Shown: piece by piece, positions 1 to 64,000 of the stretch
Layout of the letters: the number at the start of each line of letters is the position of its first letter
Numbering within the stretch: the first letter of the stretch is position 1
DNA from: Desulfobacterales bacterium
GTDB taxonomy: Bacteria > Desulfobacterota > Desulfobacteria > Desulfobacterales > SpSt-501
Assembly: GCA_041736435.1 (NCBI GenBank)
Contig: JBGSTS010000020.1
Span: 119 to 64,118, forward strand
Length of the DNA stretch: 64,000 nt
Reading direction: 5' to 3'
Notes under the pieces: model-generated
What the model saw: only the letters and a program-made list of their open reading frames with translations
Database searches by the model: none
Told to the model about the DNA's origin: nothing
Position numbers and translations under genes: made by a program

Positions 1-231
1 CTCGCACTCGGCCCAGACAAAAACCCCTTTGAATCGGGCCAGCTCCTCGGGGGAGGCTTGTCGGCGCTCGATGGAGAGCGCCGACTGCGGGCAGACGTTG
101 ACGCAGGCGCCGCAGAGCGTGCAGCGCTCGTCCACCGAGACGGTCTCCTTGCCGGCGGATACGGCGCCGAAAGGGCAGGCTTTCTGGCACAGGCCGCAGA
201 GATTGCAAATGGTGTGGTCGATTTTGAGCAT
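1..231 (-). CDS. Electron transfer flavoprotein alpha subunit (EtfA/LctC-like) with an N-terminal 2x[4Fe-4S] ferredoxin domain. Only the 5' part is present; the gene runs off the left edge.
   Basis: My own minus-strand translation from the ATG at 231 gives MLKIDHTICNLCGLCQKACPFGAVSAGKETVSVDERCTLCGACVNVCPQSALSIERRQ...KGVFVWAECE. It has two CxxCxxCxxxCP motifs. The gene starts 16 nt after the etfB stop. Confidence 0.7.
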   Translation of the reverse strand, partial: MLKIDHTICNLCGLCQKACPFGAVSAGKETVSVDERCTLCGACVNVCPQSALSIERRQASPEELARFKGVFVWAECE

Positions 232-247
232 GATTCAATCAGCCTTC

Positions 248-1045
248 TTACAGGTAGCCTTCCGACCTCAGAAACGATGCAATCTCTGTGGCGGCAACGA
301 CCGGTTCGAGGCCCTCCAGTTTCCGTCCGCCTTCCTTCGGCTCGGGGGGGAAGACCTTCACCACCTGGGTGTAGGAGCCGGAAAGCCCCAGTTCGGACTC
401 TCTCAGGTCGAGGTCGGCGGCGGTGACCTTGCGGATCTCCTTGCGGCGGGCGGCCAGCACCTCCGCGAGGCAGGGCATGCGCCGGAGCGGCTCCCCCTTG
501 CTCGCCGACACCAGGGCCGGCAGGCGTGCTTCCAGCACCTCGTAGCCGGATTCGACTTCGCGTTTGACGCGAACCCGCTTGCGGTTGGGTGTGAGGGAGA
601 TCTCCACCCCGTACATGACCTGGGCCATCCCCAGGATCTCGGCCATCTCCGGGCCCACCTGTGCGGTGTCTCCGTCGATGGCCTGTTTGCCGACCAGGAT
701 GAGATCGGCGTCGGGCGCCGTCTTGCGGACGACCGCGGCCAGGGTCAACGCCGTGGCCCAGGTGTCGGCGCCGGCGAATTTGCGGTCGCTCACCAGCACC
801 GCCCGGTCCGCCCCCAGCTCCAGGCAGCGCAGCAGAACCGCCTCCGCTTGAGGGGGGCCCATGCTGACGGCGATGATCTCGATCTCCGGATGGGTCGCTT
901 TCAGCCGCACGGCGTGATCCAAAGCGTACTCGCAGAAGGGGTTCAGAATGGAAGCCACTCCCTCGCGGATCAATGTCCCGGTCTCGGGGTTGACCCGCAC
1001 ATTGGTGATCTCCGGCACTTGTTTGACGCAGACGACGAGTTTCAT
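248..1045 (-). CDS. etfB: Electron transfer flavoprotein beta subunit
   Basis: 265-aa ORF starting MKLVVCVKQVPE, with ...ILVGKQAIDGDTAQVGP..., which is typical EtfB. It overlaps the upstream FAD-oxidase stop by 4 nt. Confidence 0.9.
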   Translation of the reverse strand: MKLVVCVKQVPEITNVRVNPETGTLIREGVASILNPFCEYALDHAVRLKATHPEIEIIAVSMGPPQAEAVLLRCLELGADRAVLVSDRKFAGADTWATALTLAAVVRKTAPDADLILVGKQAIDGDTAQVGPEMAEILGMAQVMYGVEISLTPNRKRVRVKREVESGYEVLEARLPALVSASKGEPLRRMPCLAEVLAARRKEIRKVTAADLDLRESELGLSGSYTQVVKVFPPEPKEGGRKLEGLEPVVAATEIASFLRSEGYL

Positions 1046-2673
1046 TCAAAGATATTCCCCGGGTTCAACAGCAGCTGCGGGTCCAGGGCCCGTTTTACCG
1101 CGCGCATCTGCTCGATGTCGGATTCGCTGTACATGGTCTTGAGAAACTTGGCTTTGAGTTTGCCGACTCCGTGCTCGGCCGAGACCGTCCCGCCGAAGGC
1201 GACCGCCTTTTCCGCAAACATCTGGTATAGGCTCAGCGCTTTGTTGAGATCCTCCATGTCGCGCGGCAGGATGTTGATGTGGAGGTGGTTGTTCCCGATG
1301 TGGCCGAAGGCCGCCCACTCCAGCCCGGCGTCGGCCAGCGCGTCCCGATAGACCGCCCACATGTCGGCCAGGCGCTCGTCGGGAACGGCCAGGTCAGTGC
1401 CCAGTTTGTGCAGGCCCGGGTGTTTTTTCTTACGCTCGGCGATCAGGGCGTTGATCGTTTCGGGCAGGATGTGGCGGAAGTTCTTGAGCCGGTCTAGTTC
1501 CCGGTTTTCATAAGCGGACCAGGAGTCGGCCAGCACGGCCCCGCAGCGTTGGGTCGCCGCCTCGAGGGCATCCATCTGTACGCTGCGGTCCGCCGGGTCG
1601 AAATCCAGTTCGAAAAATAGGGCCGCTCCGGCCGTCTTCGGTATGGCAGGCGTACCCACCGACCGGGCATCCCGCTCTTGCCGCCGGCGCAGCAGATCGA
1701 CGGCGGTTCCGGAGTAGAACTCCAAAAAGTCGAGCCGGATGCGGGGGTCGGCGCGCAACGCTTCGACCAAGGCGACGGCTTGGTCGTCGGCCTTGAGAAA
1801 CTGGACAACCGAAATTTTGGGCCGCCGCTTGAGAAGAGCGACGGTCACATCGGTGATGACGCCGAAGGCCCCCTCCGAGCCGATAAAGAGATCGATCAGA
1901 TCCATGTGGGGTGTAGCGAAAAACCCGGCGGTGTTCTTGGTGCGCGGGGAGCCGTAGCGGGGGACCGTTACGTTATAGTCGTTTCCGGCGCTGTCCGTGA
2001 CCGTAAATCCGCCGGCCGGGGATGCGAAATACTTGCCCCGGGGGATGTCCAGGAACTCTCCGTTGGCGAGCATCACGCGGATTCCTCGCACCCAGTCGCG
2101 GGTCGGCCCGTAGCGAAAGGTGCGTGCCCCCGAGGCGTTGGTGGCCACCGTGCCCCCCAACGAGGCGCTCATCTCGGTCGGGTCCGGCGGGTAGAAATAG
2201 GGATCGGGGTCCTGACGGAACCGATCCATTTCGATCAGCGTCATGCCGTCGGCGCAGCGCTCGATGTCCGGGATGCTCTTCACCGCGAGCTGGGCGGCAA
2301 TGGCTCTCAAGGTCACGGCACACTGGGCCTTGAGCCGCCACTCCGTGGACGGTGCGTCGCAGAAAAGGGCCAGGATTCGGTCGAAATTTTCGAGAGACAA
2401 CAGTGCGCCCTGGTTCGGGACGCAGCCTCCCACCAGCCCAGTGCGGGCACCGGCGATGGTGACCCGGACCTCGCGCCGGGCCATTTCCCTCATCACCGCT
2501 GACAATTCGGCCTCGGTTCTCGGAAAGAACAGGTGATCGAAGGGTTTGCAGGAGAACTTCGACTCGTCGGTGAGGTAGGCCGGGAATTCGGCGGTGATGT
2601 TCTCGAAGCCGTCCACCCGGCGGACGGTGTCAAATTGAGCGGACTCGGTGGTCTGGCTGGTGATTTCGTGCAT
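1042..2673 (-). CDS. FAD-linked oxidase (GlcD / D-lactate dehydrogenase family, LctD-like)
   Basis: 543-aa ORF with an FAD-binding PCMH-type region (ARTGLVGG, GGTVATNASG) and a C-terminal ...GGTVSAEHGVGKLK... motif. It is translationally coupled to etfB. Confidence 0.85.
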   Translation of the reverse strand: MHEITSQTTESAQFDTVRRVDGFENITAEFPAYLTDESKFSCKPFDHLFFPRTEAELSAVMREMARREVRVTIAGARTGLVGGCVPNQGALLSLENFDRILALFCDAPSTEWRLKAQCAVTLRAIAAQLAVKSIPDIERCADGMTLIEMDRFRQDPDPYFYPPDPTEMSASLGGTVATNASGARTFRYGPTRDWVRGIRVMLANGEFLDIPRGKYFASPAGGFTVTDSAGNDYNVTVPRYGSPRTKNTAGFFATPHMDLIDLFIGSEGAFGVITDVTVALLKRRPKISVVQFLKADDQAVALVEALRADPRIRLDFLEFYSGTAVDLLRRRQERDARSVGTPAIPKTAGAALFFELDFDPADRSVQMDALEAATQRCGAVLADSWSAYENRELDRLKNFRHILPETINALIAERKKKHPGLHKLGTDLAVPDERLADMWAVYRDALADAGLEWAAFGHIGNNHLHINILPRDMEDLNKALSLYQMFAEKAVAFGGTVSAEHGVGKLKAKFLKTMYSESDIEQMRAVKRALDPQLLLNPGNIFE

Positions 2674-2698
2674 GGTGCATCACGTGTAAAATTTTTTG

Positions 2699-3427
2699 TT
2701 AAACGCCCAGTTTTTTGATGCCCAGACGCCGGGCGGCGTTTTTCAGATGCCGGCTAGAGCTGGTCCTGGCCTGGCCTGCATCCCCAGCCGAAATCGCCTG
2801 GAAGATGCGTTCGTGTTCCCTCTGAACTTTGGCCGGTAGATTCGAGCTGCGGCTGGAATGCTCGCGGGCGGCGCGAATGACCGTTCCGGCCTTGGCGTTC
2901 AAATAGCCCATGAGGTCTTTCATATACTTGTTGCCGCTCATCTCAGCGATGATGCTGTGGAATTCCAGGTCCGGCTGCGCGCCGTCCGTACGGTCATCTA
3001 CCGCCTGTGCCATCCGCGCCAGGGCGTCGCGCAGTCGTTTGAGATCTCTGGGGTTACGGCGGCGAGCAGCCAAGGCCGCTGTTTCGCTTTCAATGACGGC
3101 ACGCATTTCATAAAACTGGTATAGATCCGGCTCCAAGAGCCGATCAATCCCCTCCATGCGGTAGGAGGCCCGGGCCGCAGGGTCCAGCACCATAACCCCT
3201 TTGCCTTGGCGGGAGTCGAGCAGGCCCTCGGTCTTCAACCGGGAAATCGCCTCCCGCACGACCGAGCGGCTAACGCCGAAGACCTCGCTCAACTGCGATT
3301 CCGGGGGCAGCTTCGCGCCCGGAACGTAGAGCCCGTTTCCGATCTGGCGCGCGATGATGGCCGCGACCTGCTCCGGGAGACACGGTGTTGATGAAAGTGC
3401 ATAGTTATCAGGTAACCTGGTAACCAT
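2699..3427 (-). CDS. GntR/FadR-family transcriptional regulator (winged HTH plus FCD domain)
   Basis: 242 aa. N-terminal ...LPPESQLSEVFGVSRSVVREAISRLKTEGLL... is a GntR HTH. The C-terminus is helical and FCD-like. The gene lies directly upstream of the FAD-oxidase/etf genes. Confidence 0.9.
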   Translation of the reverse strand: MVTRLPDNYALSSTPCLPEQVAAIIARQIGNGLYVPGAKLPPESQLSEVFGVSRSVVREAISRLKTEGLLDSRQGKGVMVLDPAARASYRMEGIDRLLEPDLYQFYEMRAVIESETAALAARRRNPRDLKRLRDALARMAQAVDDRTDGAQPDLEFHSIIAEMSGNKYMKDLMGYLNAKAGTVIRAAREHSSRSSNLPAKVQREHERIFQAISAGDAGQARTSSSRHLKNAARRLGIKKLGV

Positions 3428-3679
3428 ACAAATTCTCTAACCGGGAGTCATTCGAATGTCAAGGGAGTGGGAGCAGCGCTTGCGAATACTGCAGGTGAAC
3501 CTCAACCCAAACAACCCTGAAGCATACTGCCTCCGGGCAGACAGCTTGATTAACTCGGGAGAGCTTCAATGGGTTCATCCCTTGACAACCGCCGAGTGGA
3601 TGGGGTTTACTTCGGACCGATTCGTTCGGGCGATTCAATGAACGCGACCGTTTGACCTGCGACCAGTGGAGGTGGCGCC

Positions 3680-4597
3680 ATGCAGTGCAGCGAAATGGAC
3701 ACGCTCATCAAGAAGGCGGAAATTTTGATTGAGGCGCTGCCGTATATTCAAAAGCTCTATGGCAAGACCGTCGTCGTAAAATACGGCGGCAACGCCATGA
3801 TCAACGAGGAGTTGAAGAACAGCGTGATGGAGGACATCACGCTGTTGAAATTCATCGGCATGAACCCGATCGTCGTCCATGGGGGTGGACCGGAAATCAC
3901 TAAAACGCTGGAGAAATTCGAGATCAAGAGCGAATTCGTCAACGGCCTGCGGGTCACCGACTCGGCCACCATGGAAATCGCGCAGATGGTGCTGGTAGGC
4001 AAGACCAACAAGGAGATTGTCGCCCTGCTGAACAAAAAGGGCGGCAAGGCCATCGGCCTGTGCGGAATCGACGGGCGCCTGATCGAGTGCACCAAGCGCC
4101 GGGCGTTCAGCGACGGCAATGAGGTGGACCTGGGCCACGTGGGAGAAATCATGCAAATCAACTCATCGCTGCTCGCGCTGGTCGCACGCGATGAATACAT
4201 CCCGGTGGTGGCGCCGATCGGCATGGGCAAAAACGGCGAGAGCTACAACATCAACGCCGACGACGTGGCCGGCGAGATCGCCGTTGCGATGAAGGCCGAA
4301 AAGCTGATTTTTCTCACCGATGTCGAGGGCGTGAAGTCAAAGCGCGAGGAGGGCGAAGTCCTCTACGCCCTCACTATCGATGAGGTGCACACGCTGATCG
4401 ACCAGAAGGTCATCGTAGGCGGGATGATCCCGAAAGTGCAGGGTTGCATTGACGCTTTGGAGAAAGGAGTGGGGCGGGCCCACATCATCGACGGCCGGAT
4501 CCCTCACTGCATTCTGCTGGAAATCTTTACTTACAAGGGGATCGGGACGATGATCATGAAGGACAAGGTGCTCTACCACGACCGCGAAAAGCTCTGA
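3680..4597 (+). CDS. argB: Acetylglutamate kinase
   Basis: ...[13 protein letters not shown]...VVHGGGPEI...[12 protein letters not shown]... are classic amino-acid-kinase / ArgB motifs. The true start may be the ATG at 3695. Confidence 0.9.
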
Positions 4598-4598
4598 C

Positions 4599-4735
4599 GG
4601 GATGGCTGCGTCGGAAGGCCAATCTCGGCGTTGCGCTTTCCCGCCAAGGCGGGACGGTCGCTGCGGCGTACAAAAAGTACGCCTCGCGCCGCGGGATTCG
4701 CGCGCCTTGATCTTGGCCTTCGGATGCAGCCATCC
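4599..4735. repeat. ~137-nt imperfect palindrome with nested hairpins in the convergent argB/argS intergenic region
   Basis: The outer arms GGATGGCTGCGTCGGAAGGCCAA (4601-4623) and TTGGCCTTCGGATGCAGCCATCC (4713-4735) are complementary at 21 of 23 positions. Inner hairpins are TCCCGCC-AA-GGCGGGA and GGCGTAC-AAAAA-GTACGCC. Confidence 0.6.
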
Positions 4736-4830
4736 ATCGGATCGCTATGTGAGGCCCCGGAGCTTCGGTTCCGCCCTGACGAGCGACCTGACGGGATGTC
4801 GACGGTAGAAACCGCTATTCTGGAGTGGAT

Positions 4831-6603
4831 CTACATATTTTCCAACACGCCGATGCCGAGCAGCTCCAGGCCCCGTTTCAGAACGGACGCCGTGGCGCGG
4901 ATCAGGGCCAGGCGGGCGGCGGCCAGCGGCGGGCGTTCGGCCTGGATCACGGCGGGTTTGTTGTAGAACTGGTTGAAGGCGCGGGCCGTGTTGAAGACGT
5001 GCGCAGCCACCCGCGCGGGGTTGTACTCGTCCACCCCGCTCGCCAGCTCCTCGGGGAACTGGATCAGCATCTTGAGCAGCAGCAGTTCCTCGAGGTTTCC
5101 CAGCAGCCCAAAATCCGCCTTCTGCTCCAATAGGCCTCGCCGGCCGGCCTTTTCCAGGATGCCGAAAATACGGGCGTAAGCATACTGGCAGTAGGGTCCG
5201 GTGAACCCGTCGAAGGAGATGGACTCGGTCGGGTCGAAGTTGATGCTTTGAGTGGGACGCACGCGCAGCAGATAATATTTGATGGCGCCGATGCCGATGA
5301 CCTCGGCCCGGCGCCGGATCTCCTCCTCGGAAAGCCGCTTTTCGGGGTCGCGCCGGCGGATCTCCTCCTCGGCCAGTTCGATCATCGCGGCGATCAGGTC
5401 GTCGGCGTCCACCACCTTGCCCTCGCGCGACTTCATCTTGCCTTCCGGCAGGTAGACCATGCCGTAGGAGAGGTGGTGGCAGTTCGGGGCCCAGGCATAC
5501 CCCAGCGCGTCCACGATCGCGAACAGGCATTGGAAGTGATGCTCCTGTTCGCTTCCGACCACGTATACCGACGAATCGAGATGGTGCTCAGTGACCTTGA
5601 GGATCGCCGTACCGATGTCCTGGGTGATGTAAAGGCTCGTTCCATCCGGCCGCAGCACCGTGACCTTCTTGGGGGAGCCGTTTTTCTCGAGTCCGAATTG
5701 ATTCTCCGGCAGGTGAAATACCGTATTGCCGCGTTCGTCCGTTGCAAATACACCTTTCTGAAGCCCTGCGGCGATGACGTCCTTGCCGAGCGTGTAGGTC
5801 TCCGACTCGTAGTAGAAGACGTCGAAGTCCATGCCGAAAGTACGGTAGGTTTCGGCAAAACCGTCGTAGACCCACTGGTTCATCCGTTTCCAGAGCTCGA
5901 GCGTATGGACGTCGCCGGATTCCCATTTTTGAAGCATCTCCTGGATGGCCTTCTCGAGCGATGCGTCCTTCTCGGATTCGATGGCGTAGCGCACGTACCA
6001 TCGGCCGACAAAATGATCCCCCTTCACGCCTTCGGACTGAGGGGTGGCACCGCCGGCGAAGCGTTCCCAGGCGAGCATGCTTTTACAGATGTGCACCCCG
6101 CGATCGTTGATCAGGATGGATTTGACCACCGGGTGGCCGGCGGCCGCCAGCATGCGCGATACCGCGATGCCCAGGGCGGCGTTGCGCAGATGGCCGAGGT
6201 GAAGAGGCTTGTTGGTGTTGGGTGAAAGGTACTCCACCATTGCCCGCAACTCAGCCCCCGCATGCGAATCGCCATACGTCTCCCCGGCCGAGGAGATCCC
6301 CGCGAGGAGATCCCCGAACAGGCGGCCGGGGTGAAGCGTACAGTTGATGTAGGGCCCGGCGGCGGCGGCCTTAAGGATCACATCATCCGATGCGATGCCG
6401 GCCGCAATGCGCTTGGCGATCTCGGCCGGGTTGCGCCGAAGTTTTTTCGACAGCGAGAAGCACCCAACCGCGAAATGGCCGAACTGAAAATCGGGCGGGA
6501 ACCCGATCTCGAGCTCCTCCGGTGAGTGCTGAAACGCCGCGTGGCAGGCATCGGCGATCTTTTTGAGAAGGTGCTGTTTCAGGGGGCCAACAGGCATACC
6601 CAC
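4831..6603 (-). CDS. argS: Arginine--tRNA ligase
   Basis: 590 aa. It has the class-I HIGH-type motif (PNTNKPLHLGHLRNAALG), a KMSKS-like GKMKSREG, and a C-terminal anticodon-binding DALR-like region. Confidence 0.93.
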   Translation of the reverse strand: MGMPVGPLKQHLLKKIADACHAAFQHSPEELEIGFPPDFQFGHFAVGCFSLSKKLRRNPAEIAKRIAAGIASDDVILKAAAAGPYINCTLHPGRLFGDLLAGISSAGETYGDSHAGAELRAMVEYLSPNTNKPLHLGHLRNAALGIAVSRMLAAAGHPVVKSILINDRGVHICKSMLAWERFAGGATPQSEGVKGDHFVGRWYVRYAIESEKDASLEKAIQEMLQKWESGDVHTLELWKRMNQWVYDGFAETYRTFGMDFDVFYYESETYTLGKDVIAAGLQKGVFATDERGNTVFHLPENQFGLEKNGSPKKVTVLRPDGTSLYITQDIGTAILKVTEHHLDSSVYVVGSEQEHHFQCLFAIVDALGYAWAPNCHHLSYGMVYLPEGKMKSREGKVVDADDLIAAMIELAEEEIRRRDPEKRLSEEEIRRRAEVIGIGAIKYYLLRVRPTQSINFDPTESISFDGFTGPYCQYAYARIFGILEKAGRRGLLEQKADFGLLGNLEELLLLKMLIQFPEELASGVDEYNPARVAAHVFNTARAFNQFYNKPAVIQAERPPLAAARLALIRATASVLKRGLELLGIGVLENM

Positions 6604-6779
6604 ATCCTCGACCTTGAATTGTACGAAAAGCGCACGTTTCCAAATATGTCAAACTTATCCACCTTGATCAACTTCAAAATACGAATTTAAAATAGAGCGG
6701 CCGCGGATGTCGTTGACACTTATGGCCGAAAGTGCCATCCCAAACCTGCAGTTCCACCTCATCCACCAATGGAGAAAAT

Positions 6780-7745
6780 ATGAAAAAGAGCTTCAAAAAA
6801 GTGGCGGTCATCGGCGCCGGCACCATGGGGCACGGAATCGGCCTGCTGTTGGCTTTGAGCGGCTGCGATGTCAGATTGGTGGACCTCAGCCGGGAGCGCC
6901 TCGGTCTGGCCATGCGGTTGATCGAATCCCACCTCGACGGCCTGAATCTTCACCGGGAATACGGGATGGAAGCCGATGCCGTCCTCAGCCGGATCAAACC
7001 GGAGCAGGGGCTTGGCGAAAGCCTCCCGGAGCTTGATCTAATTGTGGAAGCCGTCGTGGAGAAAGCCGAGGCTAAGCGGGAACTCTTCCACCATATAGGC
7101 CGATGCAGTGGGACCGAGACCGTTGTCGCCAGCACGACCTCCTACATGGACGTTTTTTCCCTCGCGCCGGAAGAGTTGCAATCACGTCTTCTGATCGCAC
7201 ACTTCTACAACCCGCCCTACATCATTCCCCTGGTGGAGCTTGTTCCGGGGCCGCAGACCGACCCGTTTGCGGTTGCCAAGGTCAGACATTTCATGGAAAA
7301 CCAGAAGATGGTTTGCATTACGATGAAAAAATACATTCCGGGCTTCATCATCAATCGCCTGCAGCGCGCTCTCGGCCGGGAGATCTTCCACCTCATCGAT
7401 GCGGGTGTTGCCGACCCGGCAGAAATCGATCGGGCGGCCAAGGCCAGCCTGGCCATTCGTCTTCCCGTGATGGGGGTGGTGGCGCGCTACGACTTCGCCG
7501 GGCTGGATGCGACCCTCAACAACATCAAGGGGGAGCCCATCCATCTGGCCTCCGGCAGCGATCTTTCACCGACCCTGGAGCGCCTGGTCGATGAAGGCCG
7601 CTATGGCGTCAAGACCGGACGGGGCTTTTTCGATTGGAGCGATCGAAATCTCGGGGAGCTGTTGCGGGAGCGAGACTTGCGCCTGCTGCAAGTGCGAAGG
7701 TTGATGCAGGAATGGGTCGACCAGGATGCGCGCAACGGCATTTGA
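6780..7745 (+). CDS. 3-hydroxyacyl-CoA dehydrogenase family protein
   Basis: MKKSFKKVAVIGAGTMGHGIG... is a Rossmann GxGxxG fold. GGAG lies 6 nt upstream of the ATG at 6780. The ORF-track start at 6732 is probably too long. Confidence 0.85.
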   Translation: MKKSFKKVAVIGAGTMGHGIGLLLALSGCDVRLVDLSRERLGLAMRLIESHLDGLNLHREYGMEADAVLSRIKPEQGLGESLPELDLIVEAVVEKAEAKRELFHHIGRCSGTETVVASTTSYMDVFSLAPEELQSRLLIAHFYNPPYIIPLVELVPGPQTDPFAVAKVRHFMENQKMVCITMKKYIPGFIINRLQRALGREIFHLIDAGVADPAEIDRAAKASLAIRLPVMGVVARYDFAGLDATLNNIKGEPIHLASGSDLSPTLERLVDEGRYGVKTGRGFFDWSDRNLGELLRERDLRLLQVRRLMQEWVDQDARNGI

Positions 7746-7825
7746 CTTAGATCAATGCGGTCGCCGTTCTCACAGGGTATGACTCAGGGGAAACGTTTTT
7801 TTAACCTTGTCAAACCGAAAGGAGG

Positions 7826-9460
7826 TTGCCCATGTTTTGCTACCAATGTGAACAGACCGCAAAAGGTACCGGGTGCACGGTGCTGGGCGTCTGCGGCAAA
7901 CAGCCCGAGGTTGCCGCACTTCAGGATCTTCTCCTTTACACACTCATGGGGTTGTCCCAGGTCGCCGTGGAGGGGCGAAAAGTAGGCGTGTCCGACGCGG
8001 ATGTGAATGCGTTCACCGTGCAAGCGGCCTTTTCGACCCTGACCAACGTCGATTTCGACCCGGCGCGGTTCGTCGATCTGATCAACAAGGCCGCTGTCAA
8101 ACGGGACCGCCTCAAACAAAAGGTCAAAGCCGCCGGCGGGCAGATCGATTTTCCCGGCGGGGCTTCGACCCTGATGCCGAAATCCACTGTGGAGGAGTTG
8201 GTCAAGCAGGCCGAACCGCTCGGCCTGAAGTCCTACCCCGCCGACAACCCGGATATCCTTTCATTGAAGCACACGGTTCTTTTCGGGATCAAAGGCGTCA
8301 GCGCCTATGCGGACCACGCCCAAATCCTGGGGCAGACGGATGACAAGGTCTACGCCTACGTGCACGAGGGGCTGGCCGCCATCCAGCGGGCCGATTTGAA
8401 CCTGGATCAGTGGGTGGGAATGGCCCTCAAGTGCGGTGAAGCCGCTTTACGTGCCATGGAACTTCTGGATGCGGGCAACACCGGCGTCTACGGCCACCCG
8501 GTGCCGACCCAGGTGCCCCTGGGCCACAAGAAAGGCAAAGCCATTCTCATTTCGGGCCATGACCTCAAGGATTTGGAAGAACTGCTCAAGCAGACCGAAG
8601 GCAAGGGCATCCATATCTACACCCACGGGGAGATGCTGCCCACCCACGGCTACCCGAAACTGAAAAAATACAAACATTTTTACGGCCACTATGGAACGGC
8701 GTGGCAAAACCAGATCCGGGAGTTTCCCGCTTTCCCCGGCGCCATCCTGATGACCACCAACTGCATTCAACGGCCGAAGGACGACTACAAACAGAACATC
8801 TTCACAAGCGGCCTGGTCGGCTGGCCGGGGGTCCCGCACATATCCGACCTCAACTTCAAGCCTGTCATCGACCGGGCGCTCGCACTTCCCGGCTTTCAGG
8901 AGGATTTGAACGGCAAGGAGGTGACGGTGGGGTTTGCCCGCAACTCGGTTTTGGGGGTGGCGGACAAGGTCATCGAGGCCGTCAAGTCCGGCGCCATCCG
9001 GCACTTCTTCCTGGTGGCGGGCTGCGACGGGGCCAAACCGGGACGCAATTACTACACCGAGTTCGTTGAAAAAGTGCCCAAGGACTGTGTGGTCTTGACC
9101 CTTGCTTGCGGGAAGTTTCGTTTCTTCGACAAGGAACTCGGCAATATCGGTGGTATCCCGCGTTTGCTCGATGCCGGCCAGTGCAACGACGCCTACTCGG
9201 CCGTCCAGATCGCCTCGGCCCTGTCCAAGGCATTCAACGTGTCGGTCAACGAACTGCCTCTCTCGCTAATCATCTCCTGGTACGAACAAAAGGCGGTATG
9301 CGTTTTGCTCGCGCTGCTGCACCTGGGGCTCAAGAATATTCGCTTAGGGCCGTCGCTGCCGGCATTTCTAACGCCCAACGTGCTCGACACGCTGGTAAAA
9401 AACTTCAACATCAAGCCGATCGGCACGGCAGACGAAGACCTCAAAGCGATTCTCGGATAA
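7826..9460 (+). CDS. hcp: Hybrid cluster protein / hydroxylamine reductase
   Basis: MFCYQCEQTAKGTGCTVLGVCGK is the canonical Hcp N-terminal cysteine cluster. 544 aa. The RBS AAAGGAGG is upstream. Confidence 0.95.
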   Translation: MPMFCYQCEQTAKGTGCTVLGVCGKQPEVAALQDLLLYTLMGLSQVAVEGRKVGVSDADVNAFTVQAAFSTLTNVDFDPARFVDLINKAAVKRDRLKQKVKAAGGQIDFPGGASTLMPKSTVEELVKQAEPLGLKSYPADNPDILSLKHTVLFGIKGVSAYADHAQILGQTDDKVYAYVHEGLAAIQRADLNLDQWVGMALKCGEAALRAMELLDAGNTGVYGHPVPTQVPLGHKKGKAILISGHDLKDLEELLKQTEGKGIHIYTHGEMLPTHGYPKLKKYKHFYGHYGTAWQNQIREFPAFPGAILMTTNCIQRPKDDYKQNIFTSGLVGWPGVPHISDLNFKPVIDRALALPGFQEDLNGKEVTVGFARNSVLGVADKVIEAVKSGAIRHFFLVAGCDGAKPGRNYYTEFVEKVPKDCVVLTLACGKFRFFDKELGNIGGIPRLLDAGQCNDAYSAVQIASALSKAFNVSVNELPLSLIISWYEQKAVCVLLALLHLGLKNIRLGPSLPAFLTPNVLDTLVKNFNIKPIGTADEDLKAILG

Positions 9461-9482
9461 CAGCTTACGGTTAAAAATGCCC

Positions 9483-9535
9483 AACCCCTGTTCAAGCCGC
9501 CGTCCTGGTCGGCTTGGGCGGGGGTTTCTTATTTT
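9483..9535. terminator. Long hairpin followed by a T-rich tract after hcp, shared with the convergent small ORF
   Basis: AACCCC...AAGCCG-N10-CGGCTT...GGGGTT followed by TCTTATTTT. Confidence 0.6.
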
Positions 9536-9747
9536 GTCCCCAGCTTCTCCCGGATCATTCGGCAGGTCTTGCTTTCCGGGGCTGCGAGCATGGTGATGCC
9601 TAAGATCAGCAAAGGAATTGCGAAAATGATGCCCACCACCGGTACAATCACCAACCCAACCACAAACAATAGAACCGATGCGATCAGAAAGACCAGGCCT
9701 ATGGTTTTGCTCGAAAATCGCTCCTGTTTGCATTCGTTCACGTTCAT
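9529..9747 (-). CDS. Small two-helix membrane protein (hypothetical)
   Basis: 72 aa with two hydrophobic stretches (IGLVFLIASVLLFVVGLVIV / VGIIFAIPLLILGITML). I recognise no family. Confidence 0.4.
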   Translation of the reverse strand: MNVNECKQERFSSKTIGLVFLIASVLLFVVGLVIVPVVGIIFAIPLLILGITMLAAPESKTCRMIREKLGTK

Positions 9748-10245
9748 CGCTATCTCCTCTCCCTTGTTTGCGAAACGCGCAACTGCGTTTTGAATTCTCC
9801 ATCGGTCATAGGCTCAAGACTGCACGTTTCCAGTGTTGTTCCAAGAACAGTTCGATCAGTGGCCATTGAATCCTTTTTGAGGTTTACAGCACTACCATAA
9901 TGCACAAGATAAGGTTAAAAAGGCCGTTAGAACGCAAAACCTGACAAATGCAAGAAGGATACTCAATATAGCCTTTGTCATCATTTCAATCAAAGGCAAT
10001 AGATGCCCACACCACGCATAACCCAAATCGACAGGAGTCACCCAACGCGGGGGGGGGCTCGAGTTGATTCTCGGTCAGGATCTGGCCATCGGCTATGAAT
10101 CCCACTCCCAAAACAAGGCCAAGCTTTCCTTTAACAAGTCCTTCACGGTGCGGGTCCTGGAGCCGGCCGCAGTGAGCTCCTTCATCGCCGCGAATTAAGT
10201 CCCCGACGCGGGTGGCTGTGAGCAGTTCGGTGCAGGTACCCGCTC

Positions 10246-10653
10246 TCACCCCTTGAGCTTTTCGATCAACGCGCGGTAGATTATGGCAAGCCCCTCGGCG
10301 GGCCCGGCGATGGTTAGGGATTTCCAATTTTCTGCCATGGGGGACACGCCGACTCCCAGATTTTGGCAGAGCAGGTGGGCTTGGTGCCACGTCGGGAGCC
10401 AAACCAGCTTTTCCGTGATCGACTGGATGCTGCCGAAAATGTCGATGAATCGCGGCAGGCTCAGAATGAAGTAGACCCGGTTGGGAAAAGGCGAATCCGG
10501 TTGGATGTGGCTGTCGGGGTCCCAGACGAAACAGCCCACGTGGGGCCGCCAGGGCAGACCTCGGCGTTTCATTTCAAGGGCCAGGTGGCAGAGGGGTTCG
10601 TCGAAGGAGGTGGGTTCCAGGTCATTTTCCGGATCGAATCGAATCGGCATCAT
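10246..10653 (-). CDS. Hypothetical protein
   Basis: I take the start as MMPIRFDPEND... at 10653. AAAGGAGGG lies roughly 50 nt upstream of it. The longer ORF-track start at 10890 overlaps the neighbouring gene. I recognise no family. Confidence 0.5.
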   Translation of the reverse strand: MMPIRFDPENDLEPTSFDEPLCHLALEMKRRGLPWRPHVGCFVWDPDSHIQPDSPFPNRVYFILSLPRFIDIFGSIQSITEKLVWLPTWHQAHLLCQNLGVGVSPMAENWKSLTIAGPAEGLAIIYRALIEKLKG

Positions 10654-10747
10654 CTGTTTTTTCCCTTGGCTCGGTTCATTTGAGAAAGTCGACTTCAAAA
10701 CCCCCTTGCCCTCCTTTGTAATAAAAAAGTTGCGGGAATCTAAGCAC

Positions 10748-10782
10748 ATAAAGGCAACGGGAGAATCCCCCGTTGCCTTTAT
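10748..10782 (-). terminator. Perfect 14-bp stem hairpin between two co-oriented hypothetical genes
   Basis: ATAAAGGCAACGGG-agaatcc-CCCGTTGCCTTTAT. It has no immediately adjacent T-run, so it could be an attenuator or mRNA-stability element rather than a full terminator. Confidence 0.5.
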
Positions 10783-10804
10783 GGGTAAACTCGCCGGCGG
10801 GCGA

Positions 10805-11116
10805 TCAGCCGGGGATGGACACCGGTGAGTATTTGCCAATGTATTCCATGGTCTCTTCGTATTTGCCGCGCATGTCGACGGTGCCCCCATCGATGCTCTT
10901 CTTCTGAGGGGTCCACTCCGTCGGGCACTCGTTTTTCAACTGCTCGATGCGCTCGGACATGTCGGCCAGCAGCAGATTCAAATCTTGAATGTTGGGCAGA
11001 ACCTTTTCGAGCTCCTTGGACCCGAGCTTTTCCACCTTGCGGGAGAGATCGTACATCTTGGCCTTCCAAGCGATCAACTCCATCTCCATGCCTTTGCAGT
11101 AATCGACAACGTTCAT
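10805..11116 (-). CDS. Hypothetical coiled-coil-like protein
   Basis: 103 aa starting MNVVDYCKGMEMELIAWKAKMYDLSRKVEKLGS.... GGAGAGG lies upstream of the ATG. I recognise no family. Confidence 0.55.
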   Translation of the reverse strand: MNVVDYCKGMEMELIAWKAKMYDLSRKVEKLGSKELEKVLPNIQDLNLLLADMSERIEQLKNECPTEWTPQKKSIDGGTVDMRGKYEETMEYIGKYSPVSIPG

Positions 11117-11341
11117 GTTTCCTCTCCTTTACATGCGTTAAGGGTTGCCATCATTTAGTCGGTCTTTGATAAATACAATGCGCAGTTCACAGCTGTCAAG
11201 CAGGCTTGCCCGGCAGAACCGGGGCGCAAAAAAAACCACAATATAATGTAGGATTCCCCCTCTTGACACCCAACATTTTTTGGGAGATGATTTTAACTCG
11301 GAAACGAATCCTACCGTAACTTCCACCACTAGGAGCGCATC

Positions 11342-12424
11342 ATGGAAAAAATAGCGGAGACCACCCGGCAAACCTACGAGGGATGGGATGAGTTTTTCGC
11401 CAAGCCGGTGGACGAGAAGCTCGACTTCTTCAAAACCAACGGCCGCATCTTCGATGTCATTTATGCCCAGCAATTCGACCGGCAATTCCTGGATGAGCTT
11501 TGCGACCTTGCCGAAAAGATCCGGCTTCTCGCCAAGACCAAGATGGGAGCCCGAAAGCTGAGCGGCCTTCTACCCCACAAGCGGGCCATGCTCTATTTCG
11601 TGCAGCCATCTACCCGGACCTTTCTCTCCTTTCAGAACGCCTGCTTTCTTTTAGGGCTCAATGTTTCCGAGAGCCGCGGCACGAGCACCAGCTCCGAAGT
11701 GAAGGGGGAATCGCCCGAGGACACCATTCGCACCTTTGCCAGCTACGTGGACCTGATCATATCGCGCCACCCTGAGGCCGGGTTTGCCGAGAAGACTGCC
11801 TGGGTGCTGAATCAGAACGAACGGCCGGTCCCGGTTCTGAACGGGGGCTCTGGCCCCGACCAGCACCCGACCCAGGCGCTGCTCGACATCTACACGCTCA
11901 AGCGCGAGTTCGCCAGCATCGGCGGCATCGACGGCAAGAAGATCGCCATGGTCGGGGACCTCAAGCGCGGCCGGACGGTGCGCTCCCTCTCCTACCTGCT
12001 CAAAAACTACAAGGACGTCACCCTCTACTACGTGGCGCCCGAAGTGTTTCGGATGAAGGACGACATCAAAACCTTTTTGAAACGACACGGCATACCATTT
12101 TACGAGACCGATGACTTCGAGAGCGTTCTGCCCAAGGTCGATGCCATCTACATGACCCGCATCCAGAACGAATACGCCGCCGACCCCACCCGCGAAACCG
12201 AAACATTTCCAGCCTTCCACTTCAAGAAAGAGCATCTGCCCAAAATCCACGCCCACTGCGCCATCATGCATCCCTTGCCGCGGCGCCACGAGATCGAGGT
12301 GGCGGTGGACAAGGACCCGCGTGCCGCCTACTGGCGCCAGGAGCGCAATGGGATGTGGATCCGAGCCGCCCTCATCGCCCATGTCTTCCGGGTGGAACAG
12401 GAGATTTTTTCCGAGTTTGCCTGA
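11342..12424 (+). CDS. Aspartate carbamoyltransferase-like protein (ATCase/OTCase superfamily) with a ~50-aa N-terminal extension
   Basis: It has STRT (here STRTF), SRHP, DQHPTQALLD, GDLKRGRTVRS, MTRIQNE and HPLPR. HPLPR favours ATCase over OTCase, which has HCLP. Confidence 0.75.
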   Translation: MEKIAETTRQTYEGWDEFFAKPVDEKLDFFKTNGRIFDVIYAQQFDRQFLDELCDLAEKIRLLAKTKMGARKLSGLLPHKRAMLYFVQPSTRTFLSFQNACFLLGLNVSESRGTSTSSEVKGESPEDTIRTFASYVDLIISRHPEAGFAEKTAWVLNQNERPVPVLNGGSGPDQHPTQALLDIYTLKREFASIGGIDGKKIAMVGDLKRGRTVRSLSYLLKNYKDVTLYYVAPEVFRMKDDIKTFLKRHGIPFYETDDFESVLPKVDAIYMTRIQNEYAADPTRETETFPAFHFKKEHLPKIHAHCAIMHPLPRRHEIEVAVDKDPRAAYWRQERNGMWIRAALIAHVFRVEQEIFSEFA

Positions 12425-12623
12425 AAAGCACCCCGGCCGGGGCGGAGAACCTGGTCAGACGGGTCGCCGTGGCTATGATCGATCCCGGTCCACGAGCGCG
12501 GCTTGCCTTTCATTTATTGGGATGGCGCCGTATGATCGGCCTCGCGGCAGAGGATGAAGCGGCGAGAGACCCGAAGGCCTACCAACCGTAATACCGAGAG
12601 AGACAGCACAGGAGTCAAGGATC

Positions 12624-13520
12624 GTGACGAACGCCTGCGTCGAAACCCATGTGTTGGAAGAATTGCTCAAACTGCTCAAGCTGGAGCCGATCGAGGTGAA
12701 CATTTTCCGCGGCCAGAGCCAGGACCTGGGCTTCGGCAACCTTTATGGCGGTCAGGTTCTGGGGCAGGCGCTGTCGGCCGCCTATCAGACCGTGCCCCCG
12801 GCGCGTCGGGCCCACAGCCTGCATGCGTATTTTCTGAGACCCGGGGATGTCAAAAAGCCGATCATCTATAATGTCGACTGCATCCGCGACGGGAAAAGCT
12901 TCACCACCCGACGGGTGGTGGCGGTCCAGAGCGGGCGTGCAATTTTCAACTTGGCCGCCTCCTTCCAGATCGACGAACCGGGCTTCGACCACCAGGATCC
13001 GGCGCCGGCCGTGCCGGGGCCCGAGGGTCTCGCGTCAGAATTCGAACTGGTGAACAGCATCGCCGAACAGATCCCCTCCCCCATCCGGGAAAAGCTCCTC
13101 TGCCGGCGGCCCATCGAAGTCCGTCCGGTCAACCCCATGAACCCGTTTGCCCCTGAAAAACGCGAACCACTGAGGTTCAACTGGATCAAAGCCATCGACC
13201 GGATGCCCGATGATCCCGCCATCCACCAATACCTGCTGGCCTATGCCTCGGACTACGGCCTGGTGGGCACCTCCCTCTACCCCCACGGGCAGAGCTTCTG
13301 GCAGCCGGCCATGCAGATGGCCAGCCTGGATCATGTCATGTGGTTTCACCGGCCGTTTCGCATGGACGAGTGGCTCCTGTATGTGATGCAGAGCCCCAAC
13401 GCCTGCAAAGCACGGGGATTGGCGCTCGGAAGAATCTACGACCGCCGGGGAGGTCTCGTGGCCACCGTGGGCCAGGAGGGGTTGATCCGCTTCCATGCCA
13501 AAGAGGGTGCAGAGGGGTGA
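12624..13520 (+). CDS. tesB: Acyl-CoA thioesterase II
   Basis: ...LEPIEVNIFRGQSQDLGFGNLYGGQVLGQAL...HSLHAYFLRPGDVKKPIIYNVDCIRDGKSFTTRRV... is collinear with E. coli TesB as I remember it. Confidence 0.9.
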   Translation: MTNACVETHVLEELLKLLKLEPIEVNIFRGQSQDLGFGNLYGGQVLGQALSAAYQTVPPARRAHSLHAYFLRPGDVKKPIIYNVDCIRDGKSFTTRRVVAVQSGRAIFNLAASFQIDEPGFDHQDPAPAVPGPEGLASEFELVNSIAEQIPSPIREKLLCRRPIEVRPVNPMNPFAPEKREPLRFNWIKAIDRMPDDPAIHQYLLAYASDYGLVGTSLYPHGQSFWQPAMQMASLDHVMWFHRPFRMDEWLLYVMQSPNACKARGLALGRIYDRRGGLVATVGQEGLIRFHAKEGAEG

Positions 13521-13524
13521 GGCT

Positions 13525-15027
13525 TCAGGTCTCCCTGGGGAGGACTTTTGTTTTTTGACGCAGGCCGGAGATGATGGACCAGGCGAAAATGGCGGCGGTG
13601 ATGCTCAAGCAGACCAGGCTGATCGGCCGCGTGAAGAAAACAGTGAAACTCCCGCGTGAGAACATCAGGGAGGATTTGAAATAATACTCCACGAGGGGGC
13701 CCAAAACGAAGGCCAGGACCAGAGGCGGGGAGTCAAATTTAAGCTTTTTCATGATGTAGCCAACCACTCCGAACAACAACATGAAAAAAACGTCTGCCAT
13801 GCTGTTGGCCACGGAATAGGACCCGAGGATGCAAAAGATGATGATCAACGGCATCATATACGGGTAAGGAATCCGCAAGAGCTGCACCCACAGGCCGATC
13901 AGCGGCAGGTTGAGAACCAGCAGCATGATATTGCCCAGATACATGCTGGCGATGACACCCCAGAAGATGTCCGGGTGTTGGGTCATCAACAGCGGCCCGG
14001 GCGTGACCCCGTGAAGAATGAGCGCACCCAGCAGGAGCGCCATGACGACGTTTGCCGGCAGCCCCAGCGTCAGTAGCGGGATGAAGGCGGCCTGAGCCGC
14101 GGAGTTGTTGGCCGCCTCCGGTGAGGCCACCCCCTCGATGATTCCCGTGCCGAATTTTTCCGGGTACTTGGAAACGCGTTTTTCCACGGCGTAGGCCACA
14201 AACGATGCCAGCACGGCCCCGCCTCCGGGCAAAATCCCCAGCCAGAAGCCGATCACGGTCCCGCGCAGCAAGGCCCACCTGGCTTGGACCCAGTCGGCCA
14301 GCGTCGGGAGCAGGCCTTTGACCTTGGTCTTGAAGATTTCGCGCTCCGTTCCCTGTTCGAGGTTGACCAGTATCTCCGATATACCGAACAGTCCCATGAC
14401 GAGGGGAACCAGCCCGATACCGTCCAGCAGCTCGGTGAACCCGAAGGTAAACCGTGCAGACCCCGACACGGTATCGATTCCCACCGTGCCCAGAATGACC
14501 CCGAAGCAGGCCATCATCAGGGCTCGGATCATGGAGGTGGAGGTCAGGAAACTGAGGACCACGAGACCCATGCACATAAGCGAAAAATACTCCGGCGGCC
14601 CGAACCTCAAGGCGAATTTTGCCAGCGGCGGCGCCACAAGGGTCAACCCGATCAATCCCAGCGTGCCGGCAATGAACGAGCCGAACGCGCAGATCCCCAG
14701 GGCGCGTCCGGCCTTGCCTTGGCGGGCCATCTGGTAGCCGTCCAGGCAGGTCATGACCGAAGCGGCCTCCCCGGGGATGTTCACCAGGATCGAGGTGGTC
14801 GACCCCCCGTACATGGCTCCATAATAAATACCGGCGAGCATGATGATCGCTGTCACCGGGGGGGCGTGAAACGTGGCCGGCAGCAAGAGCGACATGGCCG
14901 CCGTCGGCCCCAGCCCGGGCAGAACTCCGACCAGAGTGCCGATCAGGCAGCCTAAAAGACAGTAAAAGATATTGGTGGGCTGGAGCGCAACTGCGAAACC
15001 CTGCATCAATTCATAAAATATGTCCAT
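13525..15027 (-). CDS. tctA: Tripartite tricarboxylate transporter, large permease
   Basis: The start is taken at [15 protein letters not shown] (15027). It is a polytopic TctA-type protein. The ORF-track start at 15141 would overlap tctB heavily. Confidence 0.9.
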
Positions 15028-15473
15028 ATCCGCCCCTGCGGCAGTCGCACTCCCAGAAGGACCACGAAGAGAATGTGGGTAAACGCCAGGGTCAGCGCCG
15101 AGGCGACAACCACCCGGCGCCAGCCCAGCGGCTCCACGCATCGAAACAGAAAAAGCAGGAGCAAAAAAGTGGCGGGAATGAATCCAATCACATTCCAGAG
15201 CAGCACGCCAACGAACAGGAACAGCATTGCAATGAATATTTTGAGCAGGTCGGCGCCTCGAAACCCCTTGCCATCGCCCTTTTCCGGGCCCGTCAGTAAC
15301 GCTTTAACGAGTGCAATGAGGCTCAAAGCCCCCAGGGTTGTAGCAGCCAGAAACGGCACGAAGCCCGGGCCCGGGCGGACAAACCCTCCGAAACCCAGGC
15401 GCCACGATTCCATTCCAACAGCGCAGGCGAACAGAATCCAGGCCGCATAGGCGATGGTGTAAGTTTTTCTCAT
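15006..15473 (-). CDS. tctB: Tripartite tricarboxylate transporter, small subunit
   Basis: 155-aa four-helix membrane protein lying between tctC and tctA. Confidence 0.8.
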   Translation of the reverse strand: MRKTYTIAYAAWILFACAVGMESWRLGFGGFVRPGPGFVPFLAATTLGALSLIALVKALLTGPEKGDGKGFRGADLLKIFIAMLFLFVGVLLWNVIGFIPATFLLLLFLFRCVEPLGWRRVVVASALTLAFTHILFVVLLGVRLPQGRIWTYFMN

Positions 15474-16442
15474 TTACTTCTTTATGAAATTTTGAACCTG
15501 GACACCTGCTTCCTTGTAGGCATCGGCCCAGAATTTAGCAAAGTCCGCCGTGTTCTGGTACATGACCGGCATTTCATAGCGGCCCATGGCGTTCAGGAAC
15601 CCGGCGTCGCTCAACGCTTTGTGGAAGGCATCGTGCAGGATTTTGACACGGTCGGCCGGCAAACCCTTCGGCCCCACGATGCCGATGGGTGAGTTGTGAA
15701 CTACTTTGAAGCCGGATTCCTTGACCGTCGGGATATCCGGGTATTTCTTCACGCGAGTCTCGCCGTAGGTAGCAATGAGTTTCAGCTGGCCGGCATCCAC
15801 GAGCGGGATCCAGCCCGAGGTGGTCGAGATGAAGTCCACATGCCCGCCTAACAGCCCGGCCGAGGATTCCTGGTCGCCTTTTGAAGGCAGGTGATTAAAT
15901 TTCAGCCCGGCGTTGAAAGCCATCTCCTCAGCGGCAATGTGGCCGCCCGTCCCGATGCCGGAGGCCATATATGCCAGCTCACCGGGTTTGACCTTGGCTT
16001 GATCGACCAGTTCTTGCAGGGTTTTGATCTTGGAGTCGGGGCGGACCAGAATCCCGTAAAGGTAGCCGCCGACCCGAATGATGGGGGTAAGATCATTTAC
16101 CGTGTCAAAGGAGAGCTTGTTGATGTGAGCGGCGCGGTGCAGGCTCGTGACGACCACCGACAGCAGGTACCCGTCGGGATCCTTGCCGACGATGGAGCCC
16201 GTCCCAACGGCCCCGCCGCCACCTCCTTTATTTTCGACCAAAACGGGCTGGCCGAGGATTTTGCCGGCGGCCTCCGCCAGCGGTCTGATGACCACGTCGG
16301 TAGACCCCCCGGCGGGATAGGGAACGATCAGGGTGATGGACTTGGATGGGAAGCCGGCGGCAGAAACCCAGTTTACTGAAACTCCGACAAACACCAGGAT
16401 CAGGATTACCATAAGACATCGACACGACTTCATAACAAGCAC
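15474..16442 (-). CDS. tctC: Bug/TctC-family periplasmic substrate-binding protein
   Basis: It has a signal peptide, then ...PSKSITLIVPYPAGGSTDVV..., the typical Bug-family opening. Confidence 0.9.
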   Translation of the reverse strand: MLVMKSCRCLMVILILVFVGVSVNWVSAAGFPSKSITLIVPYPAGGSTDVVIRPLAEAAGKILGQPVLVENKGGGGGAVGTGSIVGKDPDGYLLSVVVTSLHRAAHINKLSFDTVNDLTPIIRVGGYLYGILVRPDSKIKTLQELVDQAKVKPGELAYMASGIGTGGHIAAEEMAFNAGLKFNHLPSKGDQESSAGLLGGHVDFISTTSGWIPLVDAGQLKLIATYGETRVKKYPDIPTVKESGFKVVHNSPIGIVGPKGLPADRVKILHDAFHKALSDAGFLNAMGRYEMPVMYQNTADFAKFWADAYKEAGVQVQNFIKK

Positions 16443-16701
16443 CTCCTTGGAAGTTTTTTTGCTCAGTAAGCGATATTGTTTTTATTGTCAAGGCAAGCGC
16501 TTGAACGGTGCTCACCCGGTTGAGAAATGTCAGCTGAGGCTGGTGGATCATGTTTTTCGGTCTGCGGCCCTAAACGGCATGCAGCATCGAGCGCCTCTCC
16601 CCAGGTACTATTCATGTGTTCAGTTGCCGGGCCATTGGTGGTATGAAGAACAAAAAAGGTGGTTCTATAGAAACGTTGCCGAGAGTCGTTTTTCCGGAGT
16701 T

Positions 16702-18147
16702 ATGTGCCCTAACCCAAACTATTTCAGATCAGCAGCGGCCAAGGAGGAGAGCTTGGATTTTAAGCCAGTGTCCGATTCACATCTTAAAGAACTTGCCGCA
16801 TTGGTGGCGGCAGACAGGTTTTCAACCGGAGAGTCGATCCGCGATTTGCATGCCAGAGATCAGTCCTCCCACGCGGCGTGCCGGCCCGAAGCCGTGATTT
16901 GGCCTCAGACGGCGGAAGAAGTGGCGGCGATTCTCAAGTATGCCGGAGTGCACCGCATTCCCATCACCGGCTGGGGGGCCGGTTCAAGCCTCGAAGGCAA
17001 CCCCATCCCGGTCTGCCGCGGGATCGTGCTCGACTTCGGCCGCATGAACCGGATCCTGACCCTCCGTGAAGAGGATTTTCAGGCGGACGTGGAGCCGGGG
17101 GTTGTTTACCAGGACCTGAACGAAAAGCTCAGGCACACCGGGCTCTTCTTCCCGCCGGACCCGGGCGCCCGGGCCACGTTGGGCGGAATGATCGCCAACA
17201 ACGCCAGCGGCACCCGCACGGTGCTCTACGGGTCCACCCGGGATTATGTCATGCGCCTGGTGGTGGCCCTGGCGAGCGGCGAGCTGATCGAACTGGGCAC
17301 CCGGGCCAGTAAAAGTTCCTCGGGCTACAGCCTGATCAATCTGTTCATCGGCTCCGAGGGCACCCTCGGCATCGTGGTCGAGGCGACCCTTCGGTTGGTG
17401 GGGTTTCCCGTGGAGTATTCCGCCGCCGTGGCAACCTTCCCATCCGTGGAGGCGGCGGCTCACACGGTTTACGACCTTAAGCGCTCGGGGCTCAACCCGG
17501 CAGCCCTCGAGCTGCTGGGGCCGGAGTGCATCGCCCTCATGAATCAGGAGCAGCAGCTCGGGCTCGACGTGGCGCCGACCCTTTTCATCGAATTCCATGG
17601 GACGACGACCAGCCAGCTGGCCGAGGTGCTGGATGCCGCCAAGGAGATTTGCGATGCCGGGGGCTGCGTGGAGTTTCGGCCGGGGCTCGGCCGCGCCGAG
17701 CGCGACCGGATTTTCAAAGCGCGCCACGCACTGGGCGAAATGATCCAGCACAACCACCCCGAGCACCGGATCCTGATCATGGACGTGGCCGTGCCCATCA
17801 CCGCCTATGCAGAGCTTTTGGCGTCTATGCGGGCCGAGGTCGAACCTCACGGGCTCATCCACTACACGCTCAGCCACGCCGGCAACGGAAACGTACATTT
17901 GAACATCGCCGGCCGCAAAGACGACCCCGAGGAGTGGGCCCTGGTGCAGCAGGTCTCCGCGCGGTTGGTGCTGAAGGCGATTTCCCTTGGCGGCACCGCC
18001 ACCGGCGAACACGGCGTGGGCCTGGGCAAGCGCAGCTACATGGTCAATCAGCACGGGGCGAGTCTGGCGTGGATGCGGCGCGTTAAAGAGCTCTTCGACC
18101 CGAACGGAATTCTCAACCCGGGAAAAATCTTCCCCGACGGAGAATGA
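16702..18147 (+). CDS. FAD-linked oxidase (GlcD-like)
   Basis: ...GWGAGSSLEGN...GGMIANNASGTRT...GGTATGEHGVGLGKR.... The start is uncertain. Options are the ATG at 16702 or an in-frame TTG at 16753 preceded by AAGGAGGAG. The ORF-track start at 16333 overlaps tctC and is unlikely. Confidence 0.85.
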   Translation: MCPNPNYFRSAAAKEESLDFKPVSDSHLKELAALVAADRFSTGESIRDLHARDQSSHAACRPEAVIWPQTAEEVAAILKYAGVHRIPITGWGAGSSLEGNPIPVCRGIVLDFGRMNRILTLREEDFQADVEPGVVYQDLNEKLRHTGLFFPPDPGARATLGGMIANNASGTRTVLYGSTRDYVMRLVVALASGELIELGTRASKSSSGYSLINLFIGSEGTLGIVVEATLRLVGFPVEYSAAVATFPSVEAAAHTVYDLKRSGLNPAALELLGPECIALMNQEQQLGLDVAPTLFIEFHGTTTSQLAEVLDAAKEICDAGGCVEFRPGLGRAERDRIFKARHALGEMIQHNHPEHRILIMDVAVPITAYAELLASMRAEVEPHGLIHYTLSHAGNGNVHLNIAGRKDDPEEWALVQQVSARLVLKAISLGGTATGEHGVGLGKRSYMVNQHGASLAWMRRVKELFDPNGILNPGKIFPDGE

Positions 18148-18151
18148 TCTT

Positions 18152-19483
18152 ATGACGCACGCCCTGCTTCGAAATCTCACGGCATCCAACCCCCGCATGG
18201 TTCGGGGCGAAGGCATCTATCTATTCGACGCCGAGGGCCGGCGCTACATCGACGGCGCCAGCGGCTCATCCCTGGTGTGCAACATCGGCCACGGGGTCAA
18301 AGAGATCGCTGCGGTCATCTCCTCCCAGGCCGCCGAGCTCGCCTGCAACCCGTTCCACTGCTCCCACACAAAGGTCTACGAAGAGATGGCCGAACGACTG
18401 ATCCGCCTGGCCCCGAAAGGCTTTGCCAAGGTCTTCGGCGTCAGCTCCGGGTCGGAGGCCGTCGAAAACGCCGTCAAGTTCGGCCGCCAGTACCACGTCG
18501 CCCGCGGCCTTCCCTCGAAGCAGCTCGTGATCAGCCGCTGGCAGTCCTACCATGGTAACACCTTGGGAGCGCTTGCCTGCTCAGGCTACACCAGCCGCCG
18601 CCGCAAGCATGCACCGCTTTTGAAGGATGCGGTGCACATCCCACCGGCCTTCTGCTATCGCTGCACTTTCGAAAAGACGTATCCTGCCTGCGAGTTGAAG
18701 TGCGCGCGCGCCCTGGAAAGCGCCATCCTGCAGGAGGGACCGGAAAACGTGTCGGCCTTCATCGCCGAGCCGGTGGTCGGCGCGGCCCTGGGCGGAGCGC
18801 CGGCGCCGCCGGGTTATTTCGAGAGGGTCCGGGAGATCTGCTCCAGGCACGATGTCCTTTTCATCGCGGACGAAGTCATGTGCGGGCTGGGGCGCACCGG
18901 TGCCAACTTTGCAATCGACCACTGGTCGGTCGTGCCCGACCTGATCGCCACCGGCAAGGGCATGGGCAGCGGCTACTATCCCATGGGGGCCTGCCTGGTA
19001 TCGGAAAAGATAGCGGCTGCCATGCAGGCGCACGGCGCCGTCTTCGAAGGCGTGCACACCTGCTGTGGGCACCTGCTGGGAAGCCGCGTGGCGGCGGCGG
19101 TTCTGGACTATGTGAACCGCAAGGAGCTGATCATGAATTCAAAGCAACAGGGAGCGCTCCTGCTCCAGGGCTTGAGCGCGATTAAGGGCCGCCGGCCCTC
19201 GGTCGGGGACGTGAGGGGCCTGGGGTTGATGTGCGGCGTCGAGTTCGTCAAGGACAAAGGCACCCACGAGCCGTTCCCGGCCGGGATGAGGGTGGCCGAG
19301 CGGGTCATGGACGCCTGCCTGGAGCGAGGGCTGATCGTTTTTCCAGGCCACGGGAGCGTCGACGGTGTGGCCGGCGACCACCTTCTTCTCGGCCCGCCCC
19401 TGGTGATTCATGCGAGTCAGATACAGGAGATGATCTCGATCCTGGAGGATGGAATCGCAGCAGTGGAACGGGAAATCCTATAA
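18152..19483 (+). CDS. Class-III (omega-type) aminotransferase
   Basis: MTHALLRNLTASNPRMVRGEGIYLFDAEGRRYIDGASG...SGSEAVENAVK...DEVMCGLGRTG...ATGKGMGSGYYPMGA. The ATG is 5 nt after the oxidase stop. Confidence 0.9.
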   Translation: MTHALLRNLTASNPRMVRGEGIYLFDAEGRRYIDGASGSSLVCNIGHGVKEIAAVISSQAAELACNPFHCSHTKVYEEMAERLIRLAPKGFAKVFGVSSGSEAVENAVKFGRQYHVARGLPSKQLVISRWQSYHGNTLGALACSGYTSRRRKHAPLLKDAVHIPPAFCYRCTFEKTYPACELKCARALESAILQEGPENVSAFIAEPVVGAALGGAPAPPGYFERVREICSRHDVLFIADEVMCGLGRTGANFAIDHWSVVPDLIATGKGMGSGYYPMGACLVSEKIAAAMQAHGAVFEGVHTCCGHLLGSRVAAAVLDYVNRKELIMNSKQQGALLLQGLSAIKGRRPSVGDVRGLGLMCGVEFVKDKGTHEPFPAGMRVAERVMDACLERGLIVFPGHGSVDGVAGDHLLLGPPLVIHASQIQEMISILEDGIAAVEREIL

Positions 19484-19612
19484 GGTTGAAAACGGCGCCT
19501 CAGGTATTGGCCGGGCTGCGGGCGTGATCGTTGAAAAGGCCCGAAAGAGAATTATGTTTCAGCCCTAACAGATTGATCCTGCCTGACAATCTCCTCATCA
19601 AAGGGAGCCGCC

Positions 19613-22600
19613 ATGAATCGCCTGAAGCGTATTCTCCTAAGCAAAACAGTCATCATTGGTGTTTCTGCCATTGTCGTTTACACCCTGGCCGGTTTTTTTC
19701 TGGTGCCGTTCCTGGTGCGGCATTATACGCCCAAGATCGTGCAGGCAGAGCTCAAGCGGCAGGCGTCGATCGGCGAGGTGCGTTTCAACCCCTATGCTTT
19801 CACCTTCGAGGCGAACGATTTCCGCCTGGACGAACCGGGCGGGGAGCCGATCGCCGGTTTCAAGCGGCTGTTCATCGATTTCGAATTGAAAAGCCTGTTC
19901 AACTGGGCGTGGACCTTCCGCGAGGTCGTCATCGACACACTTCAAGTGAACGCGGTCATCGCCTCCGATGGCGTTCTCAATTTGGCGCAGCTGGCGCCGG
20001 CCACGGACGCCCCTCCGCCGCCGGAAACGGATGAGCCGCCGCCCAGGCTGATCATCGAGCAGGTCTCGATCGAACAGGGCCGGGTCGATTTCACCGACCG
20101 GCGCCTGTCCGAACCAGCCGCCGTCACCCTCGCCCCGCTTAACCTGAAGATCGACAACCTGACCACGCTCCCTGACCAGAAGGGGCCTAAAACCATCACC
20201 GCGACCAGCGGTGACGGGGAGACCCTGCGCTGGACCGGCTACGTCAGCCTGAACCCGGTGGCGACCCAGGGGACCCTGAAACTTGAGAAGATCCGTACGG
20301 CCACTCTCTGGAAGTTCATGCGGGACGAGGTCAACCTGGAGCCGCCGCTCGGAACCCTGAGTTTGACTGCCGACTACTCCGTGAACATGGGCGGCACCGA
20401 ACTGCAGGTGAACCTCTCCAACCTCGCCGCCGAGCTTAGGGGCGTTGTAGTGAGACTGGCCGGGGCTGAAGCGGCTTTTCTGGAGCTGCCCGACGTGAGA
20501 ATCAGCGAGGTGGGCTTTGATCTCGGCGACCGGCAGGCCGGCATCGGCAAGATAAAGGTTGCCGGTGGACGTGCGCGGCTTGCGGTGGACGAGACGGGCG
20601 CACTCGATCTGGCGCGCATCGTTAAGGCCTCCGGCGCATCGGTGCCCGCCGGCACTGCCTCAAAGCCCTGGAGGGTCAGTCTGGCAGCGCTCGACTTAGA
20701 CCGGTTTGCCCTGGGATACCGGGATGCGAGCCGGGACCCTGGGCTTAGCGCCGGCATCGATGGCGTCGCGTTGCAGCTTAAGGCCGAAGCGGAGGCCGGG
20801 GGGGATTCAACACGGGTAGCGGTGAATGATATCGTCTTAGAACTCTCCGGCCTGCGGGCGGGGCAGACCAACGCAGCGCAACCGGCGGTTCGGATCGAAA
20901 AGGTGGCCCTTGCGGGCGGCGCCTACGATTTGACCCCTAACACCCTATCGGTCGATACGCTCTCCATCGAAGGCGGCGCGATCGACCTGAAGCGGGAGAC
21001 CGACGGGAGCATCAACCTGGTTCTGCTGGCCGCTCCGCCCGAAAAAGGGGCTGTCGCCCGGGAGGCCACGGAGGCGGCCGCCGAAGGCCATCCGTTCCGG
21101 TTTCTGGTCAAAACCGTTGCCGTGTCGGGCCTGGAGACCGTGTTCTCCGATCTATCCGTAAAGCCCGGAGAACCGATCCTTACCCTCGAAGAGATGGCCG
21201 TGGTTCTGAACAACGTGGACGGCACGTCCCCCATGAAGTTCGAGGCCGACCTTAAAATCCGCGAGGGAGGGCAGATCAAAGCCGCCGGCACCGTCGACCC
21301 GTCCCTGCCGTCGGTGGAATCCGAGGTGCAGGTGGCGGACCTGGGCCTGAAGGTGTTTCAGCCCTATGTCGGCCAAGCGGCGGAGGTGATTCTCACCTCG
21401 GGTGCTTTCTCCACCCGCGGAAGCCTGCGCCACGGCGTGAAAGCAGCGGAGGCCGCAACGCTTTACCAGGGCGGTTTCAGGATCGACAATCTGCGGCTCA
21501 TCGAACCCGGCGCCAAAGAGACCCTGGTCGGCTGGAAAACGGTCCAGACCGATCAGTTGAAGCTCCAGCTCGATCCGAACGGGCTCGATATCGGTGATCT
21601 GCGGGTGGTGCAGCCCGTCGGCAAGTTTATCATCGAGAAAAACGGGTCGCTCAACCTGGCCAACGTCATCAAGCCCGGCCCCGAGCCGAAACAACCCGCC
21701 CCGGCGGCCGGCGCAGCGGATCCCTTTCCCTACCGCGTGCGCCGTGTGCTCGTCAGCGACGGGCGCGTCGACTTCGCGGACCTGAGCCTCATCACCCCCT
21801 TCGGCAGCAAAATCCATGAGCTCAAAGGCAACGTGGCCGGGATCTCCTCCGCTAAAAACGCCCGTGCCCAGGTCAAACTCGACGGCCGGGTGGACGAATA
21901 CGGGACGGCCCGGGTCGACGGGGAGTTGAATACCTCGGACCCAAAGGCCTTCACCGACGTCGGCCTGACCTTCCGCAACGTTGAGATGTCAAATCTTACC
22001 CCCTACTCGGGCAAGTTCGCCGGCCGCAAGATCGACTCCGGCAAACTGACGGTCGATCTCAAATACAAGATCGACAAGAGCCGGCTGGCGGGCGAAAACC
22101 AGATCGTGGTGGAGCGGTTGAAGCTGGGGGAAAAAGTGGAAAGCCCCGAAGCAGCGGACCTGCCGCTGGACCTCGCCATCGCCCTGATGGAGGATTCCAA
22201 CGGGGTGATCGATCTCGGGCTGCCGGTCAGCGGCAACCTGGACGCCCCCGAGTTCAGCTTCGGCGCGCTGATTTGGAAAGCCCTCGGCAATCTGCTCACC
22301 AAGATCGTGACGAGCCCCTTCCGGGCCCTGGGGGCGCTGCTGCCGGGCGGGAGCGAAGAGGACTTTAAAAGCGTGGTTTTCGAGCCCGGCCGTTCCGATG
22401 TTCCGCCGCCGGAGAAGGAAAAACTGAACAAGCTGGCGGGCGCGCTTCAGAAGCGGCCCCAGCTGAAGCTCACCGTTCAGGGCCGCTACAATCCGGAAAC
22501 CGACCTGGCGGAGCTGCGCAGCTCCAGCCTGCGGCGTGCCCTGGCCGCGCGCCAAGGGATAAAACTCGAGCCAGGCGAGGACCCCGGACCCGCTGACTAC

Positions 22601-22993
22601 AGCAGCCCGGAGATCGGCAAGGCCTTGGAGGCCATGTTCACCGAGCGCTTCGGCGCCGACGCGCTCAAGGCTATTCAGGCGGAAATGAAGGCGGCGGATG
22701 ACAACGCCAAGAAGATAGCAGCCGCCAAGGCCGCAGAAGCTGCCCCGGAGGGCGAAGCCCGAGACCCCGGCCGGCTGGCCAAAACTCTTTTCACCCGGCT
22801 GGCGGATGCCGAGCCGATCGGGGAACCCGAAATGGCCGGGCTGGCCGCTGCCCGCTCCCAGGCGATTGCCACCGAACTGAGCGGGCCGGGCGGGGTTCCG
22901 GCTGAACGCGTGGTGCTGAACCCTCCGGCCGCCATGGAGAAGGAGAAAGAGGTCCCGCCCACAGCGGTGTTGAACCTCGAGGCCGCCCGATAG
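19613..22993 (+). CDS. DUF748 / AsmA-like large envelope protein
   Basis: 1126 aa. It has an N-terminal TM anchor, then the IGEVRFNPYAFTFEANDFRLDEP pattern typical of DUF748 repeats. Composition suggests a long beta-rich protein. Confidence 0.75.
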   Translation: MNRLKRILLSKTVIIGVSAIVVYTLAGFFLVPFLVRHYTPKIVQAELKRQASIGEVRFNPYAFTFEANDFRLDEPGGEPIAGFKRLFIDFELKSLFNWAWTFREVVIDTLQVNAVIASDGVLNLAQLAPATDAPPPPETDEPPPRLIIEQVSIEQGRVDFTDRRLSEPAAVTLAPLNLKIDNLTTLPDQKGPKTITATSGDGETLRWTGYVSLNPVATQGTLKLEKIRTATLWKFMRDEVNLEPPLGTLSLTADYSVNMGGTELQVNLSNLAAELRGVVVRLAGAEAAFLELPDVRISEVGFDLGDRQAGIGKIKVAGGRARLAVDETGALDLARIVKASGASVPAGTASKPWRVSLAALDLDRFALGYRDASRDPGLSAGIDGVALQLKAEAEAGGDSTRVAVNDIVLELSGLRAGQTNAAQPAVRIEKVALAGGAYDLTPNTLSVDTLSIEGGAIDLKRETDGSINLVLLAAPPEKGAVAREATEAAAEGHPFRFLVKTVAVSGLETVFSDLSVKPGEPILTLEEMAVVLNNVDGTSPMKFEADLKIREGGQIKAAGTVDPSLPSVESEVQVADLGLKVFQPYVGQAAEVILTSGAFSTRGSLRHGVKAAEAATLYQGGFRIDNLRLIEPGAKETLVGWKTVQTDQLKLQLDPNGLDIGDLRVVQPVGKFIIEKNGSLNLANVIKPGPEPKQPAPAAGAADPFPYRVRRVLVSDGRVDFADLSLITPFGSKIHELKGNVAGISSAKNARAQVKLDGRVDEYGTARVDGELNTSDPKAFTDVGLTFRNVEMSNLTPYSGKFAGRKIDSGKLTVDLKYKIDKSRLAGENQIVVERLKLGEKVESPEAADLPLDLAIALMEDSNGVIDLGLPVSGNLDAPEFSFGALIWKALGNLLTKIVTSPFRALGALLPGGSEEDFKSVVFEPGRSDVPPPEKEKLNKLAGALQKRPQLKLTVQGRYNPETDLAELRSSSLRRALAARQGIKLEPGEDPGPADYSSPEIGKALEAMFTERFGADALKAIQAEMKAADDNAKKIAAAKAAEAAPEGEARDPGRLAKTLFTRLADAEPIGEPEMAGLAAARSQAIATELSGPGGVPAERVVLNPPAAMEKEKEVPPTAVLNLEAAR

Positions 22994-23022
22994 AGCGGGT
23001 CATGGTGCGCGGTGCCGCCCTA

Positions 23023-23049
23023 CCCACCAAAAGCTTCAGTTTTGGTGGG
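23023..23049. terminator. Bidirectional hairpin between the convergent DUF748 and MFS genes
   Basis: CCCACCAAAA-gcttcag-TTTTGGTGGG, a perfect 10-bp stem with A/T runs on both sides. Confidence 0.65.
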
Positions 23050-23117
23050 AGCGGCTTCCAGCCGCGATGATTTCACGGTCTTGCCACGGCGGCACTACTG
23101 CAGAAAGAAAACCCAAA

Positions 23118-24515
23118 TCAGCCGCTTTTCCCTATCCAGGCTGAGCCGCGCAGTTTCCGGCGGGCGAAGAGTGTCAGGGCAGCCACAAGGACCGCAAAAT
23201 ACCAGGGGAACCACCCCATTGAGGCGACAAACACCAGGTTTTCTATCTGTTCCGCATCAACGGCGGGTTCCATCCCGGTGGTTGTTGCCCGCAAACCGCT
23301 CACCAGCACGGAATAGAGAATCCCGATCAGACCGTAAGCCAGGTTGAGCGACAGCCCCCTGAAGCTCAGCACGGTGGCCCGCTGGGCCGAGGGCGTCAAC
23401 TGGTTGAGGTAGTGGCTCTGGAAAAACTGAAGCAGGACCATGGCGGCGGAGAGCATCGCCACCGGGATGATGCCCCATATCGGCACGAACAGAGTCATGC
23501 CGAACAGGCCGGCACCGGTCAACAGCGCCAGTAGGGCCAGGTTGAAGCGCGGCGAGCGGGTTTCGACCAGCCGCCGCGCGAGGCGCGGGACGAACAATCC
23601 GATCACCGCCATGGCGGAGCCGAGCAGCCCGAAGGTGGCCTCGGGCAGCTGGATCAGCCGGTAGTACTGGCTGACCAGGGTCACCGCCATGCGGACGCAG
23701 CTGTCGAAAACAAGCCCCGCCAATAAGGTGACCAGGACGACCGGGCTTTTTAGGATCCAGCTCCCGGCTTTAGCGGTGAGCGTGAAGGCCTGCGCCATCG
23801 ATTTGCCGCAAGGCGCGATTTTTCCTTCGGTGCATGCCGGCTCGTCCAACGCCACCTCGCGCATGCGCAAGGCGGTCACCAGGGTCATCACGGCCATGGC
23901 CAGAGTGAGATAGACCGGAAAGCGCAGCGTTATGGAGGTGCTGACCGTCATGGGCAATCCCGCCCATGCGAGCACCGTGCTAACCAGCTTCGGGTCGTAG
24001 ACCGCCGCCCCCAGGCTCATGGCCACGATGTACCCGGCCGACTGAACCCGCATCTGCCGCTCCAGCACCAGAGACCAGCCGCTGGCGTTCCCCGCTTTCG
24101 CCAGGGAGTCATAGGCCAGCGCCTCGTCGGCCCCGCTGGCGGTCGCCTCCGCCGCCCCGCTCAGAATGCGGTTCACCAGGAACACCGCAAACAACAGGTC
24201 CGGGTTTCCCCGAGGCACGAAGCACAGGAGCGCCATCTCCACCACCATCAGCGCACCGGCCAGCACCAGGAGGTTTCTGCGGCCCAGCGTGTCGGCCAAG
24301 GCGCCCGACGGGACCTCCAGCAACACGATGGTTGCGGCCCAGGCGGCGTTGAGCAGGGCAAACTGCTCGATGCTCAAGCCGAAGTCTAAAAAGAGCACGG
24401 TGAAAACCGGGTAATAAAACCGGGCATTGAAAAAGAGCCGGAACCAGATGAAAAGCCGCACGTTGCCGACGGCAAAGGGGGAGTTTTTAGGGTCGGTGCC
24501 CACGCCAAATATCAC
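23118..24515 (-). CDS. MFS transporter
   Basis: 465 aa with about 12 hydrophobic helices and a GALADTLGRR loop between TM2 and TM3 (MFS signature). Confidence 0.85.
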   Translation of the reverse strand: MIFGVGTDPKNSPFAVGNVRLFIWFRLFFNARFYYPVFTVLFLDFGLSIEQFALLNAAWAATIVLLEVPSGALADTLGRRNLLVLAGALMVVEMALLCFVPRGNPDLLFAVFLVNRILSGAAEATASGADEALAYDSLAKAGNASGWSLVLERQMRVQSAGYIVAMSLGAAVYDPKLVSTVLAWAGLPMTVSTSITLRFPVYLTLAMAVMTLVTALRMREVALDEPACTEGKIAPCGKSMAQAFTLTAKAGSWILKSPVVLVTLLAGLVFDSCVRMAVTLVSQYYRLIQLPEATFGLLGSAMAVIGLFVPRLARRLVETRSPRFNLALLALLTGAGLFGMTLFVPIWGIIPVAMLSAAMVLLQFFQSHYLNQLTPSAQRATVLSFRGLSLNLAYGLIGILYSVLVSGLRATTTGMEPAVDAEQIENLVFVASMGWFPWYFAVLVAALTLFARRKLRGSAWIGKSG

Positions 24516-24617
24516 CTGTGACTGGTATTTTTCACTGATTGCTGGTAGATTATAGCACTATTAGCAGAGTTTGGCTCTTCTGACACCTCAATATGTTGAC
24601 TTAGGACAGGCTGCGCT

Positions 24618-26522
24618 ATGCGAAACGGCCCAACTAATTACAACGCCGCCGACCTCGAGGTCCTGCGGGGCCTCGAGCCCGTCAAGCGGCGTCCCGGAAT
24701 GTACACCGATACCACCCGGCCCAACCACCTGGCCCAGGAGGTGATCGACAATGCCGTGGACGAGGCCATTGCAGGGTTTGCCGACCGCATCGAGGTTGCC
24801 CTGTTCAAGGACGGCTCGCTGCAGGTGATCGACAACGGCCGCGGAATGCCCGTGGACACGCACCCGGAGGAGAAGGTGTCCGGGGTCGAGGTCATCATGA
24901 CGCGGCTGCACGCCGGCGCCAAATTCGATCAGAAGAACTACCGCTTCTCCGGCGGGCTGCACGGGGTCGGGGTCTCCGTGGTCAATGCGCTTTCCGCCCG
25001 GCTCGATGTGGAGATTCGAAGAAACGGCCTCGTCTACCGGATGGGGTTCACGGCTGGGAAAAAGGCTGTCGAGCTCAAGACCGTCGGCAAGATCAAGAGG
25101 TCTGATACGGGGACGACGGTTCGCTTTTGGCCGGCCGGCCACTATTTCGAGACCACCAAATTTTCTCTCAGCCGCTTGCGCCACACGCTGCGCGCCAAGG
25201 CGGTTCTGTGCCCGCGGCTCACCGTCACATTTTTTGACGAAGCGAGCGGGCAGAGCGACGACTGGTACTTCGAGGACGGCCTGAGGGACTATCTGGCCGA
25301 GAGCGTCAGGGAGTACGCGCGGGTGCCGGAGGAGCCGTTTGTCGGCCACATGGAGGGCCGGGAGGAATCCGTCAGCTGGGCGGCCGTCTGGCTCCCCGAG
25401 GGAGGGGACGGCATCGCCGAAAGCTATGCGAATCTCATTCCCACACCCCAAGGCGGGACCCACGTAGTGGGTTTCCGGTCCGGGCTTCTGGCGGCGCTGC
25501 GCGATTTCGGCGAGTTCCGGGGCTTCATCCCGCGAGGGCTCAAGCTGACACCCGAGGATGTCTGGGAACGCTGCAGCTACATCCTCTCGGTCAAACTCTC
25601 CGACCTGCAGTTCTCCGGACAGACCAAGGAGCGGCTTTCCGCCCGGGAGTGCACGGGCTTTATCGCGAGCGTGGTCCAGGACGCCTTTTCCCACTGGCTC
25701 ACCCAGAACCCGGAGGCGGCGCAGCGGCTCTGCGAAATGGCCATCGAGAACGCCCGCCGGCGCCTGAAAGAAGCTGCGAAAATCGTGCGCCGCAAGACGG
25801 GCGTCGGCCCGACCCTGCCCGGGAAGCTCACGGACTGCATTTCGCAGAACCCGGATGAGAGCGAGCTTTTCCTGGTGGAAGGCGATTCGGCCGGGGGCTC
25901 CGCCAAGCAGGCCCGGGACAAGAACACCCAGGCCGTGCTGCCGCTGCGGGGCAAAATCCTGAATTCCTGGGAAGAGGACGCCGGCTCGATTCTGCAGTCC
26001 CGCGAAATCCACGACATCGCAGTCGCCATCGGCGTGGACCCCGGTTCGAGCGACCTCTCGGGGCTGCGCTACGGCAAGAACATCATCCTGGCCGACGCCG
26101 ATTCGGACGGACTGCACATCGCAACCCTGCTATGCGGCCTGTTTCTCAAGCATTTCCGGCCGCTGGTGGAGGCCGGGAAGATCTACGTGGCCATGCCCCC
26201 GCTCTACCGGATCGACCAGGGTCCCAAGGTTTTCTACGCTCTGGACGAGCCGGAAAAGAACGCGATCCTGAAACGGCTGAGCGAGGGCGGACACAAGGCC
26301 AAGATCAACGTCCAACGCTTCAAAGGGCTCGGCGAAATGAACCCCCCGCAGCTGCGGGAGACCACCATGCATCCCGAGACCCGGCGCCTGGTCCGCCTGA
26401 CCCTGCCCCGGCAGGATGATAGCAGCGAGGTGTTGGACATGCTGCTGTCGAAGAAACGCGTGAAGGACCGCAAGCGCTGGCTGGAGGAGGAGGGGGATCG
26501 GGCCGAGGCCGCTCTGCTTTGA
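24618..26522 (+). CDS. parE: DNA topoisomerase IV subunit B
   Basis: GLEPVKRRPGMYT, EVIDNAVDE, GGLHGVG, LVEGDSAGGSAKQARD (Toprim) and PLRGKILN. At 634 aa it lacks the GyrB-specific insertion, which favours ParE. Confidence 0.88.
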   Translation: MRNGPTNYNAADLEVLRGLEPVKRRPGMYTDTTRPNHLAQEVIDNAVDEAIAGFADRIEVALFKDGSLQVIDNGRGMPVDTHPEEKVSGVEVIMTRLHAGAKFDQKNYRFSGGLHGVGVSVVNALSARLDVEIRRNGLVYRMGFTAGKKAVELKTVGKIKRSDTGTTVRFWPAGHYFETTKFSLSRLRHTLRAKAVLCPRLTVTFFDEASGQSDDWYFEDGLRDYLAESVREYARVPEEPFVGHMEGREESVSWAAVWLPEGGDGIAESYANLIPTPQGGTHVVGFRSGLLAALRDFGEFRGFIPRGLKLTPEDVWERCSYILSVKLSDLQFSGQTKERLSARECTGFIASVVQDAFSHWLTQNPEAAQRLCEMAIENARRRLKEAAKIVRRKTGVGPTLPGKLTDCISQNPDESELFLVEGDSAGGSAKQARDKNTQAVLPLRGKILNSWEEDAGSILQSREIHDIAVAIGVDPGSSDLSGLRYGKNIILADADSDGLHIATLLCGLFLKHFRPLVEAGKIYVAMPPLYRIDQGPKVFYALDEPEKNAILKRLSEGGHKAKINVQRFKGLGEMNPPQLRETTMHPETRRLVRLTLPRQDDSSEVLDMLLSKKRVKDRKRWLEEEGDRAEAALL

Positions 26523-26576
26523 ATCAGCTTTACTTCCAACTTCAGCCGGCGACAGAATTGATTGGAGTGAGTTGCA

Positions 26577-28886
26577 ATGGTTCGTTCGAAAGCCCTGCAT
26601 GTTGAAAGCGTCGAGCAGCTGCCGCTTTCCGAATTCGTCCGCCCCGCGTATCTGAACTACGCCATGTACGTCATCATGGACCGGGCCCTGCCCTTCATCG
26701 GCGACGGGCTCAAGCCCGTCCAGCGCCGCATCGTCTTCGCCATGAGCGAGCTGGGCCTGCGGGCGAGCGCCAAGCACAAGAAATCCGCGCGCACCGTCGG
26801 CGACGTGCTCGGCAAGTATCATCCGCACGGCGACAGCGCCTGCTACGAGGCCATGGTGCTCATGGCCCAGCCTTTTTCCTACCGCTATCCGCTGGTCGAC
26901 GGCCAGGGCAACTGGGGGTCCACCGACAACCCCAAGGACTTCGCCGCCATGCGCTACACCGAAGCGCGGCTGTCGGCCTATGCCGACATGCTGCTGGCCG
27001 AGGTCGAGATGGGCACGACCGACTGGGTGCCGAACTTCGACGGCACCCTGCGCGAGCCCGTGGCGCTGCCGGCTCGGCTGCCCAACATCCTGATCAACGG
27101 GACCACCGGGATTGCGGTCGGCATGACCACCGACATCCTGCCCCACAACCTCCGCGAGGTGGCGGCTGCCTGCATCCACCTGATCGACCACCCCAAGGCG
27201 GGCGTCGAGGAGATATGCGCCCACATCAGCGGCCCCGATTTCCCGACGGGGGCTGAAATCATCACCCCGTTTGCGGAAATCCTGGAGGCCTACCGCACCG
27301 GGCAGGGCAATCTTCGCATGCGGGCCATCTACGATTACGACAACGGGGACATCATCATCACCGCCCTTCCCTACCAGGTTTCCCCGGCCCGGATCATCGA
27401 GCAGATCGCGGCCATGATGCAGGCCAAGAAGCTGCCCATGGTGGCCGACATCCGCGATGAGTCCGACCACGAGGACCCCATTCGGCTGCGCATCATCCCG
27501 CGCTCCAACCGGGTGGAAAAGGACGTGTTGATGAGCCACCTGCTGGCCACGACCGAGCTGGAGAAAAGCTGCCGGCTTAACCTGAACGTCATCGGGTTGA
27601 ACCGCCGGCCGCAGACGTTAGGCCTGGTCGACCTGCTCAACCAGTGGCTCGAGTTCCGCAAACAGACGGTGGTGAAGCGGCTCAGCTACCGGCTCGAGAA
27701 GATCAACGAACGGCTGCATGTTTTAGAGGGGCTGCTCATCGTCTTTCTGCACCTGGACGAGGTGATCCGCATCATCCGCGGAAGCGACGACCCGCAGCAG
27801 GAGCTCATGCGGCGCTTCAAGCTGAGTGACATCCAGGCCGAGGCGATTTTGCAGATCCGCCTGCGACAGCTGGCCCGGCTGGAAGAGATCAAGCTCAAAA
27901 CCGAAAAGAAGGAGCTTGAGGCCGAAAAACGCGGGATCGAGGGGGTGCTCTCCTCGGAGCGCAAGCTCAAAACCCTGATCAAGAGCGAGCTGGCCTCCGA
28001 TGCGGAAAAATTCGGCGATGCGCGCCGCACCCGGATCGTCGAGCGCTCGGAGGCGCAGGCCATTAAAGAGAAAGACTTGGCGCCCGCGGACCCGGTGACC
28101 GTGATTCTCTCCGCCAACGGATGGGTGCGGGCTGCCAAGGGCCACGACATCGACCCCGAAAGTCTGGCCTATAAACCCGGGGACGCGTTCCTGAGCGCCG
28201 CGCGGGGAAAATCGAACCAGCTTGCGGTGTTCATGGACACGACCGGCCGGACCTACTCGCTGGAGGCCCACAGCCTGCCCTCCGCCCGCAGCCTGGGGGA
28301 GCCGATCACCGCGCGCTATGTCCTGCCGCCCGGGGCGCGGTTCGTTTCGGTGGCCATCGGGGCCGAAAACCAAATGCATCTTTTGGCGAGCGACTTCGGC
28401 TACGGTTTTATGACTGAAATGGGGAACCTGCAGAGCAAAAACCAGAAGGGCAAAGCCATGCTGAAGGTCCCGGTCGGCGCCAGTGCCCTGCCGGCGCTGT
28501 CCGTCGCGGACCTCCAACGCCAGTATCTGGCCGCCTTCTCCAGCGCCGGTTACCTGCTGGTGATCGCGCTCAAGGATCTGCCGGTCCTTCCCAAGGGCAA
28601 GGGCAACAAGATCATCCAAATTCCGCGCAAAAAGCTTGTCGGGCGCGAGGAGCTGCTGAAACAGCTGGTCGTGTTCGACCCGCAGGATGCGCTCGTGATC
28701 CAATCGGGCAAGCGCAGCTATAAACTGACCCCGGACATCGTTAAGAGCTATTTAGGAGAAAGAGGCCGGCGGGGCAAAAAACTGCCACGCGGGTTCCGGT
28801 CGGTGGACCGGGTCGCACGTGAAGCGTCCGGCCCCGAAGAGGGTCCGGCGAAAACGCCCGGACAGGCCACATTCGAGAATTTTTAA
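26577..28886 (+). CDS. parC: DNA topoisomerase IV subunit A
   Basis: ...[10 protein letters not shown]...[18 protein letters not shown]...[10 protein letters not shown] (catalytic Tyr). 769 aa. It lies immediately after parE. Confidence 0.88.
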
Positions 28887-28922
28887 ACCGGACAAGGCGG
28901 CTCGGTGTTGGAGCTTAATCCG

Positions 28923-28949
28923 AATTCCCGGCGGCGCCAGGGAATTTTT
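28923..28949 (+). terminator. Rho-independent terminator after parC
   Basis: AATTCCC-ggcggcgcca-GGGAATT followed by TTT. Confidence 0.6.
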
Positions 28950-28955
28950 CCGAGT

Positions 28956-29366
28956 CTATTGGCGCGCGATACTTTTTTTCATGTAATCATCCACGGCCGA
29001 ATGCAGGGTTTCGGCCGCGAGTTCGGCACAGTGCAGGGTCTCTTTAGGCAGTTCGCCGATAACCTTCTGAATCGCATCGGCGTCGATCTCCAGCAGCGCT
29101 TGAGGCGTTTTGCCCTTGGCAAGATCGGCCGCCGCCATGGCGCAGTTTAAACTGGTCGTGCAGCCGTTTGTCCAGTGGGTGGATTTGACGACCTGGTCAT
29201 CTTCAAATTGAAGGCAGATCTCCATCGTGTCCCCGCACCGGCCGGTGATGCGCGCCTTGCCGTCCGGGGCCTCCAGGATCGGGTTCAAGCGGTAGTGGGC
29301 CCAGAACCATATCCCGACGATGGCCATCAAGACGCCGATACCGCCTATCAGTGCCAACACATCCAT
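28956..29366 (-). CDS. NifU-N/IscU-like Fe-S scaffold domain protein with an N-terminal transmembrane helix
   Basis: The TM helix is MDVLALIGGIGVLMAIVGIWFWAH. The IscU-like cysteines are GRCGD...NGCTTS...LHCAEL. It starts 7 nt after the rnfB stop. Confidence 0.7.
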   Translation of the reverse strand: MDVLALIGGIGVLMAIVGIWFWAHYRLNPILEAPDGKARITGRCGDTMEICLQFEDDQVVKSTHWTNGCTTSLNCAMAAADLAKGKTPQALLEIDADAIQKVIGELPKETLHCAELAAETLHSAVDDYMKKSIARQ

Positions 29367-29372
29367 TTCCTT

Positions 29373-30257
29373 CTATAATGCCAGGGCTTCCTGCTCCGTG
29401 ACCCCATCGGGGCTTTTCAGAAATGGATGCTCCTGGAAAGGGCGAATGACGTGGATCATGAAGCAGGCCTCCAGGCAGGCTTCCCGGCAGGAATCCCCGT
29501 ACGCGAGGCACTGCGTGTGGTCCACCCGGATGACGCCGTCGACGAGGGCGATGGCCCCGGCCGGGCAGGCCCTGACGCAGGACAAACAGTGAAGGCAGCC
29601 TGAGGAGCAGATTCGGTGGGTCTCTTTGCCGGTGTCTTTGCTGCTGCAGCGCACCACGACCCGGCCGCTGCGGGGAATGAGGCTGAACAGTCCCTTGGGG
29701 CAGGCGCCGGCGCACAGGCCGCATCCGGTGCACCTCTCTTCGTCGATGACCGGGAAATGATGGACCATGGTGATAGCGCCGAAGGGGCAGGCGCGCTCAC
29801 AGTCGCCAAAGCCGACGCAGCCGAATTGGCAGTCTGTGGGGCCGCCAAAGGCCAGGTTGGCGGCGGAGCAGCTCCCATAGCCGACATACTCGTATTTTTC
29901 ATAATTGTTTCTCAGGCACCTGGCGCAGTGGACTACCGCCAAGGCCCCTTCGATTGATCCCAGCTGCTTGCCGGTGATCTTGGCCACCGCCTCGGCCACG
30001 GGCGCTTTTCCGGGGAAACACAGTGCGGGGGAAACATCCGGGTCGGTGACCACCGCCTCGGCATAGGCTTCGCACCCGGCGAAGCCGCAGGCGCCTCATT
30101 GCCCGCCGGCCAGGAGCGCCTGAACCGCCTCGACCTTCGGGTTGACCTCGACCGCGAATTTGTGGGCGGCCAACCCCAGCCCGATGCCGAATAAAACGCC
30201 AATACACCCCAGAACAGCCAGCCCCCCCAGGGCCAAATTAATGTAGGAGAGATCCAT
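29373..30257 (-). CDS. rnfB: Rnf complex subunit B, read through an in-frame TGA (codon 54, plus-strand 30096-30098) as candidate selenocysteine
   Basis: From the ATG at 30257 I read MDLSYINLALGGLAVLGCIGVLFGIGLGLAAHKFAVEVNPKVEAVQALLAGGQ-[TGA]-GACGFAGCEAYAEAVVTDPDVSPALCFPG.... The TGA sits at the first Cys of the RnfB CxxCxxxxC...C N-terminal Fe-S domain. It is in the same frame as ORF 29373..30053. Poly-ferredoxin motifs follow downstream. Confidence 0.65.
30066..30086 (-). other. Candidate bacterial SECIS-like hairpin 9 nt 3' of the rnfB UGA
   Basis: On the minus strand this reads GGCUUCG-CCGGGUG-CGAAGCC, a perfect 7-bp stem with a 7-nt loop containing GGU. Confidence 0.45.
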
Positions 30258-30275
30258 CGGTATCCTCGCAACCGC

Positions 30276-31271
30276 CTAAAACAGAGACATGCCTGAAAAC
30301 CCCATGAAGGAGAGCGCAAAAAGGCCGGCCACGATAAAGGCGATGGGCAGGCCCCGGTAGGCTTCCGGGATTTTGGCGAACTCGAGCCGCTCGCGGACGG
30401 ACGACATCAAAAACAGCGCGATCAGAAATCCAAGGCCGGCCCCTGACGCCAGCATCAGGCTCTCCGCAAGATTGTATTCGTTCTGAGCCAGGGTCAGCGG
30501 AACCGCAATGATGATGCAGTTGGCAATCACCAGTACCAGGTAGACCCCGAAGGCCTTGAACAGTTTGGGGTTGACCTTGCGCATGATGGTGTCGACTCCC
30601 TGCACGGTCAACGAGACCAAGCCGATGAAGACCACGATTTGCAGGTAGTCCAGCCGATAGGGCTTCAGGACAAACTGGTAGAGAAACCACGAGAGCATGG
30701 AGGCAAACACAATCACGATGGTGAAGGTGATCCCCATGCCGACGGCGGTCGATTTTTTGCGCGAGGTGCCGAAAAACACGCACAGCCCTAAATATTTCGA
30801 AAAAACGAAATTCTGGATGATCATGGCGCCGATCAAAATGGAGAGCAACGTCCCGAAATAGGGCTGTTTCACCGTGAGTCGCGCCGTGCCGAGCGATTTG
30901 CCGTCGGAAAGGATCTCCTTGAGAATGACGGTGTGGCTGTTCTGGCGATTCAGGGCATCCGTCAGCCGCAGGGTCAGGGTTTTTTTGTTCCGGCTGAGCT
31001 CAGCCGCTGCGATCTCCGCTAAAATGTCAGGATCGGTCAGTTCATTGACCGAAAAGTTGGCAATGCGTTGAGCCCAGGCATCATCCACCGGCCCGGCGAA
31101 CGCGATGGTGATTTCATGGCTGTCCCCGAAAACGGCGCTTTGAACGAAAGGATGCTCTGTTTTGCACCCCGTTACTAGCAATAGCCCCATGCAAAGCCAG
31201 ATGGCGCCGAAACGCCGGAGGCGGGCGACGGCAAGGCCGGCCTGCGGGCGCTTATCCCAACCGTTGCGCAT
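30276..31271 (-). CDS. rnfA: Rnf complex subunit A fused to a ~140-aa N-terminal lipoprotein-signal plus Ig-like extension
   Basis: The C-terminal ~190 aa is collinear with RnfA (NFVFSKYLGLCVFFGTSRK...ANCIIIAVPL...RERLEFAKIPEAYRGLPIAFIVAGLFALSFMGFSG). The N-terminus has a lipobox LLLVTG|C. It is followed by ...ITIAFAGPVDDAWAQRIANFSVNE...KTLTLRL...HTVILKEILSDGKSL. Confidence 0.8.
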   Translation of the reverse strand: MRNGWDKRPQAGLAVARLRRFGAIWLCMGLLLVTGCKTEHPFVQSAVFGDSHEITIAFAGPVDDAWAQRIANFSVNELTDPDILAEIAAAELSRNKKTLTLRLTDALNRQNSHTVILKEILSDGKSLGTARLTVKQPYFGTLLSILIGAMIIQNFVFSKYLGLCVFFGTSRKKSTAVGMGITFTIVIVFASMLSWFLYQFVLKPYRLDYLQIVVFIGLVSLTVQGVDTIMRKVNPKLFKAFGVYLVLVIANCIIIAVPLTLAQNEYNLAESLMLASGAGLGFLIALFLMSSVRERLEFAKIPEAYRGLPIAFIVAGLFALSFMGFSGMSLF

Positions 31272-31893
31272 CCACCCCCCTTTTTTTGCGGCGTGCGCTG
31301 ATCGCTTCCGTGTAATTGAAGATGGCCATCATGAACCCGACTGTGAAAAACCCGGCAGCCGGCAGCACAAAAAACAGCATCGGACGAAACCCGACGACCT
31401 TGACGCCGAGAAAGGTCCCCATGCCCAAAATTTCACGAATCGTCCCCAGGGTCGTCATACCGAATAAAAACCCGACCCCCATCCCCATTCCGTCCCAAAA
31501 GGAAGAGGCCAAATCGTGCTTGCACGCAAACACCTCCAGGCGCATGGTGATGATGGCAAACGCCACGATCAGCCTGACGAAGATGCCCATGGCCTTGTAG
31601 GCCTCCGGAACATAGGCCGCCAGGATGAGATCGATCACCGTGACCCAGGTGGCGATCGTCAGGGTGTAGGTCGGGATGCGGATGCGCGGGTGGATGTGAT
31701 TCTTGATCAGCGAGATGGTGCAGCTCGAGAACACCTGGACAAAAAGCACCGCCACCCCCAGCAGCAGCCCGTTCATCACGCTGGTGGTGAGCCCCACGGC
31801 CGGGCACATGCTGAGGGCCAGGCGGAATATGGGGTTTTCGTTCAAGACGCCGTTCAAGAACAGCTGTTTATGTGTCTTGGGTGTTGTCAGCAC
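31252..31893 (-). CDS. rnfE: Rnf complex subunit E
   Basis: 213 aa with ...NPIFRLALSMCPAVGLTTSVMNG.... It is a six-helix RnfE/NqrD-type protein. Confidence 0.9.
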   Translation of the reverse strand: MLTTPKTHKQLFLNGVLNENPIFRLALSMCPAVGLTTSVMNGLLLGVAVLFVQVFSSCTISLIKNHIHPRIRIPTYTLTIATWVTVIDLILAAYVPEAYKAMGIFVRLIVAFAIITMRLEVFACKHDLASSFWDGMGMGVGFLFGMTTLGTIREILGMGTFLGVKVVGFRPMLFFVLPAAGFFTVGFMMAIFNYTEAISARRKKRGVDAQRLG

Positions 31894-31956
31894 GTATCAA
31901 TTTCCTCTTGTGCCCCGAAGGCCCCGCATGTCATCGCAATCCCCGGCGTTGATCGG

Positions 31957-32865
31957 TTAAAACGCAACTTGGATATTGTTTTCGCGGGCCGCCTGCTCCA
32001 GGAGCGTGAGGCGGTGGACTGAATTGCGCACGATGCGTTTAACGCCGTTGGCCACCGCGCTGCTGGAAATCGTCGCTCCGCTGATGGCATGAATCTCCTC
32101 GTTTTGATACTTCGTTCTCAGGGCGTTTGCGTCCCCTTCGGACAAGGCCCCCTTCCCCCCGATTCCGGATTCCAGATAGTGCTTGTGTTCCTCGGACAAC
32201 GGGGTCCGGGTGACGGACAGGGTCTTGACGGTGTCGATCGCCTTGTTCCTGAACTGATTTTTAAAATACGCTTTTTCGATTTCGCCGCCCAGCCCGGGGT
32301 CCTCCTCATGCGCGGTGATTTCCACCCCGCGAACACTGAAATCCGGGTTCAGCGCCACCATGAGATGGATCGCATTCTTGTATCCGGGGAATTTTCCCGG
32401 GATGATGTAGGCCAGGCGCTTGCCGTCCAGCTCCGCAACGGTTACGGCCTCGGCATCGTGAAAGGCGGTGCGCGGGCCCAACAGCGCGGCAATGGCCCTG
32501 CCGCGATCCTTTTCGTCGGACACCCTCTCCGGTGAAATCTTCAGTTGATGGCGGTCTACCAACCGACCGTTCAGGTCGATGATCCAGAATTCATGTTCGG
32601 TTTTGCCCGCGGCCGGGACCAGGTAACCGGACCGGGGTCCCGCCTCATCCTCGACGATGTAGCGGTGAAGGGTGTGCAGTCTCAGATTCGGCGGCATCGG
32701 GCGGGACCGGCTGTATCCCAGCAAGCCGGCCATGGTCTGCTGAACATTCAGAAGTTCATTGCGCTTTTTGGCCTTGGCCGTTGCCATGAACACCCCGCCC
32801 ATCACCCCCCCGGCGATCAGGCAGGAAACGGTCAGGGCCACCGCGATTTTGAAAATCTCCTTCAT
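31957..32865 (-). CDS. rnfG: Rnf complex subunit G (FMN-binding), unusually long
   Basis: The start is MKEIFKIAVAL at 32865, an ATGA overlap with the rnfD stop. It has a TM anchor and the C-terminal FMN attachment motif HAISGATISS. At 302 aa it is longer than the ~200 aa I consider typical. Confidence 0.85.
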   Translation of the reverse strand: MKEIFKIAVALTVSCLIAGGVMGGVFMATAKAKKRNELLNVQQTMAGLLGYSRSRPMPPNLRLHTLHRYIVEDEAGPRSGYLVPAAGKTEHEFWIIDLNGRLVDRHQLKISPERVSDEKDRGRAIAALLGPRTAFHDAEAVTVAELDGKRLAYIIPGKFPGYKNAIHLMVALNPDFSVRGVEITAHEEDPGLGGEIEKAYFKNQFRNKAIDTVKTLSVTRTPLSEEHKHYLESGIGGKGALSEGDANALRTKYQNEEIHAISGATISSSAVANGVKRIVRNSVHRLTLLEQAARENNIQVAF

Positions 32866-33872
32866 GCAGCGCCCTCGGAGAAGCGCTTCGGCCGGAACCA
32901 TTGATCCAGGGCCGGAGTCAAAGGGTTCATCAGCAGGATGGCATAACAGATCCCCTCCGGATACCCCCCCTTCAGTCGGATGAGGACCGTCAGAGCCCCG
33001 ATTCCAAAACCAAAAAGGACCTGGCCGGTTCTCTGGCTGGGAGAGGTGACATAGTCGGTGGCCATGAAGAAGGCGCCCAGGATCACCCCGCCGGAGAGCA
33101 CGGCCAGAAGCGGGTTGCCCGAGAACAGCTGTTCGCCGCCGAAGACCCAGGTTAAGAAACCGGTGGAGGCGATGACCGACACCGGGATATGCCAGGTGAT
33201 ATAATGCTTATAAACTAAAAAGATCCCCCCGAGTAAAAGCAGCAGGGCTGATGTCTCCCCGATGCAGCCGGGTCGCAGCCCGATAAAAAAATCGGTGTAA
33301 ACGGTCGACAGCGACCCGAATTTTTCGATAAAGGCCTTCATCCCGTAATGTTTCAGCACATGGAGCGGGGTGGCGGCCGAGACGGCGTCGATCCCGGACC
33401 CCAGGTATTTGAACAGGGAGGCGCCCCGCAGGGGTTCCAACCAGGCGGTGGTCATGACGACCGGATAGGTGGCCACCAGAAAGGCCCGGCCGATCAGTGC
33501 CGGGTTGAAAATGTTGAAGCCCAGCCCGCCCATGAGCACTTTGGTCACAAAGATGGCCATGACGGCTCCCGTGACGGGGGTCCAGTAGGGGACGCCCGGC
33601 GGGATGATGTAGGCCAAAAGCAGACCGGTGATCACCGCGCTGCCGTCATTGATCTTGACCGGCCGCTGTAACAGTTTGTTGGAGATCGCCTCGGTGGCGA
33701 CACAGGCGCCGACGCTGATCAGCGTGATGATCAAGGTTTGAAGGCCGAAGACGAAGACCGATACCATCAACGGCGGGGTCAGGCATGCCACCACGGTCCA
33801 CATGATGGTCGCCACCGTCGTGTTCTGCTTGATGTGCGGTGAAACAGATACGATCAGGTCTGCTTGGGCCAT
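32862..33872 (-). CDS. rnfD: Rnf complex subunit D
   Basis: 336-aa polytopic NqrB/RnfD-type protein with ...GAFFMATDYVTSP.... Confidence 0.9.
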   Translation of the reverse strand: MAQADLIVSVSPHIKQNTTVATIMWTVVACLTPPLMVSVFVFGLQTLIITLISVGACVATEAISNKLLQRPVKINDGSAVITGLLLAYIIPPGVPYWTPVTGAVMAIFVTKVLMGGLGFNIFNPALIGRAFLVATYPVVMTTAWLEPLRGASLFKYLGSGIDAVSAATPLHVLKHYGMKAFIEKFGSLSTVYTDFFIGLRPGCIGETSALLLLLGGIFLVYKHYITWHIPVSVIASTGFLTWVFGGEQLFSGNPLLAVLSGGVILGAFFMATDYVTSPSQRTGQVLFGFGIGALTVLIRLKGGYPEGICYAILLMNPLTPALDQWFRPKRFSEGAA

Positions 33873-35320
33873 TTCCGCTTTTCTTTTTTCTTTTCGGCTT
33901 CACGAATCCGTATCCGGGCGAGCCGGATAAACTGGACCAGCGGGCGCTTGGACGGACAGACATAGGCGCAGCTGCCGCACTCGAAGCAATCGTCCACCAG
34001 CCCGAACTGGGCGGTTTCGGCCCCGCGGCCCGCCTCGACATAGATGCCGATGTTGTTGGGCTCGAGCCCCATGGGACAGGCCTGCAGGCAAAATCCGCAG
34101 CGGATGCAGGGGCCATAGTCCTGTGCGTCGATCTCGTCGCGGGTCAAAAACAGGACCCCGGCCGTGGTTTTGGTGATGGGTATTTCCAGGCTGGAGACGG
34201 CAAAGCCCATCATCGGCCCCCCCGCTACCACCTTGGCAAGGCCTGGGGTCGTGCCGCCCAGGTATGAAACGATGTCGGACAGATGGGTGCCGATCGGAAC
34301 GAGCAAGTTGGCCGGCCGGGCGATCCCCTTGCCGGAAACGGTGATGACGCGTTCGTAAAAAGGTTTGCGCCGGACGACGGCATCATAAATGGTTTTGCTA
34401 GTGTAGACGTTCTGAACCATGACGCCGATGCTCGAGGAACGTTTTCCGGAGGGCCGCACACGGCCGGTGACGCTCTGGATGATCTGGTCGGCCGAGCCCT
34501 GAGGGTATTTGACGCGCAGCGGGGCGACTTTGATGGAAAACGGCTCTTCGGCCCGGTTGCACCCGATGGCCTCGTTCAATGCGGTGATGGCATCCGGCTT
34601 GTTGTTTTCCACCCCGATGACGCAAGCGCGGATACCCAGAATGGTCAGGATGATCTTGGCTCCTTCAACCACCTCCTGGGGTTGCTCCACCATGATGCGA
34701 TGATCGCAGGTCAGATACGGCTCGCACTCCGCCCCGTTCAGAATCAAGGTCTCCAGCGGGACTTCCGGGGAGACGTTCAGCTTGGCGTGGGCTGGAAAGC
34801 CGGCGCCGCCCAGGCCCACGATGCCGGCGTCCCTGATCCGGTCGAGCAGCTCCTGCCTGGAAAATTGCCGCCACTCCTCCGCGGCGAGGGTGGGGGACAC
34901 GGCCTCCGGGTCGCGGGAGATGACGATGGCCGTCGCCTTGCCGGTCATCGGGTGAAGTGCGTCGACCACCCCCTCCACGGTGCCGCCGATGCTGGCGTGC
35001 AGGGCGGCGCCCAGCGAGTCTTCGATCGACCCGATCCGGTCGCCGGCTCTGACCCGGGGTTTACGGGTGACCAGCTGCCGATAGATGCGCCCCGGGTGCC
35101 GGCCGAAAAGGAGGGCGTCGTCCGGCGGGGTCTCCGGTGGTTTCTGCACCGCCACGTGACAGGCCGCGCCGACATGTTGTTTCAAAAACAGGCACACCCG
35201 GGGCGGCGGCGGCAACGTCTCCACCGAAAGGCCGGCGGTCGACTCCTTCAGCGCAGCGGGATGTACTCCGCCCAGCGGAAAGGTCGCCGGCGTGGCAACC
35301 GCCCTGCCGTCAGTGGCCAT
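33854..35320 (-). CDS. rnfC: Rnf complex subunit C
   Basis: It has IVGLGGAGFPAH (NADH/FMN site), LNGAECEPYLTCD and two ferredoxin motifs (CIRCGFCLQACP / CFECGSCAYVCP). Confidence 0.9.
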   Translation of the reverse strand: MATDGRAVATPATFPLGGVHPAALKESTAGLSVETLPPPPRVCLFLKQHVGAACHVAVQKPPETPPDDALLFGRHPGRIYRQLVTRKPRVRAGDRIGSIEDSLGAALHASIGGTVEGVVDALHPMTGKATAIVISRDPEAVSPTLAAEEWRQFSRQELLDRIRDAGIVGLGGAGFPAHAKLNVSPEVPLETLILNGAECEPYLTCDHRIMVEQPQEVVEGAKIILTILGIRACVIGVENNKPDAITALNEAIGCNRAEEPFSIKVAPLRVKYPQGSADQIIQSVTGRVRPSGKRSSSIGVMVQNVYTSKTIYDAVVRRKPFYERVITVSGKGIARPANLLVPIGTHLSDIVSYLGGTTPGLAKVVAGGPMMGFAVSSLEIPITKTTAGVLFLTRDEIDAQDYGPCIRCGFCLQACPMGLEPNNIGIYVEAGRGAETAQFGLVDDCFECGSCAYVCPSKRPLVQFIRLARIRIREAEKKKEKRKWPKQT

Positions 35321-35831
35321 ATCGCGTCCGGCTCCTTCCGAGCAGGCTCAGCCCGTACTCTTCTCGGCTTTTCTGGGACAGCGCGGCCGGCTCGCCGAAC
35401 TGCAAAGCATCCGTGGGACACACGGCCACGCAGGCCGGTTCGAGGCCCTCGTCTATCCGGTCCATGCACATGTTGCACTTCATGGCCTTGCCGGCGGTGG
35501 CATCCCACTGGGGGATGTGCCAGGGGCACGCCAGGATGCAGGACTTGCACCCCACGCACAATTCCCGCAGGATGTAGACCAGCCCGTCCTTGTCTCGTTT
35601 GCGAATGGCGTTGACCGGGCATGCGTTCAGGCACCAGGCGTCCTCACAGTGGAAACAGGGGATGAACAGGGAAGACATCATGGGTTTCCCATTCATGAGC
35701 TTCGGCCCCAACACCACGATTTTTCCCAGGGTGGCCCCGGCCGGGACTTGGTTTTTGACCTTGCAGGCGATTTCGCAGGCGTGGCAGGCGACGCATTTGG
35801 CCGGATCCGTATAAATCAGGTAATCTCCCAT
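35310..35831 (-). CDS. Four-cluster 4Fe-4S ferredoxin subunit (DmsB/PsrB-type)
   Basis: CVACHACEIACK, CFHCEDAWCLNACP, CVGCKSCILACP and CNMCMDRIDEGLEPACVAVCP. Its 3' end overlaps the rnfC start by 11 nt. Confidence 0.85.
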   Translation of the reverse strand: MGDYLIYTDPAKCVACHACEIACKVKNQVPAGATLGKIVVLGPKLMNGKPMMSSLFIPCFHCEDAWCLNACPVNAIRKRDKDGLVYILRELCVGCKSCILACPWHIPQWDATAGKAMKCNMCMDRIDEGLEPACVAVCPTDALQFGEPAALSQKSREEYGLSLLGRSRTRYGH

Positions 35832-35852
35832 TTTTTCTCTCTCCCTCCGAAA

Positions 35853-37943
35853 TCAAACCCGTTTCACCGTGACCAAGGTGTGGTCAAACGCCGGACTTCC
35901 GCCCACCGGGTCCACCGTCGCCTCCTGGAGCATCGCATCGGCCACCCCGCGCTGATAACTCCTTCTGGATTCAGGCTCCTGGTGTCCGAACCCGTGAAGC
36001 ATGAAAACGGCCTCCGGCTGAATCATGTTCGTCACGAAGGCTTTCAGCCGCCCCGATCCTGCCGCCGAGGCGATTTCGACTAAATCCATGTTTTTGATCC
36101 CCAGCGCGGCGGCCCGCTCGGAATTGATCCAGAGGACATTCTCCGGCACGAGTTCGTTCAGGTAGGTGTTGTTCTGGGTCATCACGTTGGTGTGCGCAAC
36201 ACAGCGGCCGACGATTAGCCTGAATCGGTCTTGGGGCGTCTCCAGGGGCTCATACGGCGGAAAGGATTGGAAGCTATGCTTTTCCAATAGGCTGGACGCA
36301 AACTCGATTTTGCCGGAAGGGGTTTTGAACTGGATCCCGTTTTCGCGATCCCACCAGATGGGCTTGTCGCTGAGGGAGACAAACCCCTTGGCTTCGAAAT
36401 CCCCGGCCTGGAGTCCTACGTCCGCCAGTTGATACTTCCAAATGTCTTCGATGGTCTCGTAGGGGAAATAGTCTCCTGCGCCCAGGCGCTCGGCCAGTTG
36501 CTTCAGGATCCACCACATGGGTTTGGTGTCGAATCGGGGCTTGATGCAGGCGATCCTGCGGTTAATGGCCGGTTTCAGGCCGGCCGCCATCTGCAAGGGG
36601 TCCGAGCGTTCCAGGAAAAACGATTCCGGCAGAATTACATCCGCCCGCGAGGTGGTTCCGCCGAAATTGATGTCGCAGGAGACGATCAGCTCCAGCTTTT
36701 CAAGCGCACGCAGGGTCTGTTGGTAATCGCACAGCGAAAAGAGCGGGTCGTAACGGAAAGCAAAAAGAACCTTGAGCGGGTAGGGGTCTTCATTCAGCAC
36801 CGCCGATGGGAACATGGCGCCCACGCCGTGGGCCGGGTCGACGATGGGGAACTTCTCCTGCCCGCAGCCGTCAAACTTGCGGCCGTCCGCCATTTTGGGG
36901 AACTGCTGGTCTGAAAATTTGCGGATGCCGGCCGCCAGCCCCGCATCCTTGGGGCCTTTTTTGATGAACACCCCGCCCTTGGCCTCGATGCTGCCCATCA
37001 AGGCGTTCAGAATCATGATGGAGCGCCTAAAATAGATTTCATTGGGGTGGCCCGACCCCCGGTACCCATAGTGAAAAACAACGGCGGGTTTGGCCTCGTT
37101 GATGTCCTTGGCCAGCTGAACGATCTCCTCAGCGGGGATTCCCGTTTCCGCCTCGGCCCACTCCGGGGTGAACTCCTTGACAAAGTTGCAGAGCTTGTCG
37201 AAACCCTCCACCCAGCGGTCCACGTATTTAACATCATAGAAGTGGCGTTCCCTGATGATTACGTGCATCAGGGCGTAATTCAGCGCCAAGTCCGTCCCGG
37301 GCCGGATCATCATATATCGGCTCGATTTGGCGGCCGTGATGCTCACCCGCGGGTCGATGGTGGTGAGCTTCGTCCCTTGCGCCATGGCGTCGAGCAGCGC
37401 ATTGACGGCCTTGACTTCCATGCTCTCGAAAATGTTCCGCCCATAGAGGACGACGTGCCGCGCATTGCCCCAGTCGGCGCTGATCTGAGCGTCGGTGTAC
37501 CCGGTCAGCGAGCGGCAGGCGGTGTTGATGGATCCTTTGCAGACGGTGTCGTGTGAAAAATAATTCGGCGACCCGATCGCTTTCATGAACGTCTTGGACA
37601 AGTCCGTCGCCAGGTTCACGCGTTCGCAGTACACCGCGCTCTTGCTGCCGTATTTTTCAAAAATCTCCCGGCAGCGGTCCGCCGTATAATCCAGGGCAGC
37701 ATCCCAGCTGGCGGTTTTCCACTGTCCGGACCCGCGGGCCCCGGACCGGATCAGGGGCCCATGGACCCGCTGCGGATCATTGACCCAGCCGACAGCGGCC
37801 GCGCCCTTCGGACACACGCCGCCTTTCATGGCCGGAACATGCGGGTTGCCGCCGATGCTGACAACCTGGTCGTCCTCGACCACCACGGCTATGGGGCATC
37901 TGACGGAACACATGAAACACAACGTGTAAACCGTTTTTTTCAT
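35853..37943 (-). CDS. Molybdopterin (Mo/W-bisPGD) oxidoreductase catalytic subunit of the PsrA/PhsA/SoeA-like group, with no signal peptide
   Basis: The N-terminal LCFMCSVRCP...CPKG is the MopB [4Fe-4S] motif at residues 9-16, so there is no room for a Tat RRxFLK leader. The candidate metal-ligand Cys is in FSHDTVCKGS. 696 aa. Confidence 0.85.
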   Translation of the reverse strand: MKKTVYTLCFMCSVRCPIAVVVEDDQVVSIGGNPHVPAMKGGVCPKGAAAVGWVNDPQRVHGPLIRSGARGSGQWKTASWDAALDYTADRCREIFEKYGSKSAVYCERVNLATDLSKTFMKAIGSPNYFSHDTVCKGSINTACRSLTGYTDAQISADWGNARHVVLYGRNIFESMEVKAVNALLDAMAQGTKLTTIDPRVSITAAKSSRYMMIRPGTDLALNYALMHVIIRERHFYDVKYVDRWVEGFDKLCNFVKEFTPEWAEAETGIPAEEIVQLAKDINEAKPAVVFHYGYRGSGHPNEIYFRRSIMILNALMGSIEAKGGVFIKKGPKDAGLAAGIRKFSDQQFPKMADGRKFDGCGQEKFPIVDPAHGVGAMFPSAVLNEDPYPLKVLFAFRYDPLFSLCDYQQTLRALEKLELIVSCDINFGGTTSRADVILPESFFLERSDPLQMAAGLKPAINRRIACIKPRFDTKPMWWILKQLAERLGAGDYFPYETIEDIWKYQLADVGLQAGDFEAKGFVSLSDKPIWWDRENGIQFKTPSGKIEFASSLLEKHSFQSFPPYEPLETPQDRFRLIVGRCVAHTNVMTQNNTYLNELVPENVLWINSERAAALGIKNMDLVEIASAAGSGRLKAFVTNMIQPEAVFMLHGFGHQEPESRRSYQRGVADAMLQEATVDPVGGSPAFDHTLVTVKRV

Positions 37944-38030
37944 GATTTTTCTCCGGTTGGCTGTCCGTTGGCACTGAAGCGGCCGCTGCGTTCAAGCTGC
38001 CAGGCCGCAAATCAAACATGCATCCAGACT

Positions 38031-38051
38031 TTCAAGAGAACCTTCAAGAGA
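38031..38051. promoter_or_regulatory. Tandem direct repeat TTCAAGAGA (x2, 12-bp period) upstream of the Mo-oxidoreductase/rnf operon
   Basis: TTCAAGAGA occurs at 38031-38039 and at 38043-38051, about 90-110 nt upstream of the ATG at 37943. Confidence 0.35.
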
Positions 38052-38181
38052 GCGGACTTTGCATCGCCGAAATCAATTCCGTCTCAGTTTAGCAAGCCCT
38101 ATGCCAGACGGTAAAAAATAATAATAATAAATATTAGCAAATAGTTAGAATAGTATCGACCATCTTTTTTGGGTAGTTTTC

Positions 38182-38196
38182 ATTGCGATTTGCAAT
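38182..38196. promoter_or_regulatory. Palindrome ATTGC-N5-GCAAT (copy 1) in the AT-rich region upstream of the Mo-oxidoreductase/rnf operon
   Basis: ATTGCGATTTGCAAT. Confidence 0.4.
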
Positions 38197-38314
38197 ATTT
38201 TATCGATTACTTACAGGTATAATGCACGAATAATGCATCCCGACGCCAGCGGCGGGGACGCGTTATTTCAAAGCATTTCTTTAAAAACGAGGAAGTGTCG
38301 GGCAGGTTAAAAGC

Positions 38315-38329
38315 ATTGCGGATTGCAAT
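38315..38329. promoter_or_regulatory. Palindrome ATTGC-N5-GCAAT (copy 2)
   Basis: ATTGCGGATTGCAAT, extendable to CATTGCGGATTGCAATG. It lies 133 bp from copy 1. Confidence 0.4.
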
Positions 38330-38383
38330 GTTCACATAACCAGGGCGATGGGATCTGCCTGGGTATCGCAAGCGTGCCGGCGG

Positions 38384-39040
38384 TTAGTTGTCCGCGTGGC
38401 GGTAGATTTCGCCCTCGACGAGGTAGATCACCTCCTCGGCAATGTTGGTGGCGTGGTCTGAGATTCGTTCGAGGTGGCGCGAGATGAGCAGCAGGTTGAT
38501 GTAATACCCCACCCTCTCGGGCAGCTCTTTGATGGCTTGCTTGATCTGGTCGTAGGCTTCGTTCTTGATGTGGTCGACCTCGTCGTCGAGGGTGATGACC
38601 CTGTAGGCGATATCCACGTCCGTGTTGACAAGGGAGTCCAGGCTCATTTTCAGCATCCGCTGAACCTTTTCCCCCATCTCCGAGTAATCGAACATGAAGG
38701 GCGGTTTGGGGCGCTTGGCGATGATGCTCACCCGCTGGCCGATATTCACGACCTGGTCGCCGATGCGCTCGAGTTCGTTGTTGATTTTGACTACCGAGAT
38801 GATGAAACGCAGGTCAACGGCCACCGGTTGATGCAGGGCCAACACCTTCAGGCACTCCTCCTCGATCTCGACCTCCATGGCATCGACCTCCCGGTCGGCG
38901 GCGATGATGCGCTCAGCCAGCTCCGGGTCGATCTGGTCGATGGCCTTGGTAGCCGTGTGCACGAGATCCTCCACCAGGGACCCCAGGGTGAGAATGCGTT
39001 TCTTGATGCTGTCGAGCTCTCTGCGGAAGCGCTTGGTCAT
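38384..39040 (-). CDS. phoU: Phosphate signalling complex protein PhoU
   Basis: 218 aa with two PhoU repeats (...DREVDAMEVEIEEECLKVLALHQPVAVDLR... / ...DDEVDHIKNEAYDQI...ISRHLERISDHATNIAEE). Confidence 0.9.
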   Translation of the reverse strand: MTKRFRRELDSIKKRILTLGSLVEDLVHTATKAIDQIDPELAERIIAADREVDAMEVEIEEECLKVLALHQPVAVDLRFIISVVKINNELERIGDQVVNIGQRVSIIAKRPKPPFMFDYSEMGEKVQRMLKMSLDSLVNTDVDIAYRVITLDDEVDHIKNEAYDQIKQAIKELPERVGYYINLLLISRHLERISDHATNIAEEVIYLVEGEIYRHADN

Positions 39041-39110
39041 CGGGTCATGCCCCCCAATCAGCGTTCATTTAGCTTCAATCTTTATGCTATTACATCCAGG
39101 CTAGCGGCGT

Positions 39111-39137
39111 GTGAGTAAAAGGTTAGGTTTCGGTTAT
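39111..39137 (-). promoter_or_regulatory. Candidate Pho box array (phoU promoter)
   Basis: The plus strand has GTGAG (39111), GTTAG (39122) and GTTAT (39133). On the minus strand that is ATAAC-N6-CTAAC-N6-CTCAC. The period is 11 bp and the array is about 70-95 nt upstream of the phoU ATG. Confidence 0.5.
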
Positions 39138-39224
39138 CCATATCATATCCGAGGGCACTGCAAAATGCCCGATTTCTGCATGGGTTGCCGGCTTCACCAT
39201 CTTGCGGCAAACGCCTCACCATAA

Positions 39225-39262
39225 ATAATCAATATTTAGTGGTTGTCTAACATCGGGCTAAC
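39225..39262 (+). promoter_or_regulatory. Candidate Pho box array (phoH side)
   Basis: ATAAT (39225), TTAGT (39236), CTAAC (39247) and CTAAC (39258), all exactly 11 bp apart. Confidence 0.5.
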
Positions 39263-39280
39263 TACATGTTGTTAATTACC

Positions 39281-39309
39281 TTGACCTCTGGGGCTTTTTT
39301 ATTTACACT
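39281..39309 (+). promoter_or_regulatory. Candidate sigma70-type promoter downstream of the phoH-side array
   Basis: TTGACC (39281-39286), a 17-nt spacer, then TACACT (39304-39309). Confidence 0.3.
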
Positions 39310-39554
39310 ATTTCCGGATACGACGATGCCCATAGCCGATCTCCATGAGCTAAACCGGCCACCCGCCTGTCCCTTCCACCGGATCTGCTCCAACGATCAT
39401 TCGCTTTCTGTTGCCCGTTCGCCGCTGTTGCCGCAATATGCTTGCCCTGAAATTTACCGGAGTTTCATGGGTTCCGCCCCTACCCAACTCGGAAGGGGAG
39501 GGTTTTCCTCAATCGCCCCGCCGCTGACCGCGCCGGGGCTTTCTACGTCCAGAG

Positions 39555-40760
39555 GTGAAACGCATGCTGGATCAGCAGAAGAACTACATCATCGACACCA
39601 ATGTGCTGCTGGAGGACCCCAATTCGCTGGTCAAACTGAGAAACGGCAATGAGAACCACATCTTCATTCCCTACCATGTGCTTCTCGAACTGAACAAAAT
39701 CAAGAAAGACCCGAAGCTGCGCCATATCGTCGCCCGTGTGATCGAGTACCTGGTCGCCAACCCGGACGCATTCAAAGTTCTCCACTCCGACGCTGTCGCC
39801 AACCCATACGTGAACCTCGTGGACAACTTCATTCTGGACGAGATCCAATCCAGCGGCCTGGACAAGCCCATCCTGGTGACCAACGACAAGATCTTCCAAC
39901 TCCAGGCGCGGCTGCGGGGGATCACGAGCGAGATCTACAAGGAGTCGGTGCCGTTCAAGTCCGAGGCGGAATACTTTACCGGCTTCGTGGCCGGCCGAGA
40001 GGAGGCGGTGGCCAACGCCTTCATGTGGAACGACCAGGGCAAGCCCGTGTTTTTCGGGCCCGACGGGGAAAAAGTCATCGACTACCAGCACAAGGTCTGG
40101 AAGGTCGCTCCCCGCAACGTGTTTCAGAACCTGGCCATGGAGCTGATGACCCACCCGGGGATCGACATCGTCTCCGTGCAGAGCGAGGCCGGCTACGGCA
40201 AGAGCTACCTGGCGCTTGCGGCGGCTCTCTATCTCGTGCTCGAACGCAAGGCCTACCAGAAGATCTACGTTATCAAGCCCACCATCGAGATCGGCCAAAA
40301 GCTCGGCTATCTCCCCGGCCGACTCGAAGAGAAGATGGAGCCTTACACACGCTACATCGCCGACCTGCTTGCAAAGCTTCACCGGCTGCGGCCCGCTAAC
40401 AAGGTCTTCGTCGAGGCAGACGCCTACCCGCCCCAGTTCAACTCCAAGATGTTCGAGATTCTGCCTCTGGCGTACATCCGGGGCATGAACATCGACAACG
40501 CCGTGGTTATCATCGACGAGATGCAGAACATGGCCCGCTCGGAGTGCCGCGCACTGCTCTCCCGCATGGGGGAGGGGGTGAAGTGCCTGTGCCTTGGGGA
40601 CACCCGCCAGGTGGACAACCCCTATCTCAACCAGGAAAACAACGGGTTGAACTGGGTGGTCAAGAAATTCAAGGGCAGCCGGATCTACGCCCACATCGTG
40701 CTGAAAGGGGATAAATCCCGCGGCCCCATCACCGATCTGGTCATTTCCACCGGACTCTAA
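39555..40760 (+). CDS. PhoH-family ATPase with an N-terminal PIN domain (YlaK-like)
   Basis: KNYIIDTNVLLEDPNSL is a PIN domain. ...SEAGYGKSYLALAAAL... is a P-loop. ...VIIDEMQNM... is Walker B. ...GDTRQVDNPYL... is also present. The more likely start is the ATG at 39564, with AGAGG upstream. Confidence 0.85.
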   Translation: MKRMLDQQKNYIIDTNVLLEDPNSLVKLRNGNENHIFIPYHVLLELNKIKKDPKLRHIVARVIEYLVANPDAFKVLHSDAVANPYVNLVDNFILDEIQSSGLDKPILVTNDKIFQLQARLRGITSEIYKESVPFKSEAEYFTGFVAGREEAVANAFMWNDQGKPVFFGPDGEKVIDYQHKVWKVAPRNVFQNLAMELMTHPGIDIVSVQSEAGYGKSYLALAAALYLVLERKAYQKIYVIKPTIEIGQKLGYLPGRLEEKMEPYTRYIADLLAKLHRLRPANKVFVEADAYPPQFNSKMFEILPLAYIRGMNIDNAVVIIDEMQNMARSECRALLSRMGEGVKCLCLGDTRQVDNPYLNQENNGLNWVVKKFKGSRIYAHIVLKGDKSRGPITDLVISTGL

Positions 40761-40819
40761 CGGTCGGTGAGGCCGCGCCCGGCTAACTGCAAGGGTTTTA
40801 ATATTACTCCCGGGCTCGG

Positions 40820-40855
40820 GGGAATTAGTCTGCAGCTGATGGGGGCCTAATTCCC
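40820..40855. terminator. Hairpin in the convergent phoH / acyltransferase intergenic region
   Basis: GGGAATTAG-N18-CTAATTCCC, a 9-bp stem. The loop is large, so the call is weak. Confidence 0.35.
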
Positions 40856-40958
40856 ACCGGGCGTGGCCGGGACGGACAGGTCACCATTTGAATTTATTTT
40901 GTTGCCGGTACGATAATGCCGTTGCCGGCTAGGTTGCCTGCCGGATGAATAAATGCGA

Positions 40959-42833
40959 TCAGCCTGCGTGGTGCCTCTGCGTTTCAGGCACAGGGGGCGG
41001 GGATCCGCTTTCGGCGCAGGCCCCGTGGCAGGCCATCAGCGCGGCGACCCCCGCTTCCCCCATGTAGCGTTCAAGGGTCTTGCGGTCGGTCTGAAGCAGG
41101 TCCACCACGATCAGTCCGTCCATGACGTTGCCGAAATCCCGGTCGATGTTGAACCCCAGCAGCTGCCCGCCCAAGTTGAGATAGTGCCGCAACAGAACCG
41201 GGACCTCGCGCTTCTGGAATTCGATGTCGGCAATCACCGCACAAACCTCCTTGAAATCCTGTAAATGGAGCGTTTTACCGGATTGGGCGCATCCGGGTAT
41301 GCGGATGGGGGCGATTTTGGCCGGCCGCCGTGGCCGGACCATGAGAGAGAGGTCCTTCGCCTGACTGTGCTGAAGCAGGGTAGTTGCGATCAGGCGCCGC
41401 GATAAATCGCTGTAGTCGCGGCTGATGCTGACCGGTCCGAAGAGCCGCCGATACTGAGGTTGGCGGGCGATGAAACTGCCGATGCCTTTCCACAGGAGCA
41501 GCAGGGGGGCATAGGAGCGCTGATATTCCGGACGGACGAAGGAGCGGCCCAGCTCCAGCGCGGACCCCAGCCTTTTAAAAAATTGCGCCTGGGTGTGAAA
41601 CAGGGTAGTGGTGTAGAGGCCTTTCCGGCCGAATCGACTCAACAAAATATCGGTTCGGCCGAGGCGGTAGGCACCGACAATTTCGGATGCGGCCTCGTTC
41701 CAGACAAACAGATGCAGGTAGTGAGGATCGAATCGGTCCAGGTCTAAAGGCTTCCCGGTCCCCTCGGACGCCGCCCGGAACGAGAGTTCCCGCAGACGGC
41801 CGATCTCTTGCAATAGATTGGGTATTTGCCCAGCCTCAGCCTGCCACACGGAAAAATCACCGCTCTGCGCCAGGCGCTGCCAGGCAGGCAGGCGCTCGAT
41901 CTCGCGGCGACAGACATCCGGGTCCTGGGGGATAGCCAGCGGCTGCTCCCTGGGCACGTGAGGCATTTTTTCGATCGCGGCCGTCCGGATCCCGGCTGAC
42001 GGTTTGAATCCCAGAATGAGGGTCCTCCAACGCAGGTACTCCACCCGTCGTGAATCATCGGCGTAGCGTTGAATCCAGCGAAACGGAATGGGGGCCCCGA
42101 TTTTGACCTCGATCGTCTTGCGCTCCTTGTTGATCAACTCCCTCGCCAGCAGAGCCGTACGCAGGCGCGGGTGGATCATGCCGGCGGCATGGAAGACAAT
42201 GCCGTTGCGGCCTTTCACGAAAACCGGAAGAACCGCAGCCCGAGTCCTGCGGGCAATGAGGCCGGCGGCCGGGCTCCAGGCGCTGTCGGCAATCTCGCAG
42301 CTCGCTAATTTGAAATGCGAGACTTCACCGGCGGGAAAAACGAGAAGCATGCCTCCGTCGTTTACCCAGCGCAGGGCCGCCCGGATCGACCCGGTATTGC
42401 TGCGGGCCGATCCGGGCCGGTTGAACGGGTCGACCGGGATGGTCAGGCGTCGAAGCTGAGGGATGCGGTTCAGCATGAAGTTGGCCATGATTTTCAGATC
42501 CGGCCGAACGGACATCAGCAGATCGGCTAGGATAATCCCCTCGATCCCTCCGAAAGGGTGATTGGCAACCACCACCAAAGACCCCGTGCGGGGTATCTGA
42601 TCGATTTCATGCAGGCTGGGCTCGCAGCGAACACCCATTTCGGACAGCAAGGCGTGCATGAAGCGTTTCGGCTCCTTGACGTGGGCCACCCGATCATAAA
42701 GCATGGCGCACCGGGTGAGCCCAAGAACGTGCTCGATCGGCCGGAGCCCGCGGGCGGCCCATCGACTTGTTTTGGATTCAGGCAAATCCGGTAAAATCGA
42801 AAAAATGGGTTTGTGTGAAACAGTCGTCTCCAT
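40959..42833 (-). CDS. Bifunctional acyltransferase with a PlsC-type O-acyltransferase domain and an OlsB-like GNAT N-acyltransferase domain (OlsF-like aminolipid synthase)
   Basis: The N-terminal half has VVANHPFGGIEG and ...LLVFPAGEVSH... (lysophospholipid acyltransferase blocks). The C-terminal half has ...FRAASEGTGKPLDLDRFDPHYLHLFVWNEAASEIVGAYRLG..., the hemolysin/OlsB-like N-acyl-amino-acid synthase signature. Confidence 0.7.
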   Translation of the reverse strand: METTVSHKPIFSILPDLPESKTSRWAARGLRPIEHVLGLTRCAMLYDRVAHVKEPKRFMHALLSEMGVRCEPSLHEIDQIPRTGSLVVVANHPFGGIEGIILADLLMSVRPDLKIMANFMLNRIPQLRRLTIPVDPFNRPGSARSNTGSIRAALRWVNDGGMLLVFPAGEVSHFKLASCEIADSAWSPAAGLIARRTRAAVLPVFVKGRNGIVFHAAGMIHPRLRTALLARELINKERKTIEVKIGAPIPFRWIQRYADDSRRVEYLRWRTLILGFKPSAGIRTAAIEKMPHVPREQPLAIPQDPDVCRREIERLPAWQRLAQSGDFSVWQAEAGQIPNLLQEIGRLRELSFRAASEGTGKPLDLDRFDPHYLHLFVWNEAASEIVGAYRLGRTDILLSRFGRKGLYTTTLFHTQAQFFKRLGSALELGRSFVRPEYQRSYAPLLLLWKGIGSFIARQPQYRRLFGPVSISRDYSDLSRRLIATTLLQHSQAKDLSLMVRPRRPAKIAPIRIPGCAQSGKTLHLQDFKEVCAVIADIEFQKREVPVLLRHYLNLGGQLLGFNIDRDFGNVMDGLIVVDLLQTDRKTLERYMGEAGVAALMACHGACAESGSPPPVPETQRHHAG

Positions 42834-43051
42834 AATGTCTCCTCCGCGTCAAATAGTTTTTCCGGGGCCCTGCATCCCCCTGCACCGGGAGCAGATGGGA
42901 TGCCGCGTGGCTGGGACCGGCGTGGCGGCGGCAGCCCCCGGTCGCAGCTGCTTATTACCGACTCTGATGTTGCATGAGCCTAGCGGGCGGGGTTTAGGAG
43001 CGTGCTAGATTGCGGCTAAAATTCCATGCGGTGGGGATCTGGCATTCAAAA

Positions 43052-43078
43052 CTAACCGCAGGTTAACTTACAGCTAAC
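43052..43078 (+). promoter_or_regulatory. Candidate Pho box array (divergent OlsF-like / lysE intergenic region)
   Basis: CTAAC (43052), TTAAC (43063) and CTAAC (43074) at an 11-bp period. The last unit is 88 nt upstream of the lysE-family ATG. Confidence 0.55.
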
Positions 43079-43165
43079 GTGCCCCGGTCAGAGTCGGATG
43101 AGACGTGATCGGGGAACCGGCCGTTAAGGAAGCGCGCTGCGGCGCCGGCCGGTTCAAGGAGCGGA

Positions 43166-43798
43166 ATGGATCAGCTTTTGTTTTGCAAGGGGGTCGCCCT
43201 GGGCCTTTTGTTGTGTGCCCCTCTCGGCCCGGTCGGTATCCTCTGCATCCGGCACACGCTGGTGGACGGCCGGCTGGCAGGCATGCTTGCGGTGCTGGGC
43301 GCTGCTATGGTGGATGCGGTCTACTGCCTCATTGCGGCCCTCGGCATTACGCTGGTCGCGGGATTTTTAGAACAAGGCCGCTCCTGGATTCAGCCTCTCG
43401 GCGGGTTGGTGCTGGCCTTTGTCGGGTTTCATCTGACATGCGAGCCCTCCGGCGCGCGCCGTGTTTCCGGGACACGCGGCTATAACCTCATGGGGGCCTT
43501 CCTATCGACGTTTTTGCTGATGCTTTCCAACCCGCTGCCGATCCTGATCATCAGCGCAGCCATTTCCGCCATCAGCGGACCCGCGTGGGTGTCGATGCCG
43601 ACCGCGGCGCTCGTGTTGATGGCCGGCGTGTTCTGCGGTTCAATCCTGTGGGCGCCGATCCTCATCATCGGCGCATCCATGCTCAAACCCCTGCTGAAGC
43701 GCGAGCACCTGCGGGTCCTGCAGCGGGCCAGCGGCATCGCACTTCTAATCTGCGGGTTTTTCCTCGGTATCTCACCTTTTTTCCGCCACCCCGGTTAA
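43166..43798 (+). CDS. LysE/RhtB-family amino-acid exporter
   Basis: 210 aa with six hydrophobic helices and the N-terminal ...APLGPVGILCIRHTL... typical of LysE-type translocators. Confidence 0.8.
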   Translation: MDQLLFCKGVALGLLLCAPLGPVGILCIRHTLVDGRLAGMLAVLGAAMVDAVYCLIAALGITLVAGFLEQGRSWIQPLGGLVLAFVGFHLTCEPSGARRVSGTRGYNLMGAFLSTFLLMLSNPLPILIISAAISAISGPAWVSMPTAALVLMAGVFCGSILWAPILIIGASMLKPLLKREHLRVLQRASGIALLICGFFLGISPFFRHPG

Positions 43799-43810
43799 CT
43801 TCATCAACAT

Positions 43811-43848
43811 TTAGCGGTGTTTTAATCCGGGACTAACAGCATGTTGAT
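43811..43848 (+). promoter_or_regulatory. Candidate Pho box array (PHP-glycosyltransferase promoter)
   Basis: TTAGC (43811), TTAAT (43822), CTAAC (43833) and TTGAT (43844) at an 11-bp period. The array ends 50 nt upstream of the ATG at 43899. Confidence 0.5.
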
Positions 43849-43898
43849 CAAATTCGGCTTGATATGAGCGATTCGATCAATCCCTTTTCAGAGGAGCT

Positions 43899-45794
43899 AT
43901 GATGAAAGCGGACCTGCATGTGCATTCGCGGCACTCGACCCGGCCCTCCCAGTGGTTCCTGCAAAAGATCGGCTGCCCGGAAAGCTTTACCGACCCGCTG
44001 CAGCTCTACCACATTGCCCGGCGGCGGGGCATGACGCTGGTGACCATCACGGATCACAACAAGATCGACGGTGCCCTCGAGATCGCTCATCTTCCCGGGG
44101 CCTTCGTGAGCGAAGAGGTGACCGCCTATTTTCCCGAAGACGGCTGCAAGGTCCATGTGCTGGTCTACCGCATCACCGAGGCGCAGCACGCGGAGATCCA
44201 GAAAATCCGCACCGACGTTTACGACCTCCTCCGCTACCTAAAGGATGCGGCCATACCCTGTGCCCTGGCCCACCCGATGTATGCGGTCAACGATCGGTTG
44301 ACGGTGGCCCACATCGAAAAGCTCTTGCTGTTGTTCCGCAATTTCGAATTGAACGGCGACAGCAACCCGGAGTCCAACCGCAGCCTGGAGACGGTGCTGT
44401 CAGCCTTGACCCCGGCTGACATTGAGCGTCTGGCGAACACCCATGGCATCTCCCCGCTCTGGCCGGAACCCTGGCGCAAAAATCTGATCGGCGGCTCCGA
44501 CGACCACAGCTCGCTCAACATCTCCCGCAACTTCACCCAGGTGGAGGGCGCCGGGAGCGTCGATGCGTTCCTGGCCGGGATAGAGTCCGGGCAGGCACGG
44601 GTGGTCCAGCGGCCCTCCTCGCCGCAGGCCATGGCTCACAACCTCTACAGCATCGCCTACCAGTTTTATCGTCAGAAACTCGGGTTGAGCCGGGATGCAC
44701 CGCAGCATTTCCTGCTGCGCTTCATCGACCGGTGCCTGCGGCTAACGGACGGGTCTGAATCGGGGTTTCTGGCACGGCTGCATTTTCTGTGGCAATACCG
44801 CCGGATCCGCAAAATACAGGGCAGCATTCCCGGCCCCCTGGTGGAGCTCCTGCAGCAGGAGACGTCGCGGTTGCTGGAAGAGGATCCGGCGCTTTTCGAT
44901 CTGCCCGAGGCGGGCGACTGGATGTCCAAGCGGATGGAGGAGCGTTGGTTCGACTTCATGGACAGGATGTCCAACCGGATCCTGCTCGGATGCGCCAACC
45001 ATCTCCTGGGCCATGTGTCGGGGGCCAACCTGTTCAACATTTTTCAAACCATCGGCTCGGCCGGAGGGTTCTGCACGCTGCTGACCCCCTATGCGATGGC
45101 GTTTTCCCACTACAACCGCCAACGGCAGTTCAGCCAAGCCGTGTTGGAACGGTTTGGGCATGCCGTGCCTGACGATCCGACGCCATCGCAGGCGTGCGCT
45201 GTGTTTGCGGACACTCAAGCCGACGGGCAGGAATCGATCCGAACGCATGCTCGCAGCCATCCGGGGCGGCGGTGCGCGCTGTTGACCTGCGATACCGGGG
45301 TTGAATCCGAGGCCGTCAAGCGTTTTGAGCCCATCGGGGTCTACGAATTCGACGAGCAGCCGCACTACCGGCTGGTCTACCCGCCGGTCCTGGAGATGCT
45401 CGACTACTGCTACACCGGCCGATTCAGCCGTGTGCACCTGGCCACCACCGGCCCGGCCGGTTTGGCCGGCCTGTTCATCGGTCGCTTTCTGAAGCTGCCG
45501 CTGGAGGCCGACTTCAGCGACCTGCTGCCGCGCATGGCGCGGGAGATCACCCGGGATGGGTTCATCGAGGAGCTCTGCTGGCGCTACACGGTGTGGTTCT
45601 ACAGCCAGATGAATACGGTTTACGTCTCCTCCGGAGCCCAGCTGGCCGAGCTGGCCCAGCACGGTATTCCCCGCGCAAAACTCAGGGTGGCACCGCAGCC
45701 GACGGATTCGGCATCGCTCTGGGGCGATGCCCGCACAGCCCCCGCCGGTGCTGCCTCCCGGCGGCTGCGGCGGCAGGCCGGCGCCCGCATCTGA
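43899..45794 (+). CDS. PHP-domain phosphoesterase fused to a GT-B (GT4-like) glycosyltransferase N-terminal half. The C-terminal nucleotide-sugar half appears to be missing.
   Basis: MKADLHVHSRHS...VTITDHNKIDG is a PHP metal-binding motif. The C-terminal ~200 aa resembles a GT4 N-domain (...RVHLATTGPAGLAGL...VYVSSGAQLAELAQHGIPRAKLRV). The ORF then ends in low-complexity sequence, where RGVD...EX7E would be expected. Confidence 0.65.
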   Translation: MMKADLHVHSRHSTRPSQWFLQKIGCPESFTDPLQLYHIARRRGMTLVTITDHNKIDGALEIAHLPGAFVSEEVTAYFPEDGCKVHVLVYRITEAQHAEIQKIRTDVYDLLRYLKDAAIPCALAHPMYAVNDRLTVAHIEKLLLLFRNFELNGDSNPESNRSLETVLSALTPADIERLANTHGISPLWPEPWRKNLIGGSDDHSSLNISRNFTQVEGAGSVDAFLAGIESGQARVVQRPSSPQAMAHNLYSIAYQFYRQKLGLSRDAPQHFLLRFIDRCLRLTDGSESGFLARLHFLWQYRRIRKIQGSIPGPLVELLQQETSRLLEEDPALFDLPEAGDWMSKRMEERWFDFMDRMSNRILLGCANHLLGHVSGANLFNIFQTIGSAGGFCTLLTPYAMAFSHYNRQRQFSQAVLERFGHAVPDDPTPSQACAVFADTQADGQESIRTHARSHPGRRCALLTCDTGVESEAVKRFEPIGVYEFDEQPHYRLVYPPVLEMLDYCYTGRFSRVHLATTGPAGLAGLFIGRFLKLPLEADFSDLLPRMAREITRDGFIEELCWRYTVWFYSQMNTVYVSSGAQLAELAQHGIPRAKLRVAPQPTDSASLWGDARTAPAGAASRRLRRQAGARI

Positions 45795-45851
45795 CACCCA
45801 CCGATCCCCAGCCCGATCGGCTGCAGGGCCTGAGATGCGGCTCATAAAAAA

Positions 45852-45878
45852 ATAACCCTGCCTTAACCGAGGGGTAAC
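45852..45878 (+). promoter_or_regulatory. Candidate Pho box array (PAP2/glycosyltransferase promoter)
   Basis: ATAAC (45852), TTAAC (45863, within CTTAACCG) and GTAAC (45874) at an 11-bp period. The array ends 40 nt upstream of the ATG at 45918. Confidence 0.55.
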
Positions 45879-45917
45879 GATGCGAGGGTATCATCGGCCC
45901 ATTCCAAGGAGAATCCT

Positions 45918-46445
45918 ATGCGCTATTTGGTCGATAGCATCACGCGTTGGGACACCCAGTGGTTCAGCGCTATTTTTGGATTGGGCGGAAAACGGCTCCT
46001 ATCCCTTCTGATGCCGTGGGTGTCGCGCAGCGGCGACGGCTATTTCTACCCGGTGCTGGCTTTGGGTCTGATAGCGATCGATGATGCGCAGGGAAGGCGC
46101 TTCCTGACGGCGGCCCTGGCGGCATTTGCCCTTGAACTGCCGGCATACAAGCTGATCAAGAACTGCGTCAAGCGGGATCGGCCCACCGACAAACTGCCGG
46201 CCGTATGCGGCCGCATTGTCCCAAGCGATCGGTTCAGTTTTCCTTCAGGCCACGCGGCGGGCGCCATGCTGATCGCAACCCTTCTTGCCCACATGGTGCC
46301 GGTCGTTTTTCCGCTGGCCGCCGCCTGGGCTCTATCGGTTGGCTTTTCGCGGGTCTATCTGGGGGTTCATTACCCCACCGATGTCCTGGCGGGAATGGCC
46401 ATCGGCATGCTGAGCGCCCTCTTCGGCATTGCTCTGGCGGCTTGA
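45918..46445 (+). CDS. PAP2-family (phosphatidic acid / lipid phosphate) phosphatase
   Basis: All three PAP2 motifs are present: KNCVKRDRP, FPSGHA and SRVYLGVHYPTD. It is a membrane protein. Confidence 0.85.
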   Translation: MRYLVDSITRWDTQWFSAIFGLGGKRLLSLLMPWVSRSGDGYFYPVLALGLIAIDDAQGRRFLTAALAAFALELPAYKLIKNCVKRDRPTDKLPAVCGRIVPSDRFSFPSGHAAGAMLIATLLAHMVPVVFPLAAAWALSVGFSRVYLGVHYPTDVLAGMAIGMLSALFGIALAA

Positions 46446-46459
46446 GCCTAACGGCTGCC

Positions 46460-47506
46460 ATGAAGATTCTTTATGGAGTCCAAGGCACCGGCAACGGCCA
46501 CATCTCCCGCTCTCGCGAAGTCATCCGTTATCTGAAGGAAGATGGTCACGAGGTCCAGGTGATCGTCAGCGGCCGGGACCGGGCTTTGCTCTGGGATATG
46601 GAGATCTTCGAGCCATACACGGCGCTGCGGGGGCTCACCTTCGCCACCCATCGCGGCCGGATCCAACACCTGCGCACGGCGCGCCAGTTGAACCTGATCC
46701 GGTTCTACGTCGACATCCGCGCCTTCGATGCTCGTGGGTTCGATCTGGTCATCACCGACTACGAGCCGGCAACCGCGCGCATTGCCCGTCGCCATCGGCT
46801 GCCATCGATCGGGATCGGACACCAGTACGCCTTTTGCCACGACATTCCGGTCAAGGGCCAAAACCCTCTGGCGCGCTACATCCTGGATCACTTCGCGCCC
46901 GTGGATTATCCGATCGGACTGCACTGGCACCACTTCGAACAGCCGATCCTGCCGCCGGTGGTGCCGGAATTTTCTTCCCGGCCGGCGCCGGTTCCCGGAA
47001 AGATACTCGTCTATCTCCCGTTCGAGGAGCTTTCCGATATCCTGCGGCTGCTTGGCCCCTTCGATGCTCATGCGTTTTATATCTACCATCAGCTGCAGCA
47101 GCCCGAGGGCACGGGCCATTTGAACTTGAGGCCCTATTCGCGCACCGCCTTTCTCAACGACCTGACCGATTGCAGCGGGGTCATCACCAACGCCGGTTTC
47201 GAGCTGGTCAGCGAGGCTCTGGCACTCGGCAAAAAAATCCTGGTCAAACCGCTCACCGGGCAGATGGAGCAGCTCTCCAATGCGGCGGCGCTCGCCGAGC
47301 TGAACCTGGGGCTGACAATGAAGAGGCTTGACAGGGAGGAAGTGGACCGGTTTTTGGGAAAACCCACCTTAGTCCGGGCGCAATACCCAAACGTTGCCCG
47401 CATGATCGCCGATTGGATTCCTAAAGGGGACTGGGGGAGTCTGGCCGAGCTCTCTCGCGCAGCCTGGGCGCAGACTCACTATTCCGGAGGTTTCAGTTCG
47501 GGCTAA
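46460..47506 (+). CDS. GT-B glycosyltransferase (MurG/MJ1255-like)
   Basis: MKILYGVQGTGNGHISRS... is the glycine-rich N-terminal motif of this family. The ATG is 15 nt after the PAP2 stop. The ORF-track start at 46205 overlaps PAP2. Confidence 0.7.
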   Translation: MKILYGVQGTGNGHISRSREVIRYLKEDGHEVQVIVSGRDRALLWDMEIFEPYTALRGLTFATHRGRIQHLRTARQLNLIRFYVDIRAFDARGFDLVITDYEPATARIARRHRLPSIGIGHQYAFCHDIPVKGQNPLARYILDHFAPVDYPIGLHWHHFEQPILPPVVPEFSSRPAPVPGKILVYLPFEELSDILRLLGPFDAHAFYIYHQLQQPEGTGHLNLRPYSRTAFLNDLTDCSGVITNAGFELVSEALALGKKILVKPLTGQMEQLSNAAALAELNLGLTMKRLDREEVDRFLGKPTLVRAQYPNVARMIADWIPKGDWGSLAELSRAAWAQTHYSGGFSSG

Positions 47507-49905
47507 CTCGCTTCGATGATGACTCGTCCAGCTCCCCCATCGATCGTCACCTGGGAGCCCTCTGGAATCAAGCGGGTCGCCTGGCGGATTCCGACCACGG
47601 AGGGGATCCCCAGCTCCCGCGCCACGATGGAGCAGTGGTTCAGCAGCCCGCCCTCTTCCATTACGAGGCCTCCCACCAGGCTGAGAATGGGTGTCCAGCC
47701 CGGATCCGTATGCCGGGCCACGACGACATCCCCCTGGTGGATGGCGGCCGTCGCAGGATCCACGACGATAACCGCTCTGCCAGTGGCTCGCCCCGGACTG
47801 GTTCCGATCCCGTGCAGGACCGTGCCATCGAGAGTGAGATCATATTCCGGCCGGCCCTCAACCCAAAACGTGCAGGGATCCGCCGGTTTACTAAACTGTT
47901 CGCGTCGCTTACCGGCGATCCGGTTCGCTGCCATAGGCGGCAGGCGACCGGCCGCCAACCGTTCGATCTCATCGGGGGTTAGGAAAAGGGTCAGATCCCC
48001 CAAGCCGAAGTGCCGTCCGAGCGAAAGCAGGTCCGCGCGAATATGGAACAGGACTTCATCCAGCAGAAATCGTAGCTCCTCCCGCAGGTCAAGAAACCGG
48101 CAGGTCAGGCGAGCAACCAACTTCAGTGCCATCCGTGGCACCGATAGAAGCGCCCCTCGCGGCCTTTCCGCCGCAGGACGGCATTCGGGCGTTATCCTCG
48201 TGGTCCCGCCATGGCGCACCAGCGACTGGAGAATTGCGATCACCTCTTCCGGGGCTTCGATCCAGCGCTTCATTGCGAGCGTGCGGTGGCGTGAGCGGCA
48301 ACCGTAGCGGCCGAGGAAGGTGTCGAGCGCTTTCTGAAGATCGGTTGGCAGCGAACGGGCCAGGCTCTCCGCAGGCTCGTTTCGAAAGCGTTCGCCGGCG
48401 TCGCGGTCGGCGGCGATGCGTTCTCCCATGGCACGAAACCACTGCTCGATCCGCAGGGTGACGTTGTTGCCGCGCCGGCTGAGGAGCTCTAAAAATTCGG
48501 TCCCAGGCAGTTTCATCAGGTCCATGGCCCACCAGCGAAGTACCCAGGTGAAAAACGTTGCGTGGGAATAGGGCCACTGGTTGTTTTCCTGGATCAAGGC
48601 CAGAGTTTCCAAATCGGTGCGCAGGATCTCGATCAAGTCGGAAGCGGTCGCTTCGCTCGCTGCAGGCCGGGCCGGCGTTCGCATGCGGGCACGCAGGCGC
48701 TCGATGTTACGCGGCGCGCGCCGCAGGCACACCCAGGGCAGAAGGCCCGGTTCGCTCAGGGGAAGGCGGGCCAGGCAGAAGCCGATGCGCAAAAGCGTCC
48801 ACGCAGGGGGGGTAGGGATATCCTCCAGTTGCGAGTCCGTCGGCAGCAGGGAGTGAAACTCTTTGAACCGCAACCGGCGCGGCATGAGGGCGATGAGGCG
48901 CCGAATCCCTTCGCAGTTGACATAGAGATAGCCGTTGACGACCGCCAGGGCCGGCACGACCGGAATGATTCCGACCCGCCGCGCGATGGCCGACAAGTCA
49001 AAGCGCGGGGCATGCGCCAGCATGACCTCGGCCATGAACGGGGTCAGCCGGTCGGCCCAGAGATCGTCAGCGATCTTGCGGGTCCAGCTCCCGGCCGGCG
49101 GCAGAACGCCCGCGCCGGCCAGGGAGGTGATCGGCCGCACCTGGAGCAGCCAGAGCCTCAAACGCCGGTCAACCGCCCACTCCATATCGAGCGCGGCACC
49201 ATCGTAGACTTGCTCCAGTTGCTGCAGCAGTCGCGCCACCTCTTCCCAGGGAGTGTCCCGCGCCACTTTCTGACGTGACCGCCGCCTCCCTTCGAGCTCG
49301 ACTCGCCCGCTCCGGAGAAAGGCCGCGCGGCATGGTGTGCGGTGACCGCTGACCAACCCGTCGCCGTGGCCCCGGACGGCCTCGATGATCATTTCATCCC
49401 TGCCGGGAGCGAGCGGGTTGCGGCTGAAGGCCACGCCGGCAACGTGAGACTCCACCATGCGCTGGATGACGACGGCCATCCGTGGGGTTTCAACGTCGCT
49501 TCCCCGAACGTTGAGGGCCTTCACGTAACTGCCCACTATTTCGGAGCTGGCGCTGGCCCAGCAGGCTTCGATACGCTCCAGAAGCCCATCTTCGGTGTCG
49601 ATCTCAAGGAAGCTCTGATATTGACCGGCAAAACTCCGGCGATGGCCGTCCTCGCGGGTAGCCGAGGAGCGGATGGAAACGCCTCTGCTCAGGCTGAGGC
49701 GGCGGGCGGCCTCCAGGACCTCGTCGCGCAGCCCGTCCGGCCAGGAGCCGGTGGCCAGGTAAAGGCGGTGGGCCGCAGTGCTGACGGCAATCGCCTCGGG
49801 CACTGGAAACCCCCGCCGGGCGGCATCGGCCAAGGTGGAAAACTTTCGGCCGACCACACTCGGATCAAGTGCATGGTCATCCTGAAATCCGATGAGGTAG
49901 GTCAT
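47503..49905 (-). CDS. PEP-utilising enzyme family protein (N-terminal PPDK_N ATP-grasp, C-terminal phosphohistidine swivel domain)
   Basis: The N-terminus has ...VGRKFSTLADAARRGFPVPEAIAVS.... The C-terminus has ...GIGTSPGRATGRAVIV...ARHTDPGWTPILSLVGGLVMEEGGLLNHCSIVARELGIPSVVG. There is no PEP/pyruvate TIM-barrel domain. Confidence 0.8.
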   Translation of the reverse strand: MTYLIGFQDDHALDPSVVGRKFSTLADAARRGFPVPEAIAVSTAAHRLYLATGSWPDGLRDEVLEAARRLSLSRGVSIRSSATREDGHRRSFAGQYQSFLEIDTEDGLLERIEACWASASSEIVGSYVKALNVRGSDVETPRMAVVIQRMVESHVAGVAFSRNPLAPGRDEMIIEAVRGHGDGLVSGHRTPCRAAFLRSGRVELEGRRRSRQKVARDTPWEEVARLLQQLEQVYDGAALDMEWAVDRRLRLWLLQVRPITSLAGAGVLPPAGSWTRKIADDLWADRLTPFMAEVMLAHAPRFDLSAIARRVGIIPVVPALAVVNGYLYVNCEGIRRLIALMPRRLRFKEFHSLLPTDSQLEDIPTPPAWTLLRIGFCLARLPLSEPGLLPWVCLRRAPRNIERLRARMRTPARPAASEATASDLIEILRTDLETLALIQENNQWPYSHATFFTWVLRWWAMDLMKLPGTEFLELLSRRGNNVTLRIEQWFRAMGERIAADRDAGERFRNEPAESLARSLPTDLQKALDTFLGRYGCRSRHRTLAMKRWIEAPEEVIAILQSLVRHGGTTRITPECRPAAERPRGALLSVPRMALKLVARLTCRFLDLREELRFLLDEVLFHIRADLLSLGRHFGLGDLTLFLTPDEIERLAAGRLPPMAANRIAGKRREQFSKPADPCTFWVEGRPEYDLTLDGTVLHGIGTSPGRATGRAVIVVDPATAAIHQGDVVVARHTDPGWTPILSLVGGLVMEEGGLLNHCSIVARELGIPSVVGIRQATRLIPEGSQVTIDGGAGRVIIEAS

Positions 49906-50159
49906 CGCAGTCTCATATCGCTGATTGCGAACGCCGATGCAGCGGCATCATTTTACGTGGTTGAGGCTCGTAAATTTTTCGAGCGGGGCGGGTGCCGGAT
50001 ATTCGAACAGACTCCGGTCCGGCTGTTTGACTCTGATGTGAAATAGGTTAGAAATCGGTTGCCGGTTGTCATTGGTGCGGGCAAAGAGGAGCTGCCGCTC
50101 ATCTCGGGCAATCCTTAGACGAAGGCAGCCCAAAAGGAAAAAGCTGGATAGCGGCAGGT

Positions 50160-51332
50160 TTAAGGGCTGCGACGCTGTCGGGTGCGCCGGGGAGAGCGGT
50201 CAAGCATTGCCAAGACCTTGACCGCGACCTCATACGCCGCCTGCGGCCGGGCGATGCGCCGGGCATTGGCCTTGAGCCGAGCCAGCCGACGCGGCGAAGA
50301 GAGCAGCGCATTCAATTTATAGTTCAGGGTCGCCAGATGGCCGACCTTTACCGCCGCACCGCTTTCCAACAGGAAATCGGCGTTGCGGCTCTCCTGGCCG
50401 GGGATCGGATTGACGATCAGCATCGCACCCCCGCAGCATAAAACCTCCGCCGATGTCAATCCGCCGGGTTTGGAAATCACCACGTCCGCCGCGGCCATGA
50501 GCTCATCGATCGCCTCCGTGAAGCCGACGATCGTGACACGGTGGTGCGGTGCGGCGGGTGCCCGGTTCAACCGCTCCCGGAGCGCATCATTGCGCCCGCA
50601 CACCACCACAATCTCCACGGCGACGTTCAGTGCCAGCAAGCTGAAAAAAATCTGTTCGATCGGACCGACCCCGAACCCGCCTGAAAGCAGGAGCAGGATC
50701 GGCCGCTCCCCCTTAAGCCCCTGGGTCCTGAGGCAGCGGAGTCGGTCTTTGCGTCTGCTGAACACCGGGTGAACGGGAATGCCGCTGACCGTGATATCCC
50801 GCGCTGGTACCCCCCAATAGGCGAGATTCGCCGCGCTCTCCTCCGTGGCCGCGAAGTAGTGATCGCATGGGCGTTGGACCCACATCCGGTGCGTCATGAA
50901 ATCGGTAGTGACGGTCACCTGCCGCACATTGATTTTTCCCGCGGTCCGCAGCGAACCGATGATCTCCGCCGGTAGAAAATGAGTGTTGACCACCACGTCC
51001 CAGCTCTCTGATTCCAAAAGCTTCAGGAAAGGTTTGAGATTCAAGCGCTGCAGGGCAATCCGAAATCGATCCGCCTCCAGCTCCTGAGGGCGGTCCAAGA
51101 GGTCGTAGACATAGCCGAGCAAGTGGGGGGCCCGGCGGGCAACATCGAGGTAGCCCTTGCCGTATATTCTGCGGAAGGCGGAGCTGGCCAGGCTCAGGAC
51201 GTCCACATTCTTCAGCATCAGGCCGGGGGCAATTTCCTGCAGGGCCAGCTCGATGGCTTCCGCCGCACGCACGTGGCCGGCCCCGACGGATGCCGAAAGG
51301 ATGAGAATGCGTTTGGGAATTTGTTGGCGCAA
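50160..51332 (-). CDS. GT28 diacylglycerol glycosyltransferase (MGDG-synthase / UgtP-like)
   Basis: ...ILILSASVGAGHVRAAEAI...FRRIYGKGYLDVARRAPHLLGYVYD... is an MGDG_synth N-domain. ...ISKPGGLTSAEVLCCGGAMLIVNPIPGQESRNADFL is a GT28 C-domain. Confidence 0.8.
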   Translation of the reverse strand: MRQQIPKRILILSASVGAGHVRAAEAIELALQEIAPGLMLKNVDVLSLASSAFRRIYGKGYLDVARRAPHLLGYVYDLLDRPQELEADRFRIALQRLNLKPFLKLLESESWDVVVNTHFLPAEIIGSLRTAGKINVRQVTVTTDFMTHRMWVQRPCDHYFAATEESAANLAYWGVPARDITVSGIPVHPVFSRRKDRLRCLRTQGLKGERPILLLLSGGFGVGPIEQIFFSLLALNVAVEIVVVCGRNDALRERLNRAPAAPHHRVTIVGFTEAIDELMAAADVVISKPGGLTSAEVLCCGGAMLIVNPIPGQESRNADFLLESGAAVKVGHLATLNYKLNALLSSPRRLARLKANARRIARPQAAYEVAVKVLAMLDRSPRRTRQRRSP

Positions 51333-51404
51333 AAAATACCTACAATCTCTAAATGTCCAATGTATTATGATAGCGAATAAAAATGGTCAGAATCAATAAA
51401 ATTT

Positions 51405-51461
51405 CATTAATTCCGCTTGTTGCGACATTAAAACATTGACGGACCCATTAAAATCCATTAA
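51405..51461 (-). promoter_or_regulatory. Candidate Pho box array (GT28 glycolipid synthase promoter)
   Basis: The hexamer CATTAA (TTAATG on the minus strand) occurs four times, at 51405, 51426, 51446 and 51456. Spacings are 21, 20 and 10 bp. The nearest unit is 73 nt upstream of the ATG at 51332. Confidence 0.45.
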
Positions 51462-51611
51462 TCGTTTCTTGCTGAAATCTGCACTGATATTTCTCCTTAC
51501 CGTTTTTCACAAATCATTTCATGTAATGACGTTTTTTTGGAAGATTGAACGCGACCAATTGCCCGCAGTGCTTGCCTGAAAGCTTTCCCGGAATCAACGG
51601 AGGTGGCAAAA

Positions 51612-51965
51612 ATGACAACACCGTCCTCATCCATGAAAGAATTTATGGAGTCATTAAAAGGCAGGAGCTTTGAGGATATCATTCTGCTGGCCGAGCGAGA
51701 ATCCATTCGGGCGTATCGAAGGGCCTTGCGCCCATGTCGGAGCGACGGCATCCCTACCATTGACTGGTGCAACTATTCCCGCAGACTGGTCGACATGATC
51801 GAGTTTTTGAGAAGCGAGTCTAAGCCCTTGAAATTGGATACTGAAACCCGGGGGCTGATGGTTTCTATGCAGCAAGAGTTCGAGAAATTGAAAGCTCGAT
51901 CCCATTCAAAAACGTTCGGGCCTGAAGCGGCTTTTTCTGCGCGGCAGCGTCCGTTGTCACGGTAG
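51612..51965 (+). CDS. Hypothetical small soluble protein in an AT-rich island
   Basis: 117 aa from the ATG at 51612, with GGAGG 8 nt upstream. It looks helical and I recognise no family. An antisense ORF at 51497..51772 competes with it. Confidence 0.35.
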   Translation: MTTPSSSMKEFMESLKGRSFEDIILLAERESIRAYRRALRPCRSDGIPTIDWCNYSRRLVDMIEFLRSESKPLKLDTETRGLMVSMQQEFEKLKARSHSKTFGPEAAFSARQRPLSR

Positions 51966-51994
51966 AGCAATTTGCTCCGGCTCAGGAGGTCACG

Positions 51995-52072
51995 ATGAAC
52001 GATATTGTTCTTCTGATTATCATCATCGGTTGCTTTATCACTACGATCATCGGCATGCAAGCCAACCGCTGA
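51995..52072 (+). CDS. Candidate 25-aa hydrophobic micro-protein
   Basis: MNDIVLLIIIIGCFITTIIGMQANR, with AGGAGG 6 nt upstream of the ATG. It is too short for the ORF track. Confidence 0.3.
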   Translation: MNDIVLLIIIIGCFITTIIGMQANR

Positions 52073-52076
52073 GGCC

Positions 52077-52562
52077 TCATAAATCCGGATTTAAATTTCT
52101 CTCGATATAGGAGGCGTAGTCCTTCATGACCGGCTGGTATTTTTGATCCATCAGGTCAGAAGAAATTAGGAAATCGGCCGTCGACCGGTTGCATGCGATG
52201 GGAATGTTGTAGAGCACGGCGATGCGCAGCAGGGCTTTCACATCCACGTCGTGTGGATGCGGGGTCATCGGGTCCCAAAGAAATATAATGCAGTCGATCT
52301 GCCCCTCCACGATCATAGCGCCGAGCTGCTGGTCCCCGCCCAGCGGACCGGATTTCAATTTCAGAATCTCAAACGGGAGGGCCCTTTCTGCCACTTTTTT
52401 CTTCAATGCCGCCTCGATCATCCGCCCGGTGGTTCCGGTGCAGATGAGCCGATGCCGCAGTAACGGCTGGTAGTTCCATTCCACCCACTCGATGAGATCC
52501 TTCTTTCGATGGTCATGCGCGACCAGCGCGATATTTTTTACTTCCTCCATCCGATCCTCCAA
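52077..52562 (-). CDS. mgsA: Methylglyoxal synthase
   Basis: ...IALVAHDHRKKDLIEWV...LICTGTTG...GPLGGDQQLGA...FLWDPMTPHPHDVDVKALLR.... Confidence 0.9.
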   Translation of the reverse strand: MEDRMEEVKNIALVAHDHRKKDLIEWVEWNYQPLLRHRLICTGTTGRMIEAALKKKVAERALPFEILKLKSGPLGGDQQLGAMIVEGQIDCIIFLWDPMTPHPHDVDVKALLRIAVLYNIPIACNRSTADFLISSDLMDQKYQPVMKDYASYIERNLNPDL

Positions 52563-52835
52563 TCTGTTTGACCGCCCGTTGCCATGCTTGCTGAGATCGA
52601 AAAAACCTTGCTGATGACGCTTCAGAATAACTTACACCATGGGGCCGGAGGATGGCAATGACTAGCAGGTTAGAGTTCCGCTAGAAACCAAGTGCGGCAT
52701 GCGATCCACCCGATGGCGTTCACAAGGCCTTTTATCTTCCCGGAATCGTATATTTTTATTTTTCGTTATCAACAGCGTGTTCATAACCAGGAGTATCCAA
52801 CCGTACATCCGAGGAAATCGTGGCCTTGCGAACAA

Positions 52836-52862
52836 CTAACCCGAGGCTAGTATAATCCTAAC
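52836..52862 (+). promoter_or_regulatory. Candidate Pho box array (2-aminoethylphosphonate operon promoter)
   Basis: CTAAC (52836), CTAGT (52847) and CTAAC (52858) at an 11-bp period, about 140 nt upstream of the phnS ATG. Confidence 0.55.
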
Positions 52863-53003
52863 AGAAGCGCGCGAGGCTCGCTTCACATTGCCTGTTCTTC
52901 TTGAGGTGAACGGGAGTGTCAGGTGACGGTGCAGCCTGGTATGCGCGTGTCGGCGATCGACACGCGATCTTTTTAATGTTGTTCAGCGAAAGGAGATCCA
53001 CCC

Positions 53004-54047
53004 ATGTTGCCGTCGGTTCTTGCCCGCTTCAAATCTTTCGGACTGCTGGCCTGCGTCCTGGCACTGTTTATCGCCGCACCTTCCGCGGTGCTGGCCGCAG
53101 AGGAGATCATCGTCTACACCGCATTAGAGGATGACGAAATCCCCAAGTACCTCGCCCTCTTCAAGCAGCAGCATCCGGATATCACCGTCAAGATCGTGCG
53201 GGACTCCACCGGCATCGTCACCGCCAAGCTACTGGCTGAGAAGGCCAACCCCCAGGCCGATGTCGTCTGGGGAACGGCGGCAACCAGCCTCATGCTCTGC
53301 AAGCAGGCGGGAATGCTGGAACCCTTTGCGCCCAAGGGACTCGAGAAGGTGAAACCGCTCATGCGCGACTCCGCCAACCCGCCGGCCTGGGTGGGGATCA
53401 AGGCCTGGGAAACCGGGTTCTGCGTCAACACGATCGAATCCAAGAAGCTGAAACTGCCGGCCCCCGAATCCTTCGCCGACTTGACCAAACCGGTCTACAA
53501 GGGCCAGATTTCAATGCCCAACCCCGCCTCCTCCGGGACCGGCTTCCTGACGGTTTCCGCCGTGCTGCAGATGATGGGCGAGGCCCCGGGCTGGGAGTAT
53601 CTTGACAAGTTGCACGCCAACATCGCTCGCTACACGCACTCCGGCTCCAAGCCCTGCAAGATGGCGGGCGCCGGCGAGGTTCCGATCGGGATCTCCTTCG
53701 CCTACCGCGGGTTCATGCAGAAGCAGAAGGGCGAGCCGGTCGAGACGGTTTTCCCCAAGGAGGGCTCCGGCTGGGACGTAGAAGCCAACGCCATGATCAA
53801 GAAGGCCGCCATCAAACCGGCGGCTAAAATCTTCCTCGATTGGGCCATCAGCGAGCCGGTGATGAAGGAGTACGGCAAGATCTATCCGGTGACCGCCTAC
53901 CCGAGCGGCAACCCCATCCCCGAGGGATACCCGAAGGAGCCCGAAAAGCAGCTCGCCAAGAACGACTTCGACTGGGCCGCCAAAAACCGCGAGCGCATCT
54001 TGGCGGAATGGACCAAACGCTACGACAGCAAAAGCGAGGCCAAATAG
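53004..54047 (+). CDS. phnS: 2-aminoethylphosphonate-type ABC transporter, periplasmic binding protein (FbpA/PhnS family)
   Basis: It has a signal peptide, then [13 protein letters not shown]...PASSGTGFL.... The operon context with phnX and phnW supports the call. AAAGGAG lies upstream. Confidence 0.8.
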
Positions 54048-54066
54048 CTCCTACTGCCGCCGCTTG

Positions 54067-54093
54067 CGAGCCGGATGGCCGCCATCCGGCTCG
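54067..54093 (+). other. Intercistronic stem-loop after the binding-protein gene
   Basis: CGAGCCGGATGG-ccg-CCATCCGGCTCG, an 11-12-bp perfect stem between phnS and the ATPase gene. Confidence 0.6.
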
Positions 54094-54112
54094 GATTCGA
54101 ACGAGGACCCGT

Positions 54113-55219
54113 ATGGGCAACTCCTTTGATCTTTCGCCCTATTTAAAAGTCGCCGGCGTCACCAAAACCTTCGGGGAGTTTACCGCCCTCCAGGATGTCT
54201 CCTTCAGCGCCGAGCGCGGCGAGTTTCTGTGTGTGCTGGGCCCGAGCGGCTGCGGTAAAACCACCGTACTGCGCATCCTGGCCGGACTGGAGGTTCAGAC
54301 CGGCGGCAGCGTGCACATCGAGAACCGGGACGTCTCCGGCCTGCCGATATCCAAACGCAATGTGGGCATCGTTTTCCAGTCCTATGCTCTCTTTCCGAAC
54401 CTGACCGCAGCCCAGAACGTGGCCTACGGGTTGAAGAGCCGGCGGTCTCAAAAAGAGCGCAGCGCGCAGCGGGTGGCGGAACTGCTTGAGCTGGTCGGGC
54501 TGACAGGCATGGGTGAGAAGTACCCGGCGCAGCTGTCGGGAGGCCAGCAGCAGAGGGTGGCGCTGGCCCGCGCCATGGCCCTCTCGCCGGACCTGCTGCT
54601 ACTGGACGAGCCGTTGTCGGCGCTGGACGCCCAGGTGCGTGTCCTGCTGCGCCAGGAGATCCGCCAGCTGCAGCAGCGGCTCAAGGTGACCACCATCATG
54701 GTGACCCATGACCAGGAGGAGGCGTTGACCATGGCCGACCGCATTCTGGTCATGGACAAAGGCCGCCTGGTGCAGAGCGGGACCCCGCTTGAAATCTATG
54801 ACCGACCGGCCACCCCGTTTGTGGCCGCCTTCATCGGATCCATGAATTTTTTAGAGAACGCGGTCAAGGTGGATACGGCGGTCTACCGAATCGGCGGCTG
54901 CGACCTGCGGGTGGCAGGGGAAAACGGATCGCAGCGGCTGGCGATCGGCGGCAGCGCCACGCTCGGCATCCGACCCGAGGACATCCTGATCTGGTCCGAC
55001 CGCCGCGATGCACCCAACACGCTCCCGGCCCAAGTGGAGGCGATTGAATACCGCGGTCCGCTCTTCAGGGTGGGCCTGCGGCTGGGGCCCTGCGGCCCCG
55101 GGGCCGCGCGGGTCGAAGCCGACATCCCCTCGGAGAAGGTTCGCCGCCTGGAGCTTCGGCCGGCCGCGACGCTGCCCGTGCAGCTGCCAGAGGACCGGCT
55201 CCGCGTGTACACCGCTTAA
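54113..55219 (+). CDS. phnT: ABC transporter ATP-binding protein (PhnT-like)
   Basis: GPSGCGKTT (Walker A), [14 protein letters not shown] (signature) and LLLLDEP (Walker B). The start is MGNSFDL at 54113. Confidence 0.9.
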
Positions 55220-55223
55220 TCCG

Positions 55224-56981
55224 ATGCACGCTTCGGCCCGTCAGGCGTCACCCATTGTGACGAAGGAGCTTTTGAGCAGCCTGAGCACAGAGGCCTGGAT
55301 CTCATGGTTGCTGATCCTGCTGACGTGTGCCTGGCTTCTCGTCGTCGTGGTGCTGCCGGTCGTCCAGCTGGTGGCCAAAAGCCTGCAGGACAGCCAGGGC
55401 GGCTTCGTGGGGCTGGCCAATTACGTCGCCTATTTCAAGAACCCGGCCCTGTCGAACTCGCTGGCCAATAGCCTCTACGTGTCGGCGTCAACGACCCTTA
55501 TTTCCGTCGTGTTGGGATTCATTTTCGCTTTCGCCCTGACCCGCTCGCGCATCCCCGGCCGCGGCATCTTCAAAGGCATCGCCATGATGCCTCTTTTCGC
55601 CCCGACGCTCCTGAACGGGATCGCACTGGTCTACCTCTTCGGCCGAAAGGGCCTGATCACGGGGGGGTTCTTCGGCACCTTCGCCGGCGTCGACATCCAG
55701 GTTTACGGGACGGTCGGCATCATCATTTCCGAGGCGATCTACACTTTTCCCCAGGCTGTGTTGATCCTCTCCATCGCTCTGAACCTTGCCGATGCCAGGC
55801 TCTACGAGGCTTCGGAGTCTTTGGGTGCCCGCTGGCTGCGCACCTTCTTTTGCGTCACCCTGCCCGGCATCAAATACGGACTGCTCAGCGCGGTGTTCGT
55901 CTGCTTCACCCTGGCCTTCACCGATTTCGGCGCTCCCAAGGTGATCGGCGGCAACACCAACATCCTCGCCACGGACATCTACAAGCAGGTCATCGGCCAA
56001 CAGAACTTCACCATGGGGGCCGTGGTCAGCATCGTGCTCCTGGTCCCGACCGTGGTCGCCTTTGTCGTGGATCGCATCGTGCAGCGCCGCCAGGTGGCCA
56101 TGATCGCCGCCCGGTCGGTCCCGCTGCAGCCCAAGCTCAGCTTGCTGCGGGATGGCGCCTTTTTTGTATTTTGCGCTCTAGTGGCAGCGGCGATCCTCGG
56201 TTTCTACGCCACCGCCCTTTTCGCCTCGCTGGTCAAGGTCTGGCCCTACCATCTGGAACTGGGGCTATGGCACTATCATTTCACCGGTACCGGCGGCGGT
56301 GGCTACCCGGCCTTCTGGAACAGCATCCGGATGAGCCTTTATTCTGCGGCCGCTGGCACGGTCATTATTTTTGCAAGCGCGTACCTGATCGAAAAGAGCC
56401 GCAAGCTGAATCTCCTGCGCCGGTCCGCCTATTTTCTCTCCATTCTGCCCCTCGCCCTGCCCGGGCTCGTGATCGGGCTGGCCTACATCTTTTTCTTCAA
56501 CCCCCGGGGCTGGGAATTCTTCGGGTGGTGGGTGCCAAACCCGTTCAGTTTCCTATACGCCACCATGGCCATCCTGGTCATCAGCAACATCGTGCATTTC
56601 TACACCGTCGGTTTCCTGACCGCCACAACCGCTTTGAAACAGCTGGACGACGAATTCGAGACCGTGTCCGCATCCATGGGGGTCCCGTTCTACAAAACCT
56701 TTACCCGGGTGACCGTGCCGGTCTGCCTGCCGGCCGTGCTGGAGATCGGCATGTACTTTTTCGTCAACTCCATGGCGACCGTGTCGGCGGTCATTTTTCT
56801 CTACTCGGCGGACATCCCCTTGGCCTCCGTGGCGGTGGCTAACATGGACGATGCCGGCGACACGGCCCCCGCGGCCGCCATGTCGGTGATGATCGTGCTT
56901 GCCAATATCGGGGTTCGCGTGATTTTCGGGGGATTGACCCGCAGCATCAAACGGCGCAGTCAGGCCTGGGCCAACGGCTGA
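55224..56981 (+). CDS. phnU: Fused double ABC permease (PhnU/PhnV-like)
   Basis: 585 aa with about 12 helices and two EAA-like loops ([15 protein letters not shown] / [15 protein letters not shown]). Confidence 0.85.
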
Positions 56982-57013
56982 GCCGCAACCGCCTGCGAGC
57001 AGGGAGGCGCATC

Positions 57014-57847
57014 ATGACGACTGTTGTGCGTAAACCGCTCCACACCGGTCCACTGCGCGCGGTAGTGCTGGACTGGGCGGGAACGGCCGTCGACTACGGC
57101 TGCCTCGGGCCTGCGGCCGTTTTTGTGGAGGTTTTCAAGAAGTTCGGCATCGCGGTCACCACGGCCGAGGCCCGGCAGTTTATGGGGCTGAAGAAAATCG
57201 ACCACATCCGCAGCATGTGCCGGCTTCCGGCGGTGGTTGCCGCGTGGCAATCCGTTCACGGGTGGGCACCCGATGAGAGCGATGTCGACGCGCTTTACGC
57301 CGAAACCGAACCGATGATGGTTTCCGCGATCGCCGGCCATGCCGAGCCCATCCCGGGGCTTCTCCCCTTCGTGCAGGCCATGCGGGAGAAGGTTATCAAG
57401 GTTGGCTCCTCGACCGGCTACACACGGGCCATGATGGAGGTCATGGTGCCGGAGGCCCGCCGCAGGGGATACTTTCCGGATGCCGTGGTCACCTCTTCGG
57501 ATGTGCCGGATGGGCGGCCCTATCCCTGGATGTGCTACCTGAACGCCATTCAACTTCAGGTTTACCCCATGCAGGCCATGGTGAAAATCGGCGACACGCC
57601 AAGCGATATCTACGAAGGGCTCAACGCCGGGATGTGGACCATTGGCCTGACCAAGTCCGGCAACCTGCTGGGGCTGCCGGCTGAAGCGTGCGATCGTCTG
57701 GAGTCGAACGAGCTCTCTTGCCGTCTTGCCTCCGCCGAGCGCGACCTGAATGCAGCCGGCGCGCATTACACGGCGGAGGGCATCTGGGCGGTGCTGCCGA
57801 TCATCGAAGAGATCAACGCCCGCCTTGCAGCCGGGGAGCAGCCCTGA
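57014..57847 (+). CDS. phnX: Phosphonoacetaldehyde hydrolase (phosphonatase)
   Basis: ...AVVLDWAGTAVDYGCLGPA... is the HAD motif I with the PhnX-specific context. It is followed by ...KIGDTPSDIYEGLNAGMWTIG.... Confidence 0.9.
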   Translation: MTTVVRKPLHTGPLRAVVLDWAGTAVDYGCLGPAAVFVEVFKKFGIAVTTAEARQFMGLKKIDHIRSMCRLPAVVAAWQSVHGWAPDESDVDALYAETEPMMVSAIAGHAEPIPGLLPFVQAMREKVIKVGSSTGYTRAMMEVMVPEARRRGYFPDAVVTSSDVPDGRPYPWMCYLNAIQLQVYPMQAMVKIGDTPSDIYEGLNAGMWTIGLTKSGNLLGLPAEACDRLESNELSCRLASAERDLNAAGAHYTAEGIWAVLPIIEEINARLAAGEQP

Positions 57848-58098
57848 GCCGACGGCAATGGGTTCCTGAGGCCGGTGGCCGGCGCAGGTCCGTCTGGGAG
57901 GTGGTCCGCGTGACAGTGGACATGGGTCGCTCCGAAACGGGGGCTCAGGTTCAAGGTGTCCGATGGCAGCTTCTCTACCCGCACCCCGCCGCTGACCATC
58001 GAACGCACGGAGCTGGACCGTGCCCTGGACATCCTGGATGACGCCCTCCAGGAAGTTGAAACCGGGACGACTACCCGAATCGACTAAAAGGAGTCACC

Positions 58099-59235
58099 AT
58101 GGAATTCCCGGAACTGCCCGAAAATCCCTACCTGCTCCTCACCCCGGGGCCCTTGACCACTACGGCGAGCGTCAAAGCCGTGATGCTGCGCGACTGGTGC
58201 ACCTGGGACGAGGATTACAACCGGCTCGTCCAGGCGATCCGCCGCGAGCTTACGGCACTGGCCACGGCCGAGCCGGGTTTCACCACCGTACTGATGCAGG
58301 GCAGCGGCACCTTCGGGGTGGAAGCGGTTGTGACCACGGCCGTACCGGAGGGGGGCAAGCTGTTGGTGCTCGCCAACGGCGCCTACGGCCGCCGGATCGC
58401 CCACATCGCGCAGCGTGGCCGCATCGCGGTCCAGGTTCTGGACAGCGGTGAAACCTCCCCGCCGGATATCGACCGGATGTCGGCCGTCCTTCAGAAAGAG
58501 CCGTCCATCACTCACGTGGCGGTTGTCCACTGTGAAACCACCACCGGCATGCTGAACCCGCTCGAGGCCATCGGCCGCGTGGTCAAACCGCTCGACCGGG
58601 TCTTGATCGTGGATGCCATGAGCAGCTTCGGCGGCATCCCCCTGGATGCGGTCGCCATTGGAGCGGATTATCTCATCAGCAGCGCCAACAAATGCATCCA
58701 GGGGGTGCCGGGCTTCTCCTTCGTGGTGGCCCGCCGGCAGGAGCTTGAAAAAACAAAGGGCCGTGCCCGCTCGCTTAGCCTGGACCTATACGATCAGTGG
58801 GCGACCATGGAGAACCACCCCGGCAAGTGGCGCTTCACCTCGCCCACCCATGTGGTGCACGCCTTTTATCAGGCCCTCCAAGAGCTCAGGGCCGAAGGCG
58901 GTGTCGCTGCCCGCAATGCGCGCTATCGAAAAAACCGGGATTCCCTGGTCGACGGCATGCAGGCCATGGGTTTTACGCCGCTGCTGTCGCCTGCCTTTCG
59001 CTCCCCTATTATCACGGCGTTTCACAGCCCAGCGAACCCGGCTTATGATTTCAGGAGATTCTACGACCTGCTGAAAAAGCAGGGGTTTGTGATCTACCCC
59101 GGAAAAGTCACCGAGCTCGATACATTTCGCATCGGCACCATCGGCGATGTTCATCCCGCGGACATCGAGCGTCTTCTAAAGGCGGTCGATGCTTCCATGT
59201 ACTGGAAACAATCTCGTTATTCCCCCGGCAAATGA
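58099..59235 (+). CDS. phnW: 2-aminoethylphosphonate--pyruvate transaminase
   Basis: ...[32 protein letters not shown]... and ...[16 protein letters not shown]... (PLP lysine). It is a class-V aminotransferase. Confidence 0.9.
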
Positions 59236-59310
59236 ATTCATCTTTGACTTCTTCCGGCTTTTAACTCCAAAGGGCTCACTTCGGCTAGTAGGCCCTTTGC
59301 CTTGGAACCG

Positions 59311-59348
59311 CTAACTATTTACTAATGCAAACTTAATGACCGGCTAGT
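59311..59348 (+). promoter_or_regulatory. Candidate Pho box array (DUF5132-like gene promoter)
   Basis: CTAAC (59311), CTAAT (59322), TTAAT (59333) and CTAGT (59344), all exactly 11 bp apart. Confidence 0.55.
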
Positions 59349-59530
59349 TTAAGTCGGGTGTAATCTGCAATTTTCAATAGGTAATTAAATGACTTTTCTT
59401 CTCGACACGGCGGTATCTTGCTTGTTAGTTTTGCTGCAAATGCCGGGTGTTTTCCGGCGCCTGAGCGTCGAAGCATGGATCGAACCATGAAGGGCGGCCC
59501 GGTCTGAACGGGTCGAGCAAGGAGGGAGTC

Positions 59531-59818
59531 ATGTTCGGTATCACCAACGGAATCCGCTTCGGGGGTGCGGTGGCCATCGGCGCCGCAGCCGTACTGCTGG
59601 CACCGGTCGTGTTGCCGATCGTTGCCGCTGTGTTGAAACCGGTCGCCAAGTCGGTCATCAAGGGCGGCATCATGGCCTTCGAGGGTGCGAAGGTGGCTTT
59701 GGCCGAAACCCAGGAAACGGTCGAGGACATCGTGGCCGAGGCCAAGGCCGAAATAAAGGCCGAAATATCCGAAAGCCGCAAGGTCCCGGCCAAGACCACC
59801 AAAAAGCAGGCTGCCTGA
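59531..59818 (+). CDS. Small membrane protein (DUF5132-like)
   Basis: 95 aa. It has an N-terminal hydrophobic hairpin (FGGAVAIGAAAVLLAPVVLPIVAAVL) and a charged C-terminal helix (AEAKAEIKAEISE). AAGGAGGGAG lies upstream. The family assignment is from memory. Confidence 0.55.
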   Translation: MFGITNGIRFGGAVAIGAAAVLLAPVVLPIVAAVLKPVAKSVIKGGIMAFEGAKVALAETQETVEDIVAEAKAEIKAEISESRKVPAKTTKKQAA

Positions 59819-59828
59819 TCCGCAGGCG

Positions 59829-60350
59829 GTGCACGGGATCTTTATGCCGGAAGTGCCCGAGGCCTTTATCGCCCATCACTCCCCCAATCGGCTGAGGATT
59901 CGAATCCCCTCCCGGCGGGGGGACTCGGCTTTCTTCGCCTCGGTGCAGGAGGCCTATGCCCGGAAAGGTGAGCAGCCGGAGGCGAACCCGCATACGGCGA
60001 GTCTGCTCTTTGTCGGCAAAGCCGCTGAGGGCGAGGCGGTTGCCGACCTCGGGCGCGAGCAGGGTCTTTTCGAGCTTCGAATCGGAACCCCACCCCATCG
60101 GCCCCTCATGCACGAGGCGGTCAAGCCGGTGGCCGGTCTCAACCGCTCCATTCAGCAGGTGACGGGCGGCAGGATTGATCTTCCCAGCGGCTTCTTCCTG
60201 ATGCTGCTGGGGTTCGGCATCTACGAAATTCTCCGCGGCCGCTTCTCCACTCCACCGTGGTACACCGCGTTCTGGTATGCGTTCGGACTTGTTTCGATGT
60301 ACGTGATCGAAAAGGAAATCCGGGCCATCCCCGGCCATGAACACGACTGA
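59829..60350 (+). CDS. HMA2-like (cysteine-less heavy-metal-associated fold) domain protein with two C-terminal TM helices
   Basis: ...HHSPNRLRIRIPSRRGDSAFFASVQEAY...HTASLLFVG... resembles the GRLR(V/I)R-type HMA2 signature. The C-terminus is hydrophobic. The start may be the ATG at 59844. Confidence 0.5.
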   Translation: MHGIFMPEVPEAFIAHHSPNRLRIRIPSRRGDSAFFASVQEAYARKGEQPEANPHTASLLFVGKAAEGEAVADLGREQGLFELRIGTPPHRPLMHEAVKPVAGLNRSIQQVTGGRIDLPSGFFLMLLGFGIYEILRGRFSTPPWYTAFWYAFGLVSMYVIEKEIRAIPGHEHD

Positions 60351-60416
60351 CGGTTTCCACCGTCGCCGCCCCTGAGACTGCGCGTTTAGGGGCCCGGCTC
60401 TATGGCAGCCGAGCCT

Positions 60417-60454
60417 TTAACCGACTTCTAACGATTTCCGAACACCCTCATAAC
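60417..60454 (+). promoter_or_regulatory. Candidate Pho box array (P-type ATPase promoter)
   Basis: TTAAC (60417), CTAAC (60428), CGAAC (60439) and ATAAC (60450) at an 11-bp period. The array ends about 100 nt upstream of the ATG at 60558. Confidence 0.55.
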
Positions 60455-60557
60455 CATTCCCGGGGATTCTGAACAACGGCGTACATCTTGGCAGCGAGGG
60501 CATGAAGCAAGCTCCTTATCCACACTGTCCGACGCTGCGGTTCGCAGCGGAGCGTTG

Positions 60558-63500
60558 ATGATTCAATCGATTCACACCCAGGTAGAGGGCCGGGCCCGTT
60601 TCAAGATCGACGGGCTGTTCGGTTCGGAGATGCTCAAGCGGGTCCTTGAACAGAGGCTCTCCCGCGAAGGGGAGATTTACTCGGTATCGGCCAGCATCCT
60701 CACCGGCAATATCCTGGTCAATTTCAACTCCAACAACGACCACCACACCATCCGGTTTCTGATCGAAGAGATCCTGGTGGAAATCCACCAAAAGGGATTG
60801 CCGCCGGCTGCAGCCTTCGAGCTGGAGCCTGAATCGGCGGCGAAACGCTCGCCGGCCCGGGCCTTGCCGGTGGAGACCCTCAAACGCTTCTTGTCCCCGG
60901 AGTCGGAGGGTGCGGCGCCACTCGACAAGCCCTGGCATACGCTGGAGGCCCCCTTGGCCGCCTCCATCCTGCGCACAGACGCCCGCGCGGGGCTTTACGC
61001 GAGTGAAGCCGCCGAGCGGCTGAAGGCTTACGGTCCCAACCTCCTGCCCAAGCCCGAGCCGCGCTCAAAAGCCGAAATATTTTTCCAGCAGTTGAACTCG
61101 CTGCCGGTGCTGCTGCTGGGGGCTGCGGCCGGCATCTCGGTTCTGACCGGGGGCATCCTCGATGCGGCCGTCATCGGCGGCGTCGTGCTGGCCAATGCCG
61201 TCATCGGCTACATCACGGAGAGCGGCGCCGAAAAAACCATGGAGTCCCTCAAGGAGCTGGTCCACCCGACGGCGGAAGTCATCCGGGAGGAACGCTCCGT
61301 CCACCTGGCCGTGGAGGAGGTGACGGTCGGGGACCTCCTGGTGTTGAAACCCGGGACCTACGTAGCCGCCGACAGCCGGATCGTGTCTGCCGATCGGCTG
61401 AGCATCGACGAGTCCATGCTGACCGGCGAGAGCATGCCGGTGCACAAGGAAGCCAAGAGGCTCAAGCACGAGAACACGCCGCTGGCCGATCGCGCCAACA
61501 TGGTTTACATGGGAACGCTCGTGACCGGCGGGCAGGGCCTCGCGCTGGTGGTGGCCGTCGGCCGCTTCACCCAGGTCGGCATGCTCCAGGCGATGCTGGC
61601 CGACACTCAAACCCCGCCGACGCCGATCGAGCTTCAGCTGGCACAGATGGGGAACCAGCTGGTGGCGGCCTGCGGGGCGATTTGCGGGGTGGTGTTCGGG
61701 ATCGGTTTTTTACGCAGCTACGGCCTGGTCCAGATGCTGCAGATGTCGATTTCGCTGGCGGCTTCGGCCGTGCCCGAGGGGCTTCCGGCTGCGGCGACGA
61801 TCAACTTCGCCATGGGCATTACCGACCTGCGCCGGCATGGGGTGCTCGTTCGCAAGCTGCAGGCGGTTGAGACCCTGGGGGCCGTCCAGACCATCTGCCT
61901 GGACAAGACCGGGACCATCACCGAGAATCGCATGACGTTGACCGAAATCCTGGCCGGCCGCACGCGCTATGCCGTGGTGAAGAATATGCTGGAGCCCTTG
62001 CCGGGGGGGCGCGATGTCCTCGCCGTCGGCGAAATCCGGCACCTGCTGATCGTTTGTGCCCTCTGCAACGAAATCAAGATCACGGTGGACAAGGAAAGCG
62101 GCGAAATCGACCTCTTCGGCTCCTCCACGGAGACGGCCCTGATGCGGGTGGCGGCTGCGACCGGAATCGATATCGTCGGCCTGCAGGAGGATTTTCGCTT
62201 CGTGGGCCTGCGCCTGCGGTCGGAAAACCGGCTCTACATGAGCAGCCTGCACTCATGCCCCTCGGAGGACTGCCGCTACATCTTCACCAAGGGCAGCCCG
62301 CACGACGTCCTCGATCTGTGCGACCGCGAAATGGTAAAGGGTCGGGTGAAGGCCCTCACCGAGGAGCGCCGGCAGGAGATCCACATCGAAAACGACCGCA
62401 TGGCCGGCCGTGGCCTGCGGGTATTGGGCTTCGCCTTCAATCGCTTCACAATGAAGGCGGAGATCGACGAGTCCGCCCCGATGGTCTGGCTGGGGCTGGC
62501 CGGTATGGCCGACCCCATCCGGCCGGGGGTGGCCGAGTTGATCGCGGTCTTCCAGCGGGCGGGCATCGAAACCGTGATGATCACGGGCGACCAGAGCACT
62601 ACGGCCTATGCCGTGGCCCGCGAACTGAACCTCGGCGGCGAAAAGCCCCTCAAGATCCTGGACTCGGCCGAGCTCACCTCGCTTGACTCCGAGCGGCTCC
62701 AGGCGCTCGCCAAGAACGTGCACGTCTACTCCCGGGTCAGCCCGGCGCACAAGCTGCGGATCGTTCAGGCCCTGCAGGATGCCGGCCGCGTCGTGGCCAT
62801 GACCGGAGACGGGATCAACGACGGACCCGCCTTGAAAGCGGCCAATATCGGCATCGCCATGGGCGAGTCCGGCACCGATGTGGCCCGCGAGGTGGCGGAC
62901 ATCATCATCGCGGGCGACAAACTGGAGCAGTTGGCTCAGGCCCTGGGCGGCGGGCGTACGACCTACGGGAACATCCGCAAATCGGTGCACTTTTTCCTCT
63001 CCACCAACCTGACCGAGATCATGGTGATGTTCGCCTGCATGGCCCTCGGCCTGGGGTTTCCGCTGACCGTCATGCAGCTGCTCTGGATCAACATCATCTC
63101 GGACATCTTCCCGGGGCTGGCCCTCTCGCGCGAAGAGCCGGAGCCGGGCCTCATGACCCAGCCGCCGCGGCCCGCCGGCGCTCCGCTCTTTTCGGGCCGG
63201 GACTTCCGCGTCATGGCCGTGGAGTCCGGCATCATCAGCACCGGCGCCCTATCCGCCTATCTCTACGGGATCGGCCGCTATGGCCGCGGGGCCCGGGCCG
63301 GCTCGCTGGCCTTCCAGGCGCTTGTCTTCGGCCAGCTGCTGCATGCCTACAGCTGCCGCACGGAGAAGAGGAGCATCTTCGATGCCAAGCGCCCGCCGAG
63401 GAACCCCTATCTCGACCTGGCGATCGGAGGCTCCCTTGCGCTGCAGGTGCTCACCCTGGTACTCCCCGGACTGCGGGGGGTTCTCGGGGCCGCCGCGCCG

Positions 63501-63608
63501 ACCCTCATCGATGTTGCCGTCATCGGTGCCTGCGCGCTGGGGCCTTTCATCGCCAACGAAACGCGCAAACTGGCTCAACCTTATATCTCTGGTGAGGTGA
63601 CCACATGA
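60558..63608 (+). CDS. P2-type (SERCA/PMCA-like) cation-translocating P-type ATPase with an N-terminal HMA2-like domain
   Basis: It has TGES, PEGLP (TM4), [20 protein letters not shown] and [14 protein letters not shown]5 has STNLTE and TM6 has NIISD, which mirror the SERCA Ca-site residues. The N-terminus has ...[10 protein letters not shown]...ILVNFN with no CxxC. Confidence 0.9.
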
Positions 63609-64000
63609 TTTTCACATCCGAATCCGTTACCGACGGCCATCCGGACAAGATGTGCGACCAGGTCAGCGACTGCATCGTCGACCATTTTCTGAAGCAGGAC
63701 CCCTTCTCCCGCGTGCGGGCCGAGTGCGCGGTGTCGAGCGCCATCATCTTCATCGCCGTGCGCTACGCCTCCGAGGCGAAGGTGGACTTCTCCTACCTGG
63801 CGCGCAAGGTGATCCAGAAGATCGGCTACGACCAGCCGGACTTCAACGCCAAGATCTGCAGCATCCTGTCGGCGCCCCAGGAGCTGCCGCTGAACATGGC
63901 TCATCGCTTCGATGAGACCCAGCTCTCGGACGAGGAGATCGACAAAGTGGCCGCCAAGAACCAGGTGACGTTGTTCGGTTTCGCCTGCGACCAGACCCCG
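63605..64000 (+). CDS. metK: S-adenosylmethionine synthetase-like protein (divergent MetK). The 5' part runs off the right edge.
   Basis: My own translation gives [41 protein letters not shown]...KNQVTLFGFACDQTP. The ATG overlaps the ATPase stop (ATGA). It is not in the ORF track because there is no stop codon inside the window. Confidence 0.8.
   Translation, partial: MIFTSESVTDGHPDKMCDQVSDCIVDHFLKQDPFSRVRAECAVSSAIIFIAVRYASEAKVDFSYLARKVIQKIGYDQPDFNAKICSILSAPQELPLNMAHRFDETQLSDEEIDKVAAKNQVTLFGFACDQTP

Follow-up and report, generated by a model that had tools for sequence, protein, structure and literature searches.

A PsrA/PhsA-type MopB–ferredoxin pair with no Tat leader and no membrane anchor is encoded ahead of rnfCDGEAB in Desulfobacterales, and Rnf may be its electron and energy-coupling partner

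We analysed a 64-kb stretch of DNA from a Desulfobacterales bacterium (hereafter the window), in which nine tightly packed genes occupy positions 28956–37943 of the minus strand. Recomputed ORFs fell at the coordinates given beforehand, and gene identities were assigned by Pfam and NCBIfam scans (Pfam only for rnfE).

35853–37943, minus strand: MopB, Mo/W-bisPGD catalytic subunit, 696 aa, PsrA/PhsA-type, predicted cytoplasmic, without Tat leader (PF04879, PF00384 and PF01568)
35310–35831, minus strand: FeS, four-[4Fe-4S] ferredoxin subunit, 173 aa, PsrB/DmsB-type (Fer4_11; 16 Cys in four motifs)
33854–35320, minus strand: rnfC, NADH/FMN-binding subunit, 488 aa (TIGR01945)
32862–33872, minus strand: rnfD, 336 aa (PF03116, 366 bits)
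31957–32865, minus strand: rnfG, 302 aa, unusually long, with an interrupted FMN_bind domain (PF04205)
31252–31893, minus strand: rnfE, 213 aa (PF02508)
30276–31271, minus strand: rnfA, 331 aa, with an extra domain ahead of the RnfA core at about aa 141–331 (RnfA model)
29373–30257, minus strand: rnfB, 294 aa, with TGA-encoded residue 54 (NF005503, 342 bits)
28956–29366, minus strand: nifU-like, 136 aa, the final gene, encoding a NifU/IscU-like protein with a membrane anchor (PF01592, NifU_N domain)

All six rnf genes match Rnf families and stand in the order CDGEAB. The overlaps and gaps claimed by the first-pass annotation agreed exactly with the recomputed junctions: a 21-nt gap between MopB and FeS, an 11-nt overlap of the rnfC start with the FeS stop, a 19-nt overlap of rnfC and rnfD, a 4-nt overlap (ATGA) of rnfD and rnfG, a 20-nt overlap of rnfE and rnfA, and gaps of 18 nt before rnfB and 6 nt before the nifU-like gene. 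Absent from that annotation was a 63-nt gap between rnfG and rnfE, which has a GTG start. It had also named an internal promoter or terminator at 35310–35320 as something that would speak against its proposal; our signal search found no sigma-70-like promoter or terminator-like site there or at any other gene junction, with counts near shuffle expectation. Judged by sequence, the nine genes form one predicted operon, which is probably sigma-54-regulated. The candidate elements upstream are as follows.

38091–38106, minus strand: sigma-54 (-24/-12)-like promoter TGGCATAGGGCTTGCT, a consensus match that precedes the MopB ATG by ~148 nt
38314–38329, minus strand: palindrome ATTGCAATCCGCAATG, from a pattern search, candidate enhancer-binding-protein site
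38181–38196, minus strand: second copy of the palindrome, ATTGCAAATCGCAATG, from the same kind of search

In 25 of the 80 family loci a similar sigma-54-like element is present at most 500 nt ahead of MopB, and NtrC-type activator genes, recognised by eye, adjoin many loci. The pattern ATTGCAANNNGCAATG occurs twice in the 64 kb, both times upstream of MopB, where 0.08 occurrences are expected by chance; the palindrome is not conserved in related loci.

The closest solved relative of MopB is PsrA of Thermus thermophilus PsrABC, a CISM enzyme like Salmonella PhsABC (2vpw_A, 6e-110, residues 3–686 aligned); it scored 372 bits versus 188 bits, with acetylene hydratase and formate dehydrogenases the next-best matches. 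As in PsrABC, there is an FS0 cysteine motif, a cysteine ligand (Cys135, aligned with the PsrA Mo ligand Cys173) and a four-cluster PsrB-type partner. Cys9, Cys12, Cys16 and Cys44 are invariant in 20 homologues, as are Cys135, the FS0 cysteines and both cofactor-binding domains over 20 sequences at ~60% identity. PsrA His145, however, aligns with Arg108 of MopB. Unlike its PsrABC/PhsABC counterparts, the pair scores under the equivalog cut-offs (MopB at 550.8 bits against 694 for PhsA, FeS at 135.9 bits for DmsB). The alignment of MopB to the PhsA model begins at model position 41, so there is no Tat leader and the enzyme should therefore face the cytoplasm; conservation of the N-terminus from Met1 on lends further support to this orientation, which had been proposed beforehand.

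The FeS gene follows MopB in nearly all 80 family loci, and Pfam and NCBIfam matches support its earlier description as a PsrB/DmsB-type partner. Where PsrABC and PhsABC have an NrfD-type PsrC/PhsC anchor, the operon continues with rnfCDGEAB, and when the remaining large ORFs of the 64-kb window were scanned against Pfam, none matched a protein of NrfD/PsrC/DmsC type, in agreement with the reported absence of an anchor gene. No TauE or sulfur-metabolism neighbours were found in the window either.

The Rnf subunits resemble those of canonical ferredoxin:NAD+ oxidoreductases (Acetobacterium woodii, Clostridium, Azotobacter) in number and gene order, with RnfC (458.9 bits against a 245.95 cut-off for TIGR01945) and RnfB (342 bits against 252 for NF005503, taken with Cys in place of the stop) over their family cut-offs. 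RnfC contains a Complex1_51K domain, as a NuoF-type NADH/FMN protein, and keeps the NADH/FMN motif GLGGAGFP. Some departures from canonical Rnf are common to relatives without a linked MopB: the TGA-encoded RnfB, the long RnfG (66.5 bits, under the TIGR01947 cut-off, and of equal length in linked and unlinked loci) and the RnfA N-terminal extension. The latter, a lipoprotein-type signal (LLLVTGC) followed by a ~100-aa domain, is conserved in all related loci and has no Pfam match, the RnfA model covering aa 142–328 only.

The rnfB reading frame is a single gene only given read-through of an in-frame TGA, which the first-pass annotation does not mention; otherwise its longest ORF begins at 30053.

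30096–30098, minus strand: in-frame TGA, candidate selenocysteine codon (LAGGQ-U-GACGFAGC), where the N-terminal Fe-S motif of RnfB has its first Cys
30066–30086, minus strand: hairpin GGCTTCGC-CGGGU-GCGAAGCC, candidate bacterial SECIS after a 9-nt spacer from the TGA (fold and conservation)

Of the genome loci, 7 have TGA and 3 have TGC at this position; among 72 related metagenome loci, 63 have TGA and 9 have TGC or TGT. The hairpin is conserved at the nucleotide level in TGA-bearing loci, and against so GC-rich a background its fold z-score does not reach significance.

In neighbour-joining trees, which carry no support values, the Desulfobacterales sequences (clade A) are monophyletic and nested inside the MopB family. 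The first-pass annotation had conceded that a linkage confined to one genome would count against it; at 15 of the 18 species-level genome loci of clade A, rnf genes come after MopB-FeS to the extent that the contig reaches, and 10 further metagenome contigs have the same arrangement. The order, where seen, is MopB-FeS-rnfCDGEAB(-nifU-like), and the linkage is kept down to 68% MopB identity in MAGs labelled Desulfatibacillum, Desulfonema, Desulfosarcina and Desulfatitalea. The exceptions are L002, in which an inserted island breaks the cluster after rnfC, L011, whose contig is too short, and L007, which has no rnf genes within 10 kb of MopB-FeS.

Nor is MopB placed within any characterised clade that has a membrane partner of its own encoded elsewhere, another outcome named beforehand as adverse. 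Its sister clade (clade B: Desulfofundulus, Thermodesulforhabdus, Syntrophobacterales, Desulfobaccales), with MopB 57–61% and FeS 43–52% identical and an equal gene order, pairs with soluble NAD(P)H flavoproteins: a GltD-like (AegA/NfnB/SudA-type) gene directly follows FeS in 46 of 62 loci, and NuoE/NuoF/NuoG-N-like genes are also present in some. By contrast, GltD-like and Nuo-like modules are absent from all 18 clade-A loci, and clade-B loci have TauE and a small membrane protein upstream and no Rnf within 10 kb. The Rnf subtype itself is not a special invention for MopB, as it occurs without MopB in 19 of 29 informative loci, with ribF preceding rnf in 13 of those 19. Two loci (L134 and L135) encode an unrelated, TorD-fused, Tat-less MopB directly upstream of rnfC.

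Comparison of linked and unlinked forms revealed an insertion in the N-terminal barrel-sandwich domain of RnfC.

35075–35152, minus strand: RnfC insertion, about aa 57–82, AVQKPPETPPDDALLFGRHPGRIYRQ (RnfC comparison)

This segment of 26–31 aa (about 28), with the conserved motif LF..H.G..(Y/F)..LV, is present in 27 of 27 MopB-linked and 0 of 19 unlinked forms of the same Rnf subtype, although the 27 are not 27 independent events and linkage and insertion may have one evolutionary origin. In L093, MopB-FeS and the insertion are both present even though its RnfC clusters with unlinked sequences in the tree. Also limited to MopB-linked forms are a Lys-rich RnfC tail and, at the C-terminus of RnfB, a tail ending in QEALAL (14 of 15 linked versus 0 of 16 unlinked forms); canonical Rnf differs from the linked forms in these same features, as well as in lacking MopB-FeS upstream and a nifU-like gene downstream. 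The latter gene follows rnfB in 10 of 10 MopB-linked metagenome loci versus 0 of 19 unlinked loci. Identity to the window falls more between linked and unlinked groups for RnfC and RnfB than for RnfD, RnfE and RnfA.

Our literature search found no publication on a MopB-FeS-rnf linkage, and the first-pass statement that there is no precedent holds in that respect for Rnf. The general architecture, however, has an analogue: in E. coli formate hydrogenlyase, a Tat-less MopB (FdhF) and a four-cluster ferredoxin (HycB) sit on the ion-translocating Hyc membrane complex without a quinone. The system proposed here differs in that its membrane module is Rnf rather than a complex-I-like hydrogenase and its enzyme is PsrA-type rather than a formate dehydrogenase. 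More generally, lineage-specific electron-entry modules are known from rnf operons; Desulfovibrio and Methanosarcina, for instance, have a multihaem cytochrome gene ahead of rnf. Anchor-less, Tat-less PhsAB-like enzymes have been described from Desulfobacterota, Clostridia and Nitrospirota (e.g. Dissulfuribacter thermophilus DITHS69_2027/2028 and Desulfolithobacter dissulfuricans PhsA-1/B-1), where their electron partner is stated as unknown, Rnf is not mentioned and their abundance increases during thiosulfate disproportionation (PMC13490349, PMC9751629). By description, not by sequence, these resemble MopB-FeS in size (~700 aa and ~170 aa), in having neither Tat leader nor C subunit, and in taxonomic spread. 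In D. dissulfuricans GF1, the locus tags of PhsA-1 (701 aa) and PhsB-1 (168 aa) are consecutive with NuoA-D rather than with rnf (PMC9751629 supplement).

Several readings of the linkage must be weighed. A soluble MopB-FeS might use or make free reduced ferredoxin or NADH, with Rnf co-transcribed to rebalance the carriers and no complex formed. This is a possible but less probable account, in line with the soluble partners of the sister clade, with a generic Rnf subtype usually alone behind ribF, with the retention of MopB-FeS without rnf in L007 and with an FeS subunit in which no large clade-A-specific insertion or deletion was found. Yet it leaves unexplained why the ~28-aa RnfC insertion, the RnfB tail and the nifU-like gene are limited to linked clusters, and why clade A loses the soluble NAD(P)H module exactly where rnfC occupies its gene position. 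Very improbable, in our estimate, is an accident of gene order, in which a single ancestor acquired a MopB-FeS cassette between a promoter and its housekeeping rnf operon, and its descendants simply inherited an arrangement of functionally unrelated genes. Operons of unrelated genes do exist, the linkage is of single origin and Rnf looks complete and canonical; but the linkage survives to 68% MopB identity across several Desulfobacterales genus labels, with translational overlap, and is accompanied by the RnfC, RnfB and nifU-like changes. Moreover, a second, unrelated Tat-less MopB has been recruited upstream of rnfC (L134, L135), and the sister clade puts an NAD(P)H-oxidising module at the same gene position.

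It is also conceivable, though we consider it unlikely, that within the same architecture the Mo/W enzyme acts on another substrate (sulfite oxidation, tetrathionate/trithionate, arsenate/selenite or an organic compound) or is a non-catalytic electron-transfer module like QrcB. The score under the PhsA equivalog cut-off, acetylene hydratase and formate dehydrogenases as next-best matches and Arg108 in place of His145 would fit a different chemistry, and the substrate of CISM enzymes is not assignable from sequence alone (PMC12998232). On the other hand, PsrA is the best structural relative by a wide margin, TauE permeases flank sister-clade loci, and the invariance of the Mo-ligand cysteine, of the FS0 motif and of the two domains that bind the cofactor makes the non-catalytic option unlikely. 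Given the family placement, TauE beside sister-clade loci and the proteomics of the anchor-less PhsAB-like enzymes, the substrate is most likely an inorganic sulfur compound, e.g. thiosulfate or polysulfide.

We favour, with a probability of roughly 50%, the reading that this anchor-less, PhsAB-like MopB-FeS has in Rnf a dedicated partner for electron transfer and energy coupling, with RnfC probably the contact. L007, the MopB score under the PhsA cut-off, the change of His145 to Arg108 and a window without TauE or sulfur-metabolism neighbours point against it, and since most relatives have the same Rnf subtype without MopB, the Rnf of this cluster may be the cell's ordinary ferredoxin:NAD+ oxidoreductase. 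The first-pass idea of Rnf as the membrane and energy-coupling module draws support from the RnfC insertion and the swap of modules after FeS, whereas the docking it implies is still something we infer. If Rnf is indeed the dedicated partner, the MopB-FeS dimer would dock on its cytoplasmic face, most likely at RnfC, and the RnfB tail may add to docking. Rnf would then take over the role of the missing quinol-oxidising PsrC/PhsC anchor, and also that of the sister clade's soluble NAD(P)H module. Electrons from NADH (at RnfC) and/or reduced ferredoxin (at RnfB) would pass through the four FeS-subunit clusters to the Mo/W site. The Na+/H+ gradient might be consumed to drive NADH electrons down to an acceptor of low potential, for example thiosulfate (E0' about -400 mV), in the manner reported for the pmf-driven PhsABC of Salmonella; alternatively, the gradient would be generated if ferredoxin donates and the acceptor potential lies at or above that of NAD+.

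The nine genes at 28956-37943 lie on the minus strand in one orientation, as read from the ORF table and translations: a 696-aa Mo/W-bisPGD subunit (MopB), a 173-aa four-cluster ferredoxin (FeS), rnfCDGEAB and a nifU-like gene. Recomputing the junctions returned exactly the figures of the first-pass annotation, together with a 63-nt gap between rnfG and rnfE that was absent from it. The 18-nt gap between rnfA and rnfB is right as a figure, but it presupposes read-through of an in-frame TGA within rnfB, at 30096-30098.

Junctions of the nine-gene cluster (minus strand, recomputed)
MopB to FeS: 21-nt gap
FeS and rnfC: 11-nt overlap
rnfC and rnfD: 19-nt overlap
rnfD and rnfG: ATGA, 4-nt overlap
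rnfG to rnfE: 63-nt gap
rnfE and rnfA: 20-nt overlap
rnfA to rnfB: 18-nt gap
rnfB to nifU-like gene: 6-nt gap

Each gene identity proposed earlier was confirmed with Pfam and NCBIfam models. The products of rnfC, D, G, E, A and B all match Rnf families (rnfE was scanned with Pfam only), that is, the six subunit genes are present and recognisable. RnfC (458.9 bits against TIGR01945, cut-off 245.95) and RnfB (342 bits against NF005503, cut-off 252) score above their family cut-offs. RnfA (195.9 bits, cut-off 229.3) and RnfG (66.5 bits, cut-off 102) fall below theirs, probably because of extra domains. RnfC contains a NuoF-type NADH/FMN-binding domain and two [4Fe-4S] motifs (Pfam Complex1_51K, 173.9 bits; SLBB; Fer4 at aa 400-458), and its GLGGAGFP motif is conserved. 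The last gene encodes a NifU_N domain behind a transmembrane helix. In some related loci an ApbE flavin transferase gene sits between rnfB and the nifU-like gene. The features of the cluster with unusual architecture are as follows.

28956-29366, minus strand: last gene of the operon; NifU/IscU-like product bearing a transmembrane helix at its N-terminus
30852-31271, minus strand: N-terminal part of RnfA, a lipoprotein-type signal and a ~100-aa domain fused in frame before the RnfA core
31957-32865, minus strand: RnfG, 302 aa versus ~190-210 aa in the family models

The first-pass annotation had named internal promoters or terminators between 35310 and 35320 as evidence against its reading. 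In a consensus scan for sigma-70 promoters and terminators, no promoter-like or terminator-like site was found at any junction, that one included, and overall counts were at the level of shuffled sequence. Genes for PhoU, PhoH/PIN and topoisomerase proteins flank the cluster in the window. Upstream of MopB we noted a sigma-54-type element and two copies of a palindrome.

38091-38106: sigma-54-type -24/-12 element, TGGCATAGGGCTTGCT, ~148 nt upstream of the MopB start
38181-38196 and 38314-38329: ATTGCAA-N3-GCAATG, 75 and 208 nt further upstream than the sigma-54-type element

Of the 80 related loci, 25 have a sigma-54-like element in the 500 nt ahead of MopB, and no activator gene for the element was found in the window. 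These are the only two copies of the palindrome in the window, and it is not conserved in the related loci.

MopB comprises PF04879 (Fe4S4), PF00384 (molybdopterin) and PF01568 (dinucleotide-binding) domains. Its N-terminus reads MKKTVYTLCFMC; the Fe-S motif noted earlier (Cys9, Cys12 and Cys16) is present and, like Cys44, does not vary among homologues. The claim that MopB has no Tat leader also stands. Against the PhsA model, the alignment starts only at position 41, hence the Tat leader region is absent, and Met1 and the ~695-aa length are conserved family-wide. Likewise, the PsrC/NrfD/DmsC membrane anchor reported as missing was found neither in the operon nor in the 64-kb window (its other large ORFs scanned with Pfam), and no recurring anchor-like gene cluster was seen among the neighbouring genes examined around the 80 related loci. 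The closest solved structure is Thermus thermophilus PsrA (2vpw, 6e-110, residues 3-686), with acetylene hydratase and formate dehydrogenases far behind. In the alignment, MopB Cys135 coincides with the PsrA Mo ligand Cys173, PsrA His145 is replaced by Arg108, and the invariant Arg295 lies one position off PsrA Arg332; the enzyme is apparently catalytically intact. Since PsrA is the closest match but the score against the PhsA equivalog NF012032 (550.8 bits) is below its cut-off of 694, we treated MopB as a PsrA/PhsA-type enzyme and not as an equivalog of any characterised member. It shares with canonical PsrA/PhsA the FS0 Cys motif, the two bisPGD-binding domains and the Cys Mo/W ligand, but lacks their Tat signal and periplasmic location as well as their NrfD-family anchor.

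The partner protein FeS matches Fer4_11 and carries 16 Cys in four motifs (C13/16/19/23, C59/62/67/71, C92/95/98/102 and C119/122/134/138); its score against the DmsB model (135.9 bits) is below the cut-off of 214.1. A search of 5.8 billion proteins with MopB returned 2172 matches at E <= 1e-30. Among the best 120 of these 2172, nearly all are ~695 aa long and at least ~57% identical to the window protein, and they come from Desulfobacterota and Firmicutes sulfate reducers (Desulfofundulus, Thermodesulforhabdus, Syntrophobacterales, Desulfobaccales and Desulfobacterales).

We then asked how far the linkage extends. A scan of one genome per GTDB species gave 457 relatives; we retained the best 80 loci, each with 10-kb flanks, and sorted them by tblastn with the nine window proteins. 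They split cleanly into two clades. Clade A (18 loci) has MopB proteins 68-86% identical to that of the window and belongs to Desulfobacterales: Desulfatibacillum, Desulfonema magnum, Desulfatirhabdiaceae, Desulfosarcina, Desulfatitalea and Desulfatiglandales, the Desulfosarcina and Desulfatitalea examples being MAGs. In a neighbour-joining tree its 19 sequences, window included, are monophyletic and nested within the family. As far as the contigs reach, MopB-FeS is followed by rnf genes in 15 of the 18 clade-A loci among these best 80 of 457 relatives, and the linkage is consequently not unique to the window genome; the linked loci have one origin, so these counts are not independent events. 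Complete clade-A loci extend through rnfB and usually include the nifU-like gene. Locus L007 has no rnf gene within 10 kb, and L011 is too short to score. In Desulfonema magnum (NZ_CP061800.1), MopB-FeS-rnfC is followed by an island at 14515-20775 of the locus encoding an ATPase and a large helicase-like protein, and none of the other rnf genes lies within 10 kb. By contrast, in the sister clade B (62 loci, MopB 57-60% identical) rnf genes occur within 10 kb in 0/62. Many of all these loci are MAG or metagenome contigs, with ORFs outside the window called mechanically.

Annotated neighbourhoods and clustering of all neighbouring ORFs revealed what clade B carries instead. Directly after FeS lies a ~724-aa GltD/AegA/NfnB-type NAD(P)H flavoprotein (Fer4_20, Pyr_redox_2 and C-terminal ferredoxin motifs) in 46/62 clade-B loci versus 0/18 in clade A. 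In some clade-B loci NuoE-like, NuoF-like and NuoG-N-terminal-like genes and a CBS protein are found additionally or in its place; the NuoG-N-terminal-like assignment was confirmed by Pfam, the other three were made by eye. The gene slot after FeS is therefore that of an NAD(P)H-oxidising flavoprotein in both clades: clade B fills it with a GltD-like or NuoF-like protein, clade A with RnfC (Complex1_51K). Upstream, clade B usually has a TauE permease and a small membrane protein, and genes identified by eye as NtrC-type activators and histidine kinases are often nearby; none of these four was found in the window. A single MAG has members of both clades (L001 and L059), which makes the clades true paralogues. 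Desulfacinum hydrothermale has a clade-B cluster (L036) and an rnf cluster of the same subtype without MopB-FeS (L107) ~22 kb apart on one contig. We also noted in Candidatus Desulfacyla euxinica (L054, 7266-9849) a second MopB-FeS pair, 47% identical, directly upstream of the clade-B MopB-FeS-GltD genes, which is a tandem duplication of the module.

For the reverse comparison, metagenome contigs were searched with an alignment of the unusual RnfA, and the nine window proteins were mapped onto the 80 returned loci. Twenty-nine loci were informative, with at least 3 kb upstream of rnfC. MopB and FeS are present in 10/29, and all ten also have the nifU-like gene; the other 19/29 lack MopB and FeS, and none of them has it. 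In 13 of the 19 unlinked loci (L088, L095, L097, L107 and nine others) rnfC is directly preceded by ribF (FAD synthetase/riboflavin kinase), a flavin-supply association. The lipoprotein-domain RnfA, the long RnfG and the TGA-containing rnfB were considered as linkage-specific traits and ruled out, as all three also occur in the unlinked ribF-rnf clusters; they define a Desulfobacterota Rnf subtype and not the MopB linkage. The RnfA lipobox (L-x-G/S-G-C) and its ~100-aa domain, which has no Pfam match, are kept in all linked and unlinked relatives. RnfA has an N-out topology, and we accordingly predict that this domain is periplasmic. The FMN_bind match of RnfG is stretched over 118 residues, indicating an insertion inside the flavin domain that is common to the whole subtype.

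Other features of Rnf did change with linkage. Identity to the window falls from 65-78% in linked to 50-64% in unlinked RnfC and from 59-85% to 53-60% in RnfB, with little change in RnfD, RnfE and RnfA. Upon alignment, linked RnfC proteins have an insertion of 26-31 aa in the N-terminal barrel-sandwich domain (approximately aa 57-82 in the window) with a conserved motif, LF..H.G..(Y/F)..LV, and also a Lys-rich C-terminal tail. Scored by how far apart two flanking motifs lie, the insertion occurs in 27/27 linked loci (55-60 residues; the 27 include duplicate records of one contig) versus 0/19 unlinked loci (28-29 residues). The RnfB C-terminus ...QEALAL is found in 14/15 linked versus 0/16 unlinked proteins, the linked exception being L093. 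Shared ancestry could produce such a pattern, and here L093 is informative. It is the same contig as L006, which has the earliest-branching clade-A MopB. With the insertion columns removed, its RnfC groups with the unlinked sequences, yet it has both MopB-FeS and the insertion. This is suggestive, in neighbour-joining trees drawn without support values, that the insertion tracks linkage rather than phylogeny. FeS has clade-specific substitutions in the alignment and no large clade-A-specific insertions or deletions.

The in-frame TGA of rnfB (30096-30098, minus strand) occupies the first Cys position of the N-terminal Fe-S motif, LAGGQ-U-GxCGFxGC. At this position we counted 63 TGA versus nine Cys codons in the metagenome loci and seven TGA versus three TGC in the genome loci; TGA is found in L004, L006, L009, L010, L012, L015 and L016 and in most of the metagenome loci. 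A conserved hairpin at 30066-30086, after a 9-nt spacer 3' of the TGA, is a candidate SECIS element; its fold z-score is not significant in this GC-rich sequence, and its support comes from conservation. No selA, selB, selD or tRNA-Sec gene was found within the 64-kb window. It looks as though a selenocysteine-containing RnfB is widespread in this Desulfobacterota Rnf subtype, independent of MopB linkage. No description of such an RnfB was found in the full-text literature searched; Peng 2016 listed a Sec-containing 'RnfC' family, and RnfB is not mentioned in its main text. Gene callers will mis-call rnfB as truncated at the TGA, and the TGA-encoded RnfB is a separate lead for selenoprotein and Fe-S biochemistry.

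Rnf, PsrAB/PhsAB and anchor-less PhsAB-like enzymes are already known. Among sulfate reducers and sulfur disproportionators, PhsAB-like molybdoenzymes with neither anchor nor Tat leader are widespread. Recent proteomics papers draw attention to them and describe both their electron partner and any association with the membrane as unknown (PMC13490349, PMC9751629). MopB-FeS resembles them, as matched by description, in having no Tat leader, no C subunit and sizes of ~700 and ~170 aa. In Desulfolithobacter dissulfuricans GF1, PhsA-1 (GF1_30490, 701 aa) and PhsB-1 (GF1_30500, 168 aa) are followed by NuoA-NuoD (GF1_30510-30540; PMC9751629 supplement). The consecutive locus tags suggest, as a lead only, that a Nuo cluster here follows a PhsAB-like module; the paper itself passes over the point. 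Papers on related organisms describe Nuo clusters without NuoEFG whose electron donor is unknown. No Nuo-linked MopB-FeS variant was found among the 80 genome loci (best 80 of 457 relatives).

A second, independent MopB-Rnf association exists in two metagenome loci of the same Rnf subtype (L134, 2816-5629, and L135; Ga0164318_10001685 and Ga0164310_10004470), where rnfC is immediately preceded by the gene for another Tat-less MopB, of 937 aa and 29% identity, that has a TorD/NarJ-type chaperone domain fused at its N-terminus; these loci lack both a separate FeS gene and the RnfC insertion. The first-pass annotation knew of no characterised precedent for the arrangement. This stands in that no description of a MopB-FeS-rnf operon, or of the RnfC insertion, was found in the full-text literature searched, but formate hydrogenlyase, a characterised Tat-less MopB with a four-cluster ferredoxin on an ion-translocating complex, is analogous in architecture to MopB-FeS on Rnf.

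Collectively, the operon is conserved and encodes a cytoplasmic PsrA-type enzyme and a four-cluster partner without an anchor; NAD(P)H modules follow FeS in the sister clade, and changes in RnfC, RnfB and the nifU-like gene track the linkage. What is new is a conserved candidate partnership with Rnf: in one Desulfobacterales clade, Rnf, encoded in the same operon, is the candidate partner of the anchor-less enzyme. We infer that Rnf offers MopB-FeS a docking site on its cytoplasmic face, most probably on RnfC, where the insertion likely marks it. Rnf would then supply what PsrC/PhsC and the quinone pool give canonical enzymes. Electrons could flow in either of two directions. Ferredoxin electrons might take the ion-pumping path to RnfC and from there reach the Mo site, which would conserve energy provided that the acceptor is no more negative in potential than NAD+. 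Alternatively, the ion gradient might push NADH electrons to a low-potential acceptor. This second direction is attractive, as thiosulfate/(sulfite + sulfide) has a potential near -400 mV and the proton motive force is reported to drive Salmonella PhsABC. In clade B, flavin-based bifurcation by the NuoEF/GltD modules could achieve the same. A substrate of the thiosulfate or polysulfide class is the weakest step of the argument; it is suggested by the family placement, the clade-B TauE neighbours and the proteomics of PhsAB-like enzymes in thiosulfate disproportionation.

Taken together, and judged by comparative genomics, Rnf may be a respiratory coupling site that works without quinones and has three redox ports, of which RnfB would serve ferredoxin, RnfC NADH, and MopB-FeS, seated on the RnfC insertion, a sulfur compound. 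Such a supercomplex would either conserve energy in ferredoxin-driven reduction of a sulfur compound or let the ion gradient drive low-potential thiosulfate cleavage. Rnf would be one of three interchangeable plugs for anchor-less PhsAB-like enzymes, next to Nuo without NuoEFG and soluble, possibly electron-bifurcating NAD(P)H flavoprotein modules, and RnfB of the same subtype would hold a selenocysteine-ligated Fe-S cluster. We regard this joint reading as tentative, with a probability of roughly 0.3.

Taken as a pair, the RnfC insertion and the nifU-like gene would allow such systems to be annotated from sequence. Should biochemical work confirm the partnership, Rnf would here have a dedicated terminal oxidoreductase module, the first such case as far as our searches show, and sulfur-compound reduction would be coupled to an ion gradient without quinones. 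The partners seen in clades A and B offer a testable answer to the question of the electron partner of PhsAB-like enzymes.

Follow-up and report, generated by a model that had tools for sequence, protein, structure and literature searches.

We report one rnfB gene on the minus strand of a 64-kb stretch of Desulfobacterales DNA (the window, meaning the whole of the DNA analysed), in which an in-frame UGA at codon 54 is probably decoded as selenocysteine (Sec; our probability for this reading is roughly 0.87, judged from sequence comparison). Rnf is the ion-translocating ferredoxin:NAD+ oxidoreductase that serves these energy-limited anaerobes as their main ferredoxin:NAD+ ion pump, and RnfB is an Fe-S subunit of it. 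A selenocysteine-containing RnfB had been put forward as a candidate in an earlier sequence-only reading of the window, and the proposal is now supported by an invariant Cys column in homologues, by conservation of the TGA and of the frames around it, by constraint on a downstream hairpin and by the lack of a conserved restart.

The read-through coding sequence (29373..30257, minus strand; 294 aa, U at residue 54) starts with the ATG at 30257, runs through MDLSYINLALGGLAVLGCIGVLFGIGLGLAAHKFAVEVNPKVEAVQALLAGGQ to the TGA at 30098-30096 and continues unbroken as GACGFAGCEAYAEAVVTDPDVSPALCFPG... down to the TAG ending at 29373, so that all coordinates of the single frame first proposed for it hold. 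Gene callers represent it as a 53-aa open reading frame (ORF; 30096-30257) and a 226-aa GTG-started ORF (29373-30053), and the 14 codons left uncalled between the TGA and the GTG encode GACGFAGCEAYAEA. With C substituted for U, the joined sequence scored 342.3 bits against the NCBIfam RnfB profile NF005503 (residues 8-276; cut-off, 252) and 79.5 bits against TIGR01944 (cut-off, 68.7), with Pfam PF04060 falling on residues 50-72, bridging the TGA. It matched the solved RnfB structures 7ZC6 (E=3.5e-58) and 9ERI_B (E=8e-52).

An N-terminal transmembrane anchor (~residues 1-29; 30171..30257, minus strand) was placed by alignment to solved RnfB proteins and to the transmembrane helix of Clostridium tetanomorphum RnfB, which spans residues 1-29 (Vitt et al. 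2022, PMC9588780). The FdI domain, a small mobile N-terminal Fe-S domain (~residues 40-90; 29988..30140, minus strand), was delimited using PF04060, alignment to 7ZC6_B, 9ERI_B and 8AHX_B and the domain definition in PMC9588780. Upstream of rnfB on the same strand (30276..35320) lie rnfC (33854-35320), rnfD (32862-33872), rnfG (31957-32901), rnfE (31252-31893) and rnfA (30276-31271), recognised with NCBIfam profiles TIGR01945, TIGR01946, TIGR01947, NF009070 and TIGR01943; rnfB is thus the last gene of an rnfCDGEAB operon, and a related JGI contig (L002) has the same order. Profile scores above cut-off, the anchor with the four-residue FdI motif and the operon context together identify the product as RnfB.

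The Cys-type RnfB proteins of C. tetanomorphum (7ZC6_B), Acetobacterium woodii (9ERI_B) and Azotobacter vinelandii (8AHX_B) have the same transmembrane anchor, an FdI motif of C-x2-C-x4-C-x17-C and ferredoxin-like 4Fe-4S domains, and in characterised Rnf complexes the Cys-type gene is also the last of the rnfCDGEAB operon. The protein described here differs in that its first motif residue is encoded by UGA, not UGY, and in a C-terminal tail (...FMIHVIRPF...EQEALAL) common only to its Desulfobacteria relatives.

Codon 54 (UGA; 30096..30098, minus strand) occupies the first ligand position of the motif U54-x2-C57-x4-C62-x17-C80, which aligns residue for residue with 7ZC6_B, 9ERI_B and 8AHX_B. 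The remaining motif residues, placed on the minus strand by frame and by alignment (for Cys57, with homologues and structures), are Cys57 (30087..30089), Cys62 (30072..30074), whose UGC codon is shared with the loop and 3' arm of the hairpin, and the invariant Cys80 of LCFPG (30018..30020). When the joined 294 aa were aligned with RnfB orthologues, as the sequence-only reading had suggested, the TGA column was Cys in 99/99 motif-bearing homologues among the 120 best database matches and in the RnfB of PDB entries 7ZC6, 9ERI and 8AHX, confirming both a Cys/Sec column and the earlier assignment of the TGA to the first Cys of the Fe-S motif. The other 21 of the 120 lack the motif (19 are N-terminally truncated entries), and a U or X residue was found in none of the 120. 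An in-frame UGA aligned with Cys of homologues is the pattern of a Sec/Cys pair. Genome-wide reassignment of TGA is ruled out, because TGA is the normal stop of 18 of the 37 window genes.

TGA stands at this codon in 20 of the 80 best-matching species-level genomes (Desulfobacterales, Syntrophus buswellii, including the complete genome of strain DM-2, and Desulfatiglandales), in Desulfonema magnum (L001), in the JGI contig L002 and in >120 metagenome contigs (102 unique sequences). This recurrence in 22 other diverged loci and in the metagenome contigs places the in-frame TGA beyond chance. The UGA and both of its flanking frames are conserved throughout the 23 genome-level loci and the 102 metagenome sequences, each of which has a single in-frame stop that is TGA (23/23 and 102/102) and never TAA or TAG.

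Nine nucleotides past the UGA, a hairpin (GGCUUCG/CGAAGCC, 30086-30066) can be lengthened to 8 bp, closing a CGGGU loop and giving a SECIS-like upper stem-loop recognised from its fold and synonymous sites (30066..30086, minus strand; 5' arm, 30079-30086; loop, 30074-30078; 3' arm, 30066-30073). Counted from the U of the UGA, the loop reads C21-G22-G23-G24-U25, so that a G stands in the apical loop at ~22-24, as in selenoprotein stem-loops, with G22-G23 as in the SECIS loop of Escherichia coli fdhF. That gene likewise combines an in-frame UGA with an intragenic downstream hairpin; its stem starts at position 15 (13 here) and has a bulged U (the stem here is perfect), its loop is GGUC (CGGGU here), and its Sec coordinates Mo at the active site (the position here is predicted to be that of an Fe-S ligand). 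The minimum free energy (MFE) structure also predicts an extended lower stem (30054..30093, minus strand), which is uncertain because relatives fold differently outside the upper stem.

The window alone is unable to carry a SECIS claim, because neither dinucleotide shuffles (z-score, -0.54) nor synonymous resampling gave significance: 9% of the re-coded versions of this peptide gave a fold as good as the window hairpin, and the residues F-A-G-C-E are enough to ensure a 5-bp stem. No double-compensatory covariation was found in the stem, since the peptide locks it. The hairpin described in the sequence-only reading therefore stands in its position, stem, SECIS-like loop and conservation in TGA forms, but not as a feature significant in the window by itself; judged by codon usage, its significance comes from comparative data only. 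Local hairpin MFE was -9.41 kcal/mol in the 23 Sec forms versus -5.50 kcal/mol in 60 Cys forms (p=3e-8, sequence relatedness ignored), and whole-segment MFE did not differ (-17.9 versus -18.3 kcal/mol; p=0.57). All these GC-rich segments fold, and for this reason whole-segment MFE was replaced by local-hairpin and synonymous-site tests.

Synonymous sites were read in the Sec-form loci and in the 102 metagenome sequences, an independent sample collected with a search pattern that put no constraint on third codon positions. Gly+4 is GGC in 22/23 Sec-form loci and 99/102 metagenome sequences; the control, two Gly codons just upstream in the metagenome TGA forms, is GGC in 50/102 and 42/93. Stem Glu+9 is GAA in 97/102 TGA forms, against 67/100 for Glu+13, and the source genome uses GAA for this stem codon although it favours GAG overall (417:251 over GAA). 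The loop codon Gly+7 shuns GGC (1/102 TGA forms), which suggests a sequence-specific loop requirement. Cys forms with the same peptide lean the same way but less strongly (GGC, 6/10; GAA, 7/10), and some of them keep a good hairpin (L054, L009, L013 and L030). On these comparisons, the hairpin is conserved in TGA forms, and the synonymous constraint on its stem is absent or weaker in Cys forms.

Other explanations of the TGA were weighed against these data. It is very unlikely that rnfB is truly split or truncated, that is, a 53-aa anchor ending at the TGA plus a GTG-initiated 226-aa soluble polyferredoxin without the FdI cluster, even though public databases as well as gene callers represent it as split, a GTG does stand at codon +15 in the window, and 19 of the 120 top protein clusters are truncated entries of ~208-228 aa starting past the motif (that of D. 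magnum is named 'NADH dehydrogenase protein'). In 13/23 Sec-type loci the nearest potential start after the TGA is at codon +15, elsewhere it moves out to as far as +45, and across the 23 no consistent Shine-Dalgarno motif precedes it; a genuine split among relatives, which the sequence-only reading had named as evidence against Sec, was not seen, neither the start nor a ribosome-binding site being conserved. Codon comparison further indicates that purifying selection acts strongly on the 14 uncalled codons, which belong to neither called ORF, and at the protein level more strongly than on the called parts: codons +1 to +14 show 1536 synonymous versus 324 nonsynonymous codon differences, compared with 2255:1092 upstream and 2948:1680 downstream. 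A split gene would also leave unexplained why the stop is TGA in every sequence, and its soluble product would have no membrane tether and, as had been remarked earlier, would lack three of the four ligands, Cys80 being the sole motif residue left in the 226-aa ORF. A pseudogene or an error of sequencing or assembly is less probable still, to the point of being hardly credible: TGA is one base away from TGC or TGT, either of which would then be the true codon, and this exact genome is represented by one assembly, but the same TGA occurs in >140 independent assemblies (isolates, metagenome-assembled genomes and metagenomes), with a single in-frame stop in each and strong purifying selection on both sides of it.

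Read-through of the UGA without selenium is improbable, less so than a split gene. It would take the form of near-cognate decoding as Cys or Trp, or of regulated termination tuning the level of RnfB, with a hairpin that causes pausing or stimulates read-through and is no SelB site, and it draws on the fact that conserved TGA, frame and hairpin fail to identify the inserted amino acid. It would also fit the window's content: selA, selB, selD and tRNA-Sec were not found within the 64 kb (tRNA scan; 37 genes annotated or inspected), nor was a second selenoprotein gene (scan for in-frame TGA with a coding signature), and no tRNA-Sec adjoined rnf in 60 related contigs. Rfam SECIS families gave no match at gathering score in the whole window and noise only at E<=10 in 30000-30140, a null that does not weigh heavily, as the models possibly do not reach an rnfB-type element. 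Against read-through without selenium stand the strict occurrence of Cys in this column elsewhere, a hallmark of Sec/Cys pairs, the position and G22-G23 loop of the hairpin, which agree with the geometry of SelB binding in E. coli fdhF, and the near absence of GGC from the loop Gly codon. The host lineages also argue against it, being recorded among the most selenoprotein-rich bacteria known: 16 selenoproteins are on record for S. aciditrophicus, 16 for D. multivorans and 32 for D. autotrophicum, and selA, selB and selD have been reported in the latter two.

If codon 54 is indeed decoded as Sec, a ribosome arriving at UGA54 of the rnfB mRNA would meet, ~10 nt past the codon, a hairpin formed by the codons for G-F-A-G-C-E-A and displaying a G22-G23-N-U loop. 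SelB carrying Sec-tRNA(Sec) would bind this loop, Sec would be inserted and termination avoided, and the product would be an RnfB of normal length with Sec in place of the first Cys of the FdI motif; SelB dependence and actual selenium incorporation are what we infer from the sequence comparisons. Sec54 would then most likely coordinate the [4Fe-4S] cluster RnfB-1 through its selenolate. The sequence-only reading had spoken of RnfB as the ferredoxin-facing subunit of Rnf, which the domain layout in PMC9588780 corrects for this residue: it sits in the mobile, membrane-proximal FdI domain and not in the ferredoxin-docking part. For the FdI cluster, RnfB-1, a shuttle role has been proposed in which it carries electrons to the membrane Fe centre of RnfA/RnfE (Vitt et al. 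2022, PMC9588780), and it is itself unresolved in the 2022 C. tetanomorphum map (PMC9588780). In the Sec form, RnfB-1 would pass electrons between the fixed RnfB clusters and that Fe centre, and Sec54 may affect its redox potential or kinetics.

Since the peptide comes close to specifying the hairpin, one TGY-to-TGA substitution could be enough to turn a Cys form into a Sec form, and one-step conversion of this kind would explain repeated Sec/Cys switches on the tree. Whether the larger picture holds, we consider evenly balanced: a natural selenolate-ligated [4Fe-4S] cluster in the mobile FdI domain, this being the cluster proposed to swing between the Fe-S chain of the cytoplasm and the RnfA/RnfE Fe centre, with Se tuning potential or electron-transfer rate where electrons are fed to the ion-coupled part of Rnf in energy-limited sulfate reducers and syntrophs, and Cys/Sec flips by point mutation with repeated gains and losses across Desulfobacterota.

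The bacterial selenoprotein families catalogued in 2016 (Table S3) likewise have Sec for a conserved Cys in redox or Fe-S proteins of anaerobes, especially former Deltaproteobacteria, with Cys-form orthologues interspersed, as is the case with RnfB. RnfB is not among the 71 families of that table, in which the Rnf-related entry is a C subunit unrelated to RnfB. No prior report of a Sec-containing RnfB was found in full-text literature or in two supplementary tables, subscription journals and most supplements lying outside the scope of the search. HdrA was considered as a precedent for a Sec-ligated [4Fe-4S] cluster and rejected, since Sec197 in the 2026 M. maripaludis structure is currently interpreted as one half of a Cys-Sec redox pair and not as a cluster ligand.

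With Sec-type RnfB, a membrane complex central to energy conservation appears to have a widespread selenium form that the catalogues seem to lack. On this reading, gene calling systematically divides the RnfB of many Desulfobacteria, Syntrophia and Desulfatiglandales into an orphan of 53 aa and a 'truncated' protein of ~226 aa; with such split annotation, metabolic reconstructions may score Rnf as defective, and selenoproteome counts would miss one family. The FdI cluster is the mobile, least well resolved element of Rnf. A native Se ligand, if present, would offer an intrinsic probe for spectroscopy and anomalous scattering (77Se), and the interspersed Cys orthologues would be natural controls for the role of Sec at an Fe-S ligand position. 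If RnfB does depend on selenium, the energy conservation of marine sulfate reducers and syntrophs would be coupled to the supply of trace selenium.

A 53-codon frame on the minus strand begins at the ATG at 30257 (MDLSY...AAHKFAVEVNPKVEAVQALLAGGQ) and is closed by a TGA at 30098-30096, past which the rnfB frame continues unbroken (GACGFAGCEAYAEAVVTDPDVSPALCFPGK...) until a TAG ending at 29373. The mechanical ORF list carries this stretch as two minus-strand ORFs, at 30096-30257 (53 aa) and 29373-30053 (226 aa, GTG start). When C was substituted for the TGA, the joined 294-aa protein matched the NCBIfam RnfB equivalog NF005503 over residues 8-276 (342 bits; cut-off, 252 bits) and Pfam PF04060 ("putative Fe-S cluster") over residues 50-72; both matches span the TGA, which bears out the one-frame reading proposed from the sequence alone, and the product is a predicted full-length RnfB. 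Five same-strand genes, rnfC, D, G, E, and A, directly precede rnfB, which is therefore the final gene of an rnfCDGEAB operon.

The TGA column was Cys in every full-length homologue aligned (...GGQ[C]GACGF...). Among the 120 best database matches, the motif was present in 99, all with Cys at this column (99/99), 19 were N-terminally truncated entries (about 208-228 aa) starting past the motif, and none contained U or X. Cys also occupies the column in the RnfB chains of all three solved Rnf complexes (7ZC6, 9ERI, and 8AHX), in agreement with the earlier assignment of the TGA to the conserved first Fe-S Cys. The window motif reads U54-x2-C57-x4-C62-x17-C80. Such a four-Cys motif defines the small FdI domain of RnfB (residues 40-90), which is tethered to the transmembrane helix on one side and to the globular FdII+III domain on the other; RnfB-1, the putative [4Fe-4S] cluster of FdI, was not resolved in the 2022 map, was inferred from four clustered Cys and a related corrinoid Fe-S protein domain, and is proposed to swing between RnfB-2 and the RnfA/RnfE-bound Fe center (Vitt et al. 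2022, PMC9588780). Because the motif defines FdI with this swinging cluster, the predicted Sec position is in the membrane-proximal shuttle cluster and not at the ferredoxin-docking end; by that domain assignment (PMC9588780), the ferredoxin-facing emphasis of the sequence-only reading was misplaced.

DNA of two relatives chosen from truncated database matches, Desulfonema magnum (L001) and a JGI metagenome contig (L002), showed the window layout of a 53-aa ORF, an in-frame TGA, and then GACGFAGCEAYA..., with the operon order also as in the window in L002. Codon 54 was compared across RnfB loci of the best 80 species-level matches (one genome per species). It was TGA in 20/80, from Desulfobacteraceae and Desulfobacterales metagenome-assembled genomes (MAGs), one Desulfatiglandales MAG, and the complete Syntrophus buswellii DM-2 genome, and TGC/TGT in 60/80, including all Desulfobulbales, the Clostridia, and the Methanosarcinales. 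Each of 23 TGA-type sequences (these 20, the window, L001, and L002) had exactly one in-frame stop, which was TGA in every case. A metagenome scan, in which only the peptide around the TGA was fixed and all third codon positions were free, returned at least 120 contigs with the TGA form; among the matches listed were 102 unique sequences, 101 of which reached LCxPG in frame (median downstream frame, 234 codons).

Recurrence of the TGA in more than 140 independent assemblies excludes a sequencing error. TGA is the ordinary stop of 18/37 window genes, so genome-wide reassignment of UGA is excluded as well. The split gene that the sequence-only reading had offered as its alternative, an anchor peptide plus a GTG-initiated protein, matches the two called ORFs, but an independently translated downstream ORF was rejected for want of a conserved start or ribosome-binding site: the first in-frame ATG/GTG/TTG past the TGA was at codon +15 in 13/23 loci and at +16, +17, +25, +33, +36, +37, or +45 elsewhere, and no consistent Shine-Dalgarno motif preceded it across the 23 TGA-type loci. 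Over all pairs, the 14 codons outside both called ORFs showed 1536 synonymous versus 324 non-synonymous codon differences, compared with 2255:1092 in the 20 codons before the TGA and 2948:1680 at +15 to +40; this excess indicates that the uncalled codons are translated and form the most constrained part of the regions compared.

Downstream of the UGA, the window folds into an 8-bp hairpin (GGCUUCGC/GCGAAGCC; 30066-30086, minus strand) around a CGGGU loop, beginning 10 nt past the UGA. The earlier view of this hairpin as a SECIS stood in part. Taken alone, the window is unremarkable: its 61-nt segment showed no folding advantage over dinucleotide shuffles (z = -0.54), 9% of synonymous re-codings under the window genome's codon usage folded equally well or better, 5 bp of the stem are guaranteed by the peptide F-A-G-C-E alone, and no Rfam SECIS family matched. 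Whole-segment minimum free energy (MFE) did not separate Sec from Cys forms; local MFE (+10 to +34) did, at -9.41 +/- 2.4 versus -5.50 +/- 2.1 kcal/mol (p=3e-8; this and the codon p values are inflated because the sequences are related), and was -9.59 in the metagenome set. Codon choice also separated the forms. The stem Gly (+4) was GGC in 22/23 genome-level and 99/102 metagenome TGA forms, whereas a pair of Gly codons just upstream in these sequences had GGC in 50/102 and 42/93 (p about 1e-16). At the stem Glu (+9), GAA was used in 22/23 and 97/102 (next Glu, 67/100; p=2e-7), yet the window genome prefers GAG. At the loop Gly (+7), TGA forms used GGG, GGA, or GGU, with GGC in only 1/102 versus 26/60 Cys forms. 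In Cys forms with the identical peptide, codon bias had the same sense but was less strong (GGC, 6/10; GAA, 7/10). No double compensatory changes occurred in the stem among the compared sequences, because amino acids fix both arms.

A few Cys forms retain a good hairpin (L054, seven contiguous pairs, -10.1 kcal/mol). The full element (codons +4 to +10) occurs in four relatives' Cys-type loci nested among TGA forms (L054, L009, L013, and L030); these may be recent Sec-to-Cys converts with a fossil SECIS, or the peptide may pre-form the hairpin. On a neighbor-joining RnfB tree, TGA forms make up the greater share of the Desulfobacteria/Syntrophia part; scattered among them are Cys forms (L003, L004, L008, L054, and L009/L013/L030), and the Desulfobulbales, all of the Cys type, form a clade nested within. 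This pattern, from a tree without support values, implies several putative switches between Sec and Cys in rnfB.

Folded in the same way and counted from the U of UGA, Escherichia coli fdhF has the apical loop G22-G23-U24-C25 and rnfB C21-G22-G23-G24-U25, with G22-G23 coinciding exactly; G23 and U24 are presumably the SelB contacts in fdhF. The loop codon is GGU, as in fdhF, in two relatives (L025 and L027). Like the standard bacterial arrangement, rnfB combines UGA, an intragenic SECIS-like element, and a Sec/Cys pair. Tyr (UAC) replaces Phe in L018, L028, and 23/102 metagenome sequences, giving an A-A mismatch at stem position 17 that adjoins the single unpaired U (position 18) of the fdhF upper stem, possibly by coincidence.

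Among neighboring genes, rnfA (30276-31271, minus strand; 331 aa) matches the RnfA profile only from residue 142; its N-terminal extension (especially 30850-31271) starts with a signal peptide and a lipobox-like LLLVTGC. RnfA of L002 is likewise long (332 aa), and a lipoprotein-like periplasmic domain thus appears to be fused to RnfA in the window/L002 clade. RnfG (31957-32901, minus strand; 314 aa versus profiles of about 190 aa) is also N-terminally extended, its FMN-binding part matching only from about residue 150 (L002 RnfG, 294 aa). Directly upstream of the rnfC region on the minus strand are genes for a PhsA/Fdh-like molybdopterin oxidoreductase (35853-37943; 696 aa) and a 4Fe-4S dicluster subunit (35310-35831); because the latter overlaps the rnfC start, both may be co-transcribed with rnf. 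The PhsA profile match starts at profile position 41 at residue 2, so the oxidoreductase may be without an export signal. Past rnfB, after 7 nt, comes a gene for a NifU/IscU-like Fe-S scaffold (28956-29366, minus strand), which is also the neighbor in L002 (3701-4129). The plus strand carries ORFs for a P-type (E1-E2) cation ATPase (60555-63608; 1017 aa, first Pfam domain from residue 127), a 631-aa product (43899-45794) that has a strong coding signature but matches no Pfam family at E<=1e-8, and a protein of 1126 aa (19613-22993) with a single DUF748 match (905 bits).

The 64-kb window contained no tRNA genes, Rfam matches, annotated selA, selB, or selD, or second TGA flanked on each side by a coding signature, and no tRNA-Sec lay near rnf in 60 related contigs; the Sec trait of the source genome is thus inferred only from relatives. 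Genome papers report selA, selB, and selD in D. multivorans and D. autotrophicum, and Peng et al. 2016 give selenoprotein totals of 32 for D. autotrophicum and 16 each for D. multivorans and Syntrophus aciditrophicus. The 71 selenoprotein families of Peng et al. 2016 (Table S3) include the unrelated RnfC subunit and not RnfB, nor does RnfB appear among the selenoproteins listed in the two genome papers; we found no report of a Sec-containing RnfB in the full-text literature, of which coverage was partial. Public protein sets carry TGA-type rnfB genes solely as truncated entries (120 best database matches), and Sec-type RnfB appears to be uncatalogued as a selenoprotein family.

The Cys column, the conserved TGA, the failed split gene, and the codon comparisons support the Sec-containing RnfB first proposed from the sequence alone, and we place the probability that this rnfB gene family reads UGA54 as Sec at about 0.87. 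A canonical [4Fe-4S] ligand position is an unusual place for Sec; in HdrA, the best-known Fe-S-associated example, Sec is at present taken to belong to a Cys-Sec redox pair. Given insertion, Sec more likely than not ligates the cluster; overall, the chances are about even that Rnf has a native selenolate-ligated [4Fe-4S] cluster at its mobile electron-shuttle step.

Follow-up and report, generated by a model that had tools for sequence, protein, structure and literature searches.

The window, by which we mean the whole stretch of 64,000 nucleotides analyzed here, from the genome of an uncultured, Desulfatibacillum-like relative of sulfate reducers in the Desulfobacterales, carries housekeeping genes in its first 38 kb (ETF, ArgRS, gyrBA, Rnf, and others), followed by these genes:

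38384..39040, minus strand: phoU (Pfam PhoU, 160 bits; NCBIfam TIGR02135, 204.7 against a cutoff of 130)
39564..40760, plus strand: PIN-PhoH (PhoH2-type) gene (Pfam PhoH and PIN_4)
40959..42833, minus strand: OlsF-like bifunctional acyltransferase, an ornithine/amino-lipid synthase (Pfam Acyltransf_2 and Acetyltransf_5)
43166..43798, plus strand: LysE-family exporter (Pfam LysE)
43899..45794, plus strand: PHP-GT4 gene, for a fusion protein that joins a PHP-family metal phosphoesterase through a helical linker to the N-terminal half of a GT4 glycosyltransferase
45918..47506, plus strand: PAP2 phosphatase (45918-46445) and MJ1255/VC2487-family glycosyltransferase (likely 46460-47506)
47503..49905, minus strand: PEP-utilizing enzyme (PPDK_N and mobile domain, by profile matches), role unassigned
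50160..51332, minus strand: MGDG-synthase-like (GT28) glycolipid synthase (Pfam MGDG_synth)
52077-52562, minus strand: methylglyoxal synthase gene mgsA
53004..59235, plus strand: operon for 2-aminoethylphosphonate uptake and catabolism (phnS2, ABC ATPase, permease, phosphonatase PhnX, transaminase PhnW; Pfam, NCBIfam)
59531..60350, plus strand: DUF5132 protein (59531-59818) and HMA_2/CoBaHMA protein (59829-60350) (Pfam)
60555..63608, plus strand: type IIA (Ca2+-like) P-type ATPase with an N-terminal HMA_2/CoBaHMA domain (Pfam)

The phosphonate genes exceed their NCBIfam cutoffs (phnS2, 477 against 393; phosphonatase, 318 against 220; PhnW, 577 against 401), while three other products fall below theirs: the OlsF-like protein, whose best match is OlsF (394.8 bits, cutoff 620), the GT28 protein as diglucosyl-DAG synthase (214.9), and the ATPase as PMR1-type Ca-ATPase (558.7, cutoff 798). 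The PIN-PhoH gene, its start placed from an alignment, likely begins at ATG 39564 behind the ribosome-binding site GAGGTG, and the PAP2 and MJ1255/VC2487-family genes form a probable operon. In the PHP-GT4 protein, the motifs DLHVHS, TDHN, and GSDDHS show little or no variation across 51 homologues, and its AF2 model (pLDDT 80.7) matches PHP phosphoesterases and GT-B enzymes in Foldseek.

The intergenic regions hold the following arrays, sites, and promoters (units separated by slashes, some outer in-phase units in parentheses):

38133..38148, minus strand: possible two-unit site of uncertain status, CTAAC-N6-CTAAT (38148/38137; 13.7 bits with the externally trained position weight matrix [PWM]), in an AT-rich spacer upstream of a molybdopterin oxidoreductase gene
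39089..39137, minus strand: phoU array, ATAAC/CTAAC/CTCAC/CTAGC/GTAAT (5' bases 39137, 39126, 39115, 39104, and 39093), 60-97 bp upstream of the phoU ATG
39225..39262, plus strand: phoH2 array, ATAAT/TTAGT/CTAAC/CTAAC
39281..39309, plus strand: sigma-70-like promoter of phoH2, TTGACC-17-TACACT, directly downstream of the array
42993..43019, minus strand: olsF array, TTAGC/CTAGC/CTAAA (43019/43008/42997; 15.1 bits)
43052..43078, plus strand: lysE array, CTAAC/TTAAC/CTAAC (25 bits, the top score of the window)
43800..43848, plus strand: PHP-GT4 array, (TTCAT)/TTAGC/TTAAT/CTAAC/(TTGAT)
45841..45878, plus strand: PAP2 operon array, (CTCAT)/ATAAC/TTAAC/GTAAC, with a -10-like TATCAT at 45889, 15 nt past the start of the final unit
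~50025-50066, minus strand: weak in-phase site at 50051, GCAAC/CTAAC/CACAT/CAAAC, of the PEP-utilizing enzyme gene
51396-51367, minus strand: sigma-70-like promoter, TTGATT-18-TATCAT, downstream of the GT28 cluster
51405..51461, minus strand: GT28 cluster, TTAATG at 51405/51426/51446/51456, upstream of the GT28 gene
52669..52684, minus strand: two-unit site upstream of mgsA, CTAGC-N6-CTAAC (52684/52673; 12.5 bits)
52836..52862, plus strand: phnS operon array, CTAAC/CTAGT/CTAAC
59311..59348, plus strand: DUF5132 array, CTAAC/CTAAT/TTAAT/CTAGT, with a -10-like TAATCT at 59361, 17 nt past the start of the final unit
60417..60454, plus strand: P-type ATPase array, TTAAC/CTAAC/CGAAC/ATAAC

A sequence-only reading of this DNA had listed nine such arrays, and the pentamers it named are all present where it placed them. 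Eight of the nine stand as arrays of three to five (C/T)TAA(C/T)-like units, each co-oriented with its own gene and with in-phase units exactly 11 bp apart, whereas the ninth, upstream of the GT28 gene, is not 11-phased; the olsF array, the mgsA site, and the two weak sites at 38148/38137 and at 50051 had been overlooked. Each unit carries about 7 to 8 bits and many are degenerate (CTCAC, CGAAC, and TTGAT among them), and three NTAAY units in the strict sense are found in only three arrays. A PWM trained solely on canonical Pho promoters of other genomes, and therefore non-circular, recovers all eight, with the phnS array as its best match (23.4 bits). The earlier observation that the first 38 kb lacks a comparable array holds for the PWM array scan, which returned no match of at least 12 bits there.

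The GT28 cluster has the 21/20/10-bp spacing first described for it and contains 4 of the window's 10 TTAATG words within 57 bp. It might be a degenerate Pho box of the same system, since it shares the TTAAT core with the arrays, its spacings of 10, 20, and 21 bp are close to integral helical turns, its gene product is a glycolipid synthase, and in the related locus L040 a syntenic island places the orthologue behind a lysE fragment that bears an array. However, the cluster is out of the 11-bp register, is not picked up by either PWM, and is followed by a -35/-10 pair of its own. Its inclusion among the arrays of the 11-bp type is thus not supported, and we regard its membership in the system as conceivable but somewhat doubtful.

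Since the organism's own pstSCAB and phoBR lie outside the window, the regulon core was examined in relatives, namely in 65 loci from related Desulfobacterales genomes (1.03 Mb). In a prior-free search of these loci, CTAAC was the pentamer found most often 11 bp from another copy of itself, with 42 pairs against a mean of ~0.09 at other spacings, and array matches numbered 241 at spacing 11 against 5 to 31 at any other spacing. Although ~84% of this DNA is coding, 224 of the 241 matches fall outside called open reading frames, and between tandem genes 48 arrays point the same way as the genes and 8 the opposite way (p = 5e-8). The arrays precede pstS (10/12), pstC (8/15), phoU (9/15), phoA (3/3), and the gene of a PhoB-like response regulator (6/9); 36 of 54 canonical Pho genes have one, compared with 19 of 358 other genes (Fisher p = 1e-24). 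An unbiased metagenome scan found non-satellite arrays of four YTAAC units before pstS (twice), PhoU-LMWPc, a PHO4/PiT transporter, and DUF5132, the last in an independent contig, L140, immediately upstream of a DUF5132-HMA_2 pair.

Lipid-remodeling genes like those of the window are also preceded by arrays in relatives. For olsF, the pattern TTAGC-N6-CTAGC/CTAAC-N6-CTAAA is conserved in L001, L005, L007, and L040, and the lysE orthologues of L001 and L002 have arrays as well. Upstream of PHP-GT4, four to five units are kept down to orthologues of 54% identity, with arrays in 10 of 14 orthologues and also in Desulfobacter L188, while the Syntrophobacter orthologue has none. The PAP2 operon array recurs in L001, L040, L064, L017, and L057, and the mgsA orthologue of L040 has an array of 19.5 bits. 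Six of nine orthologues of the PEP-utilizing enzyme have arrays, the window copy having the weak site only. For phoH2, the units are kept in L001-L004 and L006 with varying spacers, and arrays were found at just 8 of 45 loci.

Because arrays in relatives precede pst, phoU, phoA, the regulator gene, and lipid-remodeling genes, comparative genomics supports the earlier interpretation of the arrays as a Pho box. We deem them very probably tandem head-to-tail sites for the phosphorylated PhoB/PhoP-type regulator of this organism. The PhoB-like regulator shares its operon with a PnpS/PhoR-type kinase or adjoins pstSCAB-phoU, and, with an array upstream of its own gene, it is predicted to be autoregulated. 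Its best family is PhoB (TIGR02154), and its best match among solved structures is the sensory transduction protein RegX3 (2oqr), which is phosphate responsive. The two scores of 249 and 239 bits, however, lie below the NCBIfam PhoB trusted cutoff of 296, the partner kinase scores best as PnpS, and many targets in the window are membrane-lipid or cation-transport genes and not classic Pho genes. Another OmpR-family or direct-repeat regulator, answering to envelope, lipid, or cation stress and having some targets in common with the Pho regulon, could account for these points, but it is improbable given that the motif in relatives precedes pstS, pstC, phoU, phoA, the PiT transporter, and the PhoB-like regulator gene itself beside pstSCAB-phoU, and that no second candidate regulator associated with the arrays was found in the related loci.

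The promoter geometry bears on how the sites would act. TANNNT hexamers peak 15 to 18 nt past the start of the final strong unit, a distance at which 52 of the 150 arrays have one (~2 per position elsewhere, range 1 to 8). This agrees with the E. coli rule that a Pho box stands 10 bp ahead of the -10 element (PMC1906773). Most array promoters lack a consensus -35/-10 pair. The phoH2 array differs in geometry from the others, and a good -35/-10 pair, with both hexamers conserved in relatives, is retained downstream of it. That array, standing upstream of a complete sigma-70-type promoter, and a period near the helical repeat are what could be expected of repression operators or of helically phased bending elements; we consider such a role very unlikely, as the arrays are directional, co-oriented with their genes, and placed at the -35 position, a constant distance ahead of the -10-like hexamers, as at promoters that PhoB activates.

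In the window, spacing 11 gives seven [CT]TA[AG][CT] triples where spacings 8 to 10 and 12 to 14 give none; for PWM triples scoring 16 bits or more the count is 15, as against none at spacings 7 to 10 and 12 to 16. All are confined to 39.1-60.5 kb. With intergenic word frequencies fewer than 0.003 triples are expected by chance, so the first rough estimate of less than 0.01 stands. Chance recurrence of TAA-like words in the AT-rich promoter DNA of a 60% GC genome, for which one could cite the five informative bases per unit and the enrichment of NTAAY in non-coding DNA (0.0055 per position against 0.0017 in the whole window), is refuted by these counts, by the nine empty control spacings, and by the recurrence of the phased word at orthologous promoters of independent genomes whose spacers diverge.

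Taking the arrays as Pho boxes, we propose that an OmpR-family, winged-helix response regulator would bind in its phosphorylated form, each 11-bp unit of consensus (C/T)TAAC(A/c)N5 accepting one monomer on the same helix face, so that two to five units would hold one to two-and-a-half dimers. The array would usually stand in for the -35 element, with the -10-like hexamer at its fixed distance from the last strong unit, so that the regulator, once bound, would bring in sigma-70 RNA polymerase under phosphate scarcity. About ten neighboring transcription units would be switched on together as a "Pho island" made up of phoU and PIN-PhoH, genes for phospholipid replacement (OlsF aminolipid synthase, LysE exporter, PHP-phosphoesterase/GT4 fusion, PAP2 with its glycosyltransferase), those for 2-aminoethylphosphonate uptake and catabolism, the DUF5132/CoBaHMA/P-type ATPase module, and probably methylglyoxal synthase.

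Judged by sequence, the arrays are close to the cyanobacterial SphR, Bacillus PhoP, and Desulfovibrio PhoB boxes. The Bacillus subtilis PhoP box consists of TT(A/T/C)ACA repeats with a spacer of 5 ± 2 bp; its TTAACA hexamer is a TTAAC(A) variant of the units described here, in another phylum and with more tolerant spacing. Streptomyces PhoP has a different, G+C-rich 11-nt repeat unit as its core. Its direct repeats of 11-nt units (PMC2275107) are nonetheless shared with the arrays, again across phyla. The resemblance to the SphR box noted by the sequence-only reading is borne out for Synechocystis, where at least three tandem 8-bp units CTTAACCT with 3-bp linkers give the same 11-bp period and TTAAC/CTAAC core (PMC1906773). 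Single window units fit it, such as CTTAACCG at 45862, but the flanks of this other phylum (C at -1, CT at +6/+7) are not conserved here, where beyond the five-base unit only a weak A at +6 is. The E. coli PhoB box, CTGTCAT-N4 direct repeats, likewise has an 11-bp period, runs head-to-tail toward the gene, replaces the -35 element at a fixed distance from -10, and precedes pstS, phoA, phoU, phoB, and phn genes, yet it has two units of a different half-site where (C/T)TAAC(A) is often repeated three to five times. Among sulfate reducers, the closest box with experimental validation (DAP-chip and EMSA) is that of D. vulgaris PhoB (DVU1083), a direct repeat of (c/t)GT(n)AC, for example AGGTTACAGCATAGTTAC, that is, GTTAC-N6-GTTAC with an 11-bp period (PMC3333781, PMC6456213). 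It shares the T-N-A-C skeleton and targets including pst and phoU, but its core GTTAC differs from CTAAC at two positions, and phosphorus-free-lipid or phosphonate targets are not reported for it (PMC3333781, PMC6456213).

As for the lipid genes, the phosphoesterase of the window belongs to the PHP family, not to the PlcP type, and is fused to half of a GT4 domain. PlcP-Agt systems of other bacteria carry out PhoB-controlled phospholipid replacement. D. alaskensis G20 requires OlsF and Agt lipids when Pi is limiting (PMC5193443), which, as in the window, ties OlsF-like and glycosyltransferase genes to phosphate; compared with both systems, the candidate regulatory sites themselves are visible here. 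The newest by-product is the DUF5132/CoBaHMA/P-type ATPase module, a candidate for Pho control. If the arrays are indeed sites of a phosphate-starvation regulator, they would represent a lineage-specific form of this familiar switch.

According to our analysis, eight of the nine promoter arrays proposed by the sequence-only reading consist of three to five (C/T/A)TA(A/G)(C/T) pentamers spaced exactly 11 bp apart, the exception being the site upstream of the MGDG-synthase-like GT28 gene. All claimed sites were read, and each of the eight phased arrays lies, as had been stated, on the strand of the gene downstream of it. The sites are given below; the last four had been overlooked.

Arrays and further sites in the window (the first eight are 11-bp phased)
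39137 down to 39093 (5' bases), minus strand: phoU array
39225-39262, plus strand: array of phoH2, the PIN-PhoH gene
43052-43078, plus strand: lysE array
43800-43848, plus strand: array of PHP-GT4, a PHP phosphoesterase/GT4 fusion gene
45841-45878, plus strand: PAP2 array
52836-52862, plus strand: phnS array
59311-59348, plus strand: DUF5132 array
60417-60454, plus strand: P-type ATPase array
43019/43008/42997, minus strand: separate olsF array
52684/52673, minus strand: two-unit site before the methylglyoxal synthase gene
50051, minus strand: site before the PPDK-like gene, too weak to be claimed as a Pho box
38148/38137, minus strand: weak site

The spacing is the decisive internal control for these arrays. 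Triples of [CT]TA[AG][CT] occur seven times in the window at a spacing of 11 bp and never at spacings of 8-10 or 12-14 bp, pairs of YTAAC peak at distances of 11 and 22 bp, and a five-column position weight matrix (PWM) summed over three units yields, at a threshold of at least 16 bits, 15 matches at spacing 11 and 0 at nine other spacings. The number of triples expected by chance, put earlier at less than about 0.01, was computed to be below 0.003, even when the words are given their frequency in non-coding DNA, where they are commoner. The first 38 kb, which encode housekeeping functions, are indeed free of arrays, since every match of at least 12 bits falls within 39.1-60.5 kb.

Upstream of the GT28 gene, four TTAATG hexamers lie within 57 bp (51405-51461, minus strand), which is 4 of the 10 TTAATG in the window; their spacings of 10, 20 and 21 bp are out of the 11-bp register, and the cluster was therefore rejected as an 11-bp array. 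The TTGATT-18-TATCAT promoter of this glycolipid synthase is located just downstream of the cluster, which is either the site of another regulator or a group of irregular Pho boxes.

For a comparison independent of the window, 65 loci (1.03 Mb) were retrieved by the PIN-PhoH protein; nearly all are from Desulfobacterales MAGs, several of them labelled Desulfatibacillum, and the best match is 95% identical. In these loci, the three-unit model gave 241 matches at spacing 11, compared with 5-31 for each of the other spacings, and 224 of the 241 fall outside called ORFs, although 84% of this DNA is coding. A motif-free pentamer search of the intergenic DNA placed CTAAC at the top of the 11-bp self-pairs (42 versus a mean of 0.09 at other distances); TAACA and CCTAA, which overlap it, rank next. 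The unit consensus (149 units), a-n-n-(C/T)-T-A-A-C-(A)-n-(a/t), holds essentially all of its information in five bases, and footprints at the orthologous promoters of phoH2, PAP2, PHP-GT4, and olsF display units that are kept and spacers that drift.

One related locus, L040, forms a syntenic "Pho island" in which arrays stand upstream of mgsA, lysE-MGDG synthase, olsF, PHP-GT4, and phoB; a "176-aa" gene before its MGDG synthase proved to be a lysE fragment. A Desulfobacter genome carries one array in 22 kb, directly before the PHP-GT4 orthologue. A search of the Syntrophobacter locus that contains a PHP-GT4 orthologue found no array, so that either the motif or the target is not universal in Desulfobacterota, and in the Maridesulfovibrio, Desulfohalobiaceae, and "Falkowbacteria" loci the Pho-related intergenic DNA is too scant to define their motif. 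A metagenome-wide scan for exact fourfold YTAAC returned mostly true 11-bp satellites and telomere-like repeats, together with about 20 informative matches with variable spacers, which precede pstS (twice), a PhoU-LMWPc fusion, a PHO4/PiT transporter, and a DUF5132-HMA_2 pair. On two metagenome contigs of low GC content (L133 and L142, 0.35-0.36), TTAAC is repeated four times at 11 bp before pstS and a putative TonB-dependent receptor of ~980 aa, which hints that Pho boxes of further phyla may be built on the same half-site.

In the related loci, 150 arrays were each assigned their first downstream co-oriented ORF, and these ORFs were clustered and annotated, with the following result.

Genes with an upstream array in the related loci
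pstS: 10 of 12
pstC: 8 of 15
phoU: 9 of 15
alkaline phosphatase (phoA): 3 of 3
PhoB-like regulator: 6 of 9
PHP-GT4: 10 of 14
PAP2: 8 of 16
PEP-utilising enzyme: 6 of 9
phoH2: 8 of 45
all other genes: 19 of 358

The anticipated enrichment at core Pho genes was borne out in the related genomes (the pst and phoBR genes of the window's own genome lie outside the window), where 36 of 54 canonical genes, namely, the first five in the list, carry an array versus 19 of 358 others (odds ratio 36, p = 1e-24). A PWM trained exclusively on foreign canonical Pho promoters recovers 8/8 of the 11-phased arrays in the window, essentially only at spacing 11, which removes the circularity of a window-derived matrix. 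The best family of the array-associated regulator is PhoB, with a score below the trusted cutoff; in two related loci (L024 and L040) this regulator shows translational coupling with a PnpS/PhoR-type kinase, and it adjoins an array-bearing pstS-pstC-pstA-pstB-phoU operon in a third (L029). Low-molecular-weight phosphatase/ArsC-like (LMWPc) genes recur downstream of arrays in the related loci L003, L004, and L008, and a metagenome contig (L128) encodes a PhoU-LMWPc fusion behind a four-unit array.

Between tandem genes of the related loci, 48 arrays are co-oriented and 8 anti-oriented (p = 5e-8). A -10-like TANNNT is strongly enriched at one distance: 52 of 150 arrays have it 15-18 nt after the last strong unit begins, compared with ~2 (1-8) at each position elsewhere. 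In the window, the promoters of PAP2 (TATCAT at 45889) and DUF5132 (TAATCT at 59361) fit this rule. A recognisable -35/-10 pair is absent from the array-bearing promoters, except those of phoH2 and of the GT28 cluster, and phoH2 is also the exception to the Pho-box geometry, in which the array overlaps the -35 position. The arrays are direct repeats with a period of 11 bp, i.e., one helical turn, and are placed directionally over the -35 position, as in Pho boxes. E. coli PhoB promoters have tandem 8+3 bp units with the -10 element 10 bp downstream (PMC1906773), and the Desulfobacterales arrays have the same architecture in both unit period and place before the -10 element. From this shared architecture we infer the head-to-tail binding of a PhoB-type regulator, whereby a phosphorylated winged-helix protein would occupy the array with one monomer per 11-bp unit, replace the -35 contact, and activate transcription of the array-bearing units at low Pi; which protein binds, in which direction it regulates, and what it responds to are likewise predictions. 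Setting the GT28 site apart, the comparative evidence supports the interpretation originally advanced, and the arrays are very probably the Pho boxes of a predicted Pho regulon. The system is an ordinary PhoB-type switch with no new mechanism.

The consensus of the 149 units, (C/T)TAAC(A), does not match the enterobacterial half-site CTGTCAT. The B. subtilis PhoP hexamer, TTAACA, is close to it. Among known Pho boxes, the arrays appear closest in sequence to the cyanobacterial SphR box, whose 8-bp unit, CTTAACCT, is repeated in tandem at least three times with linkers of 3 bp (PMC1906773); the arrays agree with it in period, copy number, and TAAC core, while their positions corresponding to the flanks of the 8-mer are of low information. 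The experimentally validated box of D. vulgaris PhoB (DVU1083), (c/t)GT(n)AC, e.g., GTTAC-N6-GTTAC (PMC3333781, PMC6456213), shares the 11-bp period but not the half-site, as the core here is C/T-T-A-A-C, with G at position 1 in 4% of units. Streptomyces PhoP, like the arrays, uses 11-nt direct repeat units (PMC2275107). In D. alaskensis G20, Pi limitation makes OlsF and Agt lipids necessary, in a study that reports no regulatory motif (PMC5193443). The literature searched yielded no account of a Desulfobacterales Pho box, and the finding is thus a lineage-specific Pho box with a predicted regulon.

Most of the gene annotation in the sequence-only reading was confirmed by Pfam and NCBIfam. PhoU scores above the NCBIfam equivalog cutoff, and phnS2, the ABC components, phosphonatase, and PhnW are all above cutoffs; also identified were the PIN-PhoH protein, an OlsF-like bifunctional acyltransferase, LysE, PAP2 with an MJ1255-family glycosyltransferase, the MGDG-synthase-like GT28, methylglyoxal synthase, DUF5132, a protein of the HMA_2 family, and a P-type ATPase of type IIA that bears an HMA_2 domain at its N terminus.

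PHP-GT4 (43899-45794, plus strand) combines three parts, a PHP metal phosphoesterase, a helical linker of some length, and a GT4 (GT-B) enzyme of which just the N-terminal half is present; its homologues comprise ~620-aa forms and ~817-aa forms with an added Glycos_transf_1 half. Its motifs DLHVHS, TDHN, and GSDDHS are invariant or nearly so in 51 homologues. Since a sequence search against the PDB gave no match for PHP-GT4, a fold comparison was needed; in the AlphaFold model (pLDDT 80.7), the N terminus resembles PHP-family metal phosphoesterases and the C terminus GT-B glycosyltransferases. PHP-GT4 is the most conserved noncanonical target of the arrays. This candidate enzyme could remove phospholipid head groups and glycosylate, and the fusion may replace PlcP-type lipases in lipid remodelling.

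The PEP-utilising enzyme (47503-49905, minus strand; 800 aa, PPDK_N plus mobile domain) resembles PEP synthase or rifampicin phosphotransferase and is array-associated in six of nine cases in relatives (loci L007, L009, L012, and L046). Two units precede the methylglyoxal synthase gene in the window (gene and site together, 52077-52684, minus strand), and in L040 (2752-3308) the gene has a full array; its control by Pho would make sense as a candidate way to free Pi from DHAP. In the phnS leader, a strong terminator-like hairpin of 10 pairs, 7 of them G-C, followed by a T-run (52944-52975, plus strand) is located between the Pho-box array and the start codon at 53004 and may be an attenuator. 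The phoH2 leader spans ~260 nt (39310-39563, plus strand), the start being likely ATG 39564 rather than GTG 39555. Searches of Rfam with the whole window (gathering threshold) and with the phoU-phoH2 spacer (E<=1) returned nothing credible, and since in the closest relatives the leader is conserved only over its first ~60 nt (GGATACGACGATGCCCATAGCCGATC...), the remainder being variable, we do not claim an RNA element.

The region 59311-63608 carries two Pho-box-like arrays and a gene cluster for DUF5132, a CoBaHMA (= HMA_2) protein, and a P-type ATPase of the Ca type that bears a CoBaHMA domain at its N terminus. A four-unit array also precedes a DUF5132-HMA_2 pair on an unrelated metagenome contig (L140, 2968-3780). 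Published work has proposed CoBaHMA domains as binders of anionic lipids and reported that, in cyanobacteria that form calcium carbonate inside the cell, the genes of DUF5132 and CoBaHMA occur together with those of calcyanin and a Ca/H exchanger. That the module of DUF5132, CoBaHMA (HMA_2), and CoBaHMA-fused Ca-type P-type ATPase belongs to the phosphate-starvation regulon is a tentative and rather doubtful suggestion. If this is true, a Pho-controlled copy beside phospholipid-replacement genes would suggest that the uncharacterised module adjusts cation (Ca2+) handling or senses the loss of anionic phospholipids while P-free membranes are rebuilt, and would give two domains of unknown function their first testable condition.

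Desulfobacterales are sulfate reducers that abound in marine and freshwater sediments and have for the most part not been cultured. The model (C/T)TAAC(A)N5, in two to five phased copies, provides a usable Pho box for them, with which phosphate-starvation regulons can be read straight from MAGs. Unexpected candidate members of the regulon are methylglyoxal synthase, the LysE exporter, the PEP-utilising enzyme, and the DUF5132/CoBaHMA/P-type ATPase module. The lineage of the window shows a predicted regulon gathered in an island, which, as predicted, couples Pi signalling, phosphonate scavenging, and a wholesale exchange of phospholipids for aminolipids and glycolipids, and which bears on the reading of P-free lipids in anoxic sediments.
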